Assembly: GCA_963664875.1 (NCBI GenBank)
Contig: OY761611.1
Location: 1,920,001-1,984,000, forward strand
Length of the DNA: 64,000 bases
Direction: 5' to 3'
From: Candidatus Kapaibacterium sp.
Lineage (GTDB): Bacteria; Bacteroidota; Ignavibacteria; Kapaibacteriales; UBA2268
The notes beneath the pieces were generated by a model. It did not search any database. It had not been told where the DNA came from and saw only the letters and a list, made by a program, of their open reading frames with translations. The translations under genes were made by a program, and so were the position numbers. Shown in pieces: positions 1 to 64,000 of this stretch (within the stretch, counting starts at the first letter, position 1; each line of letters starts with the position of its first letter).

Positions 1-851
1 ATCGCATTCTTGTCAGGCACAGGCAGCATTTTATGCTCAGGTAATGCAGCAGGAATATACTTGCGCAATATTTCAGGTGTAATAAACTCACCCTTTTCGA
101 GGGTAACTATTGTTTCTGCCATATTTCGCAGCTCTCTGATATTGCCGGACCAATGCAGACTTTTTAATATACTTAGGGCATCACCGCCTATACCTTGGTA
201 TTCTATACCGATTTTCCTTGTGACTTTTTCTGCAAAGTAATCAAAAAGTGCAGGAATATCTTCTCTATGCTCTCTGAGCGATGGCAATTCGATATGGACA
301 GAATTCAGTCGGTAATACAAGTCCCTTCTGAAATCGCCTCTTTCTATCTGCTGCTCCAAATCGCGGTTAGTCGCAGCAATAACTCTAACATTAACCTGCC
401 TTATTTCAGAGGAGCCAAGTCTTGAAAATTCCCCGCTTTCGAGTACTCTGAGAAGTTTTACCTGAGTGCCGAGTGGTATTTCACCTAACTCATCTAAAAA
501 TATCGTGCCGTTGTGAGCAGACTCAAAAAAACCAAGTCTTTGATCAGAAGCCCCGGTAAAAGCTCCCTTTTCGTGCCCAAATAGCTCTGATTCGAGTAAT
601 GTTTCGGGAATGGCAGCACAGTTTACCGAAATAAACGGTTTAGATTTACGGTTGCTGAGTGTGTGTATAGCATTGGCAAATACTTCCTTACCCGTTCCGG
701 TCTCACCGGTAATTAAAACAGTCAAATCAGTAGGAGCTGCCTGCATAAGTTTCGCAATTACACGCTTCATCGGTGCAGAATCGCCAATAATACCGTAGCG
801 AAGCTGCATAAGTTTATTTACATCTTTTTCTATTTTATTTCCGTAAATCAT
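1..851 (-). CDS. Sigma-54-dependent transcriptional activator (AAA+ bEBP, no N-terminal sensory domain), 3' end outside the window
   Basis: Not in the ORF track. Manual translation from ATG at 851: MIYGNKIEKDVNKLMQLRYGIIGDSAPM...VLITGETGTGKEVFA (Walker A)...VNCAAIPETLLESELFGHEKGAFTGA...GTIFLDELGE (Walker B)...RVIAATNRDL...DLYYRLN...WSGNIRELRN. Confidence 0.95.
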   Translation of the reverse strand, partial: MIYGNKIEKDVNKLMQLRYGIIGDSAPMKRVIAKLMQAAPTDLTVLITGETGTGKEVFANAIHTLSNRKSKPFISVNCAAIPETLLESELFGHEKGAFTGASDQRLGFFESAHNGTIFLDELGEIPLGTQVKLLRVLESGEFSRLGSSEIRQVNVRVIAATNRDLEQQIERGDFRRDLYYRLNSVHIELPSLREHREDIPALFDYFAEKVTRKIGIEYQGIGGDALSILKSLHWSGNIRELRNMAETIVTLEKGEFITPEILRKYIPAALPEHKMLPVPDKNA

Positions 852-861
852 ATTGATTTTG

Positions 862-1368
862 CTATTTATTCAAATTTTGTTTCTGCGACCATTCTTCCCA
901 TCCACCTATATAGAGAAAGATTTTTTCTATTCCCATCTGCTGTAAAGTCTCTGCCACAGAATGGCTCAGATCGCATGCACCACCGTCGCAATACACTACT
1001 ATGGTTTTGTCGTAAGGTACTTCCTGCAAAGCCATCATATAGCGGTCTTCGTCCCAATACGGATAAATATTTATTGCATTTCCAATATGAGACTCCTGAT
1101 ACATATCTTCCAATCGAGCATCTATCAGGAAAAAATCAGGATGGTCAACTATCTTCTTCATCTGCTCAAAATTAACTTCAAGCAACTCTCCGGCTTTTGC
1201 TTCCGGTATTTTCTCATTATTTGTATTAAACAGAGTGCTGTCTGTTACTTCATGCTTTTCTTTGAACCATGGAAGAGCTTTGCCGGTGGGCAATAGAGAA
1301 TTATAAGAAATCCCCGTAAGTATAGCCAAAATCACTATAAATAGAGCTTGTTTTAGGTGTTTTATCAT
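862..1368 (-). CDS. Rhodanese-like domain protein with N-terminal membrane anchor
   Basis: LIDAR..Y..SHIGNAINI, IVVYCDGGAC, YIGGWEEW rhodanese motifs; N-terminal hydrophobic helix. Confidence 0.9.
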   Translation of the reverse strand: MIKHLKQALFIVILAILTGISYNSLLPTGKALPWFKEKHEVTDSTLFNTNNEKIPEAKAGELLEVNFEQMKKIVDHPDFFLIDARLEDMYQESHIGNAINIYPYWDEDRYMMALQEVPYDKTIVVYCDGGACDLSHSVAETLQQMGIEKIFLYIGGWEEWSQKQNLNK

Positions 1369-1370
1369 AT

Positions 1371-1793
1371 CTATATCGAATATTTTTCTCTAAAAAAATT
1401 ATAAGCAGCATTTATAGCTGATGTTTTTTCTTTTGCTAAAGCCTGCAAATCCTTGCCCAGAGTGGCTACTTTATCAGGGTGGTACTCTTTTATAAGTTTT
1501 TTATACGCAGCTTTGATTTCGTCAGGAGTTGCGTTAGTATTTATTTCCAGAATTTTAGCTGCTAAAAATATATCCATTTTTTTTGAAGAATCAAAGCTTT
1601 CTTCAGTCTTTTTCTGTTCTTTGTCTGATTTCGAACTGCCCGAATCCCGGTTTAATTCATCGATAGCTTTTTTCAAATCTTCATCTGCGTCTATATCAGC
1701 CATTCCGGACATTTGATAAGAGTCCTGCACATCCGAAAACTTTGCCTTAGCAATTCTGGAGATTCTGTTAAATATTTGTCCCATTATACTCAA
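1371..1793 (-). CDS. J-domain protein (DjlA-like C-terminal J domain)
   Basis: EIKAAYKKLIKEYHPDKV...AINAAY with HPD motif at the C-terminus. Confidence 0.9.
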   Translation of the reverse strand: MSIMGQIFNRISRIAKAKFSDVQDSYQMSGMADIDADEDLKKAIDELNRDSGSSKSDKEQKKTEESFDSSKKMDIFLAAKILEINTNATPDEIKAAYKKLIKEYHPDKVATLGKDLQALAKEKTSAINAAYNFFREKYSI

Positions 1794-1854
1794 ATATAGT
1801 GAGTTAAAGAATTTATTGTCTGCATTAACTACGAATAGAACCGCAAAATAGTTA

Positions 1855-2421
1855 CTAAATAAACTCTAAATGTTCTGCTACAATTTTCGATCCTATGATA
1901 AAAAGCACGATGCCACCCACAATCGCCATCTTATCACCAAATTTAGAAGAAAATACTTCACCGGCTCTGATACCAATAAGAGACATGGCAGCTGCCACAA
2001 TTCCTATAACCAAGCTCGGCAATAATATTTTACCTTCCATTATGCCTATGCTAAAACCTACCGCCAGAGCATCGATACTCGTTCCAACAGCCAGAGCCAT
2101 CAAAGACCAGCCTTTAGAAATATCTTTGTTCACTTTCTCCTCTTCGCCCGAAACGCCCTCATAAATCATTTTTCCGCCAATTATTGCCAAAAGAAAGAAG
2201 GCAACCCAATGGTCGAAATCTTTAATGTAACTAACTACTGTAGCTCCGGCAAACCAGCCTAATATAGGCATCATACCCTGAAACAATCCAAAATGAAAAG
2301 ACAGCCTAAATTTCTGCCTCCCTGTAGCCTTTTTAAAATACGACCCTGCAGCTACAGAAACCGCAAATGCATCTAAAGCCAGTGAAAAGGCTATCAGAAA
2401 CACTACTAGTAAATCTGACAT
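1855..2421 (-). CDS. mntP: Manganese efflux pump MntP family
   Basis: LALDAFAVS and TSIDALAVG duplicated motifs, FGLFQGMMP, FDHWVAF; about 6 TM helices. Confidence 0.93.
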   Translation of the reverse strand: MSDLLVVFLIAFSLALDAFAVSVAAGSYFKKATGRQKFRLSFHFGLFQGMMPILGWFAGATVVSYIKDFDHWVAFFLLAIIGGKMIYEGVSGEEEKVNKDISKGWSLMALAVGTSIDALAVGFSIGIMEGKILLPSLVIGIVAAAMSLIGIRAGEVFSSKFGDKMAIVGGIVLFIIGSKIVAEHLEFI

Positions 2422-2441
2422 TGTAAAAATCCTAAGTGATA

Positions 2442-4892
2442 TTATAGTTTTTTCCCGATACTAAAATAAAACAAAGTAGGACCTTTTACAACGCCATTCG
2501 GATTTTCTCTAAAATAAAAGCTTTTACCGAGAGAAAATGATGCCGGGCCAATTGGAGTATCAAAAGACAAATCTAAGCCAACACCGTGCCTGAAATTGTC
2601 TAATTTCATCTCTTCAGGTACTTCCCATATACTACCAATGTCGTAGCGTACTGACAGATAAGTATCAAAAACTAATGCGAATGGTGATTTAATTCTATAA
2701 ACCAAGCCACCGGCAAGCATCTGTCTGCCACGTCGCTCTTGTGCTCTAAAACCGGAAAAATCACCCTGACCTCCAAGTTCAAAAAATTCTGCAACGGGCA
2801 ACGTCTTATCGGCTATCCCAAACCTAATGGATGGCTCTACGGTGTGAGCTCCCCATGAATACACCGCAGAATTTTGCAGACTTACCTTCGAAAAGCTTGC
2901 TCTGTCTTGCGTAGGGAGGAATGTAGTCTCAAGTGATATATTGAGGAAGTGTCCTTTGGTTGGGAAATCAATGTTATCCCTATTGTCAAACAAAGTCCCA
3001 ATATTGATAGTAGATAGCGAAATATATTTTGGCTTATTGCTTGTGGTATCGATGTAACTTCTCTGCCTCTCAAATCTTGTGGTAACTCCCACAAACCCAT
3101 CTTTATCTATCTGCGAGCCTATGCCTGCTTCAAATCCAAATCTATGTTCTTTAGTAATAGTTCCCACCTCGCTGTCGAAAAGAAATTTTTCCTCAAGTTG
3201 GCTCGAAACATAGTTATTGTAAGACCTGCTTTTAGTATATGCTGTCATGTTTACGCTAAGCATGGTATTCCAGATTCGCGGATTGTCGAAAGAAAGCTGA
3301 TATTTCAAATCTTTATTTCCTACAACTATTCCCGAATTAAAAATAAATCCCCAGTTAAACAAATTCAAATGCCTAAAATCAGCAGAGACTCTGGTGTTCC
3401 TTTCGTCATCTATTCTGACACCAAGCCTCAGATTTTGGCGTGGTTTAGGGCGTACCTTGATATATACATCTGCGCCTTTTCCTTCGTTGGAGCGTTTAGC
3501 GTCTATGACCACATGGTCGAAAAGCTCGTTTGTTATCAAATTTCTCCATGCTATTGTAAGCATTTCGCTGTTGATAATATTTCCCTTTCTGAAAGGTATA
3601 TCTCTCATTATCAAAAAATCGCTTGTTTCAGGGTTGCCTGTTATTTCAATCTTGTTGATTCGCCCCGGGTCAATCTCTATCTTTAAAACTTTAGATTGGT
3701 CATCCCAAAAAGCACGAAAAACTGAAGCAAAAGAAAATCCGCGTTTTCTGCAAATTTTAAGAACACTTTCAGTAATTTTGCGGTAAAGCTCTACATCAAA
3801 AGTCTTATGATAATATTCAGAAAAGTTTTCTGATTTGAAAAGCTCTGTATCAGGACAGCCAAGTATCTCAATTTTTGACAACAGCTCGTAGGTAGTATTA
3901 TCCGGTTCTGTTGACTCCAGCTTTGCCAATATCTCCGGAATATACTTCTTTGCCTCGTTGTAGCCAATCTCAACCAGAGTATCAAGATTAGAAAAATCCA
4001 TACTGTTGTGGTAATCTATCGGAGGCCTAATCATAAATTCTGATTTGTTCAAAGCAGTGTCGCTAAACACTTTCATAGCCACAGATATAGACTGATCCGC
4101 CAAATTCCAGGCATTATCCAGCTCTTCGTAGTTGTGCAAAGGCGAGATAGTATTGACAGCGATGGTCAAATCAGGAGAAAACTTTGCGGCATGCTCTATC
4201 GGAATATTAGATAAAATCCCACCATCTACCAATATCATCGAATCAATTCTTACAGGGGAAAACCTCAAAGGCACCGCCGAGCTTGCTTCAACAGCAGAAA
4301 CAATATCCCCTCTGTCTAAAGCAATGGACTTGCCGCTTACCAAATCAGTAGCTACAGCCCTATAAATGTATTTCAAATTATTAAAATTGCCGTCGGTGTG
4401 GTAAAGAGCATTCCAAAACAAGGTCTGCAAAAATTCTCTGTATTTTTCGCTTCCTGCCACTGCCTCAGGAACTACAAGACTCAAATCATCAAAATATAGA
4501 GTCAGGATGCTCCTATCCTCTATTTTCTTTTGGTCTAAAAACAAATCCTTACGCTTTGAGTTGTCAGCTATCGATCTAATATCACTCCAATTCGCACGGC
4601 AGATAATAGAATCCAAGTCTTTTGCCGAGTAACCGGAAGCATACAATGCTCCAACTATAGAGCCGATACTTGTACCAATAACATAGTCAGGGTAAATTCC
4701 GTTTTCTTCCAATGCCTTTAGCACACCAATTTGTGCAGCACCTCGAGCTCCGCCACCACTAAGCACATAAGCAATTTTTTGTTGATGTCTGCCGGCTCGT
4801 ATAAAATACTCTTCGATTGGTATGTTTTCAGCATTTGCAACACAAGCAAAGAAAGACACAAAAAGCAATATCAAAAGATTTCTATACATCAA
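2442..4892 (-). CDS. Patatin-like phospholipase fused to POTRA and Omp85/BamA barrel (PlpD/type Vd architecture)
   Basis: Signal peptide; LSGGGARG, GTSIG (GxSxG), LVDGG; POTRA-like IEITGN...T; C-terminal barrel with FELGG and TPIGP...FSIGKKL. Confidence 0.9.
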   Translation of the reverse strand: MMYRNLLILLFVSFFACVANAENIPIEEYFIRAGRHQQKIAYVLSGGGARGAAQIGVLKALEENGIYPDYVIGTSIGSIVGALYASGYSAKDLDSIICRANWSDIRSIADNSKRKDLFLDQKKIEDRSILTLYFDDLSLVVPEAVAGSEKYREFLQTLFWNALYHTDGNFNNLKYIYRAVATDLVSGKSIALDRGDIVSAVEASSAVPLRFSPVRIDSMILVDGGILSNIPIEHAAKFSPDLTIAVNTISPLHNYEELDNAWNLADQSISVAMKVFSDTALNKSEFMIRPPIDYHNSMDFSNLDTLVEIGYNEAKKYIPEILAKLESTEPDNTTYELLSKIEILGCPDTELFKSENFSEYYHKTFDVELYRKITESVLKICRKRGFSFASVFRAFWDDQSKVLKIEIDPGRINKIEITGNPETSDFLIMRDIPFRKGNIINSEMLTIAWRNLITNELFDHVVIDAKRSNEGKGADVYIKVRPKPRQNLRLGVRIDDERNTRVSADFRHLNLFNWGFIFNSGIVVGNKDLKYQLSFDNPRIWNTMLSVNMTAYTKSRSYNNYVSSQLEEKFLFDSEVGTITKEHRFGFEAGIGSQIDKDGFVGVTTRFERQRSYIDTTSNKPKYISLSTINIGTLFDNRDNIDFPTKGHFLNISLETTFLPTQDRASFSKVSLQNSAVYSWGAHTVEPSIRFGIADKTLPVAEFFELGGQGDFSGFRAQERRGRQMLAGGLVYRIKSPFALVFDTYLSVRYDIGSIWEVPEEMKLDNFRHGVGLDLSFDTPIGPASFSLGKSFYFRENPNGVVKGPTLFYFSIGKKL

Positions 4893-5158
4893 AGCCTTTC
4901 AAATTCTTCAAATTGTATTTCTTCATCCAAATACTCAGCATAGCAATGCTTCACATAGCTTCTTTCAGGCCCTTTTTGAAGATAGTTGTGCAACTCCCTA
5001 AGAGCTGCCAATTCCCCTGTAGCAAAAACATTTACACTACCATCAGGCATATTTTTTGCATATCCGGTAAGTCCCAAAGAGTTTGCTTTTCGCACAGTAA
5101 AAAAACGAAAACCTACCCCCTGCACTAATCCCGTAATTTCAAATCTTGCTGTCGGCAT
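4889..5158 (-). CDS. acyP: Acylphosphatase
   Basis: GLVQGVGFR, LTGYAKNMPDGSV, GP motifs. Confidence 0.93.
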   Translation of the reverse strand: MPTARFEITGLVQGVGFRFFTVRKANSLGLTGYAKNMPDGSVNVFATGELAALRELHNYLQKGPERSYVKHCYAEYLDEEIQFEEFERL

Positions 5159-5164
5159 ATTTTT

Positions 5165-5722
5165 TTATCTCGAATAAACAATTGAATCAGCAATTTCTTT
5201 TGCTTTTTCTTTGGTAAACAATATCTCAATAAGTTTGAGGGCAAAATCAAAAGCCGTACCCGCACCTCTACTTGTAATCATTTTGCCATGCATCACTGAC
5301 AAAGAATCCTCAGTATAGACTCCATTTCTTATTTTATCTTTCACAGAAGGATGTGAAGTTATCAAAGCATCTTCATGAATCAATCTATGATCTGAAAATA
5401 TCATTGGCGCAGCACATATTGCAGCATAATACTTATTATTAGCTACATGGCGTTCCAATATTTCAACAAAGTGCTCATGATTGGTCAAATTTTCAGTCCC
5501 TCCAAGTCCACCGGGCACAACGATAGCATCCCAATCATCATCTAAGTCCAATTCATCAATTAGCACATCAGGTAATATTTTAATGCCTCGAGAGCAAACA
5601 ACAATCTCTTTATCGCCGGCTACAGTCAAATCTGCACCTGCTCTTCGGAGCATATCAGCAATAATAGTAAATTCCATTTCTTCTGTGCCTTTTGCAATAG
5701 GCACTAATATTTTGCATTTCAT
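5165..5722 (-). CDS. DJ-1/YajL family glyoxalase/deglycase
   Basis: GTEEMEF, DMLRRAG, VPGG, AAICAAP, TSRGAGTAFDFAL. Confidence 0.92.
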   Translation of the reverse strand: MKCKILVPIAKGTEEMEFTIIADMLRRAGADLTVAGDKEIVVCSRGIKILPDVLIDELDLDDDWDAIVVPGGLGGTENLTNHEHFVEILERHVANNKYYAAICAAPMIFSDHRLIHEDALITSHPSVKDKIRNGVYTEDSLSVMHGKMITSRGAGTAFDFALKLIEILFTKEKAKEIADSIVYSR

Positions 5723-6250
5723 AAAACAATGAAGGGTAAATGAGCAAAAATAATAACTGCAAGGTATATATTTTTCAACTCATTTAAAAGAAAATTAGTA
5801 GTTTTACTTATAATCACAGCAAGGTAAGTATCTCAAGGCACCGGCGATAAAAAGCAATTTGCAATTTGTTTACCAGTAGGCGCTATTAAAAAGAAAGGGA
5901 AGACACCTCTCCCCTAATATAATTACACCGACTACAAATCTGTTTTTCTTACTATATGAGAACTTTTTACACCTCAACCAAGGCTTCTAATTCTGCAAGC
6001 CAGAGATTGAATATGGGGCAATCACACAACCGGGCATATTTTGATTCACACCCAGCTATTTTTCAATAATTTCTAAACTTTCCTCTTGTGATAATGCTGA
6101 GGAGTCGTAATAGGGGTTCATTAGCTTTCTGGCAGCTATTGAAAAGAACCGGAGATCCGAGTTTGTTTCAATAAAAAAAGCTACCCGATAAACATATTAT
6201 ATGATATAACAGGCAGCTTAACTTATCTATTAGTTTAAGTATCTAAATTC

Positions 6251-7708
6251 TTACTTCTCTGGAGTATTTTTGATAATTTCTACCAAAAGATCCCAGCATT
6301 TAGCTGTAGAAGAAATTTGGATTTTTTCGTCAGGTGAGTGAACGTCTTCCAAATTTGGTCCGAAAGAAAGCATATCCATATTCGGATATTTTTCGCCAAT
6401 TAGTCCACATTCCAAACCGGCATGAATTGCTTCAATAACAGGCTTATTGCCGTATTTTTCTTCATAAATTTTAGCAGCTTGTTGCAAGATAGGACTATTG
6501 ATATTTGGTTCCCAAGCAGGGTAACCATCACCAACAGAAACAACAGCACCACCGGCTTCCATCGCCAATTTTACTTTATAGCCCAAATCACGCTTTTCAG
6601 AATCCACAGAGGATCTTTGGCTTGTAAGCATATACACCTCGTCTTCGTGAGTTTCTACAATAGCCATATTTGTAGATGTCTGCACTAAACCGGCAATATC
6701 AGGGCTCATTCTATAAACACCGTGAGGCATCAAATAGAAAGAACGAAGGATATTATTCTGGAAATTAGCAGTCCAAACTTTTGCAGGCATAGCAGCTTCT
6801 TCTACAAACACAGTCAAACCCGGCTCTTTTGATTTATATTCATTGAAGAGAGTTTCGCCAAACTGTTTTACGTAAGCATTAAAATCAGCTACTGCTGCAT
6901 CAGAAACTACAACTGTTGCAAAAGCTTCGCGAGGAATAGCATTGTGTTTATTGCCACTGTTGAAATCAGCTATGCGTACATTCAATTTGTCAGACAAATT
7001 AGCAAGCAAACGAGTCATAAATTTAGCAGCATTGCCACGTCCATCGTGTATTTCGATACCGGAGTGTCCGCCACGAAGACCTTTGATAACTAATTTGAAT
7101 GCTTTGCCACCAGCCGGAGCTTCAGCTTCAATTTTGTAGCTACCCATTGTGTTCAAGCCTCCGGCACAGCCGATAGTGAACGCACCATCTTCTTCAGAGT
7201 CAAGGTTAATAAGGATTTGACCTTTAAGCAAGGTTTCAGACAAACCAAGCACACCGGTCATGCCTGTTTCTTCATCAAGAGTGCAAAGCACTTCCAAATC
7301 AGGATGCGCAATATCAGTAGATTCTAAAAGAGCCATACCCATAGCTACGCCAATACCATTGTCCGCACCAAGAGTCGTTCCTTTTGCTTTTACCCAATCG
7401 CCATCAATCCATACTTGAATACCATCATTATCAAAATCAAACTCTACATCAGCATTTTTTTCACAAACCATATCCACGTGCCCCTGCACAGTGATAGGTC
7501 TGCGATTTTCCATACCCGGAGTAGCAGGCTTACGCATAACGAAGTTACCCGCTTCGTCTTTTTCTACCTCGATATTTCTTTCTTTAGCCCAATTTAAAAG
7601 GGCTTCGACCAATTTATCTTCTTTTTTAGATGGATGCGGATAATTGCAAATGAATTCGAAATTTCTCCAAACAGCATTTGGTTCTAAGTGACCTAATACA
7701 CTAGCCAT
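6251..7708 (-). CDS. pepD: Aminoacyl-histidine dipeptidase (M20C)
   Basis: QGHVDMVCEK, TTLGADNGIG, DEETGM, NLDSEE, GLRGGHSG, IHAGLECG, HSPDE. Confidence 0.95.
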   Translation of the reverse strand: MASVLGHLEPNAVWRNFEFICNYPHPSKKEDKLVEALLNWAKERNIEVEKDEAGNFVMRKPATPGMENRRPITVQGHVDMVCEKNADVEFDFDNDGIQVWIDGDWVKAKGTTLGADNGIGVAMGMALLESTDIAHPDLEVLCTLDEETGMTGVLGLSETLLKGQILINLDSEEDGAFTIGCAGGLNTMGSYKIEAEAPAGGKAFKLVIKGLRGGHSGIEIHDGRGNAAKFMTRLLANLSDKLNVRIADFNSGNKHNAIPREAFATVVVSDAAVADFNAYVKQFGETLFNEYKSKEPGLTVFVEEAAMPAKVWTANFQNNILRSFYLMPHGVYRMSPDIAGLVQTSTNMAIVETHEDEVYMLTSQRSSVDSEKRDLGYKVKLAMEAGGAVVSVGDGYPAWEPNINSPILQQAAKIYEEKYGNKPVIEAIHAGLECGLIGEKYPNMDMLSFGPNLEDVHSPDEKIQISSTAKCWDLLVEIIKNTPEK

Positions 7709-7710
7709 AA

Positions 7711-8082
7711 TTAGTTCCTTTTTATAAATTCAATAAAAGTGATAAAACCATTTCCATGTAATTGATTGAGAAAAATAGTTACCCGCTCTCGTGCAGGTGA
7801 TACTTTCTCAGCAAATTTATTGTCAATAAGGGCAATGATATCCCTTACAGAATTATTCCCATCAATAGCAAACCAAGTCGCAGAGCCAATCTCATCAAGA
7901 TTCGCCTTCATATATTTAGATCCACCTTTCGGAATCAAAATCTTTTCAAAAAAGCGATTATTAAATCTCGGCACCAGCACATCTACCAAGCCATCATTGT
8001 TCACCTCGAAACCATGCACATGCTTAGGAGTGAGGTCTAAGTAATTTACTTCCGGAGCGTTATTTTTAGTCTTGCCAAACAT
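7711..8082 (-). CDS. Stand-alone PqqD-like (RRE-fold) protein
   Basis: LDEIGSATWFAIDGNNSVRDI...FLNQLHGNGFI matches the PqqD-family helix pattern; stop lies 2 nt before the pepD start. Confidence 0.7.
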   Translation of the reverse strand: MFGKTKNNAPEVNYLDLTPKHVHGFEVNNDGLVDVLVPRFNNRFFEKILIPKGGSKYMKANLDEIGSATWFAIDGNNSVRDIIALIDNKFAEKVSPARERVTIFLNQLHGNGFITFIEFIKRN

Positions 8083-8188
8083 AAATACTAATCACATAGT
8101 TATACGTTCAAAAGCGGAATAAGTTGTTAATCGTATAGTATAAGTTAAAAAGAGTCTTTGATTTAACAAAGAAATATCGGCAGTCTGT

Positions 8189-8222
8189 AAAAAAAAAGAG
8201 GAACCCGGTTAAGAGTTCCCCT
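8189..8222 (-). terminator. Rho-independent terminator of the giant adhesin gene
   Basis: Minus strand AGGGGAACTC-TTAACC-GGGTTCCTCT followed by a T run. Confidence 0.8.
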
Positions 8223-8248
8223 TAAGATATTTATCGAAGATTTAGATA

Positions 8249-11200
8249 TTATCTAACAACAACGAAACGTTTAGAAACAGCTTCATTATCGCCTGAGATA
8301 ACTTTAAGAGTATAAGTACCTGCAGGAATCATAGATCTATCCAAATCAATGCTAACTTTATGAAGTCCCATTCCATATTCTTTGTCAAGAATAGGTTGAG
8401 CTACCAAAGTACCTTCTAAGCTGTAAATCTGAATAGTTACCTTACGAGATTCAACCATATCGAGGTCAAATTTCAAATCAGTAACAACCGGGTTAGGTTG
8501 GATTTCAGAAACAGACATAGAAGCAGCACCATTTATAAGAACACTTCTTTCAGCCTGAACTTGTTTGTAACCATCAGAAGCTACGCTTACAAGTCTGTAA
8601 ACATAAGTAGCACCGATAGCAAGAACAGCATCATCATCAGTAAGTTTGTATTTTTTACCGAATTCAGATTCGTTAAGTCCCGCGAGAGCAGAGTTATCTT
8701 CATAAGAAGTAATCATTTCAAACGGTTCCAAACCGGCTTCAGTCATTTCAGCTCTATGAACTTCAAATCCGACATTGTCAGTTTCTCTGATAGTTTCCCA
8801 ATCAAGGAAAGCCTGAGCATCAGCAGAAGTTACATCAAAGCTACGAAGTTCGACGTTTGCATAAGCTTCTTTATATTTAGAAGTTGTAATAGTAGCTGTT
8901 GGACCATCTGCAGCATAAACAACTGTAGACGCTGTAAATGTTGCATCTGAATTAAAAGTATAAAGTTTGAATGTGTATGTTACTAATTTTTGCAATCCTG
9001 TTACATTAATCTGCTGATCAGAACCAAAGTACACAACTCTCGCATTTGCAGTACCACCACCAATCAATGAACCCGTAATTTCATCACAATTGCTTGTATA
9101 AGTTGGAGCACCTATAGAGAAAGCACCATTTGTGTTAGTATATGCAGTTTGAGGAGCCGGAACTGCACTTGGCATTTCAGATCCCTGAATAGCTAACAAT
9201 AACGAGTTTGCACCATTACTATTCCATTGCAATAGGATAGTGCTGCTTGTTTTACTAACTAAATTAAGAGCAGCCGCAGCCGCAGGTGCAGGAGGAGTAA
9301 TATTAAATGTATTACTAATCGCATTTGCAACAAATGGGCTAGCAGGGGTAGCAGTTAAAGCAACTCCAGAAGCTGCATATTGATAAGTCAATCCGCTAAA
9401 TGTAGCAACACCGCTTAACATGTTTGCACTTCCACCATTAGAAATTGCAGTAGTATTAGTAATTGACATATTTACTGTAAATGCAGCATCTGTATCAATA
9501 TTACCGTTTGCATCTTGAGCTTTAACGGTGACATTGTCTTCAACCGGCTCAGCAACGCCTACAGTTGCATTTGTAGGTTGATCCACAAATGCCAATTGAG
9601 TTACTACAACTTGTATTACATTGTTAGAAGCTGCTGTGCTGGATGTATTTGTAAACGTTGTCAACGGAGTTGAATTCGCATCAACTGTTACATTAGTATT
9701 TGCTAAGGTAAATACTAATCGTTTACCATCTGCACCAGCAGGTAATGGGTTCTTAACAGTTAATCTTAAATACATATCGTATGTAGAGTTATCTGCACAG
9801 CTTACTGACAAGTTGCTGAATGTCAAAGCACCTGCTGTAATAACAGCATCACACAATTTTGTTCCTGCTGCGTTAAATAAAGCTGCAGCATGAATATGAG
9901 TATCAAATGCAGCTTGGTTTGAACCTGCAGCATTGATTGTTAATGCAGTAACATTAGTTGGTTTTGTATCTGTATCTGTTGTAATATCATCACGTACAGT
10001 AAGTTTCAATACGCGTGTGCCATTTGTACTTGTTGTTATGTCTCCATTTGTAAGTGAGCTAATGCCATTTGCTTCGTTGCCCGCAAAGACAATATCCGCT
10101 CTTGCATTTGCAGCAGAACACATGTAAACATCGAACAAGTTTGCTTCTGTTCCACCATTAGCAGCTATACCAACAGTGTTTTGACCACCTGTCACGCTTA
10201 CATCTACGTCATCTACGCAAATACCTGCATCTACGATTGTATATGTCATTGTGTATGTCTGGTTGCCGTTGCTCCATGCACCTGAACCGTTAGTAAACGT
10301 GCCGCCTACTGTAGGATCAAATGTAACAACAGGAGCGTTTTGTGTTACATCCATTGGTTGGCTGTAAGTTACAGCAACTGTAAAGTTATTACCGGCATCT
10401 GCATCTTCAACCATCATGTCATTAACAACAATTGAAGTTACATCAGCAGGAGTGTTAGAAATAATAACAAACTCAAAGTTTGCAGGATCTAATACATCCG
10501 TATTACCCAACGCATCAGAAGAGTTAACTTTTACATTTACTCCACCTTCTACAGGACTTGTAGGTACAGTGTAAGAGTAAGTGTAAGTTCCGTTACCAGA
10601 ACCTGAAGCGTATGTTGCTGTTGTATTTGAGTTATCTGCAAATGTCAATGTTACTACAGGTTGATTAGTAACAGCACAGCCTGCATCTGCCAAATCAAAT
10701 GTAATAGATAGGTTGTCACCTTCTACTGCATTTTGCTTAGATACTTCTAAGTTTGACAGCATTGGAGCTGTATTGTCAATCTTGAATTCAGAACCGTCAT
10801 TTGCATTATCTGTAGGTGCGTAAGTTACAGCAATGTTACCTTTAGAATCTACCAAGTTAAATGTAATATTTACATCGCCTGTAGGATCCTGAGGATGAAC
10901 AGTATATACATAGTTAAATACTGTACCTGTAGAACCATCTGTAGTTAAATTACCTACTAATGGTAAACCACTTGAACTTGTCATAGTAACATTAATATCA
11001 CTATGAGCAAAAGTACCGCATCCTAAGTCCTCAGCATTCACTGAGAAATGTATTTGTGTTGCGTTAATTGTAAGCAGCAATGCACCTACACATTCTGCAT
11101 CATCACTATACGCTGACAATACAGGTGCTGTATTATCAATCATAAATGTAGCTGTTTCTGTAATTGTATTGTTAAAGCCGTCAACTGCTGTTACTGTGAT

Positions 11201-14200
11201 TGTTGCTTCGCCAGTATAAGTAGAACCTTGTGGAATTGTATAAGTATATACACCTTCAGATTCTGTTACTGTTGTAGCATTGCCACCGAAAGGTGTTACT
11301 GTTACAGTCAAGTTACTAACAACCTGGTCACAACCTAAGTTAGTTGCTGTTACATCAAATACTAAATTACCATCTAACTCTTTAGATACACATGTTACTC
11401 CCAGTAAATCAATAGCTATATCGAGTGGATTTAGATCTACTGTCATAGCATGAGTTACAGGAGCCAATAGTGTATTACCTAAATCATCACTTGCTGTGAT
11501 ATTGATAATAGGTGCTACATCACCTAGAATTTCTTCCTCTAAATCATCAGCTGCTACTGTATATGTAAATTCATATACAGTAGTTTGTCCTGTTACTGGA
11601 GTCACTGCAGAGATATTAGCAGGAGTACCATTTGTTACTGTTACTGTAATATCGTCTTCGTTAAATGTACCACAACCAACGTCGCTTGCGTTAACTTGGA
11701 ATGTTACTATATCGCCAGGTTCTACGCATGTTGGAGGTGTATTTACTAAAGTAAGTGTTGGTCCTGTTTGGTCAATGCTGTTAACAACATCGCCATTGAC
11801 AGGAGTCATAGCATTACCCTTAGTATCAACTGCATTTACAGTTACTGTACAAGTACCGGTTCCGTTTGCTTCTACGATTGTATGTGTATGAGATACTACA
11901 CCATCGTTGATTGTAAAGTCACCAACTGAAGAGTAAGTAGCATCTGTGCCGTCACTAAAGTCATAAGTTATAGTTACTTCACCAAGATTTGCACAACCTG
12001 CATCTGCAATTGTGAAATCTGTAGTAATTGTATTACCAGTACCTAAACATTGACCTGAAGTAGCATTATTTGTGATTGTTACATCACCTGCAATTGCCGG
12101 TGCTGTATTATCAATCATAAATGGAGCTGTTTCTGTAATTGTATTGCCGAAGCCGTCTACTGCTGTTACAGTAATTGTTGCTTCACCAGTGTATGTTGGA
12201 CCAACCGGAAGTGTATAAGTATAAGTTCCTTCACTTCCTGTAAGCGTAGTAGCTACAGTTTCACCTGTTGCTTGTACTGTTACAGTTAAGTCCTCAATAT
12301 CTGTATCACAACCTAAGTTAGTTGCTGTTACATCAAATACAAATGTACCATCAGTAATTTGAGATACACATGTTGTTTGTGGTAAATCAATAGCTATATC
12401 GAGTGGATTTACATCTACTGTCATAGCGTGAGTTACAGGAGCTAATAGTGTATTACCTAAATCATCACTTGCTGTGATATTGATAATAGGCGCTACATCC
12501 ACAGGAGTTGCCACTGTACCTGCTACTGTATATGTAAATTCATATACATTAGTTTGACCATCAACTGCAGATACTGTAGAAATATTAGCTGAAGTACCAT
12601 CAGTAACTGTTACTGTAATATCGTCTTCGTTAAATACGCCACAACCAACGTCGCTTGCGTTAACTTGGAATGTTACTACATCGCCAGGTTCTACGCATGT
12701 TGGAGGTGTATTTACTAAAGTAAGTGTTGGTCCTGTTTGGTCAATGTTGTTAACAACATCGCCATTGACAGGAGTCATAGCATTACCCTTAGTATCAACT
12801 GCATTTACAGTTACTGTACAAGTACCGGTTCCGTTTACTTCTACGATTGTATGTGTATGAGATACTACACCATCGTTGATAGTAAAGTCACCAACTGAAG
12901 AGTAAGTAGCATCTGTACCGTCACTAAAGTCATAAGTTATAGTTACTTCACCAAGATCTGCACAATCTGCATCTGCAATTGTGAAATCTGTAGTAATTGT
13001 ATTACCAGTACCTAAACATTGACCTGAAGTAGCATTATTTGTGATTGTTACATCACCTGCAATTGCCGGTGCTGTATTATCAATCATAAATGTTGATGTT
13101 TCAGTTACTGTGTTAGCAAAGCCGTCAACTGCTGTTACAGTAATTGTTGCTTCACCAGTATAAGCAGAACCAGTTGGAATTGTATAAGTATAAGTTCCTT
13201 CACTTCCTGTAAGCGTCGTAGCTGCAGTTTCACCTGTTGCTTGTACTGTTACAGTTAAGTCCTCAATATCTGTATCACAACCTAAGTTAGTTGCTGTTAC
13301 ATCAAATACAAATGTACCATCAGTAATTTGAGATACACATGTTGTTTGTGGTAAATCAATAGCTATATCGAGTGGATTTACATCTACAGTCATAGCATGA
13401 GTTACAGGAGCAAGTAGTGTATTACCTAAATCATCACTTGCTGTGATATTGATAATAGGTGCTACATCCACAGGAGTTTCAACTGTACCTGCTACTGTAT
13501 AAGTAAACTCATAATTATATCCATCACCATTTACTGGAGTTACTGCAGAAATATTAGCAGGAGTACCATTAGTTACTGTTACTGTAATATCGTCTTCATC
13601 AAATGTACCACAACCAACGTCGCTTGCGTTAACTTGGAATGTTACTATATCGCCAGGTTCTACGCATGTTGGAGGGTTAGTAGGGCTTACTAAAGTTAGT
13701 GTAGGTTTAGAATTATCTATAGTAAAGGCAGAAGATTGAACTAAGTAACCTTCCATTCCTTTGCTATCTACAATGTTAAATTCTACAGTATATGAGCCAG
13801 TAACATCTGCTGCATCTACAGTATAAGTAAACTGCAATTTGCCATTTACTTCATTCGGTTCGCCTATGTTACCATTGATTAAGTTATTACCATTGTAGAT
13901 ATCAACTTCAAATCCATTGTTTTCTCCATCCCACAAAGCTATATCTTGAGTTGCACAGCCAAGATTTTCATAATCTACGGCAAACGTAACTGTTTGATCT
14001 GCTTTATAGCATGTTGGAGTACTTATCAATGTAAAGTTATCAACTACAGGAACTGAGTTATCAATACTGAATGTAGCAAGGCTAGCATTTGTATTAGCGT
14101 TACCCAAACCATCTGCTGCAGTTACAGAGACAGTTGCTGTTCCTGTGCCGTCGTTAGCTGTTGCTAAGTAAGTAGCAGTATAGTTAGGATAAGTACCTGT

Positions 14201-17200
14201 TACTGTAGCAGCCACTGTATTAGGTGCTTCTTTAGGCAAAGTAATAGTTACAACCGGAGTTGCACCTGCACCACCGCAAGAACCATCTTCTACTGAGAAC
14301 TCAATACTTACAGTTTGACCTGCTTTATAACAGTCATCTTCATCAGGAGTCATATCAGTAAATGCAATTACAGGGCCTGCATTATCAAGTGTAAATGTAG
14401 GAGTTACATCAATAACTGTATCATCCTGACCATTAACTGTACCAGTCACATCTTCTTCAGCCATTTCTGCTGTGTTACCTGCAGGATCAGCTATTATCAA
14501 TGCGATTGAATATGCCCCTTGATCGTGTGCTGTTTGAGGACTTGCAGGGAATGCAAATGTTACAGAAGCATCTCCGGTTTGATCATTATAAGTTACATCT
14601 GTTCCTGTAATCGTTGTACTACCATTTACTGCCTCTGCGCTGATATTACCTGCTGCTAAAGCAGAGCAGATATCATTATCAGTTACATTAAATGTCATTG
14701 TTACTGACTGACCGTCTTTAATGCAATTATCGTCAAGTGCGATAGTAGAAACAACCGGACCATCAGTATCTACATTAAATGTAGTAGAAGCAGCATCAGA
14801 TTCATTATCAGAATCATCAATGTAATCTACTTTCAAAGTATATGTACCTGAAGCGTAAGCTGAAACATCTAATGTACCGGTATAAGTATTAACTGTTTCA
14901 TTAGAAGAACTTGATGCAACAGAGATGTTTCCACCTACCTGAACTGCTGGAATAGCTGTAGTCCAAATAGAAACAGTCGCATTGTTAACACCATTTTCGT
15001 CGCAATCAGTATCATCAATTGTAAAGCTATAAGCTATTTCTGTATTTGAGCAAGCTGTTACTGTACCTAAAGCAATAGCCGGAGCATCATTATCAACAGT
15101 AATAGAATAAGTCAAGTCTTCTGACTCATTCATAGCACCATCGTAGATACTCAATACTACTGATTTTGAACCTTCTTCATCATTTGCCACTGTCAATGGA
15201 ATAAAGTACATGCCTGCATAATCGCCTGCGCCTTCTATTACTCCATCATCAGTTACGATAGAATTAGCAAAAGTAGTGCTTGTCATAAAGAATTGACCAG
15301 AAACAGGAGTAGTTTCTACTACATCAGAAGCTACGATATCACAACCGGCATCTGAAGGTGCAACACCCAAGTAGTATGAACCACCTTGAATACAGTTGTC
15401 TGTTACTTCAGAGTAAACGCCACCTGCTTCAGTATATAATGCAATCTGATCAAGATTTTCATTTACTGCTGCAAAAGCTGGAGCTGTCTTATCTACAGTA
15501 AATGTAGCAATTTCTTCATCAGAATTGCCTGCATCGTCTGTATAAACTACTATCAAGTCATACTGACCATTTGCCAAACCGGAAATATCAATATTACCTG
15601 AGAAAGTACCTTCAGAAATTGTCATTGTACCATCAGCGTCGCCTGCAGCAGGATTACCTGTTAGTTCTATCCAATATTCTGCAGCATTAATACCATCGCC
15701 ACATGTAGAGTTATCTGCTACTGTGAATGAGTATGGCAATAAGCTATTTACACAGTTATCAGAAACCGTGATAGCAGATACTACAGGAAGTGCTGTAGAA
15801 ACATGGAAATTAACTGCCAACTGAGTAGAAGCATTATTTGCATCATCTGTATAGTTAACTGTTACTTGTTTGTCGCCTTGAGCTACATCGCTTAATAACA
15901 ATGTTGCTTCAACTGTCCAAGTTCCGTCTTCGTTATCTGTTACATTAGTTTGTACATTGTTTGCTGTGCTTGGATCAGTAAACGATAAATTATTCAAACC
16001 ATCATAGCAATCTGTTCCAGTTACTTCTTCAGTTACTAAGAATGAAAATGCTAATGTACCGGTCTGATTCAAACAAGCGTCTGTAATAGACGATAGTGAA
16101 AGAGCAGCAGGTGTATTATCAACTGTAAAGCTAATGCTACCTGCAGATACTGCACCATTACCGTCGTTAACTGTAGCTGCGATAGTATAAAGACCATCGT
16201 AGTTTACTACTGGCTCTGTTGTGTTTTCAGGAATATCAATTGTATATTCCCAAGTGTATTTAGTATCTACAGGGCCGGTTGGTTGATTTGCACTAAGCTG
16301 TGCATTCAAACCACCTAAACCTGTAAACTCGATTGTTATATCATCTTGATCTAAACAACCGGCAGCATCAATATCAGCTGATACTGTAAGCGTGATTGTT
16401 TGAGTATGATTATAACATCCACCGTCTTGACCGCTTGCAATAGCTACGCTAGTTGGTTTCAACTGATCTAAGCTAAAGTCAACATCTTCAAAATCAAATT
16501 CTGTTGATGTTGTACCTAAACCGTCTGTTGCTGTTGCATAAACATCAACATCGCCGCTACCGTCAACAGTTTGGATAGTATAAGTAAACGGATAAACATT
16601 ACCTGAAGGCGTGCCTACTGTTGCAGTTTCAACACCACCAGGTAAATCAAGATATACAGTTACTGCATTTACTGGTGAGCAACCTGTTTGATTTACTGTC
16701 ACCGTACCAGAGATAACTGCACCTGTAGTCAAACATGCATCAGCAATACCATCAGCAAAGTCCATTGCAGTGATACTTGGAGCATCATTATCTACTGTAA
16801 ATGTAGCTTCAGAGTATATAATACCATCGATAAATCCGGTTGCAGGATCTTCTGTGCCGTCAAAATCAGCAGCATTACCATTATCATCATCAATAGTAAG
16901 TTCTACTTGGTAAGGGCCGTTTATAGCTGCCTGTGGTACAGTAAATTCTACTGTTACATCATAACCTGTTTGTGGTGTTTCACCATCAACGTCAGTTACT
17001 ACACCTGCAATGCTAAATGGTCCGTTCCAGCTTGTTCTTGCATCTGCATCGATGTTGCCTGCATTAAATGTACCGCAACCTGCTTCTTCTACGTGGAATG
17101 TAGCTGTTACAACAGTTGTTGGAGTTGGCTCTTCCTCATCACCATCATCAGTGTATTTCACGCAAGATTTATCAAGTTGAATATTTGATACTACAGGACC

Positions 17201-20200
17201 TGCATTATCAACGTAGAATTTATCTTCTGCTGTAATTGTAGCGCCTACTGCTGTACCTGTTGCAGCTGGTTCTGCACCATCCATTGTTGCGTAATTGTCT
17301 TTATCATCATCAATTACTAAGCTAACTGTATATAAACCGTCAGTTGTATTGCTTAGTATCGTAAATGTTGCTGTTACATCATAACCATCATTTACATTGC
17401 CTGTAAGTGATGTAATACTACCATTCAATGTAGTTGTTCCATTTGTAGCAGTAGCGCTCACGTTAGCTGCATCAAATGCACCGCAACCGTCTTCTTCTAC
17501 GTGGAATGTTACATCTACTTCTGTTGTTGGATTTTGTCCGCCGTCTTCAGTATAAGCAACACATTGGTCTGCTTCTGCGATATCAATATCCGATACTACA
17601 GGACCAACATTATCTACGTCTATAGAATAAGTTAATTCTTCTGATTCATTCAACAAACCATCGAACAAGCTCAACGTGATTTCTTCTGTTCCATCATCTG
17701 TTGAAGCAATTGCTAATGGGATGTAATACATTCCGCCTACCTCTATAGGTGTGTCTACTGTATTAGCAAATGTTGAAGCTGAAACATAGAACTGGCCTGC
17801 CACTGCTTGGTTTGGAGTATATACTACTGATGTACCTACGATACCATCGCAACCTGCGTCGCTTGGCTCTACGCCTAAGTAGTAATTACCATCAGTTACG
17901 CAAGCGTCTGTTACTAATGTGTAATCTTGACCATCATAAGTATATAATGCAATCTTAGCAGGAGCATTTACTTCTGCAAAAACAGGACCGGAGTTATCAA
18001 CTCTAAACGTTGGTACTGCTGTAATAGTAGCACCTGCTGCGTTTCCTGTTGCAGGATCTTCAACTGCCATTGTTGCAACGTTATCTTGGTCATCATCTAC
18101 TGTCAACGTAATTGTATATTCACCTTCAACGTCTGGAATAGTGAATGTACCTGTTACAGTATAGCCATCATTTGCATTACCTGCGACAACTATTGTAGCA
18201 GGATTGTCAGTTGAAGCAAGTGTTAATGTTGTGCCGCCATTTACTGCTGCAATTGTAATATTGCTTGCATCAAATGTACCACAACCTGCTTCCTCTACGT
18301 CAAATGTTACATCTAAAGTAGTTGTTGGAGTACCTTCCACTTCAGTGTATTTCACGCAAGTTTCGCTTACTGCAATATTTGATACTACAGGGCCTTCGTA
18401 GTCAACACTAAATGCGTCTGCATCTACTACCTGGTCTTCTACTGAGTTGCCTGCGTTATCTGTTACGTTCAATCTTACGCCAATCGCTTCGCCTTGTGGC
18501 TCGTCGCCTTGGATTACGTAAGTAAAGTCGAAATGATTATTTTGATCATCATAAGTATAAGTAGAAGCTATAGCAACGTCTGTTGCGCTTGTCAACGTGC
18601 GGAATGTTCCGCCTTCTGCTGTGTAAAGTTCTACTTCGATGTTTGTTTCATCAATATCAGAACAAACTGCATTATCATCTACTACTATATCAGTAAATAC
18701 TGCATCTGCTCCATTGCCTAAGCAACCTAATGCAAATGCTGCATTTGGAGTTACTGTAGGAGCATCTGTATCTAATACCAAATTCAATGCTTCATCTGCA
18801 TCAGCAACTACTGCATTTAAACCATGGTTCAAATAACCTGTAACTGATAGTAAAGCACCATTTGGATCTTCTGAATCTACTGTATAAGTAAATTCGTAAG
18901 TACCGTCAGGATACAAACCACCTACAGGAGCAGGGTTGCCAGCTGCAGGAGTCATCCATACTGTACTGTTGTCAGAGAATTCTAACTCTGCTTCTACGTT
19001 TTCTACACCACCACAAGAATTTTCATCTACATTTACATTTAATGTAGCAGTGATTACTTTACCTGTACCTAAGCAAGTACCAACTGCATTTGTTGTAGTT
19101 GTTGTAGCTATAGTGTGATTTAATGGATCTATTGTAAACTCAAAGCCTGCAGGATCATAAAGATTACTTAAGTTACCTTTTGAATCTGTAGCTAATACTC
19201 TTACATGTTTTCCACCTTCATCACCCTGAGGTATTGTAAATGTATATTCAAATACATAGTCATCACCTACATTTGAAACAATTTGTGAGAATGTAAGATT
19301 TGCGTTAAATACCGGCAAGAATACAAATATCTTACCAGGATCTGCTGTTTGAAGCTCTGTCAAAGCACCTGTCAAAGTACCACAACCTAAATCAGTAACG
19401 CCAATTTGTAATTTGTAGTTACCTGTGGTAATACAATCTACTACGTTGTCGCCTTGATCTAAAACAGTAATTGATGTTACTGTTGGTTTTGTATTATCAA
19501 TTTGGAAGTACTGAGCATCTACGTCTGATGATGTGTTTTGTGCATCATCTTTTATTGTTGCAGTTATGCTTGCATAGCCTGTCGCATGGTTGCTTGCTAC
19601 TGTTGCCCGGTAGTTAAATGTACCGGCAGGAGCTTCATTTAGAAATGCTACTGGAATAGCTACAGGTGTTGCTGATGCATCTTCCAAAGTAATTGTAATA
19701 TCGTCTTGGTTTAAAGTACCGCATGTTGAAGCGTCTGTTACAACTACACTAAAGTCAACAGTACCTGCAGTTTCGCATGTACCTTTTGCTGATAATGTAA
19801 TAGTTGGAACTGCATTGTCGATACTAAAGCCATCGTTGAGAACAACTGCAACAGGATGGTTACCTGCATCATCCATCACATCAACTGATATAGTTGCTGC
19901 ACCGTTTGTTTCTTCACCAACAAATGTATAAGAATAAGTAAATACATAAGGATCAGCTACTGTACCTGTGCCTGTTCTGCCAACGTAAGTTGCAGAATAA
20001 TTGTGTGCACCTGCATCAATGATTGTTACTTCAATATTTGTTGGACTTACAAATGTGCCACAACCTTCTTCTACTACTGAGAATGAGAACTCAATATCTC
20101 TTGAATCGCCGAAGCAAGTGCCAAGAATTTGATCATCTGTGATAGACAATGAAGCCGCATTTACTGCAGGCTCTACTTTATCTATTGAGAACAATTCTGT

Positions 20201-23200
20201 TGCTGCTACCGCTATAGAAACATTGCCTGCTTCATCTTCATAAGTAATTGAAGGAAGAGTAGCCAGACCATTTGCATCGTCAGCATGAGCTGTGTAAGTA
20301 ATGATAATATTGCCCTCTGTCAATGCTGCTGCTACTGCAACCGCACCATTTAATGCACCTTTATCTACTGTAACTCTTGCAGCATCAAATGTATTACAGT
20401 TTGCATTATTATCTGTTAGTGACACTTGGATATCTACTTCTGTACCTGGTTTGATACAAGTAGGCTCTTCTGCTACTAACACAGGAGTGCCAAGTGTAGG
20501 TTTTGTATTATCTACTGTAAACGCATTTGGTATTGTCAATGAATGACCATCAGCTGCTACGCCTGGATTACCTGCGTTATCTGCAAATGCTACAGTAATA
20601 TCATAATCACCATCTGCTACATCTGCGCCAGGCAATGCATCAGGAAGAGTTAAATCTGCAGATACTGTATAAGGGCTGTTAGCGCCTGTTACATCAATAT
20701 CAGCAGCATCTACTGTTACGCCTGCTGCAGAGATTGTAAAGTTTGCTGCTGTCAAAGCAGAGCACTCTTCAGCATCTGTAACTGTAAATGTAATATTTAT
20801 CACATCACCATCTTTTACGCATGTTGCATTATCTGACAACAAGCTAAGTTCAGGTGCTGAATTATCTACAGTGAAACCAACATTTGAAGCACCCGATGCA
20901 TTACCTGCATCGTCAGTTACTTCCACTGTAAATGTATAGTCACCATCTGCTACTTCAAATAAATTAACTGTGTATGTTACAGTACTTCCATCTATTGAAG
21001 GAGTAGAAAGTACGCCACCTGTTACAGTAGCAGTTGTAATATTTGATGCATCTAATGCACATGATGCTGCATCTGTCATATCAAATGTAATTGTAACATC
21101 TTCTGTACCTGTAGCATCCACTGCACAAGTTGGAGTAGCTTCCAAGTTTGCTATTGAAGGCAAAGACCTATCAATATTAAACGTACCAGTTACTTCGTCT
21201 GAAGCGTTATCAAAATCATCTGTATAGTTTACAGCTATTTGATATGGATTACCTGCTTCATTCAAATCAGCTACGTTTAGAGTATATGTCCATGTGTACG
21301 AACCGTCATTATCCGCAGGCGCACCACCTACTAATACAGGATCATTTCCACTTGGGTCAGTAATTACTGGGGTATTATACTCATTTACTTCTAAAGGATT
21401 ACAATTTACATCGCTTATTGTAAATTCGAACTCTAAAGAGCCATCTACACATGCATCAGTAAACGTAATTGCTGAAATAGTTTGAGGAGTATTATCCACT
21501 GTAAATGTTGCTGTCTCAGGAGCTACCATTGAGTTCCCTGCAGCGTCATTTGTATTGAATGAGAATGTATATGTACCTTCTGCATACGCTGTTTCTTGAG
21601 ATAAGTCAACAGTATATTGCAATGAATACGTACCATTCAAATTATCTGTTGGGCCTACAGCAAGTACCGGATCTGCAGTACCTTTGCCTGCGCCTGTTAC
21701 AGTAGCAGTGTATCCGGAAAGTCCACAATCACCTGCTTCTGTTACTAAAACATTCGCTGTAAGCGTTTGAGTATTATTCAAACAAGCATCAACAATTGTA
21801 ACAGCTGCTGTTGGAGCTGTGTTATCTATTGTGAATAGACTTGGAGAATTAAAACCTGTTTGATTACCAGCGTCATCTATTGCTAATGCATATACATTGC
21901 CTGATTCAGTACCGTCTATTACACGGGAATATGTATATGTATTTCCACTAGATAATGCGACAGACAACATAATATCTGTACCAACATCATAAACAGTGTT
22001 AGCAGGTTCACTCTCTTCTAACCATACTTGCAAATTGCTTGCATCGAACGTGCCACAAACAGGAGCAGGGTCTAATGCAGTAACATTAAAAGATAAAGTA
22101 CCACCGGTTTTGAAGCATGATTGAGATAAAGTATTCACAATTACGCTTGGAGCAGTTTTATCTATATAAATTGTTGCTGTATTACCGGTAGAAGCATTAC
22201 CTTTACTGTCTGTTACAGTATAAGTAAGAACATTATCACCAGCATTATCAGCCGCATCAATAGTTGTTTCATAAACAAATGTATATGATGGGTTTAAGTT
22301 TGCCGGAGCTGCATCAGTATATGCAAGGTTATCAGTAAAGTTATTTGCAGTTACTGTCAAACCACCATTTGCATTATCTATAGCACCGTCCATAGTACCG
22401 CAACCTGTTTCAGTCAAAGTTACATGTAAGTAAACTGTTTGACCTACAGAAGCACAAGTGATAGTATTTGCACTACCATCTGTTGCTGCATCATCTTTCC
22501 AAACTGCTGTTGCAGTTGGTGCTGTATTATCGATTGAGAAAGTCAAATCAGCTGAAGTAACTGAATTGCCTGCTCTATCAACACCTGTTACAGTATATGT
22601 ATAATCGCCAGTATATGATTCAGCAGTCAAACCTGTTAAATCAGCACTCATTGTCTGAGTCACTGTTGCAGCACTAGCGATATCAGCTAATACAAAGTTG
22701 ATCTCCTGTGGAACATCTGGACCAGCAGTCTTATTAACAGTGAAAACATCTTCTTGAACGTTACCATAGCTACCAGCTTCAACTACTGATGTAGCATCAA
22801 AGTCCATAGTAACATTAATTGTATTACCACCCACATAACAATCATCTGCCGGTGCACCTACAAGAGCAGGCTGAGAAGTAAATGTAGGATCTAATATATC
22901 TACATTAATGATTGAGTTTGCTACATCAGTTTCTGCTGAAGCGTTATTATGCTTATCAGTTGCAGTAACTGAAAAGTTAATATCACCACCAGTAGCACCT
23001 TCTAAATCAAACTCATAAGTAATATCCCACACACCTGGTGAAAACTCATTTACATTTGTAATATAAGTTCTTGCATCTGTCGCAGCATCAATTGCTCCAA
23101 CAAATCCTGCAATTGCACCAGTACCAACTTTTTTAGTAAACTCAAGTTTAGCTGCACCAGTAGCAGGTGTAGCATTATTACCTAAATCAGTACCAAAGTC

Positions 23201-25186
23201 ACCACATTCATTTGCATCAGTAACTCTAACCACTACTCTTAAATCTACAGCACCAGTACCATCAGCATTAAAACTGTGTGTAGAAGTATTGTTATCTGTC
23301 AAACGAGTATAGCTTACACTTGTAATTGAAGGAGGAGTGTTATCTACACTAAATGTAGCAGCCGCAGATGCAGCACCAGGATTACCAGCAGGATCTGTAG
23401 GAGTTGCAATGATTTCATAAGTACCACTTGCTTCTCCTGCGATATCAAATGAATATGAATAAACATTTCCTGCAATTAAAGTAGCAGCTTCGTCAGCTGT
23501 TAAACTTGCAATATTATCCACACCACTACCACTAAGAGTAATGTGTGAATCATTCCAAGTACCACATCCATTTTCATCAGTTACAGTCACTGTAAAAGTA
23601 ACTGTTCCAGTTGGACTTGAACATGCACCTGAAGTCACTGCAACAACAGCAGATGGAGCAGAATTATCAATGATATATGCAAATGCACCATCATCGTCAT
23701 TTGCAACAGTAGTTTCATTACCTGCATCATCTGTAACTTTCCAAGCAGCATCACCAGAAACATCGCCATCAGCCACAGTCACAGTTAATGTATAATTTGG
23801 ATCTGCGTCACCTAGTGTTACATCGTCCGCAATTCCATCTTCCATAGTAAAGTGTATTTGATCACCGGCTGCATCATCATAACCGCCATCACTTACACCA
23901 CCAAGAGAAACTACTAAGTTATCTGTATTTTTGAAACAGTCCGCGTTTATAGCAGCTGTAGTTACTACAGGAGCTTTTGTATCAATATAGAATTGATAAG
24001 AAGCAACTGTTTCCTCACTTACAGAACTAAGAAGACCATCTGTATCATATAAAAAGTTTTCTGCACCAGTGATAGCAACATTGCCATCACCTTCAAAAGC
24101 AGAGCCATCGATATCAGTCATGTCACCAGCATCATCTGCAGCAACATCGATAACGATAGCACCTGAAAACTCTTCAGTATTATCCAATAAACTAAAGTAT
24201 TGTCTGTAAACATATTCAAAAGGCCAGTCATCCTGTTCATTTTGCAACTCAGGAATCCATTCGCCTTCACCTTTAGAAATAACAGTAGAATTAACATCAC
24301 CATTACCTTGGAAAGTAATATCAGGTGTGTCATTATAATCCATAATTTCGCTAAATTCTACATCTATATAATAAACACTAGCCAAGTTAGCTTGAACGTA
24401 AGCTTTGTTTACTACATTAGGAGTACCAGCATTCAAATTACTATGTACTTTAACTATAGTAGGCACAGCATCAGCACCGGCAGTAAATGTACCGGTAAGC
24501 CAATTTGAAACTGCACCTTGAGTTGTTACGTATGCAATTTGATATGCATATTGTTGCTCGTGAGTAAGTCCCATTATCACCCAACTATCAGCATTACCGA
24601 TATTTTGAGTAACTGTGGCACCAGTAGACAAATTAGTATAATTCAACAAAACATTAGCACCTGCAGGGCGATTCTCCCAAGCTAAGTGTACTACATTTTG
24701 TGAAACTTTTGGTTCTCCAGCAGCCAACGCTAGCCCCGGTAATGGAGCAATAAACGTAGCCGGGTTAGTTAGCCTTTGAGCGGTGCAATAAGCTGGCGTC
24801 GGAGCACCGCCTGTTTCATTATACTCAAAAGCGTAAACAGTATATTGGCTACCTGCGGTAAGACCAGTAACTGTAACAGTTGTACCTGTGCCAGTGTAAA
24901 CACACTGAGCAGTACCTGATGCAGCAGTATATGCTGTGGCTACACTACCTGTGTAGTCAGTACCATTTTCGGGATTATTTTGCGAATCCCAGGTATTGCC
25001 AGCCATAATAAATACAGCTACTTTCTCGCCATCACCACGCCGCCAGTTGAACGTAACGTCACTGCCGGAAGTAGTCATGGAGATTCTACCTGCCTGCCGC
25101 GTAGGGCTGGTCGCTGCCATAGCATCAGGCACAGCGAGCGCCACCATAAAGAGGCAGAGCAAAAGTAAGTTGAGCACTCGATTCAT
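8249..25186 (-). CDS. Giant (~5645 aa) T9SS-secreted adhesin: signal peptide, FN3-like modules, ~40 tandem Cys-bearing bacterial Ig-like repeats, FN3-like module, T9SS type A CTD
   Basis: ATG at 25186 with GAGGAG RBS (track starts at an upstream TTG, 25201). Recurrent (I/V)DNTAP linkers and DxAGN motifs; pre-CTD NVELRSF...LDWETIRETDNVGFEV; CTD IQPNPV...IYSLEG...AGTYTLKV...KRFVVVR. Confidence 0.9.
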   Translation of the reverse strand: MNRVLNLLLLCLFMVALAVPDAMAATSPTRQAGRISMTTSGSDVTFNWRRGDGEKVAVFIMAGNTWDSQNNPENGTDYTGSVATAYTAASGTAQCVYTGTGTTVTVTGLTAGSQYTVYAFEYNETGGAPTPAYCTAQRLTNPATFIAPLPGLALAAGEPKVSQNVVHLAWENRPAGANVLLNYTNLSTGATVTQNIGNADSWVIMGLTHEQQYAYQIAYVTTQGAVSNWLTGTFTAGADAVPTIVKVHSNLNAGTPNVVNKAYVQANLASVYYIDVEFSEIMDYNDTPDITFQGNGDVNSTVISKGEGEWIPELQNEQDDWPFEYVYRQYFSLLDNTEEFSGAIVIDVAADDAGDMTDIDGSAFEGDGNVAITGAENFLYDTDGLLSSVSEETVASYQFYIDTKAPVVTTAAINADCFKNTDNLVVSLGGVSDGGYDDAAGDQIHFTMEDGIADDVTLGDADPNYTLTVTVADGDVSGDAAWKVTDDAGNETTVANDDDGAFAYIIDNSAPSAVVAVTSGACSSPTGTVTFTVTVTDENGCGTWNDSHITLSGSGVDNIASLTADEAATLIAGNVYSYSFDIAGEASGTYEIIATPTDPAGNPGAASAAATFSVDNTPPSITSVSYTRLTDNNTSTHSFNADGTGAVDLRVVVRVTDANECGDFGTDLGNNATPATGAAKLEFTKKVGTGAIAGFVGAIDAATDARTYITNVNEFSPGVWDITYEFDLEGATGGDINFSVTATDKHNNASAETDVANSIINVDILDPTFTSQPALVGAPADDCYVGGNTINVTMDFDATSVVEAGSYGNVQEDVFTVNKTAGPDVPQEINFVLADIASAATVTQTMSADLTGLTAESYTGDYTYTVTGVDRAGNSVTSADLTFSIDNTAPTATAVWKDDAATDGSANTITCASVGQTVYLHVTLTETGCGTMDGAIDNANGGLTVTANNFTDNLAYTDAAPANLNPSYTFVYETTIDAADNAGDNVLTYTVTDSKGNASTGNTATIYIDKTAPSVIVNTLSQSCFKTGGTLSFNVTALDPAPVCGTFDASNLQVWLEESEPANTVYDVGTDIMLSVALSSGNTYTYSRVIDGTESGNVYALAIDDAGNQTGFNSPSLFTIDNTAPTAAVTIVDACLNNTQTLTANVLVTEAGDCGLSGYTATVTGAGKGTADPVLAVGPTDNLNGTYSLQYTVDLSQETAYAEGTYTFSFNTNDAAGNSMVAPETATFTVDNTPQTISAITFTDACVDGSLEFEFTISDVNCNPLEVNEYNTPVITDPSGNDPVLVGGAPADNDGSYTWTYTLNVADLNEAGNPYQIAVNYTDDFDNASDEVTGTFNIDRSLPSIANLEATPTCAVDATGTEDVTITFDMTDAASCALDASNITTATVTGGVLSTPSIDGSTVTYTVNLFEVADGDYTFTVEVTDDAGNASGASNVGFTVDNSAPELSLLSDNATCVKDGDVINITFTVTDAEECSALTAANFTISAAGVTVDAADIDVTGANSPYTVSADLTLPDALPGADVADGDYDITVAFADNAGNPGVAADGHSLTIPNAFTVDNTKPTLGTPVLVAEEPTCIKPGTEVDIQVSLTDNNANCNTFDAARVTVDKGALNGAVAVAAALTEGNIIITYTAHADDANGLATLPSITYEDEAGNVSIAVAATELFSIDKVEPAVNAASLSITDDQILGTCFGDSRDIEFSFSVVEEGCGTFVSPTNIEVTIIDAGAHNYSATYVGRTGTGTVADPYVFTYSYTFVGEETNGAATISVDVMDDAGNHPVAVVLNDGFSIDNAVPTITLSAKGTCETAGTVDFSVVVTDASTCGTLNQDDITITLEDASATPVAIPVAFLNEAPAGTFNYRATVASNHATGYASITATIKDDAQNTSSDVDAQYFQIDNTKPTVTSITVLDQGDNVVDCITTGNYKLQIGVTDLGCGTLTGALTELQTADPGKIFVFLPVFNANLTFSQIVSNVGDDYVFEYTFTIPQGDEGGKHVRVLATDSKGNLSNLYDPAGFEFTIDPLNHTIATTTTTNAVGTCLGTGKVITATLNVNVDENSCGGVENVEAELEFSDNSTVWMTPAAGNPAPVGGLYPDGTYEFTYTVDSEDPNGALLSVTGYLNHGLNAVVADADEALNLVLDTDAPTVTPNAAFALGCLGNGADAVFTDIVVDDNAVCSDIDETNIEVELYTAEGGTFRTLTSATDVAIASTYTYDDQNNHFDFTYVIQGDEPQGEAIGVRLNVTDNAGNSVEDQVVDADAFSVDYEGPVVSNIAVSETCVKYTEVEGTPTTTLDVTFDVEEAGCGTFDASNITIAAVNGGTTLTLASTDNPATIVVAGNANDGYTVTGTFTIPDVEGEYTITLTVDDDQDNVATMAVEDPATGNAAGATITAVPTFRVDNSGPVFAEVNAPAKIALYTYDGQDYTLVTDACVTDGNYYLGVEPSDAGCDGIVGTSVVYTPNQAVAGQFYVSASTFANTVDTPIEVGGMYYIPLAIASTDDGTEEITLSLFDGLLNESEELTYSIDVDNVGPVVSDIDIAEADQCVAYTEDGGQNPTTEVDVTFHVEEDGCGAFDAANVSATATNGTTTLNGSITSLTGNVNDGYDVTATFTILSNTTDGLYTVSLVIDDDKDNYATMDGAEPAATGTAVGATITAEDKFYVDNAGPVVSNIQLDKSCVKYTDDGDEEEPTPTTVVTATFHVEEAGCGTFNAGNIDADARTSWNGPFSIAGVVTDVDGETPQTGYDVTVEFTVPQAAINGPYQVELTIDDDNGNAADFDGTEDPATGFIDGIIYSEATFTVDNDAPSITAMDFADGIADACLTTGAVISGTVTVNQTGCSPVNAVTVYLDLPGGVETATVGTPSGNVYPFTYTIQTVDGSGDVDVYATATDGLGTTSTEFDFEDVDFSLDQLKPTSVAIASGQDGGCYNHTQTITLTVSADIDAAGCLDQDDITIEFTGLGGLNAQLSANQPTGPVDTKYTWEYTIDIPENTTEPVVNYDGLYTIAATVNDGNGAVSAGSISFTVDNTPAALSLSSITDACLNQTGTLAFSFLVTEEVTGTDCYDGLNNLSFTDPSTANNVQTNVTDNEDGTWTVEATLLLSDVAQGDKQVTVNYTDDANNASTQLAVNFHVSTALPVVSAITVSDNCVNSLLPYSFTVADNSTCGDGINAAEYWIELTGNPAAGDADGTMTISEGTFSGNIDISGLANGQYDLIVVYTDDAGNSDEEIATFTVDKTAPAFAAVNENLDQIALYTEAGGVYSEVTDNCIQGGSYYLGVAPSDAGCDIVASDVVETTPVSGQFFMTSTTFANSIVTDDGVIEGAGDYAGMYFIPLTVANDEEGSKSVVLSIYDGAMNESEDLTYSITVDNDAPAIALGTVTACSNTEIAYSFTIDDTDCDENGVNNATVSIWTTAIPAVQVGGNISVASSSSNETVNTYTGTLDVSAYASGTYTLKVDYIDDSDNESDAASTTFNVDTDGPVVSTIALDDNCIKDGQSVTMTFNVTDNDICSALAAGNISAEAVNGSTTITGTDVTYNDQTGDASVTFAFPASPQTAHDQGAYSIALIIADPAGNTAEMAEEDVTGTVNGQDDTVIDVTPTFTLDNAGPVIAFTDMTPDEDDCYKAGQTVSIEFSVEDGSCGGAGATPVVTITLPKEAPNTVAATVTGTYPNYTATYLATANDGTGTATVSVTAADGLGNANTNASLATFSIDNSVPVVDNFTLISTPTCYKADQTVTFAVDYENLGCATQDIALWDGENNGFEVDIYNGNNLINGNIGEPNEVNGKLQFTYTVDAADVTGSYTVEFNIVDSKGMEGYLVQSSAFTIDNSKPTLTLVSPTNPPTCVEPGDIVTFQVNASDVGCGTFDEDDITVTVTNGTPANISAVTPVNGDGYNYEFTYTVAGTVETPVDVAPIINITASDDLGNTLLAPVTHAMTVDVNPLDIAIDLPQTTCVSQITDGTFVFDVTATNLGCDTDIEDLTVTVQATGETAATTLTGSEGTYTYTIPTGSAYTGEATITVTAVDGFANTVTETSTFMIDNTAPAIAGDVTITNNATSGQCLGTGNTITTDFTIADADCADLGEVTITYDFSDGTDATYSSVGDFTINDGVVSHTHTIVEVNGTGTCTVTVNAVDTKGNAMTPVNGDVVNNIDQTGPTLTLVNTPPTCVEPGDVVTFQVNASDVGCGVFNEDDITVTVTDGTSANISTVSAVDGQTNVYEFTYTVAGTVATPVDVAPIINITASDDLGNTLLAPVTHAMTVDVNPLDIAIDLPQTTCVSQITDGTFVFDVTATNLGCDTDIEDLTVTVQATGETVATTLTGSEGTYTYTLPVGPTYTGEATITVTAVDGFGNTITETAPFMIDNTAPAIAGDVTITNNATSGQCLGTGNTITTDFTIADAGCANLGEVTITYDFSDGTDATYSSVGDFTINDGVVSHTHTIVEANGTGTCTVTVNAVDTKGNAMTPVNGDVVNSIDQTGPTLTLVNTPPTCVEPGDIVTFQVNASDVGCGTFNEDDITVTVTNGTPANISAVTPVTGQTTVYEFTYTVAADDLEEEILGDVAPIINITASDDLGNTLLAPVTHAMTVDLNPLDIAIDLLGVTCVSKELDGNLVFDVTATNLGCDQVVSNLTVTVTPFGGNATTVTESEGVYTYTIPQGSTYTGEATITVTAVDGFNNTITETATFMIDNTAPVLSAYSDDAECVGALLLTINATQIHFSVNAEDLGCGTFAHSDINVTMTSSSGLPLVGNLTTDGSTGTVFNYVYTVHPQDPTGDVNITFNLVDSKGNIAVTYAPTDNANDGSEFKIDNTAPMLSNLEVSKQNAVEGDNLSITFDLADAGCAVTNQPVVTLTFADNSNTTATYASGSGNGTYTYSYTVPTSPVEGGVNVKVNSSDALGNTDVLDPANFEFVIISNTPADVTSIVVNDMMVEDADAGNNFTVAVTYSQPMDVTQNAPVVTFDPTVGGTFTNGSGAWSNGNQTYTMTYTIVDAGICVDDVDVSVTGGQNTVGIAANGGTEANLFDVYMCSAANARADIVFAGNEANGISSLTNGDITTSTNGTRVLKLTVRDDITTDTDTKPTNVTALTINAAGSNQAAFDTHIHAAALFNAAGTKLCDAVITAGALTFSNLSVSCADNSTYDMYLRLTVKNPLPAGADGKRLVFTLANTNVTVDANSTPLTTFTNTSSTAASNNVIQVVVTQLAFVDQPTNATVGVAEPVEDNVTVKAQDANGNIDTDAAFTVNMSITNTTAISNGGSANMLSGVATFSGLTYQYAASGVALTATPASPFVANAISNTFNITPPAPAAAAALNLVSKTSSTILLQWNSNGANSLLLAIQGSEMPSAVPAPQTAYTNTNGAFSIGAPTYTSNCDEITGSLIGGGTANARVVYFGSDQQINVTGLQKLVTYTFKLYTFNSDATFTASTVVYAADGPTATITTSKYKEAYANVELRSFDVTSADAQAFLDWETIRETDNVGFEVHRAEMTEAGLEPFEMITSYEDNSALAGLNESEFGKKYKLTDDDAVLAIGATYVYRLVSVASDGYKQVQAERSVLINGAASMSVSEIQPNPVVTDLKFDLDMVESRKVTIQIYSLEGTLVAQPILDKEYGMGLHKVSIDLDRSMIPAGTYTLKVISGDNEAVSKRFVVVR
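11130..13680 (-). repeat. Intragenic tandem duplication, 969-bp (323-aa, three-domain) unit, about 2.6 copies
   Basis: TACGCATGTTGGAGG recurs at 11723, 12692 and 13661 (spacing 969); near-identical DNA between copies. Confidence 0.92.
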
Positions 25187-25290
25187 AGAGCGTCTCCTCA
25201 ATAATTAAAAAAAACAGAATTTAGTATCAATTGCCCATAGTCATGGCACGCAAATTGTGGAAAACTATCGCTTAATTACGCGCCAAAGCA

Positions 25291-25330
25291 TACAAAACAA
25301 AGAATAATTAGTCAGCATAGCTAATTATTC
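25291..25330 (-). terminator. Terminator-like hairpin in the upstream leader of the giant adhesin gene
   Basis: Perfect 10-bp inverted repeat GAATAATTAG (25302-25311)/CTAATTATTC (25321-25330), followed on the minus strand by TTTGTTTTGT; stem is AT-rich. Confidence 0.4.
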
Positions 25331-25543
25331 AATCAAAATGTAAACAATTTTCTTAAATCTACAAACACATTTTTTTGTTAAATCTGCATTAAGTACATTC
25401 ACAGTTTAGTCAAGTAACTGAATACAAACGAGTTAAAGCTGATAAGAAATTTTGCAAATTACGTGTTTTCCCGTATGTATTTTTTCAGTTTTTACAGATA
25501 TAATATCCGATTGTTGGCGAATATTGTCAAATAGAAAATAATT

Positions 25544-25560
25544 ATCAAATATAGTGCCTA
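25544..25560 (-). promoter_or_regulatory. Possible sigma-54 (-24/-12) promoter for the giant adhesin
   Basis: Minus strand TAGGCACTATATTTGAT vs consensus TGGCAC-N5-TTGC; correct GG-N10-G spacing, two mismatches. Confidence 0.3.
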
Positions 25561-25817
25561 TATTGCCGGCGATAGCAATAAAATGTTAAATAGATTAAGA
25601 TAATTCATAGATATATATTATGTATATCACGTATATTTTTTGTAAGTATTTTTATTACTACAGAGGAATATTTATGTGGAAAACTATGGGAGGATTGGGG
25701 GAAATAAAAATACTATAGGCTATGTACAACAACAAGGGACTGTCTCATAAGTAAAACAATCTATATTAACTTGACGATTACTCAATACATTATGTGATCT
25801 GAGTTAAGCAAAATGTA

Positions 25818-26013
25818 GAGGCTGTCTCTAAGTCATAATTTGCAAAATATTCTTGATGTATGTAAGTTTTACCGACAGCTGAAGCAGTCGGTTGCACTTG
25901 TGTAACTCATTGCAACCGCATGCTTTAGCTTGCGGTAGAAGATAATATAACGTTTGTTTTTCCTCTACTTTTACAAAAGAGTATGACAAAACTCAGACTG
26001 CTGAGACAGCCTC
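25818..26013. mobile_element. MITE/REPIN-like element: 11-bp terminal inverted repeats enclosing an inverted REP doublet
   Basis: GAGGCTGTCTC (25818-25828)...GAGACAGCCTC (26003-26013); inside, ACCGACAGCTGAAGCAGTCGGT-22 nt-ACCGCATGCTTTAGCTTGCGGT (25871-25936), similar to 54417-54482. Confidence 0.65.
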
Positions 26014-26022
26014 AAGCTGGTC

Positions 26023-26104
26023 GCCCTTACAGGGCTCTATATTTCAATGACTTATCTTTCCCGGGGCGTTGCCCCGGGCTGATATATTTGAGGCTTTCAG
26101 CCTC
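26023..26104. repeat. REP-like hairpin triplet (GCCCTTACAGGGC / CCCGGGGCGTTGCCCCGGG / GAGGCTTTCAGCCTC)
   Basis: Three GC-rich palindromes in AT-rich intergenic DNA; layout resembles REP clusters associated with IS200/IS605-like tyrosine transposases. Confidence 0.65.
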
Positions 26105-26108
26105 CTGT

Positions 26109-26261
26109 GAAAAATATAAAAAAACCGTGGGGAAATCTATAATACAAGCGTGGGGTGTGAAACCTATACAACCGTGGGGGGTGTGAAACCTATACAACCG
26201 TGAGGTTAACCCCACGGCTGTAAAAAAATATAAAAAAACCGCGGGGTTTTCCCCACGGTTG
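26109..26261. repeat. ACCGTGGGG-family REP hairpins with reiterated left arms
   Basis: ACCGTGGGG-like arm repeated at roughly 22-26 nt spacing (TACAA(G/C)CGTGGGG..GTGAAACCTA), then full hairpins ACCGTGAGGTTAACCCCACGG and AACCGCGGGGTTTTCCCCACGGTT; AAAAATATAAAAAAACCG duplicated; same hairpin at 51797. Confidence 0.75.
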
Positions 26262-26286
26262 GATAAATAATTCAATTTACAATTAC

Positions 26287-27357
26287 TTAGTCTTTTTTCG
26301 TAGTAACCTTGATCACATTAGAAAAGCCTGTGATGCCGGATTTGAGCATAGCCCGCACGCGGTAGTAGTACGTTTTTCCTGCTTCCAGATTGTCAATATC
26401 CCAATCATTTACTGGCATGATAGTGATGTTCGAGTAGTTAGGGAGCAGCTGAGAAAAGTTTTCGTCCGTAGCTACATCGAGGATATAATTTTTTGCATCT
26501 TCGACCTTCTCCCACTGAGCAAGGAAGTGATCGCCGCTAACATCTTTAGCTTCGAGAGCCTTAGGAGCAGGCGGCAGTGCAGTGTAAGTGCGAACAAAGC
26601 GAGAATCTTTCTTTTTAGGCAAAGCGTAAACAGTGTTTTCACCGGAGCCGTTAGCTTCTATCGCAGCAATAGTATAAGTCTTACCTGGTTTTAAACCTGA
26701 TAAGCGAATGCTTGCTTGCGTTTTACCGGTATTTTTTTCGATACATGATGTTTTAGTATCCTTAACGAGAGATTGTCCGTAAGTGGCATTAGGGATTGCC
26801 TCGTACTTGTTTTTCGGTAGTTTTATATCATTTCCCTCGGCAACAAAGATAAAAGTAGCATCGCCATTGCCTCGCATATAAGAAAGCGTAATAGATCCGT
26901 CGGAATTCTCGCTGATAGCAAGATTACGAGGAGTAATGCTTGGAGATTTAGGTAAAGTCATGACATCAAAAGACTTTAGCAAAAGCGAATAGTCCGGTGC
27001 TTTCTCATTATTAAAGCTATAGACATCTAATTTATATTTAGTGCCCGGAACTAAGCCTTTTATATCGAGCTTATTATTTTTGACTTTCCCTGTAAAGATC
27101 GGGTAATTTTTTTTGCCGATAATATTGTTTTCAGCCTTAGATATGTCCGCCACAGGCTTATAGACAGTGCCGTTAGTAGGCGGGAAATTAGATATTTTAT
27201 CTTCCCTAAGCACAAGCAGGAAAGCAGACTGCCCGGCAGACTTGATAGTAAACGAAAGGGACTCCTGCTCAGCATCGACATTAGTAACTTCATCGATGGC
27301 AAAAAGCGAGATAGAAAGGGCGATGAAGAGCGTCAAAACAGCGAAAATGTTTTTCAT
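26287..27357 (-). CDS. Secreted fibronectin type III domain protein (two FN3-like modules shared with the giant adhesin plus a canonical FN3), no T9SS CTD
   Basis: Signal peptide from MKNIFAV (ATG 27357); GLVPGTKYKLDVYSFN, RGNGD...GLKPGKTYTIAAIEAN, C-terminal AQWEKV..AKNYILDVATDENF...NLEAGKTYYYRVRA. Confidence 0.85.
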   Translation of the reverse strand: MKNIFAVLTLFIALSISLFAIDEVTNVDAEQESLSFTIKSAGQSAFLLVLREDKISNFPPTNGTVYKPVADISKAENNIIGKKNYPIFTGKVKNNKLDIKGLVPGTKYKLDVYSFNNEKAPDYSLLLKSFDVMTLPKSPSITPRNLAISENSDGSITLSYMRGNGDATFIFVAEGNDIKLPKNKYEAIPNATYGQSLVKDTKTSCIEKNTGKTQASIRLSGLKPGKTYTIAAIEANGSGENTVYALPKKKDSRFVRTYTALPPAPKALEAKDVSGDHFLAQWEKVEDAKNYILDVATDENFSQLLPNYSNITIMPVNDWDIDNLEAGKTYYYRVRAMLKSGITGFSNVIKVTTKKD

Positions 27358-27414
27358 AAGCGTATCATTTGAGTTAAACATATAAACAAATATACTAAAA
27401 GTAGGCGATAATAT

Positions 27415-27453
27415 AAAAAAAAACGCGGCCTCTTATAGAAAGAGACCACGTTT
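27415..27453 (-). terminator. Rho-independent terminator after the fibre gene
   Basis: Minus strand ACGTGGTCTCTT-TCTAT-AAGAGGCCGCGT plus T run. Confidence 0.8.
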
Positions 27454-27489
27454 AATATATTCAATCTATTGTGAAATAGATTATGATTC

Positions 27490-30400
27490 TTATTGGATAA
27501 TTCTCCAAGCACCATTGATGTACAAGCATTTAACTGTTTGTTGAGTTGCAACACCAGTACCTAATACTGTAATTGCACCAGCAGAACCACCAATTGCTGC
27601 ATTGTTGTAGATATAAAGGATTTTACCATCTTGACCTGCAGGGAAATTAGCTGAGATAAATGCAGCACCGTCACCACCATTATAAGTAAGAACAGTTTGA
27701 TTAGCAGCAGCTAAAGTTGCAATTGAGTTAAATGAACCAGTTGACAATTGTATGTGACCATCCATAATGCGCAAAGCTTGACCTGTAGCATGAGTTGAAG
27801 TAATTTGCAACGCATCTCCTTGATCAGCTTGAATAATAGCTCCAATTCCAGTACCAGTGTTAGTACCATCAGTTGCATCAACATTTAATGCAGTACCTGC
27901 ACCTGTTACATATGCATTAACTGCAGTACCAGTAGTTGCAGTAGCATTTACCGCCATACCAGTAGATGCAGAAGCACTGATTGCTTGTCCAGCAGCAGCA
28001 AGGTTGGTTGCAGCAATTGCTTGGGTACCTGCACCAGTAGAAGTTGCTACGATTGAAGGATTCGCAAGAGAATTAATTGTTACAGTGTTATTGAACGTAG
28101 AAGTACTACCTACAGCCAAAGTACCAGTAGTTGCAACGTTACCAGTAGTAGCAGCAACAGTGAACTGAGTAGTAGATAAAGAATTACCAGTAATAGCACC
28201 AGAAGCAGTAACAGCACCAGTATTTGCATCTAGAACTACAGAACCAACACCGTCAGTTACAGTAAGATCTGAATCAAAAGTAGTTGCACCGTTAACACCA
28301 CCAGGTAAAGCAACAGCACCAGTGAATGAAGAAGTACCAGCAACAGTGAAGTCAGTAACAGCAGCAGCATCAGAAACTACTACACCACCAACGATACCGC
28401 CAGTAAGAGTAGAAGCACCTGTTACCTCTAGAGTACCACCAACTGTAGTATTACCAGTTACACCTAATGTGCTACCTAAAGTAGTTGCTCCAGTTACACC
28501 CAATGTATTGTTTACTTGAGTTGCACCAGCTACAGTCAATGCATCACCTAAAGTAGTTGCACCTGTTACACCTAATGTACTACCTAAAGTAGCAGCACCT
28601 GTTGCACCAAATGTATTATTTACTTGAGTTGCACCAGCTACAGTCAAAGTGTTGCCTAAAGTAGTTGCACCTGTTACACCCAATGTGTTACCTAAGGTAG
28701 TTGCACCTGTTACACCTAATGTACCAGAGAAAGTACCATTCGCAGCATTTACATCAGCCATAGTAGCTGTACCAGTTACACCCAAAGTGTTATTGATTTG
28801 AGTTGCACCAGCTACAGTCAAAGTGTTACCTAAAGTAGTAGCACCGGTTACACCTAATGTATTGTTGATTTGAGTTGCACCATTAAGAGTAGTTGCACCA
28901 GCTACTGACAAGTTAGCAGCAAAGCTACCATTACCAGTTACGCCTAATGTACCACCGATAGTAGTGTTACCATCAACATTTAAAGTAGCGTTTAATTCTG
29001 TGTGACCGTCAACATTAACTGTACCATCTACGTCGAAATCTGAAGTAGCACCGATTAAGTTAACATCACCATCGTAATTAGTAGTACCAGTTACAGTGAT
29101 TACGTCAGCAGCGTCGTTACCAAGAGCAACGTTAGCGTTAGCAGCTAAATCACCAGTTAAAGTAGTTGCACCAGTTACAGCTAAAGTGTTACCTAAAGTA
29201 GTTGCACCAGTTACGCCTAAAGTACCACCGAAAGAACCGTTACCAGAGAATGTACCATCTACTGCACCAACGTTACCAGTGAATGTACCATTTACAGCAC
29301 CAAGGTTACCAGTAAGAGTTGCATTTACTGCACCAACGTTACCGGAGAAGTTACCATCTACTGCACCAACGTTACCAGTGAATGTACCATTTACAGCACC
29401 AAGGTTACCAGTAAGAGTTGCATTTACTGCTGAGATATCACCAGTTGCAGCAATATTACCAGTTACATTTAAGCCTGCACCAGCTGTTACTAAACCAGTA
29501 AAATTACCAGTAGTAGCATTCAATGTACCACCTACGAAATTACCGTTAAATTGGTTCGCAGTTACATGACCGTTAGAAGCATCCAAAAGAATTTGATTTG
29601 GTGCAGTACCAACTGTCAAGTTACCGGATACAGTAAGAGCACCGATAGTTGCATCATTTACAGTCAAATCAGCAGTACCATCAAGAGCACCAGTGATTTG
29701 AGCAGTAAGAGCTTGAAGCAAACCTGTCAATGTAGCATTAGTAGCATTAACATCTGTAGCATTAACATCTGTAGCATTAACAGTTGTAATGTTACCAGTT
29801 GTAGAGTTTACTGTAGTGATATTACCAGTAGTAGAGTTCAAAGTAGTGATAGTACCAGTGTTAGCTTGGATATCATCAACTACTAAGTTACCGTTAGGCA
29901 TATTTATTTGAGCGTTAGCGCCAAGCATGTTGATTTGTGCGTTAGCGCCATTCATAATAATCTGAGCATTTGGATTAGTTGCTGCATTGAAAGTCAAGTT
30001 TTTAGTAGTAATGTTAACATCACCATCTACTGTTAAATCTTGACCAACAGTCATATCTTGAGAGATTTGACCATTTTGAGCAGTCATCTGACCATTGATT
30101 ACAGTATTACCATTAACAGTTGCGTTACCGTTAAGAGTTGTGATACCATTTACAGTCAAAGCAGTAAGAGTAGAAGTACCATTAAAGTTACCTAAGAAAT
30201 TAGGAGCAGTTACATCTACAGTGAAAGTAGGAGCTACGTCAGTGTAAACTGTAGCAGCATCTACAATTGCTCTGTCAATAATATCATTATCAACTACATC
30301 ACCTGCTAATTGATCAACATCTAAATCGCCAGTAATGTTAGCAGCAGTACCAGATACGTTACCAGTTACATTACCAGTTAAGTTACCCCAGAACATAGGA

Positions 30401-32748
30401 GCTGTTACATCTACAGTAAAAGTAGGAGCTACATCTGTATAAACTGTAGCAGCATCTACAATTGCTCTGTCAATAATATCATTATCAACTACATCACCAA
30501 CCAATTGGTCAACATCTAAGTCACCAGTTAAGTTAGTTGCACTAGTAGCTGTTGCAGCATTACCAGTTAAGTCACCAATAAACATAGGAGCTGTTACATT
30601 AACTGTAAAAGTAGGAGCTACGTCAGTGTAAACTGTAGCAGCATCTACAATCGCTCTGTCAATAATATCATTATCAACTACATCACCAACTAATTGGTCA
30701 ACATCTAAGTCACCAGTTAATGCGATAGCTGCATCAGCAGTACCAGTCAAGTCACCAACAAAATGAGGAGCTGTTACATCATTTACAAATGTAGGAGCAA
30801 CTGCATCATAAAGAGCAACGTTAGCTGTCAAACGAGCATCAGCTAAAGTACCAGTAGTGATGTTTGTAGCATTGATATCAGTGATAGCAGCACCGTTACC
30901 TGCGAAAGTAGCAGCATTAACAGCACCTGTTACATTTGCATCACCACCAACAGTGATATCATTTGCAATTGTGAAAGAACCAGTTGAAATTTGACCAGCA
31001 ACATTTACGTTACCATCGAAATCTACATCTTTATCAAATGTAAGGTTATCGCCGGCAGCAGGAGCAGTGATAGTGATTGCTTCAGCGCCTTCGCCTACAG
31101 TGATAGTGTTAAGGATTTCTAACATGTGACCGTGAGCTGTAGAGTTCCAGTAGATATCGCCTTTAGTTACTAAAGCGATTTTACCAGGAACATTTGAAGT
31201 ATTTTCGATAACTACAGCACCAGTTGGATTTGGATTAGCCAAAGTAACCCAACCGTCAACGTTTTCGTTGTTAGCAGTGAAGTGACCTGCAACTGCAAGA
31301 CCATTGTCAGAAGTAGTAGTTACTTCCATACCTTTGTGAAGAACGTTAGCAGTAGCACCAACAACATTGTTGTCAACTTTAACGCCGGCAGTCATGTAAC
31401 CATTATCTTCACTGATATTAGTCATGAATTTAGCGCCATAAGAAGTGCCTTCCAAAGTAGTAAGGTTAGTAGTTACTAACAAAGCACCTTGAGAAGATTC
31501 GCCGTCAGTTGTACGGTCGATGTGAGCAGTTGCAACGTTATCGCCACCACCCATAACTTTCAATGCTTCACCGTTTGTATCAGTTTGAGGAACTTTTACA
31601 TAGATACCGCCGCCTTCTACATCAGTTTTAGTGATGTCGATAGCAGTAACGTTTTCAGTTGGACCATTGTGAGTAATAGGAAGAGTGAAGTTAGCATCTT
31701 TCCACATAGGAGCTTTTGCAATTGGATCCCAAGTCATTACTTGACCTTGAACAGGAACTGCATCATAAGAGAATTCCCATTTGCCATCTTTCCAGAAGAT
31801 AACCTGACCATTTACATCAGCACCGTCAACCATGTCAAGTGCAGTTGGAGCCATCCAAGCAGCATTGCCATTAGCGTCAACCATTAATTTATATCCTTCC
31901 ATCGCACCGGCAGTACTCAAGTACATAGGAGTGATAGAACCAGGAGCTACTAAATCAAGAACAGCACCCCATGCAGCAGTGCCATTAGCACCAACATACA
32001 ATACTGTACCTTCAGCAGCACCAGTAGTATTCAAGTTTTCTAAAGCTACTGCACCAAGACCAATTTTGTCAGCAGTTACTGCGCGAGGAGCAATAATTGG
32101 ATCTGGGTAAGTACCAGTCAAATCACCAGAAGCAGGACCAGATGGAGTAGTAGATACGTTAGGAGCTAACATATTCTGAGTTATACCACCATTAGGGATG
32201 TTATTTAAAACAGCTTCAGGTTTGATAGTTGGGTTAGGGTAAGTACCATCGAGGTCACCACCAGCAGCACCCATTGGAATAGCCATTACGTTAGGATCTA
32301 ACATAGCTTGAGTAACACCACCATCAACAACACCAAGAGCTACAGTTGCTGTGTCAGCCATAGAAGCTGATTTTGCCATACCTGCATAAGGTACCAAAGA
32401 CATAGCAGTTCTTGCGTATGGATCGCCACCGCCAACTGTTACTTGCAAGAAGTATTGTTTGTTGAAAGGTAAGTTAATTGGAGTAGTCTGACCCAAGTTA
32501 ACGTTGAAGTAACCTTCAGTTACTTTAACATTTTGAGTTTCAGTCCAAATTGCAGTACCACCTGCTTCGCTTTCGAAGATTTCGAAAGTCATTGAAACAT
32601 TTTGGTCTAAAGCTTTTTTGTCTTCATTTACCAATGTACCTTGGTAGTTAATTTGGTCTGGCAAATCAGCCGGTGCAGCTTGCACTCTACCAAATGGTGC
32701 TAAAACGAAGGCAACGATAAGTAAACCGAGAAGAAGAAGTCTCTTCAT
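27490..32748 (-). CDS. Secreted phage-tail-fibre-like / trimeric beta-fibre protein (1752 aa), no T9SS CTD or autotransporter barrel
   Basis: Sec signal; N-terminal module PDQINYQGTL...TFEIF...GGTAIWTETQ...GYFNVNLG...FLQVTV...SLVPYA typical of FCB fibre proteins; GGDLDGTYPNP-like motif x2; 12-aa TLGVTGATTLGN and 10-aa NGTFTGNVGA repeats; AGGAG RBS. Confidence 0.8.
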   Translation of the reverse strand: MKRLLLLGLLIVAFVLAPFGRVQAAPADLPDQINYQGTLVNEDKKALDQNVSMTFEIFESEAGGTAIWTETQNVKVTEGYFNVNLGQTTPINLPFNKQYFLQVTVGGGDPYARTAMSLVPYAGMAKSASMADTATVALGVVDGGVTQAMLDPNVMAIPMGAAGGDLDGTYPNPTIKPEAVLNNIPNGGITQNMLAPNVSTTPSGPASGDLTGTYPDPIIAPRAVTADKIGLGAVALENLNTTGAAEGTVLYVGANGTAAWGAVLDLVAPGSITPMYLSTAGAMEGYKLMVDANGNAAWMAPTALDMVDGADVNGQVIFWKDGKWEFSYDAVPVQGQVMTWDPIAKAPMWKDANFTLPITHNGPTENVTAIDITKTDVEGGGIYVKVPQTDTNGEALKVMGGGDNVATAHIDRTTDGESSQGALLVTTNLTTLEGTSYGAKFMTNISEDNGYMTAGVKVDNNVVGATANVLHKGMEVTTTSDNGLAVAGHFTANNENVDGWVTLANPNPTGAVVIENTSNVPGKIALVTKGDIYWNSTAHGHMLEILNTITVGEGAEAITITAPAAGDNLTFDKDVDFDGNVNVAGQISTGSFTIANDITVGGDANVTGAVNAATFAGNGAAITDINATNITTGTLADARLTANVALYDAVAPTFVNDVTAPHFVGDLTGTADAAIALTGDLDVDQLVGDVVDNDIIDRAIVDAATVYTDVAPTFTVNVTAPMFIGDLTGNAATATSATNLTGDLDVDQLVGDVVDNDIIDRAIVDAATVYTDVAPTFTVDVTAPMFWGNLTGNVTGNVSGTAANITGDLDVDQLAGDVVDNDIIDRAIVDAATVYTDVAPTFTVDVTAPNFLGNFNGTSTLTALTVNGITTLNGNATVNGNTVINGQMTAQNGQISQDMTVGQDLTVDGDVNITTKNLTFNAATNPNAQIIMNGANAQINMLGANAQINMPNGNLVVDDIQANTGTITTLNSTTGNITTVNSTTGNITTVNATDVNATDVNATNATLTGLLQALTAQITGALDGTADLTVNDATIGALTVSGNLTVGTAPNQILLDASNGHVTANQFNGNFVGGTLNATTGNFTGLVTAGAGLNVTGNIAATGDISAVNATLTGNLGAVNGTFTGNVGAVDGNFSGNVGAVNATLTGNLGAVNGTFTGNVGAVDGTFSGNGSFGGTLGVTGATTLGNTLAVTGATTLTGDLAANANVALGNDAADVITVTGTTNYDGDVNLIGATSDFDVDGTVNVDGHTELNATLNVDGNTTIGGTLGVTGNGSFAANLSVAGATTLNGATQINNTLGVTGATTLGNTLTVAGATQINNTLGVTGTATMADVNAANGTFSGTLGVTGATTLGNTLGVTGATTLGNTLTVAGATQVNNTFGATGAATLGSTLGVTGATTLGDALTVAGATQVNNTLGVTGATTLGSTLGVTGNTTVGGTLEVTGASTLTGGIVGGVVVSDAAAVTDFTVAGTSSFTGAVALPGGVNGATTFDSDLTVTDGVGSVVLDANTGAVTASGAITGNSLSTTQFTVAATTGNVATTGTLAVGSTSTFNNTVTINSLANPSIVATSTGAGTQAIAATNLAAAGQAISASASTGMAVNATATTGTAVNAYVTGAGTALNVDATDGTNTGTGIGAIIQADQGDALQITSTHATGQALRIMDGHIQLSTGSFNSIATLAAANQTVLTYNGGDGAAFISANFPAGQDGKILYIYNNAAIGGSAGAITVLGTGVATQQTVKCLYINGAWRIIQ
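28420..29430 (-). repeat. Intragenic 36-bp (12-aa TLxVTGATxLGN) and 30-bp (10-aa) tandem repeats of the fibre shaft
   Basis: Recurrent ACCTAAAGTAGTTGCACC(T/A)GTTACACC; 90-bp duplication at about 29250-29430. Confidence 0.85.
30200..30720 (-). repeat. Three copies of an acidic 63-65-aa unit TGDLDVDQLVGDVVDNDIIDRAIVDAATVYTDVAPTFTV
   Basis: ATCATTATCAACTACATCACC at 30283, 30478 and 30667 (spacing 195 and 189). Confidence 0.9.
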
Positions 32749-32817
32749 TACTTTGCACTCCTAAACGATGTTATACAAAAAAATCTCATTTTATTATCTA
32801 ATTTCTTATTCGAATGA

Positions 32818-33402
32818 TTATTTAGAAACAATCATAACTGTACGCACAGACTGAGTATCAAAAGTAGAAGCGCCAACAGGTCTAACTACTACTTCACACA
32901 AGTAAGAACCGCTTGCAACATCAGCGCCACTGTTATCAGTAGCATCCCATGTTTGAGAAACCATACCGGATGTTTGTCCTACGTTGAATGTTTTGATAGT
33001 TTTGCCACTCATGTCGTAGATATTGATAGTTACATCACCATAACCCGGCATTTCGTATTCGATAGTTGTGTTTTGTGCAAACGGGTTTGGAAAGTTTTTC
33101 AAACCGTCGTTTGTAATAACAACATTATCATCTACTGATGTTCCAGGTTCGCCCGGAGACCAAAAACCTTGGTACAATGTCCAGAGTTTCCCTTCAACAA
33201 CTGTACCTGCATCACGCTTGCCGATTGCAGTCTGTCCCATAACGCCGGAAAGTGTTTCCCCATTGTTATTTGAAACAGCCACCATGCCACCGGAACCGAT
33301 CACAGATCTTTCGAGAGTAATCTCTTCCTGAGCAACAGCAGAATCCGCTATAAACGGAAGTGCTATCCCACAGACCAAGATATACTTCATAATTTTTTTC
33401 AT
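32818..33402 (-). CDS. Small T9SS type A/FlgD-like CTD protein (signal peptide + ~60-aa module + CTD)
   Basis: SVIGSGG...LSGVMGQTAIG...LYQGFW module, then NFPNPFAQNTTIEY...IYDMSGKTIK...WDATDNSGADVASGSY; AGGAG RBS. Confidence 0.85.
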   Translation of the reverse strand: MKKIMKYILVCGIALPFIADSAVAQEEITLERSVIGSGGMVAVSNNNGETLSGVMGQTAIGKRDAGTVVEGKLWTLYQGFWSPGEPGTSVDDNVVITNDGLKNFPNPFAQNTTIEYEMPGYGDVTINIYDMSGKTIKTFNVGQTSGMVSQTWDATDNSGADVASGSYLCEVVVRPVGASTFDTQSVRTVMIVSK

Positions 33403-33513
33403 GTGAACACTCCTATATACTGACTATGTATATTATTGTAAATTGCTTTTTTATAACGACTTATTTATATTTCAAAGGTTTCTGTAAACCTGCTTGTATT
33501 GCTTAAGTTACAG

Positions 33514-33530
33514 TACAATAATTATGCCAA
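33514..33530 (-). promoter_or_regulatory. Putative sigma-54 (-24/-12) promoter of the small CTD protein-fibre operon
   Basis: Minus strand TTGGCATAATTATTGTA = TGGCA(T)-N5-TTG(T), about 110 nt upstream of the ATG at 33402. Confidence 0.6.
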
Positions 33531-33988
33531 AGTATTTGACGTATATTATACTACTATCCGAATCTATAATTGACAATCGGAATCGAAAACGAAATTACGA
33601 TATTTCGCCTTAAATAACAAAAAAGAATTTATTTCATCCATAAGATTTATGATAATAATTTCTCCAATTATTACATCCTGCACTCTAAATCTATATGCCT
33701 AAATGATTTATAAGTATTTACCATCTCTTAACATAATAAAATATCCTAAGCTATTTATCTATTCGACAAAAGATAAACAGCCTCAAAATCGCTTTTTTCG
33801 TCTATTTCTGATTTTTTTGAGCGGTTGCATGCCACATTACTATTTTCGGACATGTATTTGCCTTATGTGGTTTATAATTTTTTACTTCATGCTGCAAATT
33901 GAAAATAACTGAATCGCAAATGAATTCCAAAAACTTTTTTATTTTTTTGTATTTTTGTATCAAATTTCTTTACCAAACCGGAATTATA

Positions 33989-35386
33989 ATGAAACTTCAC
34001 GAGCTTATCGCACATTGCATCACCATCGATGATGCTGTTTCTCTTTCTCTCAAACCTGCTGACAGTACAATCTCTGAGTACCTCAAGCAAAACAAATCCA
34101 TTGGCAGTAAAGAACGAAAGTTTGTGATGGAACTTACTTTTTTCGGAATCAGAAATCAGATTCTTATAAATCATTTATCTCAATGTATAAATTATAATTT
34201 GCATACCCAAACAAAATTTTTTGTCGTTGCAATTTTATTGCAATCTGTTTACGATGATTCAGGTTCAGATTTATCGTTCGACAAGCTATATTATGCAATA
34301 GATAAATCATCGGAAAATAATATTATTCAGTCTTTTCAAAAATACTTCTCTAAAGATGCACTGACGACTGAATTGCTAAATAATTGGAAACTTGCAATAA
34401 TCAATAGAGTTAGAGAGCTTAATGATAAAATCGCGAACATGTGTAGCGACTCTCTTTGCTTAAGATATTCTTTTACAAAACCTTTTTACGATTTGCTAAA
34501 CACTCGATATAGTTACGAAGAAATTACTCAAATGTTCATAGCTTTATCTAAGCCTGCTGATATTTCTATCAGAGTAAACACGGTAAACACTAATATAGAT
34601 AAACTCTTTGATAGTCTTTCTACTAACTATGCAGATGGCATTATTGCAAAAAGTAAACTAATACCAAATTCTTTAAATGTTTCGGGCAGAGCTAATTTGT
34701 TGCAATCCAAAGAGTTCCAAAACGGAAGATTTGATTTTCAGGACGAAGGTAGCCAAATCATTTCTCTAATTCTTGATCCACAGGAAGGAGAAACAATTTT
34801 AGATGCATGTGCAGGAGCCGGAGGCAAAACCGTTCATATTGCTAACCTTATGAACAACAAGGGCACAATCGTAGCTACAGACACAGGACAAAAAAGGTTG
34901 AATGAAATACTCCCCAGAGCAAAAAAGGCAGGTATTAAAATCATTGAAACAGAGCTTATCAGATTAGGTTCCCGTACGCAAACCAAATACAATCAAAAAA
35001 AATACGATCGCATACTTATAGATGCTCCGTGTTCGGGCTCGGGAACTATCAGACGTGCTCCTTTTTTGAAATACAATTTCTCTAACGACAAGCTAAATGA
35101 GCTTACAAGGCGCCAGGCAGGCATTCTTCAGCATTATTCTAAATACCTCAAGCCTGGTGGTATTTTGGTATATGCTACTTGCTCAGTTTTCCCTCAGGAA
35201 AACTCTGATATTGCTCAAGCTTTTCTTGCTGCTAATGAAAACTTTGAACCTTGCCCATTACAGGGAACTTTAGACAAACATAATATCGCTGTCAGTTGCA
35301 ACACAAACTCTTCTGATTTGACTATCGTGCCCCATACATATAATACTGACGGCTTCTATGTTGCCAAATTCAGGAAAAAATTATGA
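33989..35386 (+). CDS. RsmB/NOL1/NOP2 family RNA (cytosine-C5)-methyltransferase
   Basis: FQDEGSQ, LDACAGAGGKT, LIDAPCSGSGTIRR, LVYATCS, TDGFYVAK; likely start ATG 33989 (track extends to 33899). Confidence 0.92.
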   Translation: MKLHELIAHCITIDDAVSLSLKPADSTISEYLKQNKSIGSKERKFVMELTFFGIRNQILINHLSQCINYNLHTQTKFFVVAILLQSVYDDSGSDLSFDKLYYAIDKSSENNIIQSFQKYFSKDALTTELLNNWKLAIINRVRELNDKIANMCSDSLCLRYSFTKPFYDLLNTRYSYEEITQMFIALSKPADISIRVNTVNTNIDKLFDSLSTNYADGIIAKSKLIPNSLNVSGRANLLQSKEFQNGRFDFQDEGSQIISLILDPQEGETILDACAGAGGKTVHIANLMNNKGTIVATDTGQKRLNEILPRAKKAGIKIIETELIRLGSRTQTKYNQKKYDRILIDAPCSGSGTIRRAPFLKYNFSNDKLNELTRRQAGILQHYSKYLKPGGILVYATCSVFPQENSDIAQAFLAANENFEPCPLQGTLDKHNIAVSCNTNSSDLTIVPHTYNTDGFYVAKFRKKL

Positions 35387-35979
35387 TAAAAAATCTTATA
35401 ATTGACTTTGGTGGGGTGCTCTATCAGATAGCCCCCACTAGAACACTTGACCTATTAAACAGCTATGGTGCAATAAAGCATACTTACAATGAGTTAGCTA
35501 ATATGCAGGTATTCAGAGATTATGAGACAGATAGTATCTCTTCTCAAGGATTTATTGCTTCTATAAGAGATCTGTTTGCTATTCCCATGTCTATTTCGGA
35601 TGTTCAAATCATTGAGGCATGGAATAGTACACTCGTAGGATTGTTTGAAAATATTATCAGCACTGTTAGAGAGTTAAAAAGTCGTTTTAACATAGTATTA
35701 TTGAGCAATACAAATGAATTGCACTATGACTGTTTTTTGCCTGATTGTCAAGAACTTTTCTCAATATTTGACCGATGTTTTTTTTCGCATCATATTAAGA
35801 TGAGAAAACCGGATACCTATATTTACGAATATGTCATCAATGAAATGCGGTATAAGTCTAAGGAAACTATATTCATAGACGATTCTATGCAGAATTTAGA
35901 AGGAGCAAAAAAGGCAGGGCTTGCCATTTATGCGGTAACTCCTGACACATCTGTGTCAGATTTTTTACACACTGTTTAA
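35383..35979 (+). CDS. HAD-family phosphatase (YihX-like)
   Basis: IIDFGGVL, LLSNTN, MRKPD, FIDDS motifs. Confidence 0.9.
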   Translation: MIKNLIIDFGGVLYQIAPTRTLDLLNSYGAIKHTYNELANMQVFRDYETDSISSQGFIASIRDLFAIPMSISDVQIIEAWNSTLVGLFENIISTVRELKSRFNIVLLSNTNELHYDCFLPDCQELFSIFDRCFFSHHIKMRKPDTYIYEYVINEMRYKSKETIFIDDSMQNLEGAKKAGLAIYAVTPDTSVSDFLHTV

Positions 35980-36121
35980 GCATATACACACTTTTGTTGG
36001 TTTTGTCAGATGGAACACTCTCATACAATGTAAGTTTTTAAAACTCTATCATTTTTATTTCTGCTGATAAATCCTTATCTTTATATTACTTTTATCAATA
36101 TGTCTGAAAGCACAAGAAGAT

Positions 36122-37807
36122 ATGAATTCTTTTTGGGAATCTTCTTTTATCGTAGTTGATGTGGAAACTACAGGCTCCGATCCAGAAAAAAACCGAATCA
36201 CCGATATAGCCTGCATCCTAGTGCAAGGTGGAGAAATCACAGATGTCTATGCCTCGCTGGTAAACCCTCACCAGTTTATTCCTCATTTTATAGCTAATAT
36301 GACCGGAATCACAAACGAAATGGCGTTTAATGCACCTGAGGCTCATGAAGTGTTTCAGGAAGTGAGCAAGATATTTAATGTACCTAATCCGGTCTTTGTA
36401 GCACACAATGTCAATTTCGACTGGTCTTTTGTGCAGCGTTCTTTTGTTCGCGAAGGCCTCACCCCTTTGGAAATGCCAAAACTTTGCACATTGAAATTAG
36501 CACGGCGAATACTTCCTAAAGAAGATAAAAAAAATGTCGGTGCTTTGGCAGAGTATTACGGGATTACAATAAAGAATCGCCACAGAGCTCTCGGCGATGC
36601 AGAAGCAACTGCACTGATACTCTTAGAGCTATTAGAAAAGATACAGGAAGAGCACAATATCACTTCTATTGATGATTTGCTGCATTTTCAAAACAAGCCG
36701 GTAAAAGCCTACACACTAAAAGAAGACTCTTTCGCAAAACACGAATCTGTTTTAGACACTTTGCCGGACGAACCCGGAGTGTACTATTTTTTTGATAAAG
36801 CAGGGAAAAATATCTACATAGGCAAAGCAAAGTCGCTTCGCAGCAGAGTGCAGTCTTACTTCAGAAACGGCAATCTCACTTCTAAAAAAGTAGTCGAGAT
36901 GGTCAAAAAGATAGAAACTATTACTTGGGAATGCACAGGCAACGAACTATCTGCTCTTGTTTTTGAATCTCGCGAAATCAAAAGGGTGAAACCTAAATAC
37001 AATGTTTTAGAAAAGCGCTACCTCAAATACCCTTTTATTAAAATAACTACCGGAACAAACTACCCTAAAGTTGCTATATGCAATGAAGTAGAAAATGACA
37101 ATGCGATATATTACGGCCCTTTCAAGAACTACTCTCTTGTAAATCATGTCTTTTCGATTATTGAAAAGCGGTTTGGTCTCAGAAAATGCGATCTTAATTT
37201 GGATAACGGCAACGTAAAACCTTGTTTTTATGCTGACATAGATAGATGCATAGCACCATGTAAAGCAGAATGTACCGTAGAGATTTACAACGAAGAAGTA
37301 GAAAAAGTAAAAGCATACCTTTCTAACTTCAGAAACGGAGTACTTACCGATTTAGAAAAAGAGATGATTAAATACTCTGAAGAATTGGATTTCGAAACTG
37401 CGGCAAAGATACGTGACCAAATTAACGAAATAAAAAAGGTTACTGCCAACAAGCCTGCTGACAACTCTTCTACCGGAAGAAACAATATGGTCTTTGTAAT
37501 GCCGGCGAATCCTCGAGAAAAGACAATCGACCTATTCCTAATCTCAGACGGCAAACTTGCCAAACAAATAACTATCGGACGGAAAGCTTCTTTGAAAAAC
37601 CTGTTCGAGGATATTCATCATTATTATTTCAACGGCAATGAGACTGATTCCAATCTATCAATGTACGACATTGACGAGATACGAATAGTCAATTCTTGGC
37701 TTTTCAAAAATCAGGATTTCGGTTATTCTTTGTTTCTCGAACAAAAATCTGAAACTGCCTTTATAGAAGAGTTAGAAAAAACAATACGTGAAATTGAGTT
37801 TGAATAA
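36122..37807 (+). CDS. DEDDh exonuclease (DnaQ-like) fused to GIY-YIG/UvrC(Cho)-like nuclease
   Basis: VVDVETTG, VAHNVNFD, HRALGDA; LPDEPGVYYF...IYIGKAKSLRSRVQSYF; Cys cluster RKC...PC...RCIAPC; UVR domain LDFETAAKIRD. Confidence 0.92.
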   Translation: MNSFWESSFIVVDVETTGSDPEKNRITDIACILVQGGEITDVYASLVNPHQFIPHFIANMTGITNEMAFNAPEAHEVFQEVSKIFNVPNPVFVAHNVNFDWSFVQRSFVREGLTPLEMPKLCTLKLARRILPKEDKKNVGALAEYYGITIKNRHRALGDAEATALILLELLEKIQEEHNITSIDDLLHFQNKPVKAYTLKEDSFAKHESVLDTLPDEPGVYYFFDKAGKNIYIGKAKSLRSRVQSYFRNGNLTSKKVVEMVKKIETITWECTGNELSALVFESREIKRVKPKYNVLEKRYLKYPFIKITTGTNYPKVAICNEVENDNAIYYGPFKNYSLVNHVFSIIEKRFGLRKCDLNLDNGNVKPCFYADIDRCIAPCKAECTVEIYNEEVEKVKAYLSNFRNGVLTDLEKEMIKYSEELDFETAAKIRDQINEIKKVTANKPADNSSTGRNNMVFVMPANPREKTIDLFLISDGKLAKQITIGRKASLKNLFEDIHHYYFNGNETDSNLSMYDIDEIRIVNSWLFKNQDFGYSLFLEQKSETAFIEELEKTIREIEFE

Positions 37808-37905
37808 TACTTGACAATAAAAATATATTTTTTAATATTTTCTTTGTTGCGAACATATATTTTTTTGTATATTGTATTGTATGTTGTTTTTTCAAGTTTA
37901 TAATT

Positions 37906-38544
37906 ATGCCCCAAATATTAAAAGACGATATTAAGCAACGAATTAGCGAAGCCGCATTCAAGCACTTTGCTACATTTGGATTTAAAAATACTTCAATGGC
38001 TCATATCGCTAAAGATGCCAACGTTTCGGTCGGTAATATTTACAGATATTATGTAAATAAAGACGACATATTTTACTCTTTGATTACGCCACAGTTTGTA
38101 AATAAATTCAAACAAACTATGCAGATAAGAGTAAACAAATCCGGCACCAAATTCTTCAATGTACTTAAAAGAAAAGCTCCTGCTGAAATCATAGACCAAG
38201 ATGTTATTGATTTTTATTTTGAGTACCGTCTTCACATTGTCATCCTGCTGGACAACAGTAAAGATACTGTTTACGAAAACATCCGCAGAGAACTGAAGGA
38301 CATGGCATTCGAATATATCCAGAAATATTTTCAGGAAAACATTGCCCCTCAGTACAATCTGGATCAGGAAAAACGGTTTTTGCTCGATATCATTTACGAA
38401 AATCTTGTTTACGGAATTCTAAAAATTTTAAAAGAATATACAGACAAAGAAGATATTGAAAGAGCCTACAAATCTCTAATAGGTTATCACCTCTACGGAC
38501 TTTTAGGTATTTGGGAAACTCCTGATTATATCTCAAAATCGTAG
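37906..38544 (+). CDS. TetR/AcrR family transcriptional regulator
   Basis: GFKNTSMAHIAKDANVSVGNIYRYYVNKDDIF HTH. Confidence 0.92.
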   Translation: MPQILKDDIKQRISEAAFKHFATFGFKNTSMAHIAKDANVSVGNIYRYYVNKDDIFYSLITPQFVNKFKQTMQIRVNKSGTKFFNVLKRKAPAEIIDQDVIDFYFEYRLHIVILLDNSKDTVYENIRRELKDMAFEYIQKYFQENIAPQYNLDQEKRFLLDIIYENLVYGILKILKEYTDKEDIERAYKSLIGYHLYGLLGIWETPDYISKS

Positions 38545-38712
38545 ATTTTACAATAAGATTCAATTTTTTTACAATTTGATATTTCTTTTTGCATCCAAAT
38601 CATTTCTTATGACTCTTACTTTCAGAAGCGAAAATAATTGAAACTTTGTTCGACTATATTCGTTTCTGTCAAAGTGTTTATAACATAATGTCATTTTGGA
38701 GATATTTTTTCG

Positions 38713-41007
38713 ATGCAGAAACTTATCAAACAAATCCTCACACTATGCCTTGCTATAGTAATTATGGCGGCTAATCTCTCCGCAAATAGTGCTGCTGCAA
38801 GCTCAGAGTATGCCTCTATGAGCGGCTTTGTTTACGATAGCGAATCAAAAGAAACGCTTATCGGTGCTACTGTCTATCTTGTTGGTTCTAAAAAGGGCGC
38901 TTATTCCAACAAAGCAGGCTTTTATTCTATCACTGACATAGAGCCGGGGAAATATACCGTCCGGGTCACTTATGTTGGATACGAAAAGTTAGAATATGAT
39001 GTTACTTTGAAGAAAGGGCAGTCGTTCAAAAAGGAAATCTTTTTGAAATCAGCAGCTGTTTCAACCAACACTGTAACAGTTACAGCTGAAAGAGAAGTCG
39101 AAAAACGACAAATCACAGTAAGTAAAATAAATGTACCTATACAGCAGATAAAGGAAATCAGAATCGGGGGCGAATCTGACGTATTCCGTACTTTGCAGTT
39201 ACTTCCGGGTATCCTTACTTCTTCCCAAATTTCGAGTGGACTATATGTTCGTGGCGGCTCTCCCGATCAAAACCTTGTGTTGCTGGATGATGCCGTAGTT
39301 TATAATCCTACTCACTTATTTGGCTTCTTATCTACTTTCAACAGTGACGCCATCAAAGATGTGGAAATGTTGAAAGGTGGTTTCCCTGCAGAGTATGGCG
39401 GAAGGATGTCTTCTGTGCTAAGCATAACTCAAAACAACGGCTCCCAGAAAGAAGTGCAGGGCATTGGAGCTTTAGGACTTATCAGCTCTAAACTTAGTTT
39501 AGAGGGGCCTCTGCCCGGTACAGATGGTTCATGGTTTATAGGTGGTCGCAGAACTTATTTTGACCTACTTACTTCGCTTATGTCGGAAGACCCTGAAAAT
39601 CCTTTGCCTGATTTCAACTTCTATGATTTGAATGGTAAACTTACATTCAATTTATCACCATCGGACAAACTTTTTGTTTCGGGCTTTCAAAGTGCTGATG
39701 CTTTGCAATATGATACTTATGGTGTAAATTTCAGAATGGATATCGGAAACAGATTAGGTGCTATCAAATGGACTCACATCTGGGACGATAATTTCTTTTC
39801 TGATGTAATAGTTTCCGGTAGTCATTATTTTAACAAATTTAAAGGCGACCAGACAGGCTATGAGTTCCTAATCAATAATGCTATCACTGACTACTCTACA
39901 AAAATCAAAACCGAATGGCTCGTTAACGATAAATTGACTGTAAAATCAGGTTTCGAATATACTAACTTCCACTTCCAATATCTTCAAAATTACTCCGGAG
40001 ATACAGATTCTACACAGCAAGGTGGAGGTGGTCAGACCAATCTGAATTTGTTTGATAATAACTATAGTGCGTATTTGCAGACAAATTTGCAGGCTAATCA
40101 ACATCTTTCATTCCAGTTAGGCGGTAGAGCGAACTACTGGAATCTTAGCGATCAATTCACAGTTGATCCGAGAGCTGCAGCCCGCTACCAGTTCAACGAA
40201 GGTTTTGCCATTAAAGTTGCCTGGGGGCTTTTCCATCAAAACCTAAGACTTGCTACTCAGCCGGATTTTAGCTTCTTTGACACTTGGATGCCTTCGGACA
40301 CGTCAGTTGCAGGGCCGGGCAGGTCTGACCAATACATCTTTACTGTTGAGACTAATCCTATGGAAGGTTTTGATTTAAACGTAGATTTATATTATAAAAA
40401 ATTACACAATATAAACGAGTTAAACGATAAATCTTTAGAAGGCGAAACTGTAGCGGACGTACTTTTCTTTGGTAAAGGTAGAGCATACGGTGCTGAAGTA
40501 TTTTTACAAAAAAAATACGGCAGACTTACAGGTTGGGTCGGCTACGGTTTAGGCTGGATTTTTGCTCAGTTTGACACTATCAACGGCGGTAGAGAATTCA
40601 GTCCTAAATACGACAGAAGACATGATTTGAAAATTGTAGCTCAATACAAAATCAATGACAGTTGGGATATAGGAGGTACTTTTACCTTGCAGAGTGGACA
40701 GCCTTACACAGGTGCATCTTCAAGATTCCAAACAAAACTTCCCGGGCAGAACTACGGCGACGGTAAAACAGTGCCTTCTCAGAGATATGGACTCAGATTG
40801 CCGGCTTCGCACCAACTGAACCTAAATGGAAGCTACAAATTCAAAATGTTTGGGCTTGCGTCGAGAGTCATTTTAGATATTTATAATGTTTACAACAGAA
40901 GAGATATCTGGTTTAGATATTACAACACTCAGTCGGAAACTACGACTGTAGAAGATGTCAAGCTGTTGCCTATAATTCCTACGTTTTCAATTGAAGTCAA
41001 GTTTTAA
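38713..41007 (+). CDS. TonB-dependent receptor with CarboxypepD_reg-like N-domain
   Basis: GFVYDSESKETLIGATV; plug LQLLPGI...YVRGGSPDQNLVLLD...KGGFPAEYGGRMSS; C-terminal Phe. Confidence 0.92.
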   Translation: MQKLIKQILTLCLAIVIMAANLSANSAAASSEYASMSGFVYDSESKETLIGATVYLVGSKKGAYSNKAGFYSITDIEPGKYTVRVTYVGYEKLEYDVTLKKGQSFKKEIFLKSAAVSTNTVTVTAEREVEKRQITVSKINVPIQQIKEIRIGGESDVFRTLQLLPGILTSSQISSGLYVRGGSPDQNLVLLDDAVVYNPTHLFGFLSTFNSDAIKDVEMLKGGFPAEYGGRMSSVLSITQNNGSQKEVQGIGALGLISSKLSLEGPLPGTDGSWFIGGRRTYFDLLTSLMSEDPENPLPDFNFYDLNGKLTFNLSPSDKLFVSGFQSADALQYDTYGVNFRMDIGNRLGAIKWTHIWDDNFFSDVIVSGSHYFNKFKGDQTGYEFLINNAITDYSTKIKTEWLVNDKLTVKSGFEYTNFHFQYLQNYSGDTDSTQQGGGGQTNLNLFDNNYSAYLQTNLQANQHLSFQLGGRANYWNLSDQFTVDPRAAARYQFNEGFAIKVAWGLFHQNLRLATQPDFSFFDTWMPSDTSVAGPGRSDQYIFTVETNPMEGFDLNVDLYYKKLHNINELNDKSLEGETVADVLFFGKGRAYGAEVFLQKKYGRLTGWVGYGLGWIFAQFDTINGGREFSPKYDRRHDLKIVAQYKINDSWDIGGTFTLQSGQPYTGASSRFQTKLPGQNYGDGKTVPSQRYGLRLPASHQLNLNGSYKFKMFGLASRVILDIYNVYNRRDIWFRYYNTQSETTTVEDVKLLPIIPTFSIEVKF

Positions 41008-41021
41008 AGGAGCTTTCAAAA

Positions 41022-41882
41022 ATGCAAAATATAAAGTTAATATTTTTAAGTCTTGCAGTAGTGCTTTTACTCGCGTCTTGCGGTGATCCTGTACCTACTG
41101 ATTATATCGAAGAAATTTATGTAGAAGCGTATCTGCTCGTAGGCGAACCAATTCAAAATATAGTAGTTGCCAAAACTCAGCCTTTAACATCTACATTTGA
41201 TTACTCAAAGTCGCTATACAGAGATGCGACAGTTGTAATCAAAGGAGACGGCAGAGAGTTTAATCTAAAAATTGACGCAAGCGGCACTGACGGTTTTTAT
41301 TACGAAGATAAAGACTATTTAGTAAAAGAAAACACTATTTATACTTTAGAAATCACTACCCCTGACGGCAAAGTAGTTAGCGGAAAAACTACAACACCTC
41401 AGGATATAAGCTGGATAGACAGAGTCCCGAAACCCTTGCAGTTCCCTAAAGACACATTGGATCCTGAGACTTCCGATCCTATCAGCTGGACTAAGTCCAA
41501 AGATGTAGATTACTATCTCATCTCTGTCAAATGTCTTGATACATTGGACTATGGAAAGTATTTAGATGATGTACCGGATACTGAGATGAACAGACCAATT
41601 GAAAGACCTTGGACTGACAACGAAGGCTATTTTAATGATATAACTAATTGGGGATTTATACCTAACACAAACAGCAAAATAGTTTGGGCAATTTTCAAGT
41701 GGTTTGGTCCGCATGAAACAGCAGTCTATGCTCCTGATAAAAACTTCAGAGACTGGTTTATCCAAAATCAATGGTTCGGCAGATATGACGAAAATCTTAC
41801 CTCTGTAAACGGTGCAATTGGCGTCTTCGGTTCTGCTGCTGTAATCAGAGACACAACTTTTCTACTAAAAAATCAGCCTTAA
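41022..41882 (+). CDS. DUF4249-family lipoprotein (TonB receptor partner)
   Basis: Lipobox LLASC; YVEAYL; YTLEITTPDGK; SVNGAIGVFGS. Confidence 0.8.
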   Translation: MQNIKLIFLSLAVVLLLASCGDPVPTDYIEEIYVEAYLLVGEPIQNIVVAKTQPLTSTFDYSKSLYRDATVVIKGDGREFNLKIDASGTDGFYYEDKDYLVKENTIYTLEITTPDGKVVSGKTTTPQDISWIDRVPKPLQFPKDTLDPETSDPISWTKSKDVDYYLISVKCLDTLDYGKYLDDVPDTEMNRPIERPWTDNEGYFNDITNWGFIPNTNSKIVWAIFKWFGPHETAVYAPDKNFRDWFIQNQWFGRYDENLTSVNGAIGVFGSAAVIRDTTFLLKNQP

Positions 41883-41917
41883 CAGCAAATAAATTCCACA
41901 TATCTATCAATAAGATG

Positions 41918-41960
41918 AGAACAGATTCGATTATTTTTCGGTCTGTTCTTTCTTTTTTTA
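41918..41960 (+). terminator. Rho-independent terminator
   Basis: AGAACAGA...TCTGTTCT stem followed by TTCTTTTTTT. Confidence 0.7.
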
Positions 41961-42116
41961 TATATTGAGCTTGTAGAAGTATATTTACAATGTCATTAGA
42001 GAACCCTATTGAGTCTTCTTCTTGTTTCTTGGGAGCCTCTCCCCTGCTTTGATTGATTTCGGGTAGGAACTTTTTGACAATTTTTTGATTATTCAACGCA
42101 ATTTGATAGGAAAACT

Positions 42117-42974
42117 ATGAAACAAGATTACATTAATTATGCCCTGATTGTAGTAATCTCTCTTCTGTCTGCAACTATTCTATCTTTGGTATTACGCAAG
42201 ATAGTAAATACTTTTATGAAGAAATACTCCGGCAAGCTATCTGTAGAGATGACTAATCTATCGTTTATAAAAAATTCCATAAGTGCAGTAGTTTATTCAA
42301 TGGCTGTATATGTCATGTTTGCAAACATTCCATATTTGTCAGCTTTAGGCAATGCACTTTTCGCTGGTGCCGGTGTGTTGGCTGCAATAATAGGCTTTGC
42401 TTCGCAGAAGGCATTTTCTAATATAATAAGCGGTGTTTTTATACTTATCTTCAAACCTTTCCGGGTCAATGACACAATAGAGTCCACCACTATAGCAAAA
42501 GGCATAGTAGAAGAAATTACTTTGAGGCATACAGTAATCAGAGATTATGAAAACAGAAGAATTGTTGTGCCGAACAGCAAAATATCGGACGAGACAATAA
42601 TAAACAGTGATATGGAAGAATCTCTAATCAGAAAACACATTGTGTTTTCTATAAGCTATGACTCTGATATAAATTTGGCTATGTCCATCATCAGAAAACA
42701 TGCTTTGGATCATCCGCTTTGCTTAGATAATAGGAGCGACGAAGCAAAAGCAGCCGGAGAAGAAATTGTAATTACTCGTGTTGTAGGACTCAAAGATTTT
42801 TCTGTGGAAATAAAGGCTTATGTATGGGCTAAATCGAATGACGATGCGTTTGTATTATACACAGAAATCCTTAAATCAGTTAAAGAAGAATTTGACCGAA
42901 GCGGCATTGAAATTCCATTCCCTTACCGTACTATTGTTATGAAAAAAGACAAGAAATCTGATGAAGAAAAATAA
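42117..42974 (+). CDS. Small-conductance mechanosensitive channel family
   Basis: GFASQKAFSNIISG, KPFRVND, VEEITLRHT, VPNS, GIEIPFP. Confidence 0.93.
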   Translation: MKQDYINYALIVVISLLSATILSLVLRKIVNTFMKKYSGKLSVEMTNLSFIKNSISAVVYSMAVYVMFANIPYLSALGNALFAGAGVLAAIIGFASQKAFSNIISGVFILIFKPFRVNDTIESTTIAKGIVEEITLRHTVIRDYENRRIVVPNSKISDETIINSDMEESLIRKHIVFSISYDSDINLAMSIIRKHALDHPLCLDNRSDEAKAAGEEIVITRVVGLKDFSVEIKAYVWAKSNDDAFVLYTEILKSVKEEFDRSGIEIPFPYRTIVMKKDKKSDEEK

Positions 42975-43992
42975 GATAAAAACAGATGATCCATATCAAC
43001 TTTCATTCGAAGGACGAAAGTATATGGACACAACAGACCTGCAGCTTTACGCCTACAACGCTGAGCAGATAGACATAATTTCGAAAGATGTCATAAAAGC
43101 GGCAATCTCAGAGGCGAATGTTGAAAGCCAAAAATGGCTCAATCTGAATGGAATACATGATGTAGCCCTCATTCAGAAATTAGCTAAAAAGCTGCAGCTT
43201 CATAGCTCGATTCCCAGAAAAGTAATAGATACAGAGCAGTCACATCGGCTGATTGATTATGACGAGCATTACTACTTCGGCATACACAACGTACCGGAAA
43301 GCAAAGACGCCCCGCCGGAAAAAATCAGCTTCCTTTTCAGGAAGAACTTATTGCTGACTGTGCAGGAAAAATCAAATAAACACTTTGAGCATATTCGCAA
43401 ACGACTTGCTAAAAATTCAGGCAAAGCTCGTCAAAAGCAAATAGATTACCTCATCTTTTTGATGCTCGAATCAATTATAGACAACTACGCAGCTGAGACA
43501 GACAGACTTTCCGAAAAGTTAGAAAATATCTACAAAGATATAAAAAATCTTAAAGAATTAGACGCTTTGGAAACACTCCGGGAAGAATTCTCTTTAGTAA
43601 AAATCTATTTCATCCCAATTAAAGACACTATAAAAAGTTTGCCGGATGTTTGCGAAAATATCTTTGACGACAGCAACGAGAAGCATTTCAAATTTTTGAA
43701 AGATTGGGCAGATCAAATTTTGGATGATATCAATTTTGCCTTACAGAAAATCGAGAGTGGGGTCAATCTCTTTTTTTCATATCAGAATCAGAGGCTTAAT
43801 GAGGTAATGAAAACACTGACATTGGTATCTGTCATTTTTATTCCAATTACATTCATAGCAGGCGTTTACGGTATGAATTTCCACAATATGCCCGAACTTA
43901 GCATGCCTTACGGCTATTTTGCAGTGCTTGGTTTGATGTTTGCCATATCTGTTGCATTCCTGCTTTTCTTCCGAAAGAGAAAATGGCTTTAG
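42961..43992 (+). CDS. corA: Magnesium/cobalt transporter CorA family
   Basis: WLNLNGIHD; NEVMKTLT; YGMNF signature; MPEL. Confidence 0.92.
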   Translation: MKKNKIKTDDPYQLSFEGRKYMDTTDLQLYAYNAEQIDIISKDVIKAAISEANVESQKWLNLNGIHDVALIQKLAKKLQLHSSIPRKVIDTEQSHRLIDYDEHYYFGIHNVPESKDAPPEKISFLFRKNLLLTVQEKSNKHFEHIRKRLAKNSGKARQKQIDYLIFLMLESIIDNYAAETDRLSEKLENIYKDIKNLKELDALETLREEFSLVKIYFIPIKDTIKSLPDVCENIFDDSNEKHFKFLKDWADQILDDINFALQKIESGVNLFFSYQNQRLNEVMKTLTLVSVIFIPITFIAGVYGMNFHNMPELSMPYGYFAVLGLMFAISVAFLLFFRKRKWL

Positions 43993-44051
43993 CATTCGAC
44001 AAGGGCTTGCAAATAATATCAGCTATAACAATAATTTTAACTCTTATAGAA

Positions 44052-44087
44052 GCAAAACCGCATCAGAGATTAAGGTTTCTGATGCGG
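44052..44087. terminator. Hairpin CCGCATCAGA-N10-TCTGATGCGG (copy 1), between convergent genes
   Basis: Perfect 10-bp stem; same stem at 47618-47649. Confidence 0.7.
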
Positions 44088-44119
44088 CATTCGAGTGATG
44101 TTTTTTTTGCAGATTTAAT

Positions 44120-44325
44120 CTACAATTCCAAATTTTTCTTTTTTGGCTTTTAGCAGCGAATCAATTAAAATACTAAGTTTTTCGCTGTAATAATCAATGC
44201 AACCTAACATTACACCTCTGACTTTGACTCCATTCTCCTGAAGTTGGCATTCAGAAATAGTAAAATAATCAGCTAATATCTTTGCATTTTTATCGAGTAT
44301 TTTATACTCGCGAAAGATTAAATCA
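44120..44325 (-). pseudogene. Start-less 3' gene remnant (~67 codons)
   Basis: Open frame DLIFREYKILDKNAKILADYFTISECQLQENGVKVRGVMLGCIDYYSEKLSILIDSLLKAKKKNLEL* directly after the lipoprotein stop, no ATG at its 5' end. Confidence 0.4.
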
Positions 44326-44326
44326 T

Positions 44327-45361
44327 TTATTTGAGTGCAGTTTTGTTACGTTTTATTCCTTTGAAATTATATCTTTCAGAGTTAAAGTATATAAAACCTG
44401 ATTTGGTATAATAACTTCCGTCACGGCTGTCAAAAGAGAAATGGAATTTCCAGTTTTCACCGTCATCTTTAGATGTGTAGATGCTGAAAAAACCATAATA
44501 GTCTTCTTCATGATCAAAATAACCTGATCTGGACGCGATAACAGTGTTGTTGCTGTTTATATCGTATATATAAAAGTCGCCCTTTTCCGGTTTTTTAATC
44601 TGACTTGGTTGTTTGTTATAAGCAATATATTCGTTACTGTAAAATTTATAATATTTAGAGTTCTTCTCATTTCGAGAATAATCGAAAGTAGATTTTGTCC
44701 ACGTTTCTCCTTTATCAGCACTTACATAATATTGATATTCAGAGGTTGATATTTCTGCATTTGATATAATATAGTTATCAATTGCAGCTGAATAAGATGA
44801 ATATTCAAATGGTCTCTTAATTGTAACCCAGGTCTCTCCATAGTCTGTGGACTTAGCATAAGCTGAAGCATAAAGGACACCATCTTTGTCAGCGAAGTTA
44901 AATTGACTTCCAAATTGACAAAAATAGGTACTGTCTTCCGATACTATTATAGTCTTCAAAGTTTGAAATTTTGACTCACTTTTAGATTTTCTGTATTTAT
45001 TGCTATTTATGTAATAATACACATAATCATCATTCCCATAAATAATATTTGGAGCATTATAAAATTGATTCATTGTAGAATCAAACATATCCATCGTGAA
45101 TATATCCTCTAATTGCCAGGTAGCACCAAGATCTGTGGATTTAAAAATGTCGTATTGCTTTGTGCCGTGATTTCGCAAAATTGCGTAATAATTATCATCG
45201 TAGTTATTTTGAAAAATGTCAGCAATAAAGTCATATCCCGGAAATGCAGGCTCTATTTTATCAGCACTTTGATATAAAACCGGTTTACTTGGCTCTTCTC
45301 CACACCCATAAACTCCCAAAATCAAAGCAGCTAAAATCAAAAGTAAAGATAGTTTTTTCAT
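44327..45361 (-). CDS. Lipoprotein with BNR/Asp-box repeats (paralog 3)
   Basis: Lipobox VYGC; KSTDLGATW, KSTDYGETW, SADKGETW, SKDDGENW. Confidence 0.8.
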   Translation of the reverse strand: MKKLSLLLILAALILGVYGCGEEPSKPVLYQSADKIEPAFPGYDFIADIFQNNYDDNYYAILRNHGTKQYDIFKSTDLGATWQLEDIFTMDMFDSTMNQFYNAPNIIYGNDDYVYYYINSNKYRKSKSESKFQTLKTIIVSEDSTYFCQFGSQFNFADKDGVLYASAYAKSTDYGETWVTIKRPFEYSSYSAAIDNYIISNAEISTSEYQYYVSADKGETWTKSTFDYSRNEKNSKYYKFYSNEYIAYNKQPSQIKKPEKGDFYIYDINSNNTVIASRSGYFDHEEDYYGFFSIYTSKDDGENWKFHFSFDSRDGSYYTKSGFIYFNSERYNFKGIKRNKTALK

Positions 45362-45373
45362 GGTGTTTGTCCT

Positions 45374-46417
45374 TTATTTAATGGGAGTTTTGTTTCGAGT
45401 TATATTAAATATATTTGCATTTAGAGTATTGGTATATACATAACCTGATTTTGTGTAATATACTTCGTAGTTATGATGAGGAAGCTGCCTCTCACTAATA
45501 AGACAGAATTGGAAGTCCCATGTTTCACCGTTATCTGCAGAAGTATGAATATTGCAGTTATGATCATATTCTCCAGGTAGATAGTCTTCTGTATAACCTG
45601 TCCAATTCGCTACTATCTTTCCATCGTTGTTGATATTTAATATTTCAAATTCACCAGCGACAGGAATTTTAATTTTATACTCTCCGGGCTTATTGTCTGC
45701 AATTTTTTCTATATCATAAAAATATCTGATACTATCAGAATCAGGATTTTTTTTATCTAAAACTTTGGTCCAAGTTTCTCCCTTATCTTCACTAATCCAA
45801 AAACTACATTCAGCATCTACAATTAGTTTATTGTTTACTATTTCAGTGGTAACTGCTCTTTGAATATCAAAGGGAGCTTTAATATATGCCCAAGTTTCTC
45901 CCTTATCAGTTGATTTATAGACTACTCCAGAATAAATAACTCCTTCATTATCAATATTAATGGGATCCCATGGGTTGAACATACACCAAGCATTTGGATA
46001 AAGTATACTTTTCATCTCTGACAAGTCAGGACTTATTATATTTATTGCTCCACCAGATTGAAAATAAATATAACCATCTCTTCCAATTCTAAATTCCCTA
46101 TGGTAAAATTCAAATGCGAAGTCATAAAAAACACGGTAATCTTTTAATTCTTTGTATATTTCCCATGTAATACCATCAGAAGATCTATAGAAACTAACGA
46201 TGGAGTTACTGGTTCCGGCTGTCATATAGTACATCCCATCATTGTAATTATAATCTATATAATAAATGAAGTCGCCATCTTCAAAAGGAGTTTCAATGGT
46301 TTTCTTATAAGCGTTCATAGCTGTCTCTTCAGGACTAAGAGGTGAATCTCCCTTGCCACACCCATAAATTCCCAAAATCACAGCAGCTAAAATCAATATC
46401 AAACTTAGTTTTTTCAT
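45374..46417 (-). CDS. Lipoprotein with BNR/Asp-box repeats (paralog 2)
   Basis: Lipobox IYGC; RSSDGITW, KSTDKGETW, SEDKGETW, SADNGETW. Confidence 0.8.
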   Translation of the reverse strand: MKKLSLILILAAVILGIYGCGKGDSPLSPEETAMNAYKKTIETPFEDGDFIYYIDYNYNDGMYYMTAGTSNSIVSFYRSSDGITWEIYKELKDYRVFYDFAFEFYHREFRIGRDGYIYFQSGGAINIISPDLSEMKSILYPNAWCMFNPWDPINIDNEGVIYSGVVYKSTDKGETWAYIKAPFDIQRAVTTEIVNNKLIVDAECSFWISEDKGETWTKVLDKKNPDSDSIRYFYDIEKIADNKPGEYKIKIPVAGEFEILNINNDGKIVANWTGYTEDYLPGEYDHNCNIHTSADNGETWDFQFCLISERQLPHHNYEVYYTKSGYVYTNTLNANIFNITRNKTPIK

Positions 46418-46427
46418 GATAAGGTCC

Positions 46428-47468
46428 TTATTTCACAGGTTTTTTATTTCTTAGAATACCAAGAGGCGAGGTTATGTAGAAATATCCGGATTCTTCAATA
46501 TAATTTACTTTCCAGGCATTTTCCACGCAAAATTGGAATTCCCAATCTTCTCCAAAATCAGAGGAAGTGTATAAGTTGAATGTAAGAGAGTATTCCCACT
46601 TATTTTTGCCAACTGTATTATTACCACAGATATTAGCGATCATTGTGCTGTCTTTTGTCATATAATACAATTTCGTTGTGCCTTGATTATGTTTTTTAAC
46701 ATCTATTGGATTAGGATTTTGATATAGTAAATCTTCAGGATTATTATAAATCAAGTAGCCTTCTTTTACATGCTTATCCGGATATCTCATCAGTGTCCAG
46801 CTTTCTCCTTGGTTTTGGCTGATATAATAGTAATCATAATGGAAAACAACAATTGTCTGGTCGTTGAATAGGGTATTTTCATTGGATGCGTATTCGATAT
46901 CACCTCCCAGTTTCTGCCAAGTATCTCCGTTATCTGTAGATTTTAAACTCATTCCTGAATAAATCGTTCCATCTTCATCAAACATTATCTCTCCGTAGAA
47001 ATTATTCTCGACTATAGAGCCATTGTCTTTCAAATTAGAATATATTTCTTCGAAGTTTTCAAATTTTGATAGAGACCTAAATAGCCGATTTCGAATTTTG
47101 TAAAATATTACATTGTGTTTACCAATGTAAATATTCTTATAATCGTTGGTATATTCTACCTCAAATCCGAAATCAAAATCCAAATTTTCAGGGATAATGC
47201 TTTCTCTTAATTCCCAGTCAACTCCATCATCAGATACATATATATCAACTATATTTGTATCCTTTCTGAGTAAATTCAAGTACTGCTTGCCATCAATGTT
47301 ATTTTTATATTGTTCCATAACCCAAGAATGGTTTGGAAATATATTTTCAATTTTGCTCCAGTAAATTTCTTCCTCAGGAGAGATTGCAGGATTTGAGTTG
47401 GTGTCTTTGCAGCCATAAATACTAAAAACTAAAGTAGTAAAAAGCAGGAGTAGTTGTAGTTTTTTCAT
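46428..47468 (-). CDS. Lipoprotein with BNR/Asp-box repeats (paralog 1)
   Basis: Lipobox IYGC; SDDGVDW, KSTDNGDTW, SQNQGESW, SSDFGEDW. Confidence 0.8.
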   Translation of the reverse strand: MKKLQLLLLFTTLVFSIYGCKDTNSNPAISPEEEIYWSKIENIFPNHSWVMEQYKNNIDGKQYLNLLRKDTNIVDIYVSDDGVDWELRESIIPENLDFDFGFEVEYTNDYKNIYIGKHNVIFYKIRNRLFRSLSKFENFEEIYSNLKDNGSIVENNFYGEIMFDEDGTIYSGMSLKSTDNGDTWQKLGGDIEYASNENTLFNDQTIVVFHYDYYYISQNQGESWTLMRYPDKHVKEGYLIYNNPEDLLYQNPNPIDVKKHNQGTTKLYYMTKDSTMIANICGNNTVGKNKWEYSLTFNLYTSSDFGEDWEFQFCVENAWKVNYIEESGYFYITSPLGILRNKKPVK

Positions 47469-47610
47469 GCAATTGCCTTGTTAGTATTCTAATCAACTAA
47501 AATGTCATTATGTAAAATACGAAACTATATAAGATTATACAATATTTTTATACATCTTTATTTTAGTCTTAATTTATATTTATATCAACGCACTTTTTTA
47601 GAATAGGTTG

Positions 47611-47649
47611 CAAAAAAACCGCATCAGAGTTTGCGGTTTCTGATGCGGT
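47611..47649 (-). terminator. Hairpin ACCGCATCAGA-N10-TCTGATGCGGT (copy 2) with T tail on the minus strand
   Basis: Perfect 11-bp stem plus T run, downstream of 47679-48248. Confidence 0.75.
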
Positions 47650-47678
47650 GAGATTAGAATATCGTATTGAGGATAATG

Positions 47679-48248
47679 TTATTTTTCAAAAACTTTTTGA
47701 GCAGTTCCATCTGAAAACACGTGGAAAACAGGAACTCCTTTTGTATCTAAAGGCAGTTCTCTGCCCAGCATATCAAAGACTCCTATAAGTTCCTTATTGG
47801 CAACATTTCTATCTTCTTCAATGCTAGTGGGGCTTCTACTGAGCAATATCGCTTGTACGTCAGGATGAGCTTCCTCATCATCCCAAAAGTTGTAATGCAG
47901 TACAAGCATACCGTTTTCCAATTTTATAATTTCATAAAAGAAATGTGTATAAAACCTTTGCCCTGCATAAACTGTTTGCAGATATTGGAAATGAAGTCTG
48001 TTGGTGGCAGCATCATAGTCCCAAGTCTGAGTGTTAGGATATATTGTTGGCATAAGCTCGCCTGAAGATTCATAGTAAGTGCCGTCAGAGTTGAGGTTAA
48101 GTTCTGTATTTACCGAATATCCCCCTTGCTCACTTACAATAGAGCCATACCAAGTACCTGCAAAATCATTTTTCATATATTCCTGGGCTTGAGAACCGTG
48201 AATAGAGCCAATCAATAAGGCAATGATAAGTGTGTATAATTTCAGCAT
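47679..48248 (-). CDS. Small secreted protein, lipocalin-like beta domain with short T9SS-type CTD
   Basis: Signal peptide; FAGTWYG; C-terminal ELIGVFDMLGRE...FSDGTAQK. Confidence 0.65.
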   Translation of the reverse strand: MLKLYTLIIALLIGSIHGSQAQEYMKNDFAGTWYGSIVSEQGGYSVNTELNLNSDGTYYESSGELMPTIYPNTQTWDYDAATNRLHFQYLQTVYAGQRFYTHFFYEIIKLENGMLVLHYNFWDDEEAHPDVQAILLSRSPTSIEEDRNVANKELIGVFDMLGRELPLDTKGVPVFHVFSDGTAQKVFEK

Positions 48249-48338
48249 GTTTATATTCTCCTAATTTTTTACATAGTCTTACCTAATTTTATACGTATAA
48301 TTGCCACTATTGTTTTTGGTAAAGTCTAAAGATGAATG

Positions 48339-48914
48339 CTATTCTGTCCAAATCCCATGTTTAAACAGATTATACCAAGCTTCGGTTTGAGCTTTTGGGA
48401 ACAGCTCTATTTTATTGAATATCTCCTTAGCAAATTCTATAGGAGCAATTCCGCTTGCAGTAATGATATTGTCTCCGGTAGCAGCTAAGGACTTCTGATA
48501 AAGCTTTTCTCCGGTATAATTTGGAGCCATAGCTTTAAGATAGTTCAAATCATTACTTGTATGTTGTACATTATCCAATAAACCCATTTTCCCTAAATGT
48601 ATAGTAGCCGCACAAATTGCTGCAATGCATATATTTTTCTTGCTGCACTGCCGTATATAGTTAGTAATCTCAGTCATTTCAGAATTTTCCCAGGCAGTAC
48701 CGCCGGGAAGAATAAGCATTTCTATATCCTCAAGATGAATATCAGCTAAGCTATGCGTTGGTTGAATTGTAAGGCCACCCATTGAGTTGATTGGCTTTCC
48801 ATCATCTGAAACGAAACAGAGTTTAAATCTCTTATCTTTGTTTATTTCAGGTGTTAGGTATGATATTTCCCAATCAGAGAAGCCATCGAACAGATAAATA
48901 ATAATGTTTTTCAT
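48339..48914 (-). CDS. DJ-1/PfpI family protein (YdeA-like)
   Basis: DGFSDWE, SMGGL, ILPGG, AAICAAT, HTSN, ITASG. Confidence 0.9.
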   Translation of the reverse strand: MKNIIIYLFDGFSDWEISYLTPEINKDKRFKLCFVSDDGKPINSMGGLTIQPTHSLADIHLEDIEMLILPGGTAWENSEMTEITNYIRQCSKKNICIAAICAATIHLGKMGLLDNVQHTSNDLNYLKAMAPNYTGEKLYQKSLAATGDNIITASGIAPIEFAKEIFNKIELFPKAQTEAWYNLFKHGIWTE

Positions 48915-48975
48915 AGTATTCTTATAATTTGATTTTGAAAAAGTGTTTCTGAGAATGATTCAAATATATGCATCG

Positions 48976-49001
48976 ATATGTGACAACTGTCTGTCATATA
49001 T
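48976..49001. promoter_or_regulatory. Palindromic operator TGACA-N6-TGTCA upstream of the DJ-1 gene
   Basis: ATATGTGACAACTGTCTGTCATATAT, 9/10 arm symmetry, about 65 nt upstream of the ATG. Confidence 0.6.
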
Positions 49002-49094
49002 AAAACACGGCAGTAAAATAGTTTCGAAATATCAGAGGGGTTCTTATAATATATTGCTTTTGATTTTAAGAAATTTATAAATTTAGCGATATAA

Positions 49095-50183
49095 TCAAAA
49101 ATCTATATCAGTAATTGGCAACAAAAGACCAACTCCTATTTGTAGATTTTCTTCAGCTAATCTTTGATGTATATTCCAAAACCGATATCCCGCATAAGAT
49201 TCTATACCAAATCCGTTTTTGTACAAATATCTGATACCTATTTTGGGTTCTATAAATGCTTTTTTCGGAATGATATTTTCAAATTCTTTTGCATTTTCAT
49301 TTACAATCAAATAGTCCCAGTTTATTTTAAAGAACAGTGACACATAATGATCGCTTGTTATTATCGGATAATCTATTCCCGGATTAGTTACTGCAGCGAA
49401 CATAGCTACTAAAAATTGAGAACCGCCAAACATCCAGGTAGCAGTTTCTTTATGGATTACGTAAACTATTCCACCGATTGCACTCATTGCAGGAAAAAAT
49501 AAAGCTTGATAAGATACTCTGTATTTATCGTTTTCTGTTTTGACTATTGAAATATTTGGAAAGGTGAATGATAATAGAGAGTAAGGCTCGTATCCCAGGT
49601 TACCTAAATAAGAAAACATATTGCCTTGAATTATAAAATCATTGTTGTGCGGGGAGTAATAAGCTGCTGCCCAATAGTTTTGAAATCTATCAAAAGGACG
49701 AGGTAGTATGTGCTTGTTTTTCGGGACTTTAATAATTTCTGCAATTTCTAATGGATTGGTTGCGATTAAATTGACTCTAACACTATCCCTCTCTTTATAA
49801 TAACTTATGCCATTAATTATATTTCCTTCCAAACTTCTGATTTTTATACCAGCAATCTGTGTTTGTATTTCTGAGTTTGTATCTAAAGTAATAACAGCAT
49901 CCCCATAATGGAAATAGCAGAAATCAGATTCGCCTTTGGTATAAGATTCATTTATTACTAGTTTTCTGTATATGTCATCATTCAATTCACGATAGTAGAA
50001 ATTAGATTCACCACCTACAGGCAGATGCATGTAAAACTCGTAGCTCTTAATTTCGAGTGAGTCTTCATCAAATTGCACCTGACCGTAATACAGTTTGTCG
50101 ATTGTGTAGGTTAATTCTGTAGCTGAGAGAACCGAAATAGAAAAAGCAAATACGACGAGTAAATATAAAAATGGTTTGTACAT
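49095..50183 (-). CDS. Hypothetical exported protein, possibly outer-membrane
   Basis: Signal peptide; alternating aromatic beta-strands near the C-terminus; terminal Phe; no family recognised. Confidence 0.55.
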   Translation of the reverse strand: MYKPFLYLLVVFAFSISVLSATELTYTIDKLYYGQVQFDEDSLEIKSYEFYMHLPVGGESNFYYRELNDDIYRKLVINESYTKGESDFCYFHYGDAVITLDTNSEIQTQIAGIKIRSLEGNIINGISYYKERDSVRVNLIATNPLEIAEIIKVPKNKHILPRPFDRFQNYWAAAYYSPHNNDFIIQGNMFSYLGNLGYEPYSLLSFTFPNISIVKTENDKYRVSYQALFFPAMSAIGGIVYVIHKETATWMFGGSQFLVAMFAAVTNPGIDYPIITSDHYVSLFFKINWDYLIVNENAKEFENIIPKKAFIEPKIGIRYLYKNGFGIESYAGYRFWNIHQRLAEENLQIGVGLLLPITDIDF

Positions 50184-50257
50184 TTGGTCTTCTTATTTTA
50201 TTTAAACTAAGCCAATATACAAACCATTTTTTCGAATAATAAATTTTTTAATATCAA

Positions 50258-51310
50258 TCACCCAAAATCTTTTACTCCGAAGTATCGCTTACCTATCCAT
50301 ATTGATAGATTTACGAGCATTATCAGCACCGGCACTTCGACCAATGGGCCAATAACTGCGGCAAAAGCTTCTCCGGAATTTATCCCGAATACTGCTACTG
50401 CTACGGCTATAGCAAGCTCGAAATTATTACTTGCTGCAGTGAATGACAGAGTCGCTGTTTTTTTATAGTCAGCACCTAAGACCTTGCCCATAAAGAAGGA
50501 CACCAGGAACATAAATATGAAATAAATTAGAAGCGGCACTGCAATTCTCAAGACATCAAACGGCAGCTTAACGATATATTCCCCTTTGAGTGAGAACATA
50601 ACAAAGATTGTAAACAGTAAGGCGATTAGCGTAATCGGACTAATCTTTGGTATAAACTTTTGGTTGTACCATCTGTCGTCTTTTGCTTTTCTTAGTAGCC
50701 ATCTCGTTAAAAAGCCTCCGAGGAACGGAACTCCGAGATAAATTGCAACACTTTCTGCAATCTGCCCTATAGTTATATTCACTTCAAAAGACTCTAAACC
50801 GAACCAGCCTGGTAGCACAGTTATAAATATGTAGGCATAGATTGAGAAGAAAACTATCTGGAATATGGAGTTAAATGCTACAAGTCCTGCAGCATATTCT
50901 GTGTCGCCTTTTGCGAGGTCATTCCAGACTATTACCATAGCGATACAGCGAGCAAGACCAATCAATATTAGCCCTGCCATATAGTGTGGGTAGTCCTGCA
51001 AAAATATAATGGCAAGCAGGAACATAAGCACGGGGCCGATAATCCAGTTTTGCACCATAGAGAGAGAGAGTATTTTCACGTTACGAAATACTTTGCCGAG
51101 CTCTTCATATTTAACTTTTGCAAGTGGCGGATACATCATAAGTATTAAGCCGAGCGCAATAGGTATATTTGTTGTACCGATGCTGAATTTATCCCAGAAA
51201 TGAGAAATCTCTGGTGAGATGTAGCCCACAGCCACACCTGCAGCCATAGCAAGAAAAATCCACAGGGTCAGATATTTATCTAAGATTGTCATCTTTTGAG
51301 CTATAGACAT
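50258..51310 (-). CDS. acr3: ACR3-family arsenite efflux transporter
   Basis: [51 protein letters not shown]. Confidence 0.95.
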
Positions 51311-51319
51311 ATCTCCCCC

Positions 51320-51727
51320 TTAAGCCTTGAATAGTTTAGTCATTTCTTCTTTAATCTCTTTTCTGATTTTGCGGAAGAAAAAGAGTTTTTCTTCTTCGCT
51401 GCCCTGAGCTGCGTCCGGATCTTCAAAACCTTTGTGCAATCTATTTTTCACCTCACCCATAAACACGGGGCAGGTTTCATTTGCATGGTCGCAAACAGTT
51501 ATAACATAGTCAAAGCTCATTTTGATAAACTGATCAGAGTGCTTAGGCACTGCGCCTGTCATATCGTAGCCGTCTTCTTCCATCACTTTAATAGTAAGCG
51601 GATTGACTCTACTTGCAGGCTTAACCCCTGCAGAATAAACTTCCGCATCGGGTAATATTTTTTTGATAATATATTCGGACATTTGGCTTCTACCGGAGTT
51701 ACCGGTGCAAAGTACAAGTATTTTCAT
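51320..51727 (-). CDS. arsC: Thioredoxin-coupled arsenate reductase (LMW-PTP fold)
   Basis: LCTGNSGRSQMSE P-loop; ITVCDHANETCP resolving Cys pair; FEDP. Confidence 0.9.
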   Translation of the reverse strand: MKILVLCTGNSGRSQMSEYIIKKILPDAEVYSAGVKPASRVNPLTIKVMEEDGYDMTGAVPKHSDQFIKMSFDYVITVCDHANETCPVFMGEVKNRLHKGFEDPDAAQGSEEEKLFFFRKIRKEIKEEMTKLFKA

Positions 51728-51768
51728 GTTGATTTATTCCTTATATTTTATTTACACTTTACTTCTCT

Positions 51769-51860
51769 TTAAGACCGTGGTTTATCGTTCCTTAAGACCG
51801 TGGGGTTAACCCCACGGTTGATGCAGAAATTTACTTCTGCCGCCAGCTAAAGCAGGCGGT
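51769..51860. repeat. REP cluster: duplicated TTAAGACCGTGG arm, ACCGTGGGGTTAACCCCACGGT hairpin, GCCGCCAGCTAAAGCAGGCGGT hairpin
   Basis: Same two hairpin families as at 25871-26261 and 54417-54482. Confidence 0.75.
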
Positions 51861-51985
51861 ACAAATTGTAAAATTACAGCTATTTCTGGATATTTTGACT
51901 TACAAGACAACTGCTTGATGCAGCACTCTTCACTTCTAATGTTTAGAAACTTCTGCAAGTATGCAAACCTTCTTTTATAATGTTT

Positions 51986-52693
51986 CTACACCAATTCCAT
52001 AAATATCATTATATAGTAAATTCCTGTCAGAACAAAGATTAAGCCTACAATCTTGCGAAACCATTTTTCAAAAGTTTTGATTTTATTGAATACGCTACCT
52101 ACGCCGGCAAGCCCGTAAGCTAAAATTAGAGAAATAATTATCACCGGCAGACCTGTTCCAATTGAAAAAGACAGCAGGTTTATAAGCGAGCCGTCGTCTT
52201 TTACAGACATCGGTATAAGCATTCCAAAATAAAGCACCCCGCTATAAGGGCAAAACGCAAGGGCAAATACTATCCCCATAAGGAAAGCACTGATGTAGCC
52301 CTTTCCGCTTATTTTGTCGGTTACTTTTTGCGACACACCAACTCCGGTAATATTACCAAATTTGATTACACCAAGCATAAACAGACCTATTATTATAAGT
52401 AAAGGACCGAGTAGCTTTTCGCCATAAGTATTAAAGAGAGTAGATATATCAAATTTGCTTGCTCCGAGATAGATTAGTACGCCCACGCCCACATAGCTGA
52501 CAGCCCTGCCGAATGTATATATAATAGAGTTAAGGAGTACTTTTCTTTTGTCGGAAATATCTTTAGAGAGGTATGCCGTAGCAGTGATATTAGTCGCAAG
52601 AGGGCAAGGGCTGATAGCAGTCATCAGCCCGAGCAAAAATGCACTTATTATAGGAATATCAGAATTTTCGAATAATTGCTGCAAAAATTCCAT
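51986..52693 (-). CDS. arsG: ArsG-family aromatic arsenical permease (CcdA/DsbD-TM-like)
   Basis: MTAISPCPLATNITA, ALAFCPYSGVLYFGMLIP; position in the ars cluster. Confidence 0.8.
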   Translation of the reverse strand: MEFLQQLFENSDIPIISAFLLGLMTAISPCPLATNITATAYLSKDISDKRKVLLNSIIYTFGRAVSYVGVGVLIYLGASKFDISTLFNTYGEKLLGPLLIIIGLFMLGVIKFGNITGVGVSQKVTDKISGKGYISAFLMGIVFALAFCPYSGVLYFGMLIPMSVKDDGSLINLLSFSIGTGLPVIIISLILAYGLAGVGSVFNKIKTFEKWFRKIVGLIFVLTGIYYIMIFMELV

Positions 52694-52695
52694 TT

Positions 52696-53100
52696 CTATT
52701 TCCTTAGTTTATCGATTTCAGTCTTTATTTTTTCGATGTATTCCTTTGTCTTTGCAGCATTCATAAAAGCAAAAGTTGTAAGGTCAACTATTTCTTCTTC
52801 GCCTGAATTGTCTTTTACGAGGATAAGCATACTGCTATCAGCACCATATTTTTTGGCAAGTTTTTCGTTTTCTTCGAAGTTGATAGATTTAAAAACTATC
52901 TTACCTGCTTTTACTTCTTTAGAGTAGTATTTATATAATGCAGCTTTCGCGTTAGCTTCTACTTTTTTGCAGGTAGGGCAGCGTCTTTCGCCATGGAAAT
53001 AATAAATAGTGATTTCAGCTTTTTCAGCTGCAACGACTTCTAATTCAGGCAAAGCCCACATAAAGGCGAGCATCATAAAACTAACTAATAGTAAACGCAT
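52696..53100 (-). CDS. arsF: ArsF-family exported thioredoxin-like protein
   Basis: Signal peptide; IYYFHGERRCPTC; DLTTFAF. Confidence 0.75.
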   Translation of the reverse strand: MRLLLVSFMMLAFMWALPELEVVAAEKAEITIYYFHGERRCPTCKKVEANAKAALYKYYSKEVKAGKIVFKSINFEENEKLAKKYGADSSMLILVKDNSGEEEIVDLTTFAFMNAAKTKEYIEKIKTEIDKLRK

Positions 53101-53110
53101 AAATCTCTCC

Positions 53111-54070
53111 TTAGAATATAAAATTGAAGAAATAGCCTAAGACTATAATAAAAACAGTTACAGTCCCAAAAAATGTTGCGAGGAACTGCCATTTCATAAC
53201 TTTTTTCAGTAACATGGCTTCAGGTAGAGAAAGTCCTACCACAGCCATCATAAATGCAAGCGCTGTACCAAGCGGAATACCTTTGCCGACTAATGCTTCT
53301 ACAACAGGTATAGCACCCGAGGCATTGGTGTACATTGGCACTGCAAGTATCACAGATACAGGAACAGCGAAGAAATTATCTACTGCCATATACTGCTCGA
53401 AGAAGCCATGAGGCACATAGCCGTGGATAGCTCCGCCGATAGCAAGACCCGCTACTATATAAAGAATAATACCTTTGATGATTCTAAATGCTTCGTTACT
53501 AACTTCAGGCATACGTTCAAGAAGAGAGCGGGTGTCTTTATCCCCGGCATTTGGTTTCATCTCCTGCATAGATTTTACCCAGTCAGTCAGGAATCTCTCT
53601 AACTTCATTCTGCCCAGTATCAAGCCACCCAAAGTGCCTAAAATCAGACCTGTCGCCACATATATGAGAGTAACTTTGATACCAAATATACCTATAAAAA
53701 GAGCAACTGCCACCTCATTTATAAGTGGCGAAGTAATCAGAAATGATAATGTTACTCCCATAGGAATACCGCCCTTAACAAAGCCGATAAACAGCGGAAT
53801 GGAAGAGCATGAGCAGAATGGAGTTACTGCACCAAGAAATGCCGCTATAAAGTTTTCAAAGCCAAATAGGTTTCTAGTTGCTAAGAAGTGACGAACTTTC
53901 TCTACGGGAAAGTAAGAATTAAACAAACCCATCAGATGAGTAATACCAATTAGCAATAGACCAATTTTGATAAAATCATAGACAAAGAACTGAAGTGCAG
54001 GCCCTAAACCACCTGCACTGCTAAGTCCGAAAGTATCATAAATCAGCCAGTCTGCAAAAGCTTCAATCAT
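53111..54070 (-). CDS. arsP: ArsP/DUF318 permease (organoarsenical efflux family)
   Basis: TPFCSCSSIPLFIG, FLITSP, VPMY, GTALAFMM, LSLPE. Confidence 0.85.
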   Translation of the reverse strand: MIEAFADWLIYDTFGLSSAGGLGPALQFFVYDFIKIGLLLIGITHLMGLFNSYFPVEKVRHFLATRNLFGFENFIAAFLGAVTPFCSCSSIPLFIGFVKGGIPMGVTLSFLITSPLINEVAVALFIGIFGIKVTLIYVATGLILGTLGGLILGRMKLERFLTDWVKSMQEMKPNAGDKDTRSLLERMPEVSNEAFRIIKGIILYIVAGLAIGGAIHGYVPHGFFEQYMAVDNFFAVPVSVILAVPMYTNASGAIPVVEALVGKGIPLGTALAFMMAVVGLSLPEAMLLKKVMKWQFLATFFGTVTVFIIVLGYFFNFIF

Positions 54071-54074
54071 TGCA

Positions 54075-54323
54075 TTAGCCTAAATGTTTTTCTAATAGTT
54101 CTTTCGCCTGTTTCACATTTAAAAGTGAGCCATAAGAAGCAACTTTTTCGTTTATCACTAAGCCGGGAGTAGTCATTATACCATAAGCGAAGATTTTTTC
54201 CATATCATCTACTTTTTCAACCTTCACATCCAAGCCCATTTCTTTAACAGCTTCTTCAACATTTGCCTGCAATTTTGTGCATTTAGCACAACCTGTACCT
54301 AGTACTTTGATAGATTCAATCAT
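54075..54323 (-). CDS. Small redox-active disulfide protein (MTH895/ArsE family)
   Basis: IKVLGTGCAKC...YGIMTTPGLVINE. Confidence 0.88.
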   Translation of the reverse strand: MIESIKVLGTGCAKCTKLQANVEEAVKEMGLDVKVEKVDDMEKIFAYGIMTTPGLVINEKVASYGSLLNVKQAKELLEKHLG

Positions 54324-54383
54324 TTTTGTTTTTCCTTTAGAAATTACTGTATTATTGCTATGGAATTACCATTATTATTTTCA

Positions 54384-54557
54384 GAGCTTGTCTTAAAAGT
54401 AAAATTTGAAATTTTTGCCGCAAGCTAAAGCATGCGGTTGCACATATGTAACTCATTGCTACCGCCTGCTTTAGCTGTCGGTAGAAACGCATATGGCAAT
54501 TATTAATTTACATATTTGCTAAAGTGTATGTAACACTACTAATTCTGCGACAAGCTC
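54384..54557. mobile_element. MITE/REPIN-like element: 9-bp terminal inverted repeats enclosing an inverted REP doublet
   Basis: GAGCTTGTC (54384-54392)...GACAAGCTC (54549-54557); inside, GCCGCAAGCTAAAGCATGCGGT-TGCACATATGTAACTCATTGCT-ACCGCCTGCTTTAGCTGTCGGT. Confidence 0.65.
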
Positions 54558-54589
54558 GTGATAGCATAAGACACACGGTTCTAACATTA

Positions 54590-54940
54590 TTACCCCAACT
54601 CACAAAAACTGACACCGCAGCCGCAGGTTTGTCTATCTGCGAGCACAAGCGGATCGTCGTTTAGTATCGATTTTATATGATTTAAGTGGCAGCGGACACT
54701 CTCATCTTTGCTGTTTTCGACAAGAGAATAATGTACCCACTTACCCTCTTTTCTGCCTTGTATCAGCCCTGCGTCCCGAAGTATCGAAAGGTGCTTTGAA
54801 ACAGTTGAGTTTGCAAGACCGAGTATATCAGGAATTTTGCAAACACATTTCTCACCTGCTTCCAAAATCTTTAGTATTCTAAGCCGATTCGGATCAGAAA
54901 GGGCTTTGTATATTTTAACTGTGCTATCCATAAATCTCAT
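54590..54940 (-). CDS. arsR: ArsR/SmtB family metalloregulator
   Basis: KALSDPNRLRIL, EKCVCKI, STVSKHLSILRDAGL, RKEGKWVHY; C-terminal CGC...C. Confidence 0.93.
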   Translation of the reverse strand: MRFMDSTVKIYKALSDPNRLRILKILEAGEKCVCKIPDILGLANSTVSKHLSILRDAGLIQGRKEGKWVHYSLVENSKDESVRCHLNHIKSILNDDPLVLADRQTCGCGVSFCELG

Positions 54941-54946
54941 TTCGTT

Positions 54947-54966
54947 ATTTCGCTAATTGTCGAAAC
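54947..54966. promoter_or_regulatory. Probable ArsR operator
   Basis: TTTCG-CTAATTGT-CGAAA palindrome immediately upstream of arsR. Confidence 0.5.
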
Positions 54967-55087
54967 GTAATATACGTTTGAATTTATATAATTGCAAGCT
55001 TTTCCTACCATTACAAATAAAATACATAGCGACATCATACGTTAATTATATTAGCGGTTTTTAATTTTATATCATATACATATCGCC

Positions 55088-55501
55088 ATGACAAGCAAAA
55101 ACACAAGCGGCAAATTCAAAATAACCTATATTACTACTAACGAATTTGAGATTAAATTCGAGGAAAGAGAGCAATACCTCTATGCTTTTGTGAAGGGATC
55201 ACAAGATAGCAAAAGTGTTTCAATTCAATTTTTAGAATTTGTTTTCTCGAGAATGGATGAGCTAAAATATGACAAGGCACTTATAGAAGAAGACTTCCCA
55301 AACCAAATTTCTATAGGTGACTTATACGAGGTTACAGAATATATTATTAAATATTTGAAAGGTGGTAAAAAACTTGCTCACGTTGATGATCAATCCGCCG
55401 ATTTGGATTTAAATCAGTTTGCTGAAACTGTTGCTACGAATCGGGGTACTTTATTCAAATCTTTCGGCGACAATAAATCTGCATTGAACTGGCTCCTATA
55501 A
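55088..55501 (+). CDS. Hypothetical protein, SpoIIAA/STAS-SEC14-like fold suspected
   Basis: FAETVATNRG..F.D..SALNWLL C-terminal pattern; paralog immediately downstream. Confidence 0.65.
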   Translation: MTSKNTSGKFKITYITTNEFEIKFEEREQYLYAFVKGSQDSKSVSIQFLEFVFSRMDELKYDKALIEEDFPNQISIGDLYEVTEYIIKYLKGGKKLAHVDDQSADLDLNQFAETVATNRGTLFKSFGDNKSALNWLL

Positions 55502-55697
55502 GTTTGTTATATTTTTAGCACTTTAAGAATTCTTAGTCTATTTTAAAACTATGCCACCAAAAACAACTTATTTTATTCTATTCCTTATAGGGATTAAAAC
55601 ATTCACTACAGATAGTTAAATTCAGTAGAAGTACCTATTTATATATCTCTATATTTACGTATTTTGAAATACTTATTATTGCGTACCAGAGAATCAG

Positions 55698-56104
55698 ATG
55701 TTATTTAGTCAAGTACTTTTGCCGGATACTGTTGAGTATTCATATACATTAAAAGAGAAAGATAAAACAAACTATCTTTATGCTTTCGCTAAAGGTAATA
55801 AAGATACTAAAGAAGTTTCTTTTGATTACCTCTTTACTGCCTTGAATAAGGCTGAATTTTTCAATACTGATAAAATTTTATTAGAAGAACACTTTGGTTC
55901 TCAACTGTCGACAACTGAGTTATTTGACATTGTACCTTCTTGGTTCATAAATCTGAGTGTAAATATAAAATAGCACATGTAGATCGTAGCTCTTCCGATA
56001 TAGATTTAAATAGATTTTTCGAACAAATTGCTGTAAACAGGGGCCTAAACTTTAAAGTTTTCGACCACTTAGAAGAAGCAGAGAAGTGGCTCTTAGAATT
56101 GTAG
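55698..56104 (+). pseudogene. Frameshifted paralog of 55088-55501
   Basis: First frame matches the paralog to ...STTELFDI; the -1 frame continues CTFLVHKSECKYKIAHVDRSSSDIDLNRFFEQIAVNRGLNFKVFDHLEEAEKWLLEL*; one base missing near 55930 (GACATTGT). Confidence 0.8.
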
Positions 56105-56129
56105 CTCCAAAAGAAGTTATATTTATTCA

Positions 56130-56153
56130 TATTTTCAATTATTTTTGAAAATA
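56130..56153. promoter_or_regulatory. Operator 1 of the GbsR/MarR regulator
   Basis: Perfect inverted repeat TATTTTCAA-TTATTT-TTGAAAATA; second copy at 56705-56722. Confidence 0.65.
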
Positions 56154-56178
56154 CAGAAACTATTTGTATATTGTATGT

Positions 56179-56685
56179 ATGAAACTATCTGATGGACAAT
56201 ATAAGTTTATTATGTCATGGGGAAGTCTTGGTTCTCAGTGGGGAATGAATAAGACTTTGGCTCAGATTCACGGCTTATTTCTAGTAACTGAAGAAGCGTT
56301 GAGCACTGATGAGATCATGGAAACACTCAAGATATCGAGAGGAAATGCAAATATGAATGTGCGAACTCTTGTTGATTGGGGTATGGTTTATAAAGAGTTA
56401 GTAGCCGGTGAGAGGAAAGAGTTCTTCATAGGCGAGAAAGATATGTGGCTTATCCTCAAGCGTATCATGAAAGTCAGGAAAGAAAGAGAACTTGATCCGA
56501 TGCTACGTATGGTAAAAGATTTGAAAGCATCAGAACAAAATCAAAAAACTGAAGAATCAGAACAATTTGTAGAGCGATTAAATGAAATCGAACAATTTGC
56601 AACTCAAGCAGATAAAACTCTTTCTACACTACTTAGCTCAGATGAAAGCTGGTTTTGGAGTACGTTTATGAAGCTAATGAAGTAA
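56179..56685 (+). CDS. GbsR/MarR family transcriptional regulator
   Basis: WGSLGSQWGMNKTLAQIH, ISRGNANMN, GERKEFF, RKERELDP; ATG at 56179. Confidence 0.9.
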   Translation: MKLSDGQYKFIMSWGSLGSQWGMNKTLAQIHGLFLVTEEALSTDEIMETLKISRGNANMNVRTLVDWGMVYKELVAGERKEFFIGEKDMWLILKRIMKVRKERELDPMLRMVKDLKASEQNQKTEESEQFVERLNEIEQFATQADKTLSTLLSSDESWFWSTFMKLMK

Positions 56686-56704
56686 ATATTTTTTTACATA
56701 TAAG

Positions 56705-56722
56705 TTTCAATATTTTCTGAAA
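56705..56722. promoter_or_regulatory. Operator 2 of the GbsR/MarR regulator
   Basis: TTTCAATATTTTCTGAAA, same TTTCA-N8-TGAAA geometry as operator 1. Confidence 0.6.
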
Positions 56723-56746
56723 GTACAATATATTACAGAGGTTAAT

Positions 56747-57652
56747 ATGAAAAAGATTATTGTAACAGGTGCCTTAGGATATTCAGGTAAAGTGATAAGC
56801 GAGAAACTAATTGAACGCGGATTTTCAGTCAAAACTCTGACTAATTCGCTACACAAACCAAATCCATTTGGAAAAAATCTGGAAATAGCATCTTTTAATT
56901 TTGACAGACCTGATGAACTAATCAAGTCTATGGAATCTTACGATACACTGGTAAACACATATTGGGTTCGTTTTAATCATAAAAGTTTCAATCACCAAGA
57001 TGCAGTAAAGAATACAAAGATTCTCATTGATACTGCAAGAGAGGCAGGTATAAAAAGGTTTGTACATGTTAGCATAACAAATCCTGATAAAAATTCAAAC
57101 TTAGAGTATTTTAGAGGGAAGGGTGAACTCGAAGAATATTTAGTAACATCAGGTCTTTCATACTCAATTGTTCGACCGGCCGTTCTTTTTGGAAGAGGTG
57201 ACATCCTTATAAATAATATTGCCTGGATGGTAAGACACTTGCCTGTTTTTGGAGTTTTTGGAGATGGAGGCTATAAATTACAGCCAATACATATTGATGA
57301 TTTTGCACAAGTCCTTATAGATGAAGCTCAATCTGCAGTAAATCATACTATTAATGCAATCGGAGTTGAAACATATACATATAAACAACTTGTTCAAACA
57401 ATAATGGAAATATTATCTATCAGCAAGCCAATTATCTCTGTTCCTCCATTCTTGGGTTATCTTGCAGGCAAAATTATTAGTTCTCTCAAAGGTGATGTAA
57501 CTATTACCAGAGAGGAGATTAAAGGCCTTATGGATAATTTACTTTATGTTTCGGATAATGCTTTAGGTAAGACCAAATTGAGTGAATATATCTTAGAAAA
57601 CAAAGATTCTATTGGAAAAATTTATGCAAATGAACTGGAGCGTAGAGTATAA
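56747..57652 (+). CDS. NAD(P)-binding atypical SDR/epimerase (NDUFA9-like)
   Basis: VTGALGYSG, FVHVSITNP, YFRGK, IVRPAVLFG, LQPIH. Confidence 0.88.
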   Translation: MKKIIVTGALGYSGKVISEKLIERGFSVKTLTNSLHKPNPFGKNLEIASFNFDRPDELIKSMESYDTLVNTYWVRFNHKSFNHQDAVKNTKILIDTAREAGIKRFVHVSITNPDKNSNLEYFRGKGELEEYLVTSGLSYSIVRPAVLFGRGDILINNIAWMVRHLPVFGVFGDGGYKLQPIHIDDFAQVLIDEAQSAVNHTINAIGVETYTYKQLVQTIMEILSISKPIISVPPFLGYLAGKIISSLKGDVTITREEIKGLMDNLLYVSDNALGKTKLSEYILENKDSIGKIYANELERRV

Positions 57653-57759
57653 TTTCTTAACACAAATCAAACAAAACTTACTCAATAAATTGATTTAGTC
57701 TTGCCAAAACTTTTAGCTAATTTTGAAATAATAATATTTAACATTTTTGATTAGGACAA

Positions 57760-58737
57760 ATGTTTATGCAGCTAAGAAAATTGATTTATCTGGCAATGCT
57801 TTTTGTTAGCTTTTCACTGGCTACGAACGCACAGATGCAGCCACAGCTACCTACTCCTGTTGATGCTGACTCACTCGGTACACTTGACGGAAAATTTACC
57901 TATATGATAGCAAGTGATCTCGGCAGGAACGGGTATTATTATCAGAAACCTATTGCAGAGATGATGGGCGAAGTGGCTGATATAGCTGATGTAGAGTTTA
58001 TAGCAGGTCTTGGAGACGTGCATCATTACTTAGGAGTCCAATCCACAACAGATCCTTTATGGATGACAAATTTTGAGCTTGTTTATAGCCACCCGGAGTT
58101 GCAGCGACCTTGGTTCACTATTCTTGGCAACCATGAGTATCGTGGGAACACGCAGGCAGTTTTGGACTACTCTAAGGTGAGCAGACGTTGGAAACCTGAA
58201 GGAAGATATTATGCAAAAGAGGTAGAAATTTCTGATTCTACAACAGCACTTTTACTATTCATTGATACTCCTTCAATGATAGATAAATATAGACAAGACG
58301 CAGAAGACTATCCGGATGCAACTGCTATCAGCATAGAAGAGCAGCTCAAATGGATAGAAACTACTCTAAAAAATTCAAAAGCAAAATGGAAAATAGTTAT
58401 GGGGCACCACCCTGTATATGTTGGCACTAATAAAGATGAAATCGAACAACTTAATCTGCAGGAACGCCTTTTGCCTATACTCGAAAAGTATAACGTAGAT
58501 ATGACTTTTGCCGGCCATATTCACAACTTCCAGCATTTACAAATCAAATCATCGAAAATTGATTATTTCGTAAACTCTTCTGCCTCTCAATCCAGAAAGG
58601 TAGAACCACGCGAAGGGCAGGTTTTTGTAAATCCTGAAGCAGGCTTTACGCTTTGCACTTTGGAAGATAATCAGATCACAGTCACATTTGTAAATAAAGA
58701 TGGAAAGATAATCTATCAGTACAGTAGAGTCAAATAA
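57760..58737 (+). CDS. Secreted purple/tartrate-resistant acid phosphatase-like metallophosphoesterase
   Basis: SDLG, GDVHH, GNHEY, GHHP, GHIH metal-binding motifs; signal peptide. Confidence 0.9.
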   Translation: MFMQLRKLIYLAMLFVSFSLATNAQMQPQLPTPVDADSLGTLDGKFTYMIASDLGRNGYYYQKPIAEMMGEVADIADVEFIAGLGDVHHYLGVQSTTDPLWMTNFELVYSHPELQRPWFTILGNHEYRGNTQAVLDYSKVSRRWKPEGRYYAKEVEISDSTTALLLFIDTPSMIDKYRQDAEDYPDATAISIEEQLKWIETTLKNSKAKWKIVMGHHPVYVGTNKDEIEQLNLQERLLPILEKYNVDMTFAGHIHNFQHLQIKSSKIDYFVNSSASQSRKVEPREGQVFVNPEAGFTLCTLEDNQITVTFVNKDGKIIYQYSRVK

Positions 58738-58741
58738 AATG

Positions 58742-58769
58742 AGGATACGAATTTTGTAGTTCGTATCCT
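58742..58769. terminator. Hairpin between convergent genes (probable bidirectional terminator)
   Basis: AGGATACGAA-N8-TTCGTATCCT perfect stem. Confidence 0.7.
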
Positions 58770-58784
58770 TAATTTTACATATTT

Positions 58785-59504
58785 TTAATCTACTTTGAGA
58801 AAAATTCCATCAATTTCCATTATTTCACCTGTCTTGAGGTTGTGCCATCCGGATTCAACAGAAGCCAGTCTAAATCCTAATGAATACATATAATATATCA
58901 TTTCAGTGAATGATTCGGAATCTTCGTAGAAACTATTTACGGGCAATTCTAATTGAAAACCCTGTATTTTATCTAAAGAGTTTCGTGCCCCTTCAATAAT
59001 ATTCTTTTCGAAACCTTGTGCATCAATTTTGACAAAAAGTTTGTTGCCTTCTTTATAATAGTCCAACAAAACTGTATCTAACTTTTTAACTTGTATAGTT
59101 TCTTTTCCTATGACTTTTGATTCAGGTACTAAATCTACAGAACTTTGTTTGACATCTAGTATTGAAGAAGATACAGAGTTTTCTGATATATTGATTTCAG
59201 CTTCTCCGTCAAAATCTCCTAAAGCGAAATTTTCAGTATCCCATTGTTTATCATTTTTAGCTAAGTCGGTCAAAGCCATGAAAGGTTTAGATTGAGGTTC
59301 AAAAGAAATAATTTTGCCCGAAAACCCATTATGTCTGACTCCATGGCCATAAAGTCCTATGTGAGCACCTATGTCAAAGATTAAATCTATCTTGTTGTGC
59401 TGAAATATTAGATTTCTCATTTTAGCATCTTTGTTCTTAAAAGCATACATCCCATAAGAAAATTTTGGGAAATATTTCTTTAGCATCAGTTTAAGATTGC
59501 TCAT
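58785..59504 (-). CDS. FkbM family methyltransferase
   Basis: FDIGAHIG, ISFEP, VKIDAQGFE, IQGFQLE. Confidence 0.92.
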   Translation of the reverse strand: MSNLKLMLKKYFPKFSYGMYAFKNKDAKMRNLIFQHNKIDLIFDIGAHIGLYGHGVRHNGFSGKIISFEPQSKPFMALTDLAKNDKQWDTENFALGDFDGEAEINISENSVSSSILDVKQSSVDLVPESKVIGKETIQVKKLDTVLLDYYKEGNKLFVKIDAQGFEKNIIEGARNSLDKIQGFQLELPVNSFYEDSESFTEMIYYMYSLGFRLASVESGWHNLKTGEIMEIDGIFLKVD

Positions 59505-59739
59505 AATTTGTCCGTAAAGTAATATAATTTATGCTCATAATAAAACTTAAAAATACAAAAAACTATTTACAAACAATACAAAAAGAATAATTCAATCCCG
59601 GCTGTGATATTAAATTGACCAATTTTAAAATTGATAGTAAAAATCTTAAACTAATTCGATTTCTATTTGTCTAATCTAAAGAAAACGGATTTTCAATATT
59701 CTATATTAAAATGTGGGTATAATCAAATTGGGGCACAAT

Positions 59740-62700
59740 ATGATTAAAAGACATCTAACAAAAATAATATTTCTATTTACAGTTGGGATTCTTTTCCCAA
59801 TATGCAACTTTGTACTAGGTCAAACACCAGAAATCATTGAAAAGATTGAACCTGCAACAGCAAAAGCAGGAACTAACAATTTGGATATTTCTATTACTTT
59901 ATTGGATTTGGGTACTCCACCTATACCACCATCTGAAGTCATTCCTTCTTCAATTACTTTCGGTAATATAGAAGCTAATAGCATTTCGCGGGATGAGCTT
60001 ATTATATCAGCAAAAATTAGTATCCCTGAAGATGAAACAAACGGACTGAAAGATGTGTCCATTTCTTTTCCGGGACCAAATAGCCAAACAATAACTTTTA
60101 CAAAAACTGTGGCATTTGAAATAACAGGAGGTAAAGATGATGAGGCTCCCAATCTCACAGGTGGAGAAGGTGGCGAAACACTATTTACTCCACTTGGTTC
60201 TAAGAATACATATCTCATCAATCAGGAAGGCAAAACAATTCATACCTGGACAAGCGATTATCGCCCTGCTCTAAGCTGTTATTTGCTTAATGACAAATCA
60301 CTTCTCCGAACTGCAAACGGAAACAATCCTAATTTTCCTAATGCGGCAGGCACTTGTGGTAAAATTGAACGTTTTGATTGGAATGGTAATCTGATATGGG
60401 AATTTGAACTTGAAGACGAAAAAATGATGATTCATCACGATATAGAATATCTACCAAACGGCAATATCCTTGCAATTGCTTTTCAATATAAATCAGACGA
60501 TGAAGCTATTGCCGCAGGCAGAAAAACAAATCTATTATCCAACGAAGGTTTATGGCAGGATGTTATTATTGAAATCGAGCCTACTTTCCCAAGTGGTGGG
60601 GACATAATTTGGAAATGGGAGACATGGGATCACTTAGTACAGGATGTTGACACGAGCAAACCTAATTATGGGGATGTCTCAGAAAACTTTGGGAAAATTG
60701 ATATAAACTATGCCTTAATGCCAAAAGGCGGAGATTGGACTCACTTCAATGGTATAGACTACAACGAAGAACTTGATCAGATTTTAATTACATCTCGTAA
60801 CTTTTCAGAAGTTTGGATAATAGACCACAATACCAGCACAGAAGAAGCTGCAGGCAAAAAAGGAGATTTACTCTATCGTTGGGGCAATCCTGCTGCTTAT
60901 GGAAGAGGAACAGAAGCTGACCAAATGCTATACGTACCTCATAATGCAGAATGGATTATGTCTGGTTACCCGGGCGAAGGAGATATTTTGATATTTAACA
61001 ATGGTCAAAACAGATCTGACGGCAATTACTCAACTATCGACCAGTTTACTCCACCTATTGTTAATGGTAAATATGAAATTTCCAATAATGAAGCTTTCGC
61101 ACCAAGTAACTTGTCTTGGACTTATAAAGCGGCAACTCCAACTGAATTCTTTAGTACCAACATCTCCGGGGCGCAAAGACTTAAAGGAGGTAACACACTA
61201 ATTTGCGAAGGAACTACAGGAAGGATGTTTGAAGTTGAAGAAGATGGAACTATAGTTTGGCAATACATAAATCCTTACTATAATGTGCAACAAGCTGATA
61301 CAAATCGTCAGGTTTTCAGAGCGACTCGATATGATGTGAAAACTATGGGTTCGGGAACTCCAAATCTTACTATTCCTTATCCAATAGTCGATACCGGTCA
61401 GGATTTGTGCTATAATTCCAAAGGTGCAGAAATAGAATCACCTTCTGAATCCGATGATTTTTACGGACAGGACGCACAATTTAACGGAAATCTGCCAAAC
61501 TACACAGACAATGGTGACGGCACTATCACAGATAACGTAACCGGACTTATGTGGTCCAAATCTTCAGATTTGAATGGAGATGGCACTATAAATGTAGCTG
61601 ATAAACTTACTCAAGCTCAGGCTGAAGCCGGAGCAGAAGAATTTACTTTAGGAGGTTACGATGATTGGAGACTTCCTACTATCAAGGAGTTATACTCTTT
61701 GATAATGTTCTCAGGCAAAGACGTTAGCGGTTATAGCGGAACAGATACAGAAAATCTGACTCCATTCATTGATAGCGACTACTTTGAGATAGGGTATGGC
61801 GATATGGATGCAGGAGAAAGAATAATTGATGCGCAATTCGCTACTACTACAATCTATGTCAGCACTACAATGAACGGTGCAAGAACTATGTTTGGTGTTA
61901 ATCTCGCTGACGGGAGAATCAAAGGCTACCCGACAGATGCTATGCAAGGAGGCGAAGGCAAACTTTTCTATGTTCATTATGTTCGTGGCAATGCTGAATA
62001 TGGCATAAATGATTTTGTTGATAATGAAGATGGTACTATTACTGATAAAGCTACAGGACTAATGTGGTCGCAAGATGACTCCAAAACAGGGCTTAACTGG
62101 CAGGAAGCTTTAGCTTGGGTAAAACAGAAAAACAGCGAAAACTTCTTAGGTCATAATGACTGGAGCTTGCCAAATGTGAAAGAGTTGCAAAGTATTGTTG
62201 ATTACACTCGCTCTCCGGCAACATCAGGCACTGCTGCAATAGATCCACTTTTTACCTGCACTGAGATAACTGATGAGGGTGGAGAGCCTAACTTCCCGTT
62301 CTATTGGAGCGCCACAACCCATGCAAATATGCAAAATGGTTCTTCTGCTGCTTATGTTGCTTTTGGCGAAGGGCTTGGCTTTATGACTAATCAGCAAGGG
62401 AATAACCCTACTTTGATGGATGTCCATGGTGCAGGTTGCCAAAGAAGTGACCCGAAAGAAGGCAATCCTGAAGAATACCCAACAGGGCACGGTCCACAGG
62501 GAGATGTAATAAGAATTTATAATTATGTTCGCTTAGTTCGGGCTGCAGAACCGGATGTAAGCATAAATGAAAACAGAAATCTATATCATGAGATGGAGCT
62601 TTATCAGAACACTCCTAATCCGGTTCAGAACAGCACAGATATATCATTTACTATCTCGAATAGTCAAGATATAACCCTTGCGGTATATGATGAATTAGGT

Positions 62701-62850
62701 CAAAAAGTAGCTGAAATATTAAACTCACATCTCGAAGCAGGTGAGCATAGCTACAATTTTGATGCTAAGAATCTTAATAGCGGAGTTTACTACTATATCC
62801 TAAATGCAGGAGATAAGCTGCTGACTAAAATGATGACAGTAGTTAAGTAG
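59740..62850 (+). CDS. T9SS-secreted fusion: Ig/IPT-like domain + aryl-sulfate sulfotransferase (ASST) + two DUF1566 domains + CTD
   Basis: HHDIEYLPNGN, DWTHFNGIDY, AQRLKGGNTLICEG; DNGDGTITDNVTGLMW / DWRLPTIKEL and DKATGLMW / DWSLPNVKEL; LYQNTPNPV...SGVYYY...KMMTVVK; ATG 59740. Confidence 0.88.
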   Translation: MIKRHLTKIIFLFTVGILFPICNFVLGQTPEIIEKIEPATAKAGTNNLDISITLLDLGTPPIPPSEVIPSSITFGNIEANSISRDELIISAKISIPEDETNGLKDVSISFPGPNSQTITFTKTVAFEITGGKDDEAPNLTGGEGGETLFTPLGSKNTYLINQEGKTIHTWTSDYRPALSCYLLNDKSLLRTANGNNPNFPNAAGTCGKIERFDWNGNLIWEFELEDEKMMIHHDIEYLPNGNILAIAFQYKSDDEAIAAGRKTNLLSNEGLWQDVIIEIEPTFPSGGDIIWKWETWDHLVQDVDTSKPNYGDVSENFGKIDINYALMPKGGDWTHFNGIDYNEELDQILITSRNFSEVWIIDHNTSTEEAAGKKGDLLYRWGNPAAYGRGTEADQMLYVPHNAEWIMSGYPGEGDILIFNNGQNRSDGNYSTIDQFTPPIVNGKYEISNNEAFAPSNLSWTYKAATPTEFFSTNISGAQRLKGGNTLICEGTTGRMFEVEEDGTIVWQYINPYYNVQQADTNRQVFRATRYDVKTMGSGTPNLTIPYPIVDTGQDLCYNSKGAEIESPSESDDFYGQDAQFNGNLPNYTDNGDGTITDNVTGLMWSKSSDLNGDGTINVADKLTQAQAEAGAEEFTLGGYDDWRLPTIKELYSLIMFSGKDVSGYSGTDTENLTPFIDSDYFEIGYGDMDAGERIIDAQFATTTIYVSTTMNGARTMFGVNLADGRIKGYPTDAMQGGEGKLFYVHYVRGNAEYGINDFVDNEDGTITDKATGLMWSQDDSKTGLNWQEALAWVKQKNSENFLGHNDWSLPNVKELQSIVDYTRSPATSGTAAIDPLFTCTEITDEGGEPNFPFYWSATTHANMQNGSSAAYVAFGEGLGFMTNQQGNNPTLMDVHGAGCQRSDPKEGNPEEYPTGHGPQGDVIRIYNYVRLVRAAEPDVSINENRNLYHEMELYQNTPNPVQNSTDISFTISNSQDITLAVYDELGQKVAEILNSHLEAGEHSYNFDAKNLNSGVYYYILNAGDKLLTKMMTVVK

Positions 62851-62870
62851 GTATTTTGCTACAAAAGAAT

Positions 62871-62910
62871 AAAAGCTGCCCGGAGATTATATTTCTGAGC
62901 AGCTTTTTTT
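62871..62910 (+). terminator. Rho-independent terminator
   Basis: AAAAGCTGC...GCAGCTTTTTTT. Confidence 0.75.
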
Positions 62911-63036
62911 GTGTCATTTTTAAGATTTGAGCAAATTTGCTAAGATTACAACTATATTTGCTATATTAGAGTATATTTTTGCATTTTTTGTGAAATTTAT
63001 TACGATTAGATAATATATTTAAAAGGATGTAGCCTT

Positions 63037-63675
63037 GTGCCGAAAGAGTTTGACAAAATAGGACTTTATAGGATTACTCATATTGATAATCTAGAATATA
63101 TACTGAAATCAGGAAGGCTAACTGCACCTAATCATCCTGACCATAATGCTAATTATATTGGCATAGGTGATATGTCTCTGATTGAAAAAAGAAGCTCGAA
63201 GAAAATTCCTTTGTCTCCATTTGGCACTTTTAGAGATTATATCTCTTTCTATTTTTCCAAGCGTTCAGTAATGTTATATGTCATTCAAAATGGTTATAAT
63301 AATGTTCCAAAACGTGATCCGGCTGAAATAATTTATTTGGTTACATCGTATGTTAAAGTAAAGGACAGTTCTATTCCTTTTGTATTTTATGATGGACATG
63401 CCTACGAATCAATGTCAGTTTGTTATAAAGATGATTCAGCTTTAGATGAAATTGATTGGCATATTATAAGAAGTAAAGATTGGAGAGATACAGAGGAAGA
63501 CCAAGACAGAAAACGAAGAAAATCAGCAGAGCTTTTGATATTTAAAGAATTTCCAATCTCAAATATTTTGGGAATCGCTGTTTATAATAAAAAAGCTCAG
63601 GAAAAAACAAATAGTATTTTAAAAAGTTTGGATGTATCTTTAGATTGTAAAATATATCAAGATTGGTATTATTAG
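63037..63675 (+). CDS. darT: DarT ssDNA ADP-ribosyltransferase toxin (DUF4433)
   Basis: [38 protein letters not shown] (catalytic Glu), ends WYY; GTG start; adjacent macrodomain gene. Confidence 0.9.
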
Positions 63676-63676
63676 G

Positions 63677-64000
63677 ATGCTTAAGTTTACAAATGGTGAC
63701 ATATTAAGATGCGAAACCGAAGCTATTGTGAATACGGTGAATACTGTAGGAGTGATGGGTAAGGGGATAGCTTTATCATTTAAAAAAGCTTTTCCAACTA
63801 ATTTTAAATTATATGAAAAAGCATGCAAAGAGGGTACTGTTGAAGTAGGTAAAATGTTTGTTACAGAAACTGAAGAACTCTACCCTAAATATATTATCAA
63901 TTTCCCAACTAAAAAGCACTGGCGAAATCCTTCAAAATATGAATATATCACTTCCGGTCTTGAAGACTTATTTGAAGTAATAAAAAAATATCAAATTAAA
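63677..64000 (+). CDS. darG: DarG macrodomain antitoxin (5' part; runs off the window)
   Basis: Not in the ORF track. [40 protein letters not shown]...[15 protein letters not shown]; starts 1 nt after the darT stop. Confidence 0.92.

Follow-up and report, generated by a model that had tools for sequence, protein, structure and literature searches.

Four genes encoding secreted-type proteins lie on a single strand of the 64,000-nucleotide stretch of DNA analysed here (the window), and the initial annotation read their products as one extracellular appendage. The locus thus raises the question of whether all four proteins belong together, and of how those among them that bear no recognisable outer-membrane export signal would reach the cell surface. 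The genes and the hairpins that follow them are:

32818..33402, minus strand: gene 1, 194 aa; signal peptide, N-terminal domain (N-domain) of ~65 aa, linker, and type A C-terminal sorting domain (CTD) of the type IX system for secretion (T9SS); AGGAG at 33410-33414
27490..32748, minus strand: gene 2 (fibre), 1752 aa; signal peptide, head, shaft and ~90-aa C-terminal domain, without CTD; AGGAG at 32758-32762
27421..27453, minus strand: terminator-like hairpin 3' of gene 2, 14 pairs followed by a T-run
26287..27381, minus strand: gene 3, 364 aa; secreted FN3-type protein without CTD; probable start M9 at 27357
26237..26260, minus strand: intrinsic-terminator-like hairpin 3' of gene 3, from the hairpin scan
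8249..25201, minus strand: gene 4, Ig-repeat adhesin of giant size; ~36 Ig-like modules with paired Cys between an FN3-type head and a T9SS type A CTD
8190..8225 (approximate), minus strand: hairpin and T-run 3' of gene 4, read from the sequence beyond the scanned stretch

The four co-oriented open reading frames, which span 8249-33402, were found as the initial annotation described them, and the N-termini of all four proteins look like Sec signal peptides when read by eye. AGGAG-type ribosome-binding sites precede genes 1, 2 and 4, in line with the three strong sites reported earlier, and none lies upstream of gene 3. Gene 4 encodes 5650 aa when counted from TTG (25201), but its more likely start is the ATG at 25186 behind GAGGAG, which would give 5645 aa. 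Because genes 1 and 2 are separated by 69 nt in which the hairpin scan found no terminator, they probably form one operon. Genes 3 and 4 each have their own terminator and their own upstream region, and terminators together with a 1.08-kb spacer set the transcription units apart; the terminators said to separate the units were thus recovered after genes 2, 3 and 4, and not between genes 1 and 2. The flanking genes have housekeeping functions (rsmB, HAD hydrolase, exonuclease, TetR and TonB receptor; PqqD-like protein and M20 peptidase).

The linkage of genes 1 and 2 extends well beyond the window. We gathered 21 related loci that encode a homologue of gene 1, at 34-82% identity, from metagenome-assembled genomes of Kapabacteria, Ignavibacteria and Chlorobiota, which gives 22 loci with the window, each on a separate contig. 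In 20 out of the 21, the gene 1 homologue is followed 48-124 nt downstream by a same-strand fibre gene with the same head, and in the remaining one, L005, the contig ends 139 nt past gene 1. An rsmB homologue adjoins the pair in 16 out of the 21 loci. The trees of the gene 1 and fibre proteins have 9 out of 17 splits in common, as against a maximum of 5 in 1000 label shuffles; this agreement shows co-inheritance only.

Known T9SS cargo with a type A CTD includes giant adhesins, as in Porphyromonas gingivalis and Flavobacterium johnsoniae. Like such cargo, the products of genes 1 and 4 combine a Sec signal peptide (a basic n-region, a hydrophobic core and an Ala-X-Ala-type site, read by eye from the translations) with a C-terminal type A sorting domain. 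For gene 1, TIGR04183 scored 34.6 bits (cut-off 23), FlgD_ig 42.1 bits (cut-off 27) and PF18962 26.5 bits, slightly below its cut-off of 27; for gene 4, PF18962 scored 39.7 bits (cut-off 27) and TIGR04183 23.7 bits (cut-off 23). The CTDs reported for the 194-aa and ~5650-aa proteins are therefore real by these profiles, and both proteins are assigned to T9SS type A cargo. Genes for T9SS machinery (SprA, PorV, PorU and others) were not found within the 64 kb. A third CTD cargo is encoded in the window at 59713-62850, and because of it the T9SS pathway appears to be in use in the host.

Unlike typical type A cargo, however, the gene 1 protein consists of little beyond its CTD and a 65-aa domain that matches no known family, with the invariant motifs VIGSGGM...GQxAI...QGFW. 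Its family comprises about 85 clusters at 50% identity, all of about 156-227 aa, and the CTD is present at the C-terminus of all 21 homologues. Among the sequences gathered in this analysis, a profile of the N-domain gave 113 matches, all in proteins of <=260 aa, and none in any longer protein. The gene 1 protein is under constraint and more conserved than its neighbour within the genus (77-82% identity vs 57-61% for the adjoining RsmB). In the structural model, which was built on 81 aligned sequences, pLDDT is 92-98 for the CTD and 43-66 for the N-domain. Such low values fit a domain that would need a partner to fold, but they could alternatively reflect self-assembly or simply a poor model.

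Two elements upstream of gene 1 suggest how the pair may be controlled:

33515..33529, minus strand: sigma-54-type motif (-24/-12), TGGCATAATTATTGT; lies 113 nt ahead of the start codon (ATG) of gene 1
33592..33605, minus strand: AAATATCGTAATTT, a conserved element on the upstream side of the sigma-54-type motif, at a distance of about 75 nt

The initial annotation placed a sigma-54-type promoter at the head of the locus. Within the window alone the motif is not significant, since its 2 matches compare with 0.72 expected and 2 were reached by 19 out of 100 shuffles. What makes the putative promoter convincing is the comparison across genomes: in 16 out of the 21 loci the pattern TGGCA[CT]N5TTG[CT] occurs 75-161 nt ahead of the start codon of gene 1, where 0.0025 matches per 200 nt would be expected (background, 8 matches in 640,646 nt), and it forms an invariant block in the window and L001-L004. 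The sigma-54 consensus is TGGCAC-N5-TTGC, with GG at -24 and GC at -12. The window motif, TGGCAT-N5-TTGT, has the correct spacing, but its -12 element reads TTGT (GT) and not the canonical TTGC; in the 16 matching loci, TTGC occurs in 9 and TTGT in 7. No Sigma54_activat-type gene was found among the scanned window ORFs. The pattern AAAT[AG]T[CT]GTAA[AT]TT, which covers the second element, is present in 8 out of 22 upstream regions (the window, L001-L004, L006, L007 and L009), where it lies further upstream than the -24/-12 motif by 73-76 nt, and has only 10 matches in total in 672,042 nt (all loci, both strands). We infer that AAATATCGTAATTT is a candidate enhancer-binding-protein site.

Do genes 3 and 4 belong to the same assembly? 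Gene 4 has the marks of a Big_13-type Ig-repeat adhesin (PF19077 / PF13750 above cut-off), with Big_13 at 55.6 bits and Big_3_3 at 50.6 bits in its first half (cut-off 27 for each) and Big_13 at 31.3 bits in its second. Its 36 Cys pairs, 14-30 residues apart within a pair and with a median spacing of 113 aa, bear out the earlier description of a regularly stapled Ig rod. A module of the FN3 protein had been reported at both ends of the giant. The two proteins do have a two-domain module in common at the N-terminal head of gene 4 (hhalign probability 95.6%, E 1.2e-8), but no common module was detectable at its C-terminal end (hhalign probability 3.6%); by sequence, gene 3 is a free-standing paralogue of the gene 4 head. 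Among the 11 loci in which the fibre gene is complete, what comes next differs. Three (L002-L004, the same-genus loci reaching that far) have an FN3 gene and a giant adhesin, one (L019) has an Ig/CTD adhesin that is FN3-headed but smaller, three (L006, L007 and L018) have a second fibre paralogue without its own small partner gene, and four (L008, L009, L016 and L017) have nothing related. The protein of L019, a distant locus, has 1256 aa and a weak CTD match, and its head matches that of gene 4 (probability 97.6%, E 3.8e-12).

It would be tempting to read these observations as support for the original proposal that all four products co-assemble into one appendage made of adaptor, fibre, FN3 linker and giant Ig rod. 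The three same-genus loci long enough to show it keep the gene order, homology connects the FN3 protein with the head of the giant, and, because the L019 adhesin directly follows the fibre gene, the adjacency of fibre and adhesin recurs in two clades. We nevertheless consider a four-part appendage improbable. Synteny within a genus is expected by descent alone, homologues of the FN3 gene are restricted to the genus, an FN3-headed adhesin follows the fibre in only 4 out of the 11 complete-fibre loci, and the locus is split into several transcription units; moreover, the sigma-54 motif close to gene 4 faces the other way, on the opposite strand. The gene-neighbourhood check that had been proposed for the four genes accordingly ties together genes 1 and 2, whereas genes 3 and 4 are loosely linked.

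The best explanation, which we hold tentatively and as a whole put slightly below an even chance, is that genes 1 and 2 form a sigma-54-controlled operon for a surface fibre without CTD and its dedicated T9SS-routed partner. This pair would be an old, single-copy chromosomal locus of Kapabacteria/Ignavibacteria/Chlorobiota-type lineages. Gene 4 would be a separate, conventional giant T9SS Ig-repeat adhesin, and genes 3 and 4 would occupy a variable surface-protein slot downstream of the operon without being fixed parts of it.

The fibre consists of a conserved head (residues ~25-240; 37-93% identical over 19 relatives), a variable shaft of beta-helical repeats and a conserved C-terminal domain of ~90 aa, and all 20 aligned fibres have signal peptides. 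Unlike type A cargo, the window fibre and the FN3 protein have no T9SS CTD of type A or B in Pfam or NCBIfam, in agreement with the absence of a recognisable outer-membrane export signal noted earlier. A Pfam CTD was found in 0 out of 12 full-length fibres, a profile of the CTD made from the family of gene 1 matched no fibre, and PF18962 is absent from the precomputed domains of 120 listed fibre relatives. A second alternative, possible but in our view on the unlikely side, accepts that the pair is linked and denies that the small protein is an export adaptor. The fibre would then exit by an unrecognised signal of its own, in the C-terminal ~90 aa or in the head, and the role of the small protein would be to anchor the fibre at the surface, to cap it or help its assembly, or to regulate its display. 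The C-terminal domain keeps its pattern across 12 fibres and folds confidently (block-mean pLDDT 75-93), and it is retained in the second fibre paralogues that have no partner gene of their own. Furthermore, out of 119 relatives of the fibre fetched from other Bacteroidota, 102 begin with this head and have no CTD on record, and such fibres may exit the cell without an adaptor. However, no T9SS CTD was among the top 50 PDB matches to the fold of the C-terminal domain, no outer-membrane transporter gene adjoins genes 1 and 2 in the window, and the domain looks more like the tip of a phage fibre, a binding end, than like an export signal.

The resemblance to phage fibre tips is weak. The C-terminal domain weakly matched a fibre complex of phage Mu, tailspikes and tail proteins of Caudovirales, and its language-model neighbours include tailed-phage clusters at 0.93-0.94. 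As in cyanophage fibre proteins, there are related repeats in the shaft, 34-38% identical to a cyanophage 'YadA domain-containing structural protein / fiber'. The fibre is laid out as tail fibres and tailspikes are in general, with a conserved end for attachment, a repeat shaft that varies and a small tip domain at the C-terminus. PF19264 (DUF5907) is among the precomputed domains of many relatives whose sequences align to the head, and the window fibre itself has no match to it at E <= 0.01 (Pfam). That the adjacency is meaningless, or that the fibre is a phage or tailocin remnant or a periplasmic structural fibre, could draw on these similarities and on a match to the bactofilin-type beta-helix (25.5 bits for the window fibre, which is under the cut-off of 27.9, and 45.9 bits for that of L002). 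We regard all of this as very improbable, given the nearly constant adjacency of the pair behind a common conserved promoter and the signal peptides; in PHROGs, the repeat region matched unnamed families only. A prophage element was rejected: unlike tail-fibre genes, the fibre gene encodes a signal peptide but no Peptidase_S74 chaperone domain, and its setting is a conserved housekeeping one with no phage structural genes among its window neighbours. Like trimeric autotransporters of the YadA type, the fibre has a stalk that is repetitive and rich in beta structure, with short YadA-like repeats. Unlike them, it has no match to a C-terminal YadA-type membrane-anchor barrel in Pfam, so its export cannot be of type Vc, and this candidate was rejected too.

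We therefore return to the two-gene operon. Its products would be a beta-helical surface fibre of great length, exported by Sec, similar to phage tail fibres and without a T9SS signal of its own, and a dedicated partner of ~20 kDa in which a short conserved domain is joined to a type A CTD. We infer that this partner is T9SS-routed and acts as adaptor or anchor of the fibre; the earlier idea of a CTD-bearing partner for CTD-less parts fits genes 1 and 2 in this respect, given their adjacency and common promoter. From the signal peptides, Sec would take both proteins to the periplasm. There, the N-domain of the small protein would bind the fibre, probably at the conserved head. The CTD would then route the small protein through the T9SS, where this protein would carry the fibre along, or become a surface-anchored dock for the head of the fibre, or both. 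Finally, the variable shaft would point outward and the conserved C-terminal tip would bind a target.

In gliding adhesins of the SprB/RemA type, the CTD is of type B and a PorP/SprF-like partner is encoded alongside. As in those systems, a very large surface adhesin is proposed here, in the fibre, to depend on a small dedicated adjacent gene. However, no type B CTD was among the NCBIfam matches returned for the four proteins, and no PorP/SprF-family gene was found next to them (Pfam and NCBIfam, four proteins and neighbours); the partner is a secreted cargo and not an outer-membrane barrel. On that definition, a SprB-type gliding adhesin system was rejected. Gene 4 nevertheless falls in the same size class as SprB, a very large repeat adhesin given as 6497 aa in the parts of PMC9251779 drawn on here. 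Those parts describe hitchhiker or piggyback export for Tat and for peroxisomal import, use 'piggyback' for these only, and state that the T9SS translocon SprA moves folded proteins (PMC9251779). The mechanism suggested for the fibre is similar in that a signal-less protein would leave folded, bound to a signal-bearing partner; it differs in machinery and membrane, and its T9SS version is our own suggestion.

Our literature search returned no earlier case in which a protein without CTD rides on a CTD-bearing partner through the T9SS, and none in which a CTD-less giant has a small CTD protein as its dedicated partner. It is conceivable, although we consider it doubtful, that the pair represents the first case of export and anchoring by hitchhiking via the T9SS, with a 65-aa docking domain that folds only on its client and a 180-kDa CTD-less fibre derived from phage tail fibres, encoded by a sigma-54-controlled core locus across Kapabacteria/Ignavibacteria/Chlorobiota-type lineages. 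If this is true, the pair would be the first hitchhiker in the type IX secretion system.

Our results indicate that the four neighbouring secreted-protein genes, which the initial annotation had joined into one extracellular appendage, fall apart when they are followed through related genomes. The genes are:

32818–33402, minus strand: gene 1, a small protein of 194 aa with a signal peptide, a domain of ~65 aa (the N-domain), a short linker and a T9SS type A C-terminal sorting domain (CTD)
27490–32748, minus strand: gene 2, a fibre of 1752 aa with a signal peptide and no CTD
26287–27381, minus strand: gene 3, an FN3-type protein of 364 aa, without a CTD
8249–25201, minus strand: gene 4, a giant adhesin of 5650 aa counted from TTG, with Ig-like repeats and a CTD

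An alignment of 13 members of the gene 1 family, scanned against one genome per species (185,579 species), gave 22 loci, all of them MAG records. True family members are present at 21, and the remaining one, L022, matches through its CTD alone. The closest loci belong to MAGs labelled Candidatus Kapaibacterium or Chlorobiota; the NCBI taxonomy places Kapaibacterium in Bacteroidota, inside the Bacteroidota/Chlorobiota group. At 20 of the 21 loci the next gene on the same strand, 48–124 nt downstream of the gene 1 homologue, encodes a large fibre protein that shares, over its first ~240 residues, homology with the head (the conserved N-terminal part) of the gene 2 product, even at loci where the gene 1 protein has an identity of 34–37%; at the twenty-first, L005, the contig stops 139 nt past gene 1. 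The proposed linkage in relatives thus stands for genes 1 and 2 but not for genes 3 and 4, since an FN3 gene and a giant-adhesin homologue follow the fibre at three of the 11 loci with a complete fibre gene, which are the base of this count. Because no two of the 22 loci share a contig and an rsmB homologue adjoins in 16 of 21, the gene 1–2 pair is taken as an old, vertically inherited chromosomal locus rather than a mobile one. The gene 1 and fibre protein trees have nine of 17 splits in common (at most five in 1000 label shuffles), a pattern indicating co-inheritance, not co-evolution.

The pair also looks like a unit of transcription. Terminator-like hairpins lie 3′ of genes 2, 3 and 4 (that of gene 4 read from the sequence), and none is found in the 69 nt separating genes 1 and 2, so that the earlier description of terminator-separated transcription units holds after genes 2, 3 and 4 but not within the pair. 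AGGAG-type ribosome-binding sites had been noted for three genes and are indeed present at genes 1, 2 and 4, gene 3 being the one without. Judged by the window alone, the sigma-54-like motif at 33515–33529, at the head of the locus, is not significant (two matches versus 0.72 expected; 19 of 100 shuffles reach two). Of the 21 related loci, 16 carry TGGCA[CT]N5TTG[CT] at 75–161 nt ahead of the gene 1 homologue, versus a background of 0.0025 per 200-nt window (eight matches in 640,646 nt), and the call of a sigma-54-type promoter is therefore upheld for the gene 1–2 operon. The −12 element is the canonical TTGC in nine of these 16 and TTGT, the type of the window included, in seven; L014 and L018 have a TTGG variant, and L010, L016 and L021 have no sigma-54-type motif within 200 nt upstream. 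Still further upstream, by 73–76 nt, AAAT[AG]T[CT]GTAA[AT]TT is found in eight of 22 regions (the window, L001–L004, L006, L007 and L009; 10 matches overall in 672,042 nt), and it is a plausible candidate for an activator site. A sigma-54-type motif also stands just before a second fibre gene in L018, at 15425, and 145 nt past the fibre gene in L008.

The small protein owes its T9SS assignment to its CTD (TIGR04183, 34.6 bits against a cut-off of 23; FlgD_ig, 42.1 against 27; PF18962, 26.5, just under 27). Its N-domain has no match in Pfam, NCBIfam or PHROGs, and in the ESM Atlas the best score was 0.84, to unnamed clusters that gave no usable lead. In the model, built with 81 aligned sequences, pLDDT is 92–98 for the CTD and 43–66 for the strongly conserved N-domain. 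Within the genus the gene 1 protein keeps 77–82% identity, the neighbouring RsmB 57–61% and the whole fibre 55–62%. An exhaustive profile search, taken over its best 150 representatives, gave ~85 clusters (50% identity) of the full-length family, all of ~156–227 aa; no fused form of the N-domain occurs among these 150, and the long proteins there matched solely via their repeated CTD-type domains. With the N-domain profile by itself, 113 sequences matched among all those collected, each of at most 260 aa and none longer. The N-domain is short, strongly constrained, without a confident fold of its own and in every case encoded directly before one particular client, as would be expected of a docking module.

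The fibre itself may be read as an attachment head, a variable shaft and a binding tip. Its head consists of a signal peptide, an INYQG-type domain and two GGDLxGxYPxP motifs (identity of 37–93% across 19 relatives), and among 119 relatives retrieved from other Bacteroidota 102 begin with the same head, many of them carrying the DUF5907 annotation. No CTD is recorded in any of the 120 fibre relatives listed. Tandem repeats, with periods of 33–36, 99–108 and ~190 nt, build up the middle, which varies in length and content between genomes, with complete fibres of 1487–3118 aa; residues 1217–1338 have 34–38% identity to a cyanophage ‘YadA domain-containing structural protein / fiber’. The last ~90 residues follow one common pattern in all 12 complete fibres and model as a small beta-rich domain (block-mean pLDDT 75–93; below 50 for the preceding 110 residues). 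Fold matches of this C-terminal domain are leads only because TM is 0.2–0.4: they include the Ig-like insert of StcE (E 4e-4), a phage Mu fibre in complex with its chaperone (E 6e-3), tailspikes and many Caudovirales tail proteins, and no T9SS CTD is among the top 50 PDB fold matches. Its language-model neighbours at 0.93–0.94 include a tailed-phage cluster.

Family and sequence searches added little to this anatomy. The terminal domains of the fibre have no family model in Pfam, NCBIfam or PHROGs, and the sole sensible Pfam match of the protein is a sub-threshold bactofilin-type beta-helix. Its last 133 residues retrieved the query itself only in a word-indexed homologue search. Against PDB sequences the whole fibre found nothing and the head profile cadherin alone (E 0.11); polyubiquitin, returned for the C-terminal profile, was rejected as a repeat artefact with no stretch above threshold.

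Genes 3 and 4 lie outside the conserved unit. The three loci in which both follow the fibre (L002–L004) are same-genus relatives, with a gene 1 protein of 77–81% identity. In L019, a distant Kapaibacterium (gene 1 protein 36% identical), the gene directly after the fibre encodes a 1256-aa protein with Big_13-like repeats, a weak CTD match and a head homologous to that of the giant protein (hhalign probability 97.6%, E 3.8e-12). Elsewhere the first fibre is directly followed by another fibre paralogue, with a variant head and the same C-terminal pattern:

L006, 16035–19379: second fibre paralogue
L007, 16483–20190: second fibre paralogue
L018, 15690–16725: second fibre paralogue

The downstream proteins of L006 and L018 have no relation to the giant's head. 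Unrelated genes lie downstream at L009, L016 and L017, that of L017 being an aminotransferase and those of L009 and L016 having no BLAST match to any of the four window proteins, and in L008 the 576 nt covered after the fibre hold no ORF. Given this mixed content across the 11 loci, the slot downstream of the operon is a variable site, often but not always occupied by another surface protein.

Genes 3 and 4 are themselves related, in part as initially described. The module of the FN3 protein had been placed at both ends of the giant: it is supported at the N-terminal end (FN3 residues 159–350 to giant residues 44–233, hhalign probability 95.6%, E 1.2e-8) but not at the C-terminal end, where a probability of 3.6% means no homology at that sensitivity. 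The giant carries Big_13 and Big_3_3 Ig-like repeats and a PF18962 CTD (39.7 bits, Pfam), and 1000 of its residues found nothing among PDB sequences. Since its 36 Cys pairs, 14–30 residues apart, recur at a median spacing of 113 aa, it is fair to describe the protein as a ‘stapled’ Ig rod. Its true start is probably the ATG at 25186, seven bases past GAGGAG. Within the gene, at 11113–13788, a unit of ~969 nt, about three Ig modules, is present three times in tandem with 68–93% nucleotide identity between copies, which suggests that the rod was recently lengthened by duplication.

No correctly oriented sigma-54 motif was seen by eye in the aligned regions upstream of gene 4, only an inverted copy. 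This opposite-strand motif, TGGCACGCAAATTGT at 25244–25258 (plus strand), lies 43–57 nt upstream of the giant gene start and points into the spacer between genes 3 and 4 (25202–26286, 1.08 kb). All three same-genus loci reaching that point retain it (L002 17998, L003 17502 and L004 17609, each on the minus strand), inside a conserved block of ~250 nt, and it might drive a divergent or antisense transcript. The gene 3-proximal ~300–400 nt of the spacer, missing from L003 and L004 and poorly aligned with L002, hold many GC-rich hairpins and short direct repeats (units of 23 and 26 nt, 26110–26265); this part looks like an inserted repetitive element and has no Rfam match, nor does anything else in the 64-kb window.

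On both flanks the four genes are bordered by ordinary chromosomal genes, with a PqqD-like protein, an M20 peptidase, DJ-1 and a patatin-Omp85 fusion on one side and rsmB, a HAD hydrolase, an exonuclease/GIY-YIG protein, TetR and a TonB-dependent receptor on the other. Further features of the window are:

2442–4892, minus strand: the 816-aa fusion, with patatin-like phospholipase, POTRA and Omp85 barrel domains
44327–47468, minus strand: three paralogous genes in tandem, ~345 aa each, two with weak BNR or sortilin-type repeat matches and the third without a Pfam match; local G+C 0.32–0.33 versus ~0.38
59713–62850, plus strand: further T9SS cargo with an arylsulfotransferase-type domain, Lcl_C domains and a Por_Secre_tail CTD
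63037–63675, plus strand: a gene for a DarT-family ssDNA thymidine ADP-ribosyltransferase (Pfam E 1.7e-54), presumably one member of a DarTG toxin-antitoxin or defence pair whose partner would sit at or past the window end

T9SS cargo is at present recognised by its own C-terminal domain. In the gene 1–2 pair the CTD is on the small protein and the fibre has none; the two genes are adjacent, have a conserved promoter motif in common and encode proteins of the anatomy described. We speculate that the two proteins bind each other, that the small protein would take the fibre through the T9SS or tether it on the surface, and that the tip of the fibre would be the binding end. Co-folding of the gene 1 protein with the fibre head and C-terminal domain scored 0.04 (mark 0.32), a run without controls, with alignments of 81, 20 and 12 rows; it speaks neither way on binding, since the score gives no verdict. 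The fibre was entered as single copies, which would leave out the relevant interface if it is a trimer. It is rather unlikely, though it deserves weight, that the fibre has its own way out and the small protein acts simply as an anchor or assembly factor. Two points weigh against an export role of the small protein: second fibres exist with no small partner gene of their own (L006, L007 and L018), and the fibres of the wider CTD-less superfamily may leave the cell without such a partner. We favor carriage or tethering of the fibre by the small protein. In the passages of PMC9251779 consulted, T9SS substrates are described as needing a folded C-terminal domain, the SprA translocon as moving folded proteins, and ‘piggyback’ transport for peroxisomes and Tat only.

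In the literature searched, with subscription journals outside, there was among the papers listed none describing the gene 1–2 pair, T9SS piggybacking or CTD-less T9SS cargo, or DUF5907, none of relevance on the T9SS of Kapabacteria/Ignavibacteria, and nothing relevant linking T9SS to tail fibers or to sigma-54 and an adhesin together. The pair belongs with the T9SS-associated surface adhesins, which are already a known kind. Its conserved sigma-54-type promoter offers a way to approach how surface structures are regulated in a lineage represented here by MAGs alone. Should the fibre instead leave the cell independently, the locus would still provide a clear case of an uncharacterised surface fibre that has a surface partner dedicated to it. 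With a conserved operon of a tiny CTD protein and a giant CTD-less fibre in hand, T9SS transport or anchoring via a partner becomes directly testable. If it is true, partner-borne export would widen predictions of secreted proteins in Bacteroidota and relatives, and would supply a function for a superfamily of tail-fibre-like proteins with signal peptides that is widespread yet unannotated; over 100 relatives sharing the fibre's head were retrieved. The adaptor mechanism, if true, would add a new principle to T9SS biology.

Follow-up and report, generated by a model that had tools for sequence, protein, structure and literature searches.

Giant stalks built from Ig-like repeats are a common bacterial way of holding an adhesive tip off the cell. 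Two kinds of stiffener are known for such stalks: calcium in the T1SS adhesins of Gram-negative bacteria, and isopeptide or ester bonds within a domain in Gram-positive bacteria, whose pilins and adhesins (e.g. Spy0128) carry intramolecular isopeptide, ester or thioester bonds. A giant adhesin of Mobiluncus mulieris is one example of a covalently cross-linked Gram-positive adhesin (PMC10619420). The Gram-positive bonds arise autocatalytically within one domain from Lys, Asn, Asp, Thr or Gln side chains; they leave a shorter path to bear force and guard the Ig-like domains against mechanical and proteolytic unfolding, an effect resembling the one proposed below. Disulfides also fix tandem extracellular β-sandwich modules, and single inter-domain ones are present in eukaryotic Ig-superfamily receptors, e.g. 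between D1 and D2 of the IL-1 receptor. For the mastigoneme protein MST1 of Chlamydomonas, which forms a robust surface filament, a disulfide ladder has been described with bonds clustered within Sushi and Ig domains (PMC10602792).

SiiE of Salmonella and the extender repeats of RTX adhesins (MpIBP RII, Lap family) are giant Ig stalks with interfaces stiffened by Ca2+, and the type I Ca2+ site of SiiE is described as comprising D117 of the previous domain, D43 and D97 (PMC5466336). The giant protein reported here is encoded in a window of 64,000 nucleotides, the whole stretch of DNA analysed, from Candidatus Kapaibacterium sp. Its array matches the tandem-Ig rod fold of SiiE (2yn3, TM 0.37-0.41; FdeC and titin similar). 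In contrast to SiiE and the RTX adhesins, which are exported by T1SS, it is assigned to T9SS, has no RTX repeats and carries an additional cysteine pair at its predicted interfaces. We consider it likely, with a probability of roughly two in three, that these pairs are inter-domain disulfide staples between a cysteine C1 of repeat n and a cysteine C2 of repeat n+1, and that they form a continuous covalent cable. Unlike the Gram-positive bonds, the proposed disulfides would connect neighbouring domains and run unbroken through up to 36 repeats. They would likewise differ from those of the IL-1 receptor and MST1, which are isolated or clustered, are made in the eukaryotic ER and, as described, form no periodic C1(n)-C2(n+1) chain. 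No description of such a disulfide chain in a bacterial adhesin was found in the literature searched.

Gene, export signals and repeat array

The product of the gene comprises 5645 aa when read from the ATG at 25186 (Table 1). The ORF lister had opened the frame (8249..25201, minus strand, 5650 residues) at TTG 25201; an identical 5645-aa protein in the database starts at the ATG five codons into this frame. A type A T9SS C-terminal sorting domain (CTD) occupies aa 5569-5648 of 5650, where PF18962 scored 31-39.5 bits (cut-off 27). T9SS machinery is encoded in the genome, with SprA_N matching at 154.5 bits in a 2324-aa frame and 150 CTD matches. On sequence grounds, the sorting domain and the presence of SprA identify the giant protein as exported T9SS cargo. 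Pfam searches of the protein gave no match to RTX (HemolysinCabind), its C-terminus being the T9SS sorting domain.

Repeats were located with an HMM made from the protein's own repeats (i-Evalue < 1e-3). Thirty-nine of the 44 listed matches form a contiguous array of Ig-like repeats, d01 to d39, which spans aa 409-4918 (nt 10448-23977) and whose members are of unequal length (96-145 aa). The sequence-only reading had reported about 40 repeats at 10460-23990, in close agreement; its numbering is one higher than ours, with one flanking domain counted at each end. In the Pfam search, the protein matched Big_13 (PF19077) with 59.8 and 35.0 bits (cut-off 27), and its N-terminal half matched Big_3_3 (PF13750) with 47.1 bits.

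Table 1. Features of the giant protein gene and of its product (positions in the window; aa, residues; AF2, AlphaFold2)
Feature	Position	Strand	Basis
Giant surface protein gene	8249..25186	-	ORF listing; identical 5645-aa database protein
Signal-peptide-like N-terminus: basic residues, hydrophobic run, Ala-x-Ala end	25115..25186	-	sequence, by eye
N-terminal FN3-like region; Cys at aa 100, 139	24482..25114	-	weak sub-cut-off Pfam matches
Cysteine-free domain preceding the array ('repeat 1' of the sequence-only reading)	23978..24481 (aa 241-408)	-	sequence
Chain 1, d01-d03: C1-only / both / C2-only	22877..23977 (aa 409-775)	-	repeat HMM, cysteine states
Junction d03|d04, no cysteine pair	22868..22885 (aa 775/776)	-	cysteine states
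Chain 2, d04-d39: C1-only / 34 both / C2-only	10448..22876 (aa 776-4918)	-	repeat HMM, cysteine states
AF2-modelled fragment d03-d05 across the unpaired junction	22154..23329 (aa 625-1016)	-	pLDDT 73.6, pTM 0.64
AF2-modelled fragment d09-d11	20168..21160 (aa 1348-1678)	-	pLDDT 88.8, pTM 0.74
Three copies of a ~323-aa three-repeat super-repeat: d30-32, d33-35, d36-38	10772..13711	-	sequence
C-terminal non-array region	8498..10447 (aa 4919-5568)	-	sequence, Pfam search
T9SS C-terminal sorting domain, Por_Secre_tail PF18962	8258..8497	-	profile search

Cysteine register in the array and in homologues

Two cysteine positions recur along the array. C1 (profile column 13) lies about 11 residues past the linker proline and is present in 37 of the 39 repeats. 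C2 (column 31), in a 'G-C-G'-like context, is also present in 37, in 36 of them in its column and once shifted by an insertion in d23. Both cysteines are carried by 35 repeats, and the half-filled ones are d01 and d04 (C1-only) and d03 and d39 (C2-only). It had been proposed earlier that such exceptions are offset by one domain, and the four half-filled repeats are placed exactly so. Pairing C1(n) with C2(n+1) yields 37 pairs and no orphans, whereas same-domain pairing yields 35 pairs and leaves four orphans. A C2 in d01 would have no partner, as the preceding domain is free of cysteines, and the domain that follows d39 lacks one at the C2 position. When two C1-less and two C2-less repeats are put at random among 39, the chance of a perfectly offset-consistent layout, calculated for this protein, is 1/C(39,2) = 1/741. 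The proposed pairs are Cys422-Cys546 and Cys527-Cys666 in chain 1, and 35 consecutive inter-repeat pairs, from Cys788-Cys934 through Cys4704-Cys4842, in chain 2.

Seven homologues that segment cleanly (P0001, P0003-6, P0013 and P0014) showed the same dependence. C1(n) and C2(n+1) were both present in 201 and both absent in 11 of 212 adjacent pairs, with none discordant, although such counts exaggerate how many events are independent, because the homologues are related. Within single repeats, by comparison, 25 of 221 were half-filled (12 C1-only, 13 C2-only). The sequence-only reading's claim that C1 co-varies with the C2 of the next domain and not with its own thus held in every pair of these seven proteins. 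The layout 'C1-only, both..., C2-only' also recurs in two other families of giant homologues; in the third family (P0007, P0008, P0009 and P0011, inspected by eye), all 11 chains start with a C1-only and end with a C2-only repeat. P0019 was considered as a counter-example and rejected: what appeared as a gap without cysteines is ~300 aa of 'Y-D-G'-type repeats inserted into one repeat, and the chain is intact (C1-only, five both, C2-only).

Two junctions are informative among the mosaic orthologues. At d03|d04, P0001 and P0006 are C2-only/C1-only, while a cassette of P0003 that stands between the same conserved flanks is both/both. The junction d07|d08 of P0001 (both/both) has its best match in d09|d10 of P0005 and P0006 (C2-only/C1-only), at 36-45% identity. 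Relatives hold either both partner cysteines or neither at these two junctions, which is a coupled change. The leading 'C2-only' state of P0003 was discarded; it results from the forced alignment of a cysteine that ends the preceding FN3-like domain, and the equivalent place in P0001 has none.

In an automatic table of all 22 proteins, 32 of 390 adjacent pairs were discordant, 17 of them from P0102. This protein follows an independent scheme in which the C1-column cysteine is accompanied by a cysteine about 113 residues on, where that repeat ends, and thereby agrees with a location of C1 at the C-terminal pole. The remaining discordant pairs stem from a second domain type, from caps that escaped detection and from truncated fragments; this general attribution is based on listings viewed by eye for nine of the 22 proteins (P0007, P0008, P0009, P0011, P0019, P0024, P0033, P0089 and P0102). 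P0024 has a run of 23 both-cysteine repeats without canonical caps, and its adjoining domains carry cysteines at other positions. In P0161 the only cysteines are one of C2 type and, after it, one of C1 type, pairable by neither model. The relatives listed were 150 of 15,334. Among mid-size relatives (728-2075 aa; 120 of 170 at E <= 1e-10 listed), no chain of at least two both-cysteine repeats was found; column labels are unreliable in these proteins because the contexts differ.

Position of the cysteines in the fold and at the putative calcium site

Structure models were computed with AlphaFold2 from alignments of in-register three-repeat sets, 12 of the 37 candidate triples being dropped because their alignment was shifted by one repeat. 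The fragment d09-d11 was predicted as a confident rod of all-β repeats from a single chain, which accords with seven-strand β-sandwiches joined head to tail. In its first repeat, strand A (2-9) is followed by C1 (12), strand B (21-29) and C2 (34); the other two repeats show the same order, with C1 at 114/235, strand B at 120-128/241-249 and C2 at 133/255. In all three modelled repeats, C1 precedes and C2 follows a 9-residue strand B, i.e. the two cysteines lie at opposite poles of the domain. A 9-residue strand spans about 30 Å, far past the reach of a disulfide, and this placement makes same-domain bonding very unlikely. The predicted secondary structure fits the topological argument made earlier, which placed the A' strand near the C-terminal pole and the B-C loop at the N-terminal pole. 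Modelling of three-repeat fragments, suggested at the time as a check, lends no support to a C1-C2 bond within one domain, with strand B in between. When d09 and d10 were submitted as separate chains, the complex prediction (score 0.00, mark 0.32) spoke neither for nor against contact. A fold search of the PDB returned generic tandem-Ig rods as best matches (FdeC, titin, SiiE; TM 0.2-0.4) and no match whose title names such an inter-domain bond.

Among solved structures, the best sequence match was SiiE 2yn3 (E 1.6e-9), covering the C-terminal half of the repeat with 'D-x-x-G-N' and the linker Asp. Residues matching the SiiE type I site are kept in 32-38 of the 39 repeats: Asp/Glu/Asn at column 28 (38/39), Asp at column 90 (38/39), Asn at column 94 (35/39) and the linker Asp at column 107 (32/39). 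Columns 90, 94 and 107 align with the SiiE motifs, and column 28 presumably corresponds to D43. C2 is found three residues after this acidic or amide residue, whose position presumably matches a Ca2+ ligand of SiiE. In an alignment with SiiE R28, the C1 column is occupied by Val and the C2 column by Val/Glu where the giant protein has cysteines. With putative SiiE-type ligands retained, the cysteines would supplement calcium and not substitute for it. The earlier contrast of Ca2+-stiffened adhesins with a disulfide-stiffened one is therefore not upheld, as the conserved residues suggest that both are likely present.

A comparable arrangement exists in classical cadherins, where the Asp-x-Asp that follows strand B of repeat n+1 is linked through Ca2+ to Glu11, close to strand A of repeat n. 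Compared by eye, the same two places of the fold, ahead of strand B in repeat n and directly past it in repeat n+1, meet at the junction in cadherins and would do so in the giant protein, and the linkers share an Asp-x-Asn-x-x-Pro-like sequence. Weak sequence matches to protocadherins and desmoglein were obtained (E 0.0025-0.8). The cadherin link is an ion, whereas a covalent sulfur link, replacing the ion or beside it, is proposed here.

The proposed architecture is a T9SS-exported fibrillar protein with a stalk of 39 cadherin/SiiE-like Ig repeats. C1 would sit in the short A' bridge at the C-terminal pole, directly ahead of strand B, and C2 at the N-terminal pole, in the B-C loop directly past strand B. 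Owing to the short linker, C1(n) and C2(n+1) are expected from this topology to face one inter-repeat interface, where their disulfide would adjoin the retained putative SiiE-type Ca2+ site. This would create two stapled runs, d01-d03 and d04-d39, the latter with 35 consecutive staples. As only about 18 strand-B residues separate the staples, staples and B strands together would form one nearly straight covalent cable. About 90 residues per repeat would lie outside the force path, and the stalk should in consequence be stiff and hardly extensible.

The junction d03|d04 had been interpreted as an unstapled hinge. The absence of the cysteine pair was borne out, but a hinge in that sense was not, since the linker is ordinary and the acidic interface residues are kept. 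The model across this junction is less confident than that of d09-d11 (pTM 0.64 vs 0.74), a comparison confounded by low-confidence insertions in d03. The further suggestion of a redox-switchable rod is speculative.

Possible oxidation of the cysteines and competing explanations

The genome, a single contig estimated as 100% complete, gave no profile match at E <= 0.001 to VKOR, DsbB or DSBA; a Thioredoxin_4 match stayed below threshold (20.8 bits vs a cut-off of 23.2). Seven Thioredoxin_2-type frames are present. No oxidoreductase is encoded among the genes around the giant-protein gene; a rhodanese-like gene 7 kb off shows no obvious connection. The exported proteins were represented by 143 T9SS cargo frames, open and with a signal-peptide-like start, from the 150 CTD matches. 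These showed no bias towards even cysteine numbers (70 even, 72 odd, 1 none), and neither did ten trimming variants (even 65-77, odd 62-74, p >= 0.23). There is thus no general sign of structural disulfides in the exported proteins of this organism. Two genes for heme-copper oxidase subunit I (COX1) indicate that the organism uses oxygen and leads an aerobic lifestyle, and spontaneous extracellular oxidation of exported cysteines is possible.

The best-surviving alternative, which we regard as unlikely, is that C1(n) and C2(n+1) meet as reduced thiols which bind a metal together with their acidic neighbours, or which merely pack. Co-variation reveals coupling and not chemistry, and this explanation would suit a genome in which DsbA, DsbB and VKOR were not found and a T9SS cargo without even-cysteine bias, as well as the spacing of C2 from the near-invariant acidic or amide residue (38/39) at the SiiE ligand position. 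It is opposed by the extracellular location of the protein in an organism with two terminal oxidases, given that juxtaposed thiols in air normally oxidise. Two thiolates would moreover make an unusual Ca2+ site, and the repeat profile contains no conserved histidine or further cysteine.

A classical intra-domain C1-C2 disulfide, with the half-filled repeats as degenerate array ends, would account for the 35 repeats that carry both cysteines and for the uncapped run of 23 complete repeats in P0024. It is nevertheless very improbable, as the two cysteines flank the ~30 Å strand in all three modelled repeats and as C1-only caps invariably lie at the N end of a chain and C2-only caps at its C end, an order which same-domain pairing does not predict. 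An origin of the caps in the phase of the duplicated unit was also rejected, because a cut between C1 and C2 gives the reverse, i.e. a C2-only N end and a C1-only C end.

Disulfides between molecules, as in a bundle or surface mesh of staggered neighbours, would produce identical offset co-variation if parallel molecules were shifted by one repeat. For this, the one-repeat shift would have to be exact along 35 repeats of unequal length (96-145 aa), while the in-chain neighbour is already beside the partner via a five-residue linker and AlphaFold2 yields a confident rod from a single chain; we assign the intermolecular arrangement a very low probability. That shared ancestry produced the register by accident, with the cysteines kept for an unrelated reason, is hardly credible in view of the within-protein chance of 1/741, the correct caps in three families and the two coupled junction changes, even though the counted proteins are related, independent events are few and P0161 and P0024 do not fit.

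For the preferred inter-domain disulfides, the bonds would be non-consecutive in sequence; with no DsbA, DsbB or VKOR found, we infer that they form by proximity after folding, closure probably occurring through oxidation outside the cell. The resulting 'self-curing cable', in which up to 35 interleaved disulfides would join the B strands over about 150 nm by folding and oxygen, without DsbA, DsbB or VKOR, is put at even odds, jointly with an unstapled junction that would lie near the distal tip and vary between species. Such a rod would be practically inextensible, some 90 of every 110 residues being sheltered from force. It would parallel, with disulfides, the isopeptide-locked pili of Gram-positive bacteria, and would be built on a cadherin/SiiE-type calcium junction. 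If real, the periodic inter-domain disulfide chain would be a third solution to stalk stiffening. Stiffness should then be lost on reduction, unfolding steps of about 35 nm should appear solely after reduction, and C1(n)-C2(n+1) linked peptides would be expected in non-reducing peptide mapping. It would also raise the question of how 37 non-consecutive disulfides are made correctly where no DsbA, DsbB or VKOR was found, and the repeat could find use in engineering protein rods that are rigid and redox-addressable.

The mature giant protein has an odd number of cysteines, 83. One further cysteine lies inside the signal-peptide-like N-terminus, outside the pairing scheme. The C-terminal non-array region contains five, and its first domain corresponds to the 'repeat 41' of the sequence-only reading. 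Two off-scheme cysteines, aa 4128 and 4451, occupy the late strand of d32 and d35, within the super-repeat region.

Cysteine register along the giant protein

A single open frame holds the whole finding (table); the identical database protein comprises 5645 aa and starts at an ATG 5 codons inside the frame. Pfam matches to the bacterial Ig-like families Big_13 and Big_3_3 are spread along the protein, one to a T9SS C-terminal sorting domain (CTD) lies at its extreme C-terminus, and its N-terminus resembles a signal peptide by eye. The same genome encodes the T9SS translocon SprA and at least 150 frames with a CTD. The genes adjoining the giant gene are unrelated housekeeping or surface genes; three frames just upstream on the same strand may encode further surface proteins and form one cluster with it.

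Giant gene, its near-identical repeat units and the upstream frames in the window
Feature	Window position	Strand	Description
Giant Ig-repeat protein	8249-25201	-	5650 residues
Three-repeat unit	10772-13711		aa 3831-4810; unit of ~323 aa in 3 near-identical copies (d30-32, d33-35, d36-38)
FN3 protein	26287-27381	-	364 aa
Frame with weak bactofilin-like matches only	27490-32748	-	1752 aa
FlgD_ig/CTD protein	32818-33402	-	194 aa

A profile made from the protein's own repeats delimited 39 contiguous Ig-like repeats (d01-d39, aa 409-4918). The cysteine ahead of strand B, C1, occupies profile column 13 in 37/39 repeats. The cysteine behind strand B, C2, occupies column 31 in 36/39 and is shifted by an insertion in one more; 16-29 residues separate C1 from C2. 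Both cysteines are present in d02 and d05-d38, only C1 in d01 and d04, and only C2 in d03 and d39. The sequence-only reading, whose repeat numbers run one higher than those used here, had described this register, including the four half-filled repeats, correctly in every detail, and had proposed that C1 of repeat n pairs with C2 of repeat n+1. Such offset pairing leaves no orphan among the 74 cysteines, whereas pairing of C1 and C2 within one repeat leaves four. No partner cysteine was found in the domains flanking the array. When two C1-less and two C2-less repeats are placed at random among 39, the calculated frequency of an offset-consistent layout is 1/741.

A three-repeat unit similar to that in the table occurs in differing copy numbers in the orthologues, which points to recent unequal recombination that left the cysteine register intact. 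In copies 1 and 2, a late strand of the third repeat bears an additional cysteine (aa 4128 and 4451).

Co-variation among orthologues and relatives

Intact orthologues of 4838-5492 aa were present in three of the four other genomes of the genus; the same query found none in 36 more distant genomes. Within the genus, all four orthologues have a mosaic make-up. The segment between the conserved d02 and d05 is a C2-only repeat followed by a C1-only one in the giant protein (P0001) and in P0006, a pair of complete repeats in P0003, and missing in P0005. In all versions every neighbour-facing cysteine has a partner. Further along, the complete repeats d07 and d08 of P0001 best match the C2-only d09 and the C1-only d10 of P0005 and P0006 (36-45% identity). 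At two junctions, therefore, the partner cysteines are either both present or both absent, and the place of the unpaired junction varies: after the third repeat, after the ninth, or both.

Ten giant homologues were obtained by a word-indexed search; at E <= 1e-3 the full profile search matched 15,334 proteins. Among the best 150 of these 15,334, most matched the C-terminal half of the repeat only and had no cysteines or cysteines in other columns. The C1/C2 scheme was seen in 22 proteins, comprising three giant-protein families and a few singletons. None of 120 listed relatives of 728-2075 aa had a C1/C2 chain. The co-variation over homologous repeats that the sequence-only reading predicts was found in seven cleanly segmented proteins (P0001, P0003, P0004, P0005, P0006, P0013 and P0014): both C1(n) and C2(n+1) were present in 201 of 212 adjacent pairs, both were absent in 11, and 0 were discordant. 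The 221 repeats of these proteins include 12 C1-only and 13 C2-only repeats. In four proteins of the third family read by eye (P0007, P0008, P0009 and P0011), 11/11 chains began with a C1-only and ended with a C2-only repeat.

The automatic table for all 22 proteins listed 32/390 adjacent pairs as discordant, the reading by eye covering all but six proteins of the third family. Seventeen of the 32 came from P0102, which uses another cysteine scheme, and the rest from truncated fragments (P0033, P0089), caps missed by the profile and a second domain type. Two exceptions were real: P0024, where the neighbours of a run of 23 complete repeats have their cysteines at other positions, and P0161, where one C2-type cysteine precedes one C1-type cysteine and neither can be paired. 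The register observation is confirmed and extends to relatives, and offset pairing is well supported.

Predicted geometry and chemistry of the junction

AlphaFold2, run on d09-d11 from 25 three-repeat windows aligned in register, gave a model with a mean pLDDT of 88.8 and a pTM of 0.74. In all three modelled repeats an 8-residue strand A comes first, followed by a two-residue bridge that holds C1, a turn and the 9-residue strand B; C2 lies in the B-C loop, 5-6 residues past strand B. In standard Ig topology the chain-exit pole holds the A'-B turn and the end of strand A, and the chain-entry pole holds the B-C loop. The modelled order bears out the earlier argument that C1 and C2 occupy opposite poles, so that those of one repeat would be a domain length apart; C1(n) and C2(n+1) would thus both point toward the junction spanned by the five-residue linker. 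In P0102 the C1-column cysteine has a companion 113 residues on, where the same repeat ends, which fits a position of C1 at the exit pole. No close relative with the C1/C2 cysteines was found in the PDB.

The junction also resembles a calcium site. In classical cadherins Ca2+ bridges two putatively equivalent positions of adjacent repeats. In 38/39 repeats of the giant protein an acidic or amide residue stands three positions ahead of C2, and a 'D-x-x-G-N' motif retains its Asp in 38/39 and its Asn in 35/39; a linker Asp occurs in 32/39. The Asp and Asn of the motif and the linker Asp align with SiiE motifs. According to PMC5466336, the interface Ca2+ site of SiiE consists of D117 of the preceding domain with D43 and D97 of the next. 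The contrast drawn earlier with Ca2+-stiffened adhesins was not supported as worded, as putative SiiE-type ligand residues are kept in 32-38 of the 39 repeats; judging from these retained residues, the cysteine pair most likely supplements the calcium junction rather than replacing it.

We infer that C1(n) and C2(n+1) form a disulfide. A serious rival is that the pair is reduced or metal-bridged. The genome (one contig, 3.83 Mb, completeness rating 100%) contained no match to VKOR, DsbB or DSBA, only a sub-threshold match to the DsbA-like Thioredoxin_4, and seven Thioredoxin_2-type frames above the cut-off. Dutton and colleagues reportedly observed in 2008 that exported proteins are biased toward even cysteine numbers in organisms making structural disulfides. 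Among 143 CTD frames with a signal-peptide-like start (of 150 CTD matches), 70 had an even number of cysteines, 72 an odd number and one none, and no even-cysteine bias appeared in this T9SS cargo in ten trimming variants (p >= 0.23). This organism hence gives no broad indication that disulfides form in its periplasm. Cysteine occurs in 142/143 of these cargo frames. For the disulfide reading, the pre-aligned thiols would close after the repeats have folded, probably after export; closure at this stage is favoured because the organism respires oxygen (two COX1 genes), and non-consecutive pairs could then form correctly. No account of an inter-domain disulfide in a bacterial Ig-repeat adhesin was found among the top-ranked full-text literature results, which is not proof of unpublished status.

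Mechanics, the unpaired junction and other cysteine schemes

Were the disulfide staples real, the rod's shortest covalent path would lead from one staple to the next via strand B of each repeat, using ~18 residues per domain length and bypassing the other ~90 residues per repeat. A stapled rod, if real, would extend <2-fold, compared with ~10-fold for an unbraced Ig chain. Isopeptide-locked pilins employ the same force-bypass principle. With this presumed mechanical role, the proposed stalk would join the cross-linked Ig-repeat stalks, a kind already known.

At the unpaired junction d03|d04 the linker is normal and the acidic interface residues are kept. A model across it scored lower, with a pLDDT of 73.6 and a pTM of 0.64, the comparison with 0.74 being confounded by low-confidence insertions in d03. 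The junction is possibly a hinge. It lies near the N-terminal end, and since type A CTD cargo is anchored by its C-terminus, it would belong to the distal tip region if the giant protein is anchored likewise.

Other relatives display different arrangements. In the central regions of P0007, P0008, P0009 and P0011, a second repeat type has one cysteine 2-3 residues past the linker proline and another ~95-98 residues on, close to where the last strand ends, and cysteine pairs 22-24 residues apart straddle the linkers; these may form another tie between neighbouring domains. In P0118, columns 31, 62, 76 and 92 hold cysteine in 26-27 repeats, giving four per repeat. The repeat family extends to Verrucomicrobia and to surface proteins of haloarchaea that have PGF-type anchors (P0162, P0165-P0167, P0241), where the C1/C2 chain is absent; the fold is thus widespread and the cysteine scheme narrow. 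P0019 was considered as a broken chain and rejected, as its gap is an insertion of ~300 residues within one repeat (aa ~760-1060) and the chain is unbroken. The insertion contains seven propeller-blade-like 'Y-D-G...S-L-A...' units and is possibly a ligand-binding module projecting from the stalk repeat, comparable to the split domains of RTX adhesins.

Follow-up and report, generated by a model that had tools for sequence, protein, structure and literature searches.

Two neighbouring genes on the minus strand of the window (the 64-kb stretch of DNA analysed here) encode a small protein of 194 aa and then a fibre protein of 1752 aa, a bicistronic arrangement that is conserved in a group of uncultured bacteria. 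The first protein is a predicted T9SS type A cargo, and the second is best read from its sequence as a MAT-superfamily fibre, long and exposed on the cell surface, with a Sec signal, a repetitive shaft and a compact variable tip. We tentatively propose, at somewhat less than even confidence, that the pair is a sigma-54-controlled operon in which a MAT-like fibre is accompanied by an adaptor that is particular to the lineage, is delivered by the T9SS and would dock or anchor the fibre N-domain. The new elements are the MAT homology of the fibre N-domain, the contrast in size between the two protein families and a sigma-54-type promoter in 20 of 23 loci.

MAT fibres have been described for Bdellovibrio bacteriovorus, where they take part in prey recognition (Caulton et al. 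2024, PMC10769870). The passages of that paper on the N-domain propose that it binds an unidentified surface element, and those on export present the attachment of the fibre to the cell and its exit route as open questions (PMC10769870). In later reviews, the passages dealing with MAT fibres name no anchor. A literature search on Kapabacteria and the T9SS returned nothing relevant.

Layout of the two-gene unit and its transcription signals

The small ORF (32818-33402, minus strand) precedes the fibre ORF (27490-32748, minus strand) by a spacer of 69 nt (32749..32817), in which an AGGAG ribosome-binding site at 32758-32762 is placed 9 nt 5' of the fibre ATG and in which the terminator scan found no terminator-like site. 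The unit is closed 3' of the fibre stop by a strong terminator-like hairpin of 14 pairs with a T-run (27421..27453, minus strand).

We took as sigma-54-type an element with a -24 GG and a -12 GC at the spacing of TGGCAC-N5-TTGC and upstream of an operon. Such an element, TGGCAT-N5-TTGT (33515..33529, minus strand), begins 127 nt 5' of the small-gene ATG and reads TGGCATAATTATTGT at 33529-33515. In the window alone the motif has two matches against 0.7 expected, so it is the conserved position and not this count that supports a promoter. In 20 of the 23 loci, TGGCA[CT]-N5-TTG[CT] occurs on the coding strand 74-161 nt 5' of the small gene, and these 20 belong to a total of 25 matches in 788,500 nt searched on both strands. 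The best reading is a candidate sigma-54-type promoter from which both genes would be read as an operon. A scan for sigma-70-type promoters was uninformative (25 sites against 27.3 expected), and Rfam returned nothing on positions 25000-34200.

The fibre N-domain and the N-module of the small protein are each single-copy in the window. Two further CTD proteins are encoded within it, an indirect sign that the host probably uses the T9SS, and a 5650-aa CTD protein adjoins the pair.

The small protein is a predicted T9SS type A cargo

The small protein starts with a signal peptide, read by eye (residues 1-24; 33331..33402, minus strand), that begins with MKK and ends before a predicted cleavage between SAVA and QEE, leaving a glutamine at the new N-terminus. 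The same pattern is found across the 23 homologues, and the signal peptide is the least conserved region of the protein (mean pairwise identity 0.26). A conserved N-module follows (residues 30-84; 33151..33315, minus strand; r.ViGsGGMv..n..sg..GQ.aI..lyQGFWvp), with positions that are invariant or at least 90% conserved across the 23 loci and 89 family clusters; its mean identity of 0.52 is the highest within the protein. The module belongs to no family of Pfam, NCBIfam or PHROG, and a search of the ESM Atlas gave no lead (best score 0.82). Modelled alone from an alignment of 23 rows, it reaches a pLDDT of only 38-54, compared with about 90 for the CTD, which lends weak support to a module that might become ordered only on a partner. 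A variable linker (residues 85-100; 33103..33150, minus strand; mean identity 0.30, pLDDT below 50) leads to the CTD (residues 101-194; 32821..33102, minus strand). The latter matches TIGR04183 over residues 104-171 (34.6 bits, cut-off 23), PF13860 at 42.1 bits and PF18962 at 26.5 bits, just below its cut-off of 27. It is modelled with a pLDDT of about 90 as an Ig-like β-sandwich whose best fold matches in the PDB are the CTDs of PorU (6za2; E 4.8e-5) and PorZ (5m11), FlgD and the CTD of NucA (8glk_D). It is the CTD, its fold and the Sec signal that identify the small protein as a predicted type A cargo.

This TIGR04183 Ig-like CTD is shared with type A cargo that is anchored to the surface once its CTD has been cleaved, such as the gingipains of P. 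gingivalis with their PorU/PorZ attachment complex, and the exposure of a glutamine by Sec cleavage is likewise shared. Unlike gingipain-type cargo, the passenger comprises only about 75 residues, has no enzymatic or adhesin domain and is presumed to hold another protein. CTD cleavage and glycolipid attachment, as known for gingipain-type cargo in P. gingivalis, are predictions for the lineage of the small protein.

The architecture is rigid across the family. A profile search covering proteins of 168-2000 aa found 89 clusters (90% identity), every one of them 174-223 aa long and nearly all carrying CTD Pfam families; no fused or otherwise-built member was among them. Shorter proteins (106-167 aa, 106 aa being where the searches started) were searched with the whole small protein as a single sequence only. 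Fused or longer versions of the module were also sought with a single sequence among proteins of 341-2000 aa, with 0 of 89 candidates. The names of the small protein in the source databases are generic.

The fibre belongs to the MAT superfamily

A signal peptide is also read by eye at the start of the fibre (residues 1-24; 32677..32748, minus strand), with cleavage between RVQA and AP and without a lipobox cysteine. The domain that follows (residues 27-136; 32341..32670, minus strand; INYQG...WTETQ...GYFNVNLG...VPYA) matches the MAT model NF053851 (Bdello_MAT_N) when searched alone, with an E-value of 6.5e-10 and an alignment to profile positions 14-77 of 162; the full-length fibre has no NF053851 match listed at E<=0.1. 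The N-domains of the locus fibres all match the model at E<=1 (22/22). NCBIfam was searched with 97 of the 150 best HMMER relatives (P0111-P0163 left out) and Pfam with 55; 47 of the 97 match NF053851 at E<=1e-3, and three reach at least its 60-bit cut-off. The N-domain is thus homologous to that of MAT fibres, which places the fibre among proteins of a known kind, but its score of 39 bits against a cut-off of 60 files it in the wider MAT superfamily and not in the curated Bdellovibrio subfamily.

Downstream of the N-domain, the shaft contains about three tandem repeats of some 64 residues (residues ~676-857; 30177..30722, minus strand), detected by Tandem Repeats Finder with a period of 189-195 nt and 86-88% matches. 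Short-period repeats occupy 28453..29430 (minus strand), with 11-residue units at 29238-29430 and 12-residue units at 28453-28882. Residues 1101-1350 match PHROG families of unknown function (E 2.7e-11 and 4.9e-10). As a monomer, the shaft part of the C-terminal model has a pLDDT below 50. Trimer-forming modules occur among the 55 relatives scanned against Pfam (S74 in five, YadA_head in three and collagen in two), and the shaft of the fibre may itself be trimeric.

The fibre ends in a compact β domain (residues ~1668-1752; 27493..27747, minus strand; pLDDT 70-90 over the last ~85 aa). Its motif, G[QK]hhYI.N ... W, or a variant recognized by eye, is present in 11 of the 14 complete locus fibres and in 19 of the 150 top HMMER relatives. 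Among its PDB fold matches there is no T9SS CTD and none at E<=1e-3, and only weak viral look-alikes were obtained. The sequence-only reading of this DNA had not mentioned this recurrent domain of about 85 aa.

No export or anchor signal of the outer membrane was recognized in the fibre. Over the whole protein, no match at E<=0.1 was found to the T9SS CTD models TIGR04183, TIGR04131, PF18962 and PF13585, to the Peptidase_S74 chaperone (PF13884) or to any other CTD, S74 or barrel family of Pfam and NCBIfam, and the last 200 aa gave no CTD in NCBIfam at E<=0.01. The CTD models were equally without a match in the 97 relatives scanned (0/97). Searched against PDB sequences, the whole fibre had no match at E<=1, and the N-domain profile reached chance level only (best E 0.068). 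The sequence-only reading had already described a small protein made of a signal peptide, a glycine-rich module and a CTD, lying 69 nt upstream of a fibre gene with no evident terminator between them, and a fibre that begins with the INYQG...VPYA domain and ends with neither CTD, barrel nor S74. All of this is borne out by the ORF coordinates, the domain scans, the terminator scan and the fold model, with the conserved module set at about 55 residues.

The Bdellovibrio MAT fibres have the same plan: a Sec signal followed by the homologous β-rich N-domain, a long repetitive body, a variable compact C-terminal tip, here of a non-S74 subtype, and no recognizable outer-membrane export or anchor signal. 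The mixture of S74, YadA-head and collagen modules among the relatives is also like that of the described MAT fibres. The differences are that the host is a Kapaibacterium-like bacterium of the FCB group and not a known predator, that the fibre has 1752 aa compared with about 1000, and that it is preceded by a gene for a T9SS-CTD partner and a sigma-54-type promoter, neither of which is mentioned in the MAT descriptions of PMC10769870 that we compared. Phage tail fibres and tailspikes are a further point of resemblance through the repetitive body, the PHROG matches, the weak viral look-alikes of the tip and the S74 of the relatives. Unlike S74 phage fibres and tailspikes, the fibre lacks S74 and is encoded at a conserved chromosomal site beside rsmB, and tblastn with its N-domain gave no match in 50,697 phage records or in 72,556 plasmids.

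Linkage of the two genes across related loci

A search with the small module of contigs from one genome per species gave 22 related loci. In each of the 21 testable loci, a gene with the fibre N-domain begins 49-76 nt downstream of the small gene; the contig of the other one (L005) ends 139 nt past the small gene, and it was left out as untestable. Over 22 pairs, the spacer has a median of 71 nt. The linkage persists where the queried N-terminal part is 31-84% identical and across three flanking contexts: rsmB lies next to the pair in 20 of 23 loci, and L019 and L022 have different neighbours. Shared ancestry nevertheless accounts for some of the conserved adjacency, since synteny is common to most of the 22 loci. 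The recurrence of the pair without functional annotation, which the sequence-only reading had stated for FCB genomes, is thereby confirmed at these loci.

In about 394 kb made up of the loci and the window, every fibre N-domain either follows a small gene immediately (22 ORFs) or belongs to a second fibre in tandem behind one that does (one ORF). The latter is at L008, where a single small gene is followed by two tandem fibres with N-domains that are about 88% identical (counted on the alignment) and C-termini that differ.

This strict co-occurrence holds from the side of the small gene. Seen from the other side, the fibre N-domain profile finds 44,900 representative clusters (50% identity), against 89 for the small family, and the fibre N-domain therefore does not generally need the small partner. 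Since the N-domain family is larger by orders of magnitude, even with its clusters drawn at 50% and those of the small family at 90% identity, most MAT-like fibres would be held otherwise.

Sequence relations between the small protein and the fibre

The N-module of the small protein and the N-domain of the fibre (mean identity 0.50) are the most conserved parts of the two proteins, with 0.23 for the last 170 aa of the fibre. In 18 loci, their p-distances are 0.46 and 0.49, respectively, compared with 0.60 for rsmB, and these sequence comparisons reveal selective constraint on the small N-module. As the module is conserved and the tip variable, a partner module fits the conserved N-domain of the fibre better than its tip.

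Mirror-tree analysis of the 18 loci with all three genes (the second L008 fibre being left out) gave a correlation of 0.907 between the small N-module and the fibre N-domain, and the same value of 0.907 between the CTD and the fibre N-domain; given rsmB, the partial correlations are 0.67 and 0.66. The equality of the two means that there is no specific co-evolution signal. We also considered the N-module as a detached piece or duplicate of the fibre N-domain, which was rejected at this sensitivity (hhalign probability 0.2%), and the small protein gave no match to the MAT N-domain model. The suggestion of the sequence-only reading that the small module complements the fibre N-domain thus finds no support in sequence. 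A 1:1 complex prediction of the fibre N-domain with residues 26-100 of the small protein, run without controls and with a partner of uncertain fold, scored 0.08 against a mark of 0.32, a result that favours neither contact nor its absence.

What the small protein may do for the fibre

In the docking mechanism that we tentatively favour, the small protein would cross the outer membrane via the T9SS, shed its CTD and stay on the surface like other type A cargo, probably tied to a glycolipid. The mature stub of about 75 residues would then be the docking site for the fibre N-domain, making the small protein a lineage-specific version of the 'surface element' thought to be bound by MAT N-domains. 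In P. gingivalis, the CTDs of T9SS cargo are cleaved and the cargo is joined to anionic LPS (PMC8545088), and LPS-dependent anchoring has also been reported in Cytophaga (PMC12860637). The docking mechanism leaves the crossing of the outer membrane by the CTD-less fibre without explanation, and the small partner might meet some need of its lineage other than that for an anchor. A further point against surface retention is that some Bacteroidota release type A cargo instead of anchoring it.

The crossing of the outer membrane is precisely what a piggy-back export would provide, with the small protein attaching to the fibre N-domain while still in the periplasm and then, by means of its own CTD, taking the fibre through the T9SS translocon, perhaps to anchor it afterwards. 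The argument is that, beyond its Sec signal, the fibre shows neither a T9SS CTD nor a barrel nor S74, and that the absence of a CTD from the fibre and its 97 scanned relatives leaves it without an export route; moreover, the T9SS exports very large cargo, as the neighbouring 5650-aa CTD protein illustrates. The strict operon linkage applies equally to docking. We consider export of this kind improbable, and equally its fullest form, in which a general-purpose handle of about 75 residues would bind a MAT-type N-domain in the periplasm, pull a trimeric fibre without a CTD, of more than 5000 residues altogether, through the T9SS pore and stay as a covalent glycolipid anchor. Homologous N-domains mark the surface-exposed MAT fibres of Bdellovibrio, outside the FCB group (PMC10769870), to which the T9SS is described as confined (PMC12398890, PMC5445135). 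The family therefore has a T9SS-independent route, and piggy-back export is not a family requirement. In addition, the passages returned by our literature search contained no case of T9SS hitch-hiking, 'piggyback' referring there to peroxisomes and Tat, and the binding of the small module to the fibre is presumed. Of the cellular tail fibre exported piggy-back by the T9SS, as the sequence-only reading had it, what stands is a phage-fibre-like MAT relative with no recognizable T9SS signal; the export step falls away as a requirement of the family. It is more economical to assume anchoring or docking.

The small protein might instead be a trans chaperone or cap for the folding or trimerization of a fibre that lacks S74, acting on its shaft or tip by analogy with phage tail-fibre assembly proteins or with the intramolecular S74 chaperone. 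The tight operon coupling and the occurrence of S74 in five of 55 relatives of this S74-less fibre would suit such a role, as would a weak fold match of the C-terminal model to 6o38, a 'chaperone-substrate complex' of a phage fibre (E 1.2e-2, TM 0.35), but this match is not significant, no PDB match being obtained at E<=1e-3. An export label would send the helper outside, its conserved module has only about 55 residues, and a conserved module (0.52) would face a variable tip and shaft (0.23); at L008, furthermore, two fibres that differ in their C-termini share a single small gene. We regard this assembly role as having little probability. Some more weight, though still that of an unlikely explanation, goes to mere co-regulation, with the small protein acting on its own as a surface or signalling peptide secreted by the T9SS, for instance as a ligand, a modulator or part of a matrix, and sharing no more than the sigma-54 promoter with the fibre. 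PorA, a small CTD protein, is a ligand of the PorXY system, which is a non-enzymatic role (PMC12152298), and the mirror-tree signal is not specific. Against it stand an order and spacing that do not vary over 21 of 21 loci or between three genomic contexts, the rigid architecture of the small protein in 89 clusters and the restriction of the fibre N-domain, in the ~394 kb scanned, to positions behind a small gene or in tandem to such a fibre.

Parallels and implications

A T9SS-CTD protein that joins a filament whose other subunits use the lipoprotein pathway is found in the type V (Mfa1) fimbriae of P. gingivalis, namely Mfa5 (PMC7835359). Unlike the small protein, Mfa5 is large, a vWA adhesin at the tip of a type V pilus; in the present pair the CTD protein is tiny, the filament is MAT-like and neither protein has a lipoprotein signal.

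The MAT-type N-domain heads tens of thousands of protein clusters, and the minimal T9SS cargo that is strictly linked to it in one FCB lineage is a concrete candidate for a holder of MAT fibres: a small secreted protein may hold such fibres on the cell. If the partner does dock the fibre, T9SS cargo can be adaptors for CTD-less proteins, which would widen T9SS-dependent surface display, and the two proteins would offer a compact tag-and-dock pair for surface engineering. Were the handle version of piggy-back export true, the fibre would be the first hitch-hiker substrate of the T9SS and the small protein the first identified MAT-fibre anchor. Without binding between the two proteins, the pair would be an ordinary co-regulated surface module. 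The conserved sigma-54-type promoter provides an added regulatory handle.

A two-gene unit and its conservation

On the minus strand, an ORF of 194 residues (32818–33402; the small protein) is followed by one of 1752 residues (27490–32748; the fibre). The 69 nt spacer between them carries an AGGAG ribosome-binding site 9 nt 5′ of the fibre ATG and shows no terminator-like site in a consensus scan; directly 3′ of the fibre stop, such a scan places a 14-pair hairpin with a T-run (27453–27421, minus strand). The conserved part of the small protein (N-module) and the N-terminal domain of the fibre (N-domain) each occur once in the 64 kb window (motif scan, and phmmer over all ORFs of at least 60 residues).

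Contigs of one genome per species were scanned with the small N-module alignment as the query; 63 stretches matched and 22 loci were confirmed, mainly in Kapaibacterium- and Ignavibacteria-like MAGs (Kapaibacterium is placed under Bacteroidota, in the FCB group). At 21 loci a fibre N-domain gene begins 49–76 nt (median 71 nt) past the small gene, with phmmer E-values from 1.9e-21 to 1.5e-81; at the 22nd, the contig stops 139 nt past it. The approximately 394 kb of window plus loci contain 23 copies of the fibre N-domain, 22 directly behind a small gene and one in a second tandem fibre (locus L008). An rsmB-like gene adjoins the pair divergently in 20 of 23 cases (window and loci), and the pair is intact in the differing contexts of loci L019 and L022. 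Over 18 loci, the mean p-distance is 0.46 for the small module and 0.49 for the fibre N-domain, against 0.60 for rsmB. Judging from gene order, the two genes form one unit, and the pair is limited to one small lineage of uncultured bacteria. The bins of four loci (L007, L009, L013 and L014) are labelled Desulfobulbaceae or Hyphomicrobiales, yet their rsmB–small–fibre synteny is that of the Kapaibacterium-like bins, and these labels therefore look doubtful.

Just downstream of the pair lies a highly repetitive giant protein of 5650 residues (8249–25201, minus strand) with a C-terminal T9SS type A sorting domain (TIGR04183, 29 bits). Of the loci, just the closest ones (L001, L003 and L004) keep this giant and an FN3 protein downstream of the fibre (26287–27381), so we do not count them as part of the unit.

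The small protein

Read by eye, residues 1–24 of the small protein form a Sec signal peptide, cleaved between SAVA and Q. A glutamine after the predicted cleavage site recurs in most small-protein homologues and in many fibres (codon 33328–33330 in the window), which fits the ‘Q-rule’ that is reported (PMC5837995) for substrates of signal peptidase I in Bacteroidetes. Residues ~101–194 are assigned as a T9SS type A C-terminal sorting domain (CTD) by NCBIfam/Pfam (34.6 bits against TIGR04183, cut-off 23; 42.1 bits against PF13860; 26.5 bits against PF18962, just below its cut-off of 27), by an AlphaFold2 model from a 23-row alignment (pLDDT ~90) and by PDB fold search, in which the top matches are the CTDs of PorU (6za2, E 4.8e-5) and PorZ (5m11), FlgD and the T9SS-bound CTD of NucA (8glk_D). 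By its sequence, the small protein would be a T9SS type A cargo.

Between signal and CTD lies the N-module of about 55 residues (residues 30–84; consensus r.ViGsGGMv..n..sg..GQ.aI..lyQGFWvp over 89 database clusters). It has the highest mean pairwise identity in the protein (0.52; CTD 0.48, linker 0.30, signal 0.26), matches no family in Pfam, NCBIfam or PHROG and, modelled alone with AlphaFold2 from the 23-row alignment, reaches a pLDDT of only 38–54. The build of the family is rigid: the 89 clusters found by profile search measure 174–223 residues throughout, nearly all with CTD Pfam families. They come from bins assigned to Kapaibacteriota, Ignavibacteria and the FCB group, under generic names only (‘T9SS C-terminal target domain-containing’ or ‘FlgD immunoglobulin-like domain containing’). 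The sequence-only reading is borne out on these points: it had described the 194-residue protein as a signal peptide, a short module and a CTD, separated from the fibre gene by 69 nt with no evident terminator, in a pair that recurs in FCB genomes without functional annotation.

The fibre

The fibre begins with a Sec signal without a lipobox (residues 1–24, cleavage between RVQA and AP, read by eye). Scanned whole, it gives nothing above cut-off in Pfam or NCBIfam (Bactofilin, 25.5 bits against a cut-off of 27.9). Residues 27–136 scanned alone match NF053851 (‘Bdello_MAT_N, mosaic adhesive trimer family chimeric fiber protein’; E 6.5e-10) with 39 bits, under the curated subfamily cut-off of 60, over profile positions 14–77 of 162. 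The N-domains of the related loci all match this profile at E ≤ 1 (22 of 22). With the N-domain as profile, exhaustive HMMER searching yielded 44,900 representative clusters at E ≤ 1e-3; the count falls to 19,977 at E ≤ 1e-10 and to 63 at E ≤ 1e-30. In almost all hits the domain occupies residues ~20–135. Among 97 of the best 150 relatives scanned against NCBIfam, 47 match NF053851 at E ≤ 1e-3 and three exceed its cut-off; T9SS CTD models hit none of the 97. Relatives P0040, P0049 and P0091, which pass the cut-off, carry two or three MAT-type N-domain copies per protein. Pfam (E ≤ 1e-6), applied to 55 of the best 150, found Peptidase_S74 in five, YadA_head in three, Collagen in two and DUF5907 in three. 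Mosaic adhesive trimer (MAT) fibres of Bdellovibrio mix phage-like and autotransporter-like trimer modules, and the same mix is seen in these relatives. We class the fibre as a new MAT superfamily member, one that falls beyond the curated subfamily of Bdellovibrio.

The body of the window fibre is repetitive (about three ~64-residue repeats, plus 11-residue and 12-residue units), and its last ~85 residues are predicted to form a compact β domain (pLDDT 70–90). A tip motif, G[QK]hhYI.N...W, recurs: with two variants recognised by eye counted in, 11 of the 14 complete fibres from the loci have it, as do 19 of the best 150 HMMER relatives. No PDB fold matches the C-terminal domain at E ≤ 1e-3; StcE 132–251 (E 3.9e-3) and a phage fibre chaperone–substrate complex (6o38, E 1.2e-2) head the list, from which a T9SS CTD is absent. 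Searches of predicted structures from viruses and of the ESM Atlas turn up only weak, unnamed viral look-alikes. As had been read from the sequence, the fibre ends without CTD, barrel or S74 chaperone domain; its end is instead a conserved tip-like domain.

A sigma-54-type motif upstream of the pair

TGGCA[CT]-N5-TTG[CT], the −24/−12 consensus of sigma-54 promoters, occurs on the coding strand 74–161 nt 5′ of the small-gene start codon at 20 of 23 loci (33529–33515, minus strand, in the window); the strict motif is absent from L019, L020 and L022. All 788,500 nt scanned (both strands) contain 25 matches, including these 20. The window alone has two against 0.7 expected, which is not notable, so that the evidence for a promoter is the conserved position. 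The second window match (25244–25258, plus strand; TGGCACGCAAATTGT) lies in the gap beside the start of the giant gene, on the opposite strand and with no obvious gene downstream, and may be due to chance. A sigma-54 activator fragment at the window edge (3–851) showed no connection to the fibre operon. In the literature searched, we found no description of MAT-like fibres that are conservedly paired with a minimal T9SS cargo, nor of a sigma-54-type promoter of such a pair.

A possible surface dock for the fibre

The link between the small protein and the fibre is so far a genomic one. We tentatively propose, as an economical model, that the small protein is a T9SS-delivered surface dock and a candidate contact of the fibre N-domain: T9SS would deliver it, a mature stub of ~75 residues would remain at the cell surface, and this stub would be the docking site. 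T9SS type A cargo in P. gingivalis is reported to lose its CTD by cleavage and to be tied to anionic LPS (PMC8545088), and LPS-dependent anchoring is reported in Cytophaga (PMC12860637). The N-domain seems to us a likelier contact than the tip, because a module so conserved should bind a surface that is itself conserved; in the fibre, the N-domain alone comes close to it (mean identity 0.50, versus 0.23 for the last 170 residues). Moreover, at L008 (3182–8543) a single small gene stands ahead of a tandem of two MAT-like fibre genes (930 and 558 residues), alike in their N-domains (about 88% identical, counted from the alignment) and unlike in their C-termini, the second lacking G[QK]hhYI.N. 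The low pLDDT of the lone N-module could fit folding on a partner, weakly so since the alignment is shallow.

The sequence-only reading had the small protein complement or cap the N-domain, its CTD carrying the CTD-less fibre through T9SS. This would account for the missing export route of the fibre, but Bdellovibrio displays homologous fibres on its surface and falls outside the FCB group, to which T9SS is reported to be confined, and the accessible literature yielded no precedent for such hitch-hiking; we regard it as quite improbable. The small protein might otherwise help to assemble a fibre that lacks S74, which is unlikely in view of its export label, the variable fibre tip and the L008 arrangement, where one small gene would serve two different C-termini. 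Mere co-regulation of the two proteins is the main sceptical alternative, and less likely than docking. The pair turns an explicit open question on MAT fibres, for which the MAT passages of two later reviews name no anchor, into a simple binding experiment.

Other genes in the window

A further T9SS cargo of 1045 residues (59713–62850, plus strand) combines arylsulfotransferase and Lcl C-terminal domains with a CTD (PF18962, 38.2 bits). An 816-residue fusion (2442–4892, minus strand) joins a patatin-like phospholipase to POTRA and an Omp85 barrel, and three tandem paralogues of ~345 residues each (44327–47468, minus strand) give BNR/Asp-box or sortilin-like matches. At the window edge, a DarT ssDNA thymidine ADP-ribosyltransferase (63037–63675, plus strand; PF14487, E 1.7e-54) likely marks a DarTG toxin–antitoxin or defence locus whose partner gene would extend beyond the window. 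Finally, a UvrC-like protein (GIY-YIG and UVR motif; family 4) with an N-terminal RNase_T-type exonuclease domain is encoded at 36122–37807 (plus strand), and its gene is kept near the pair in nine loci.
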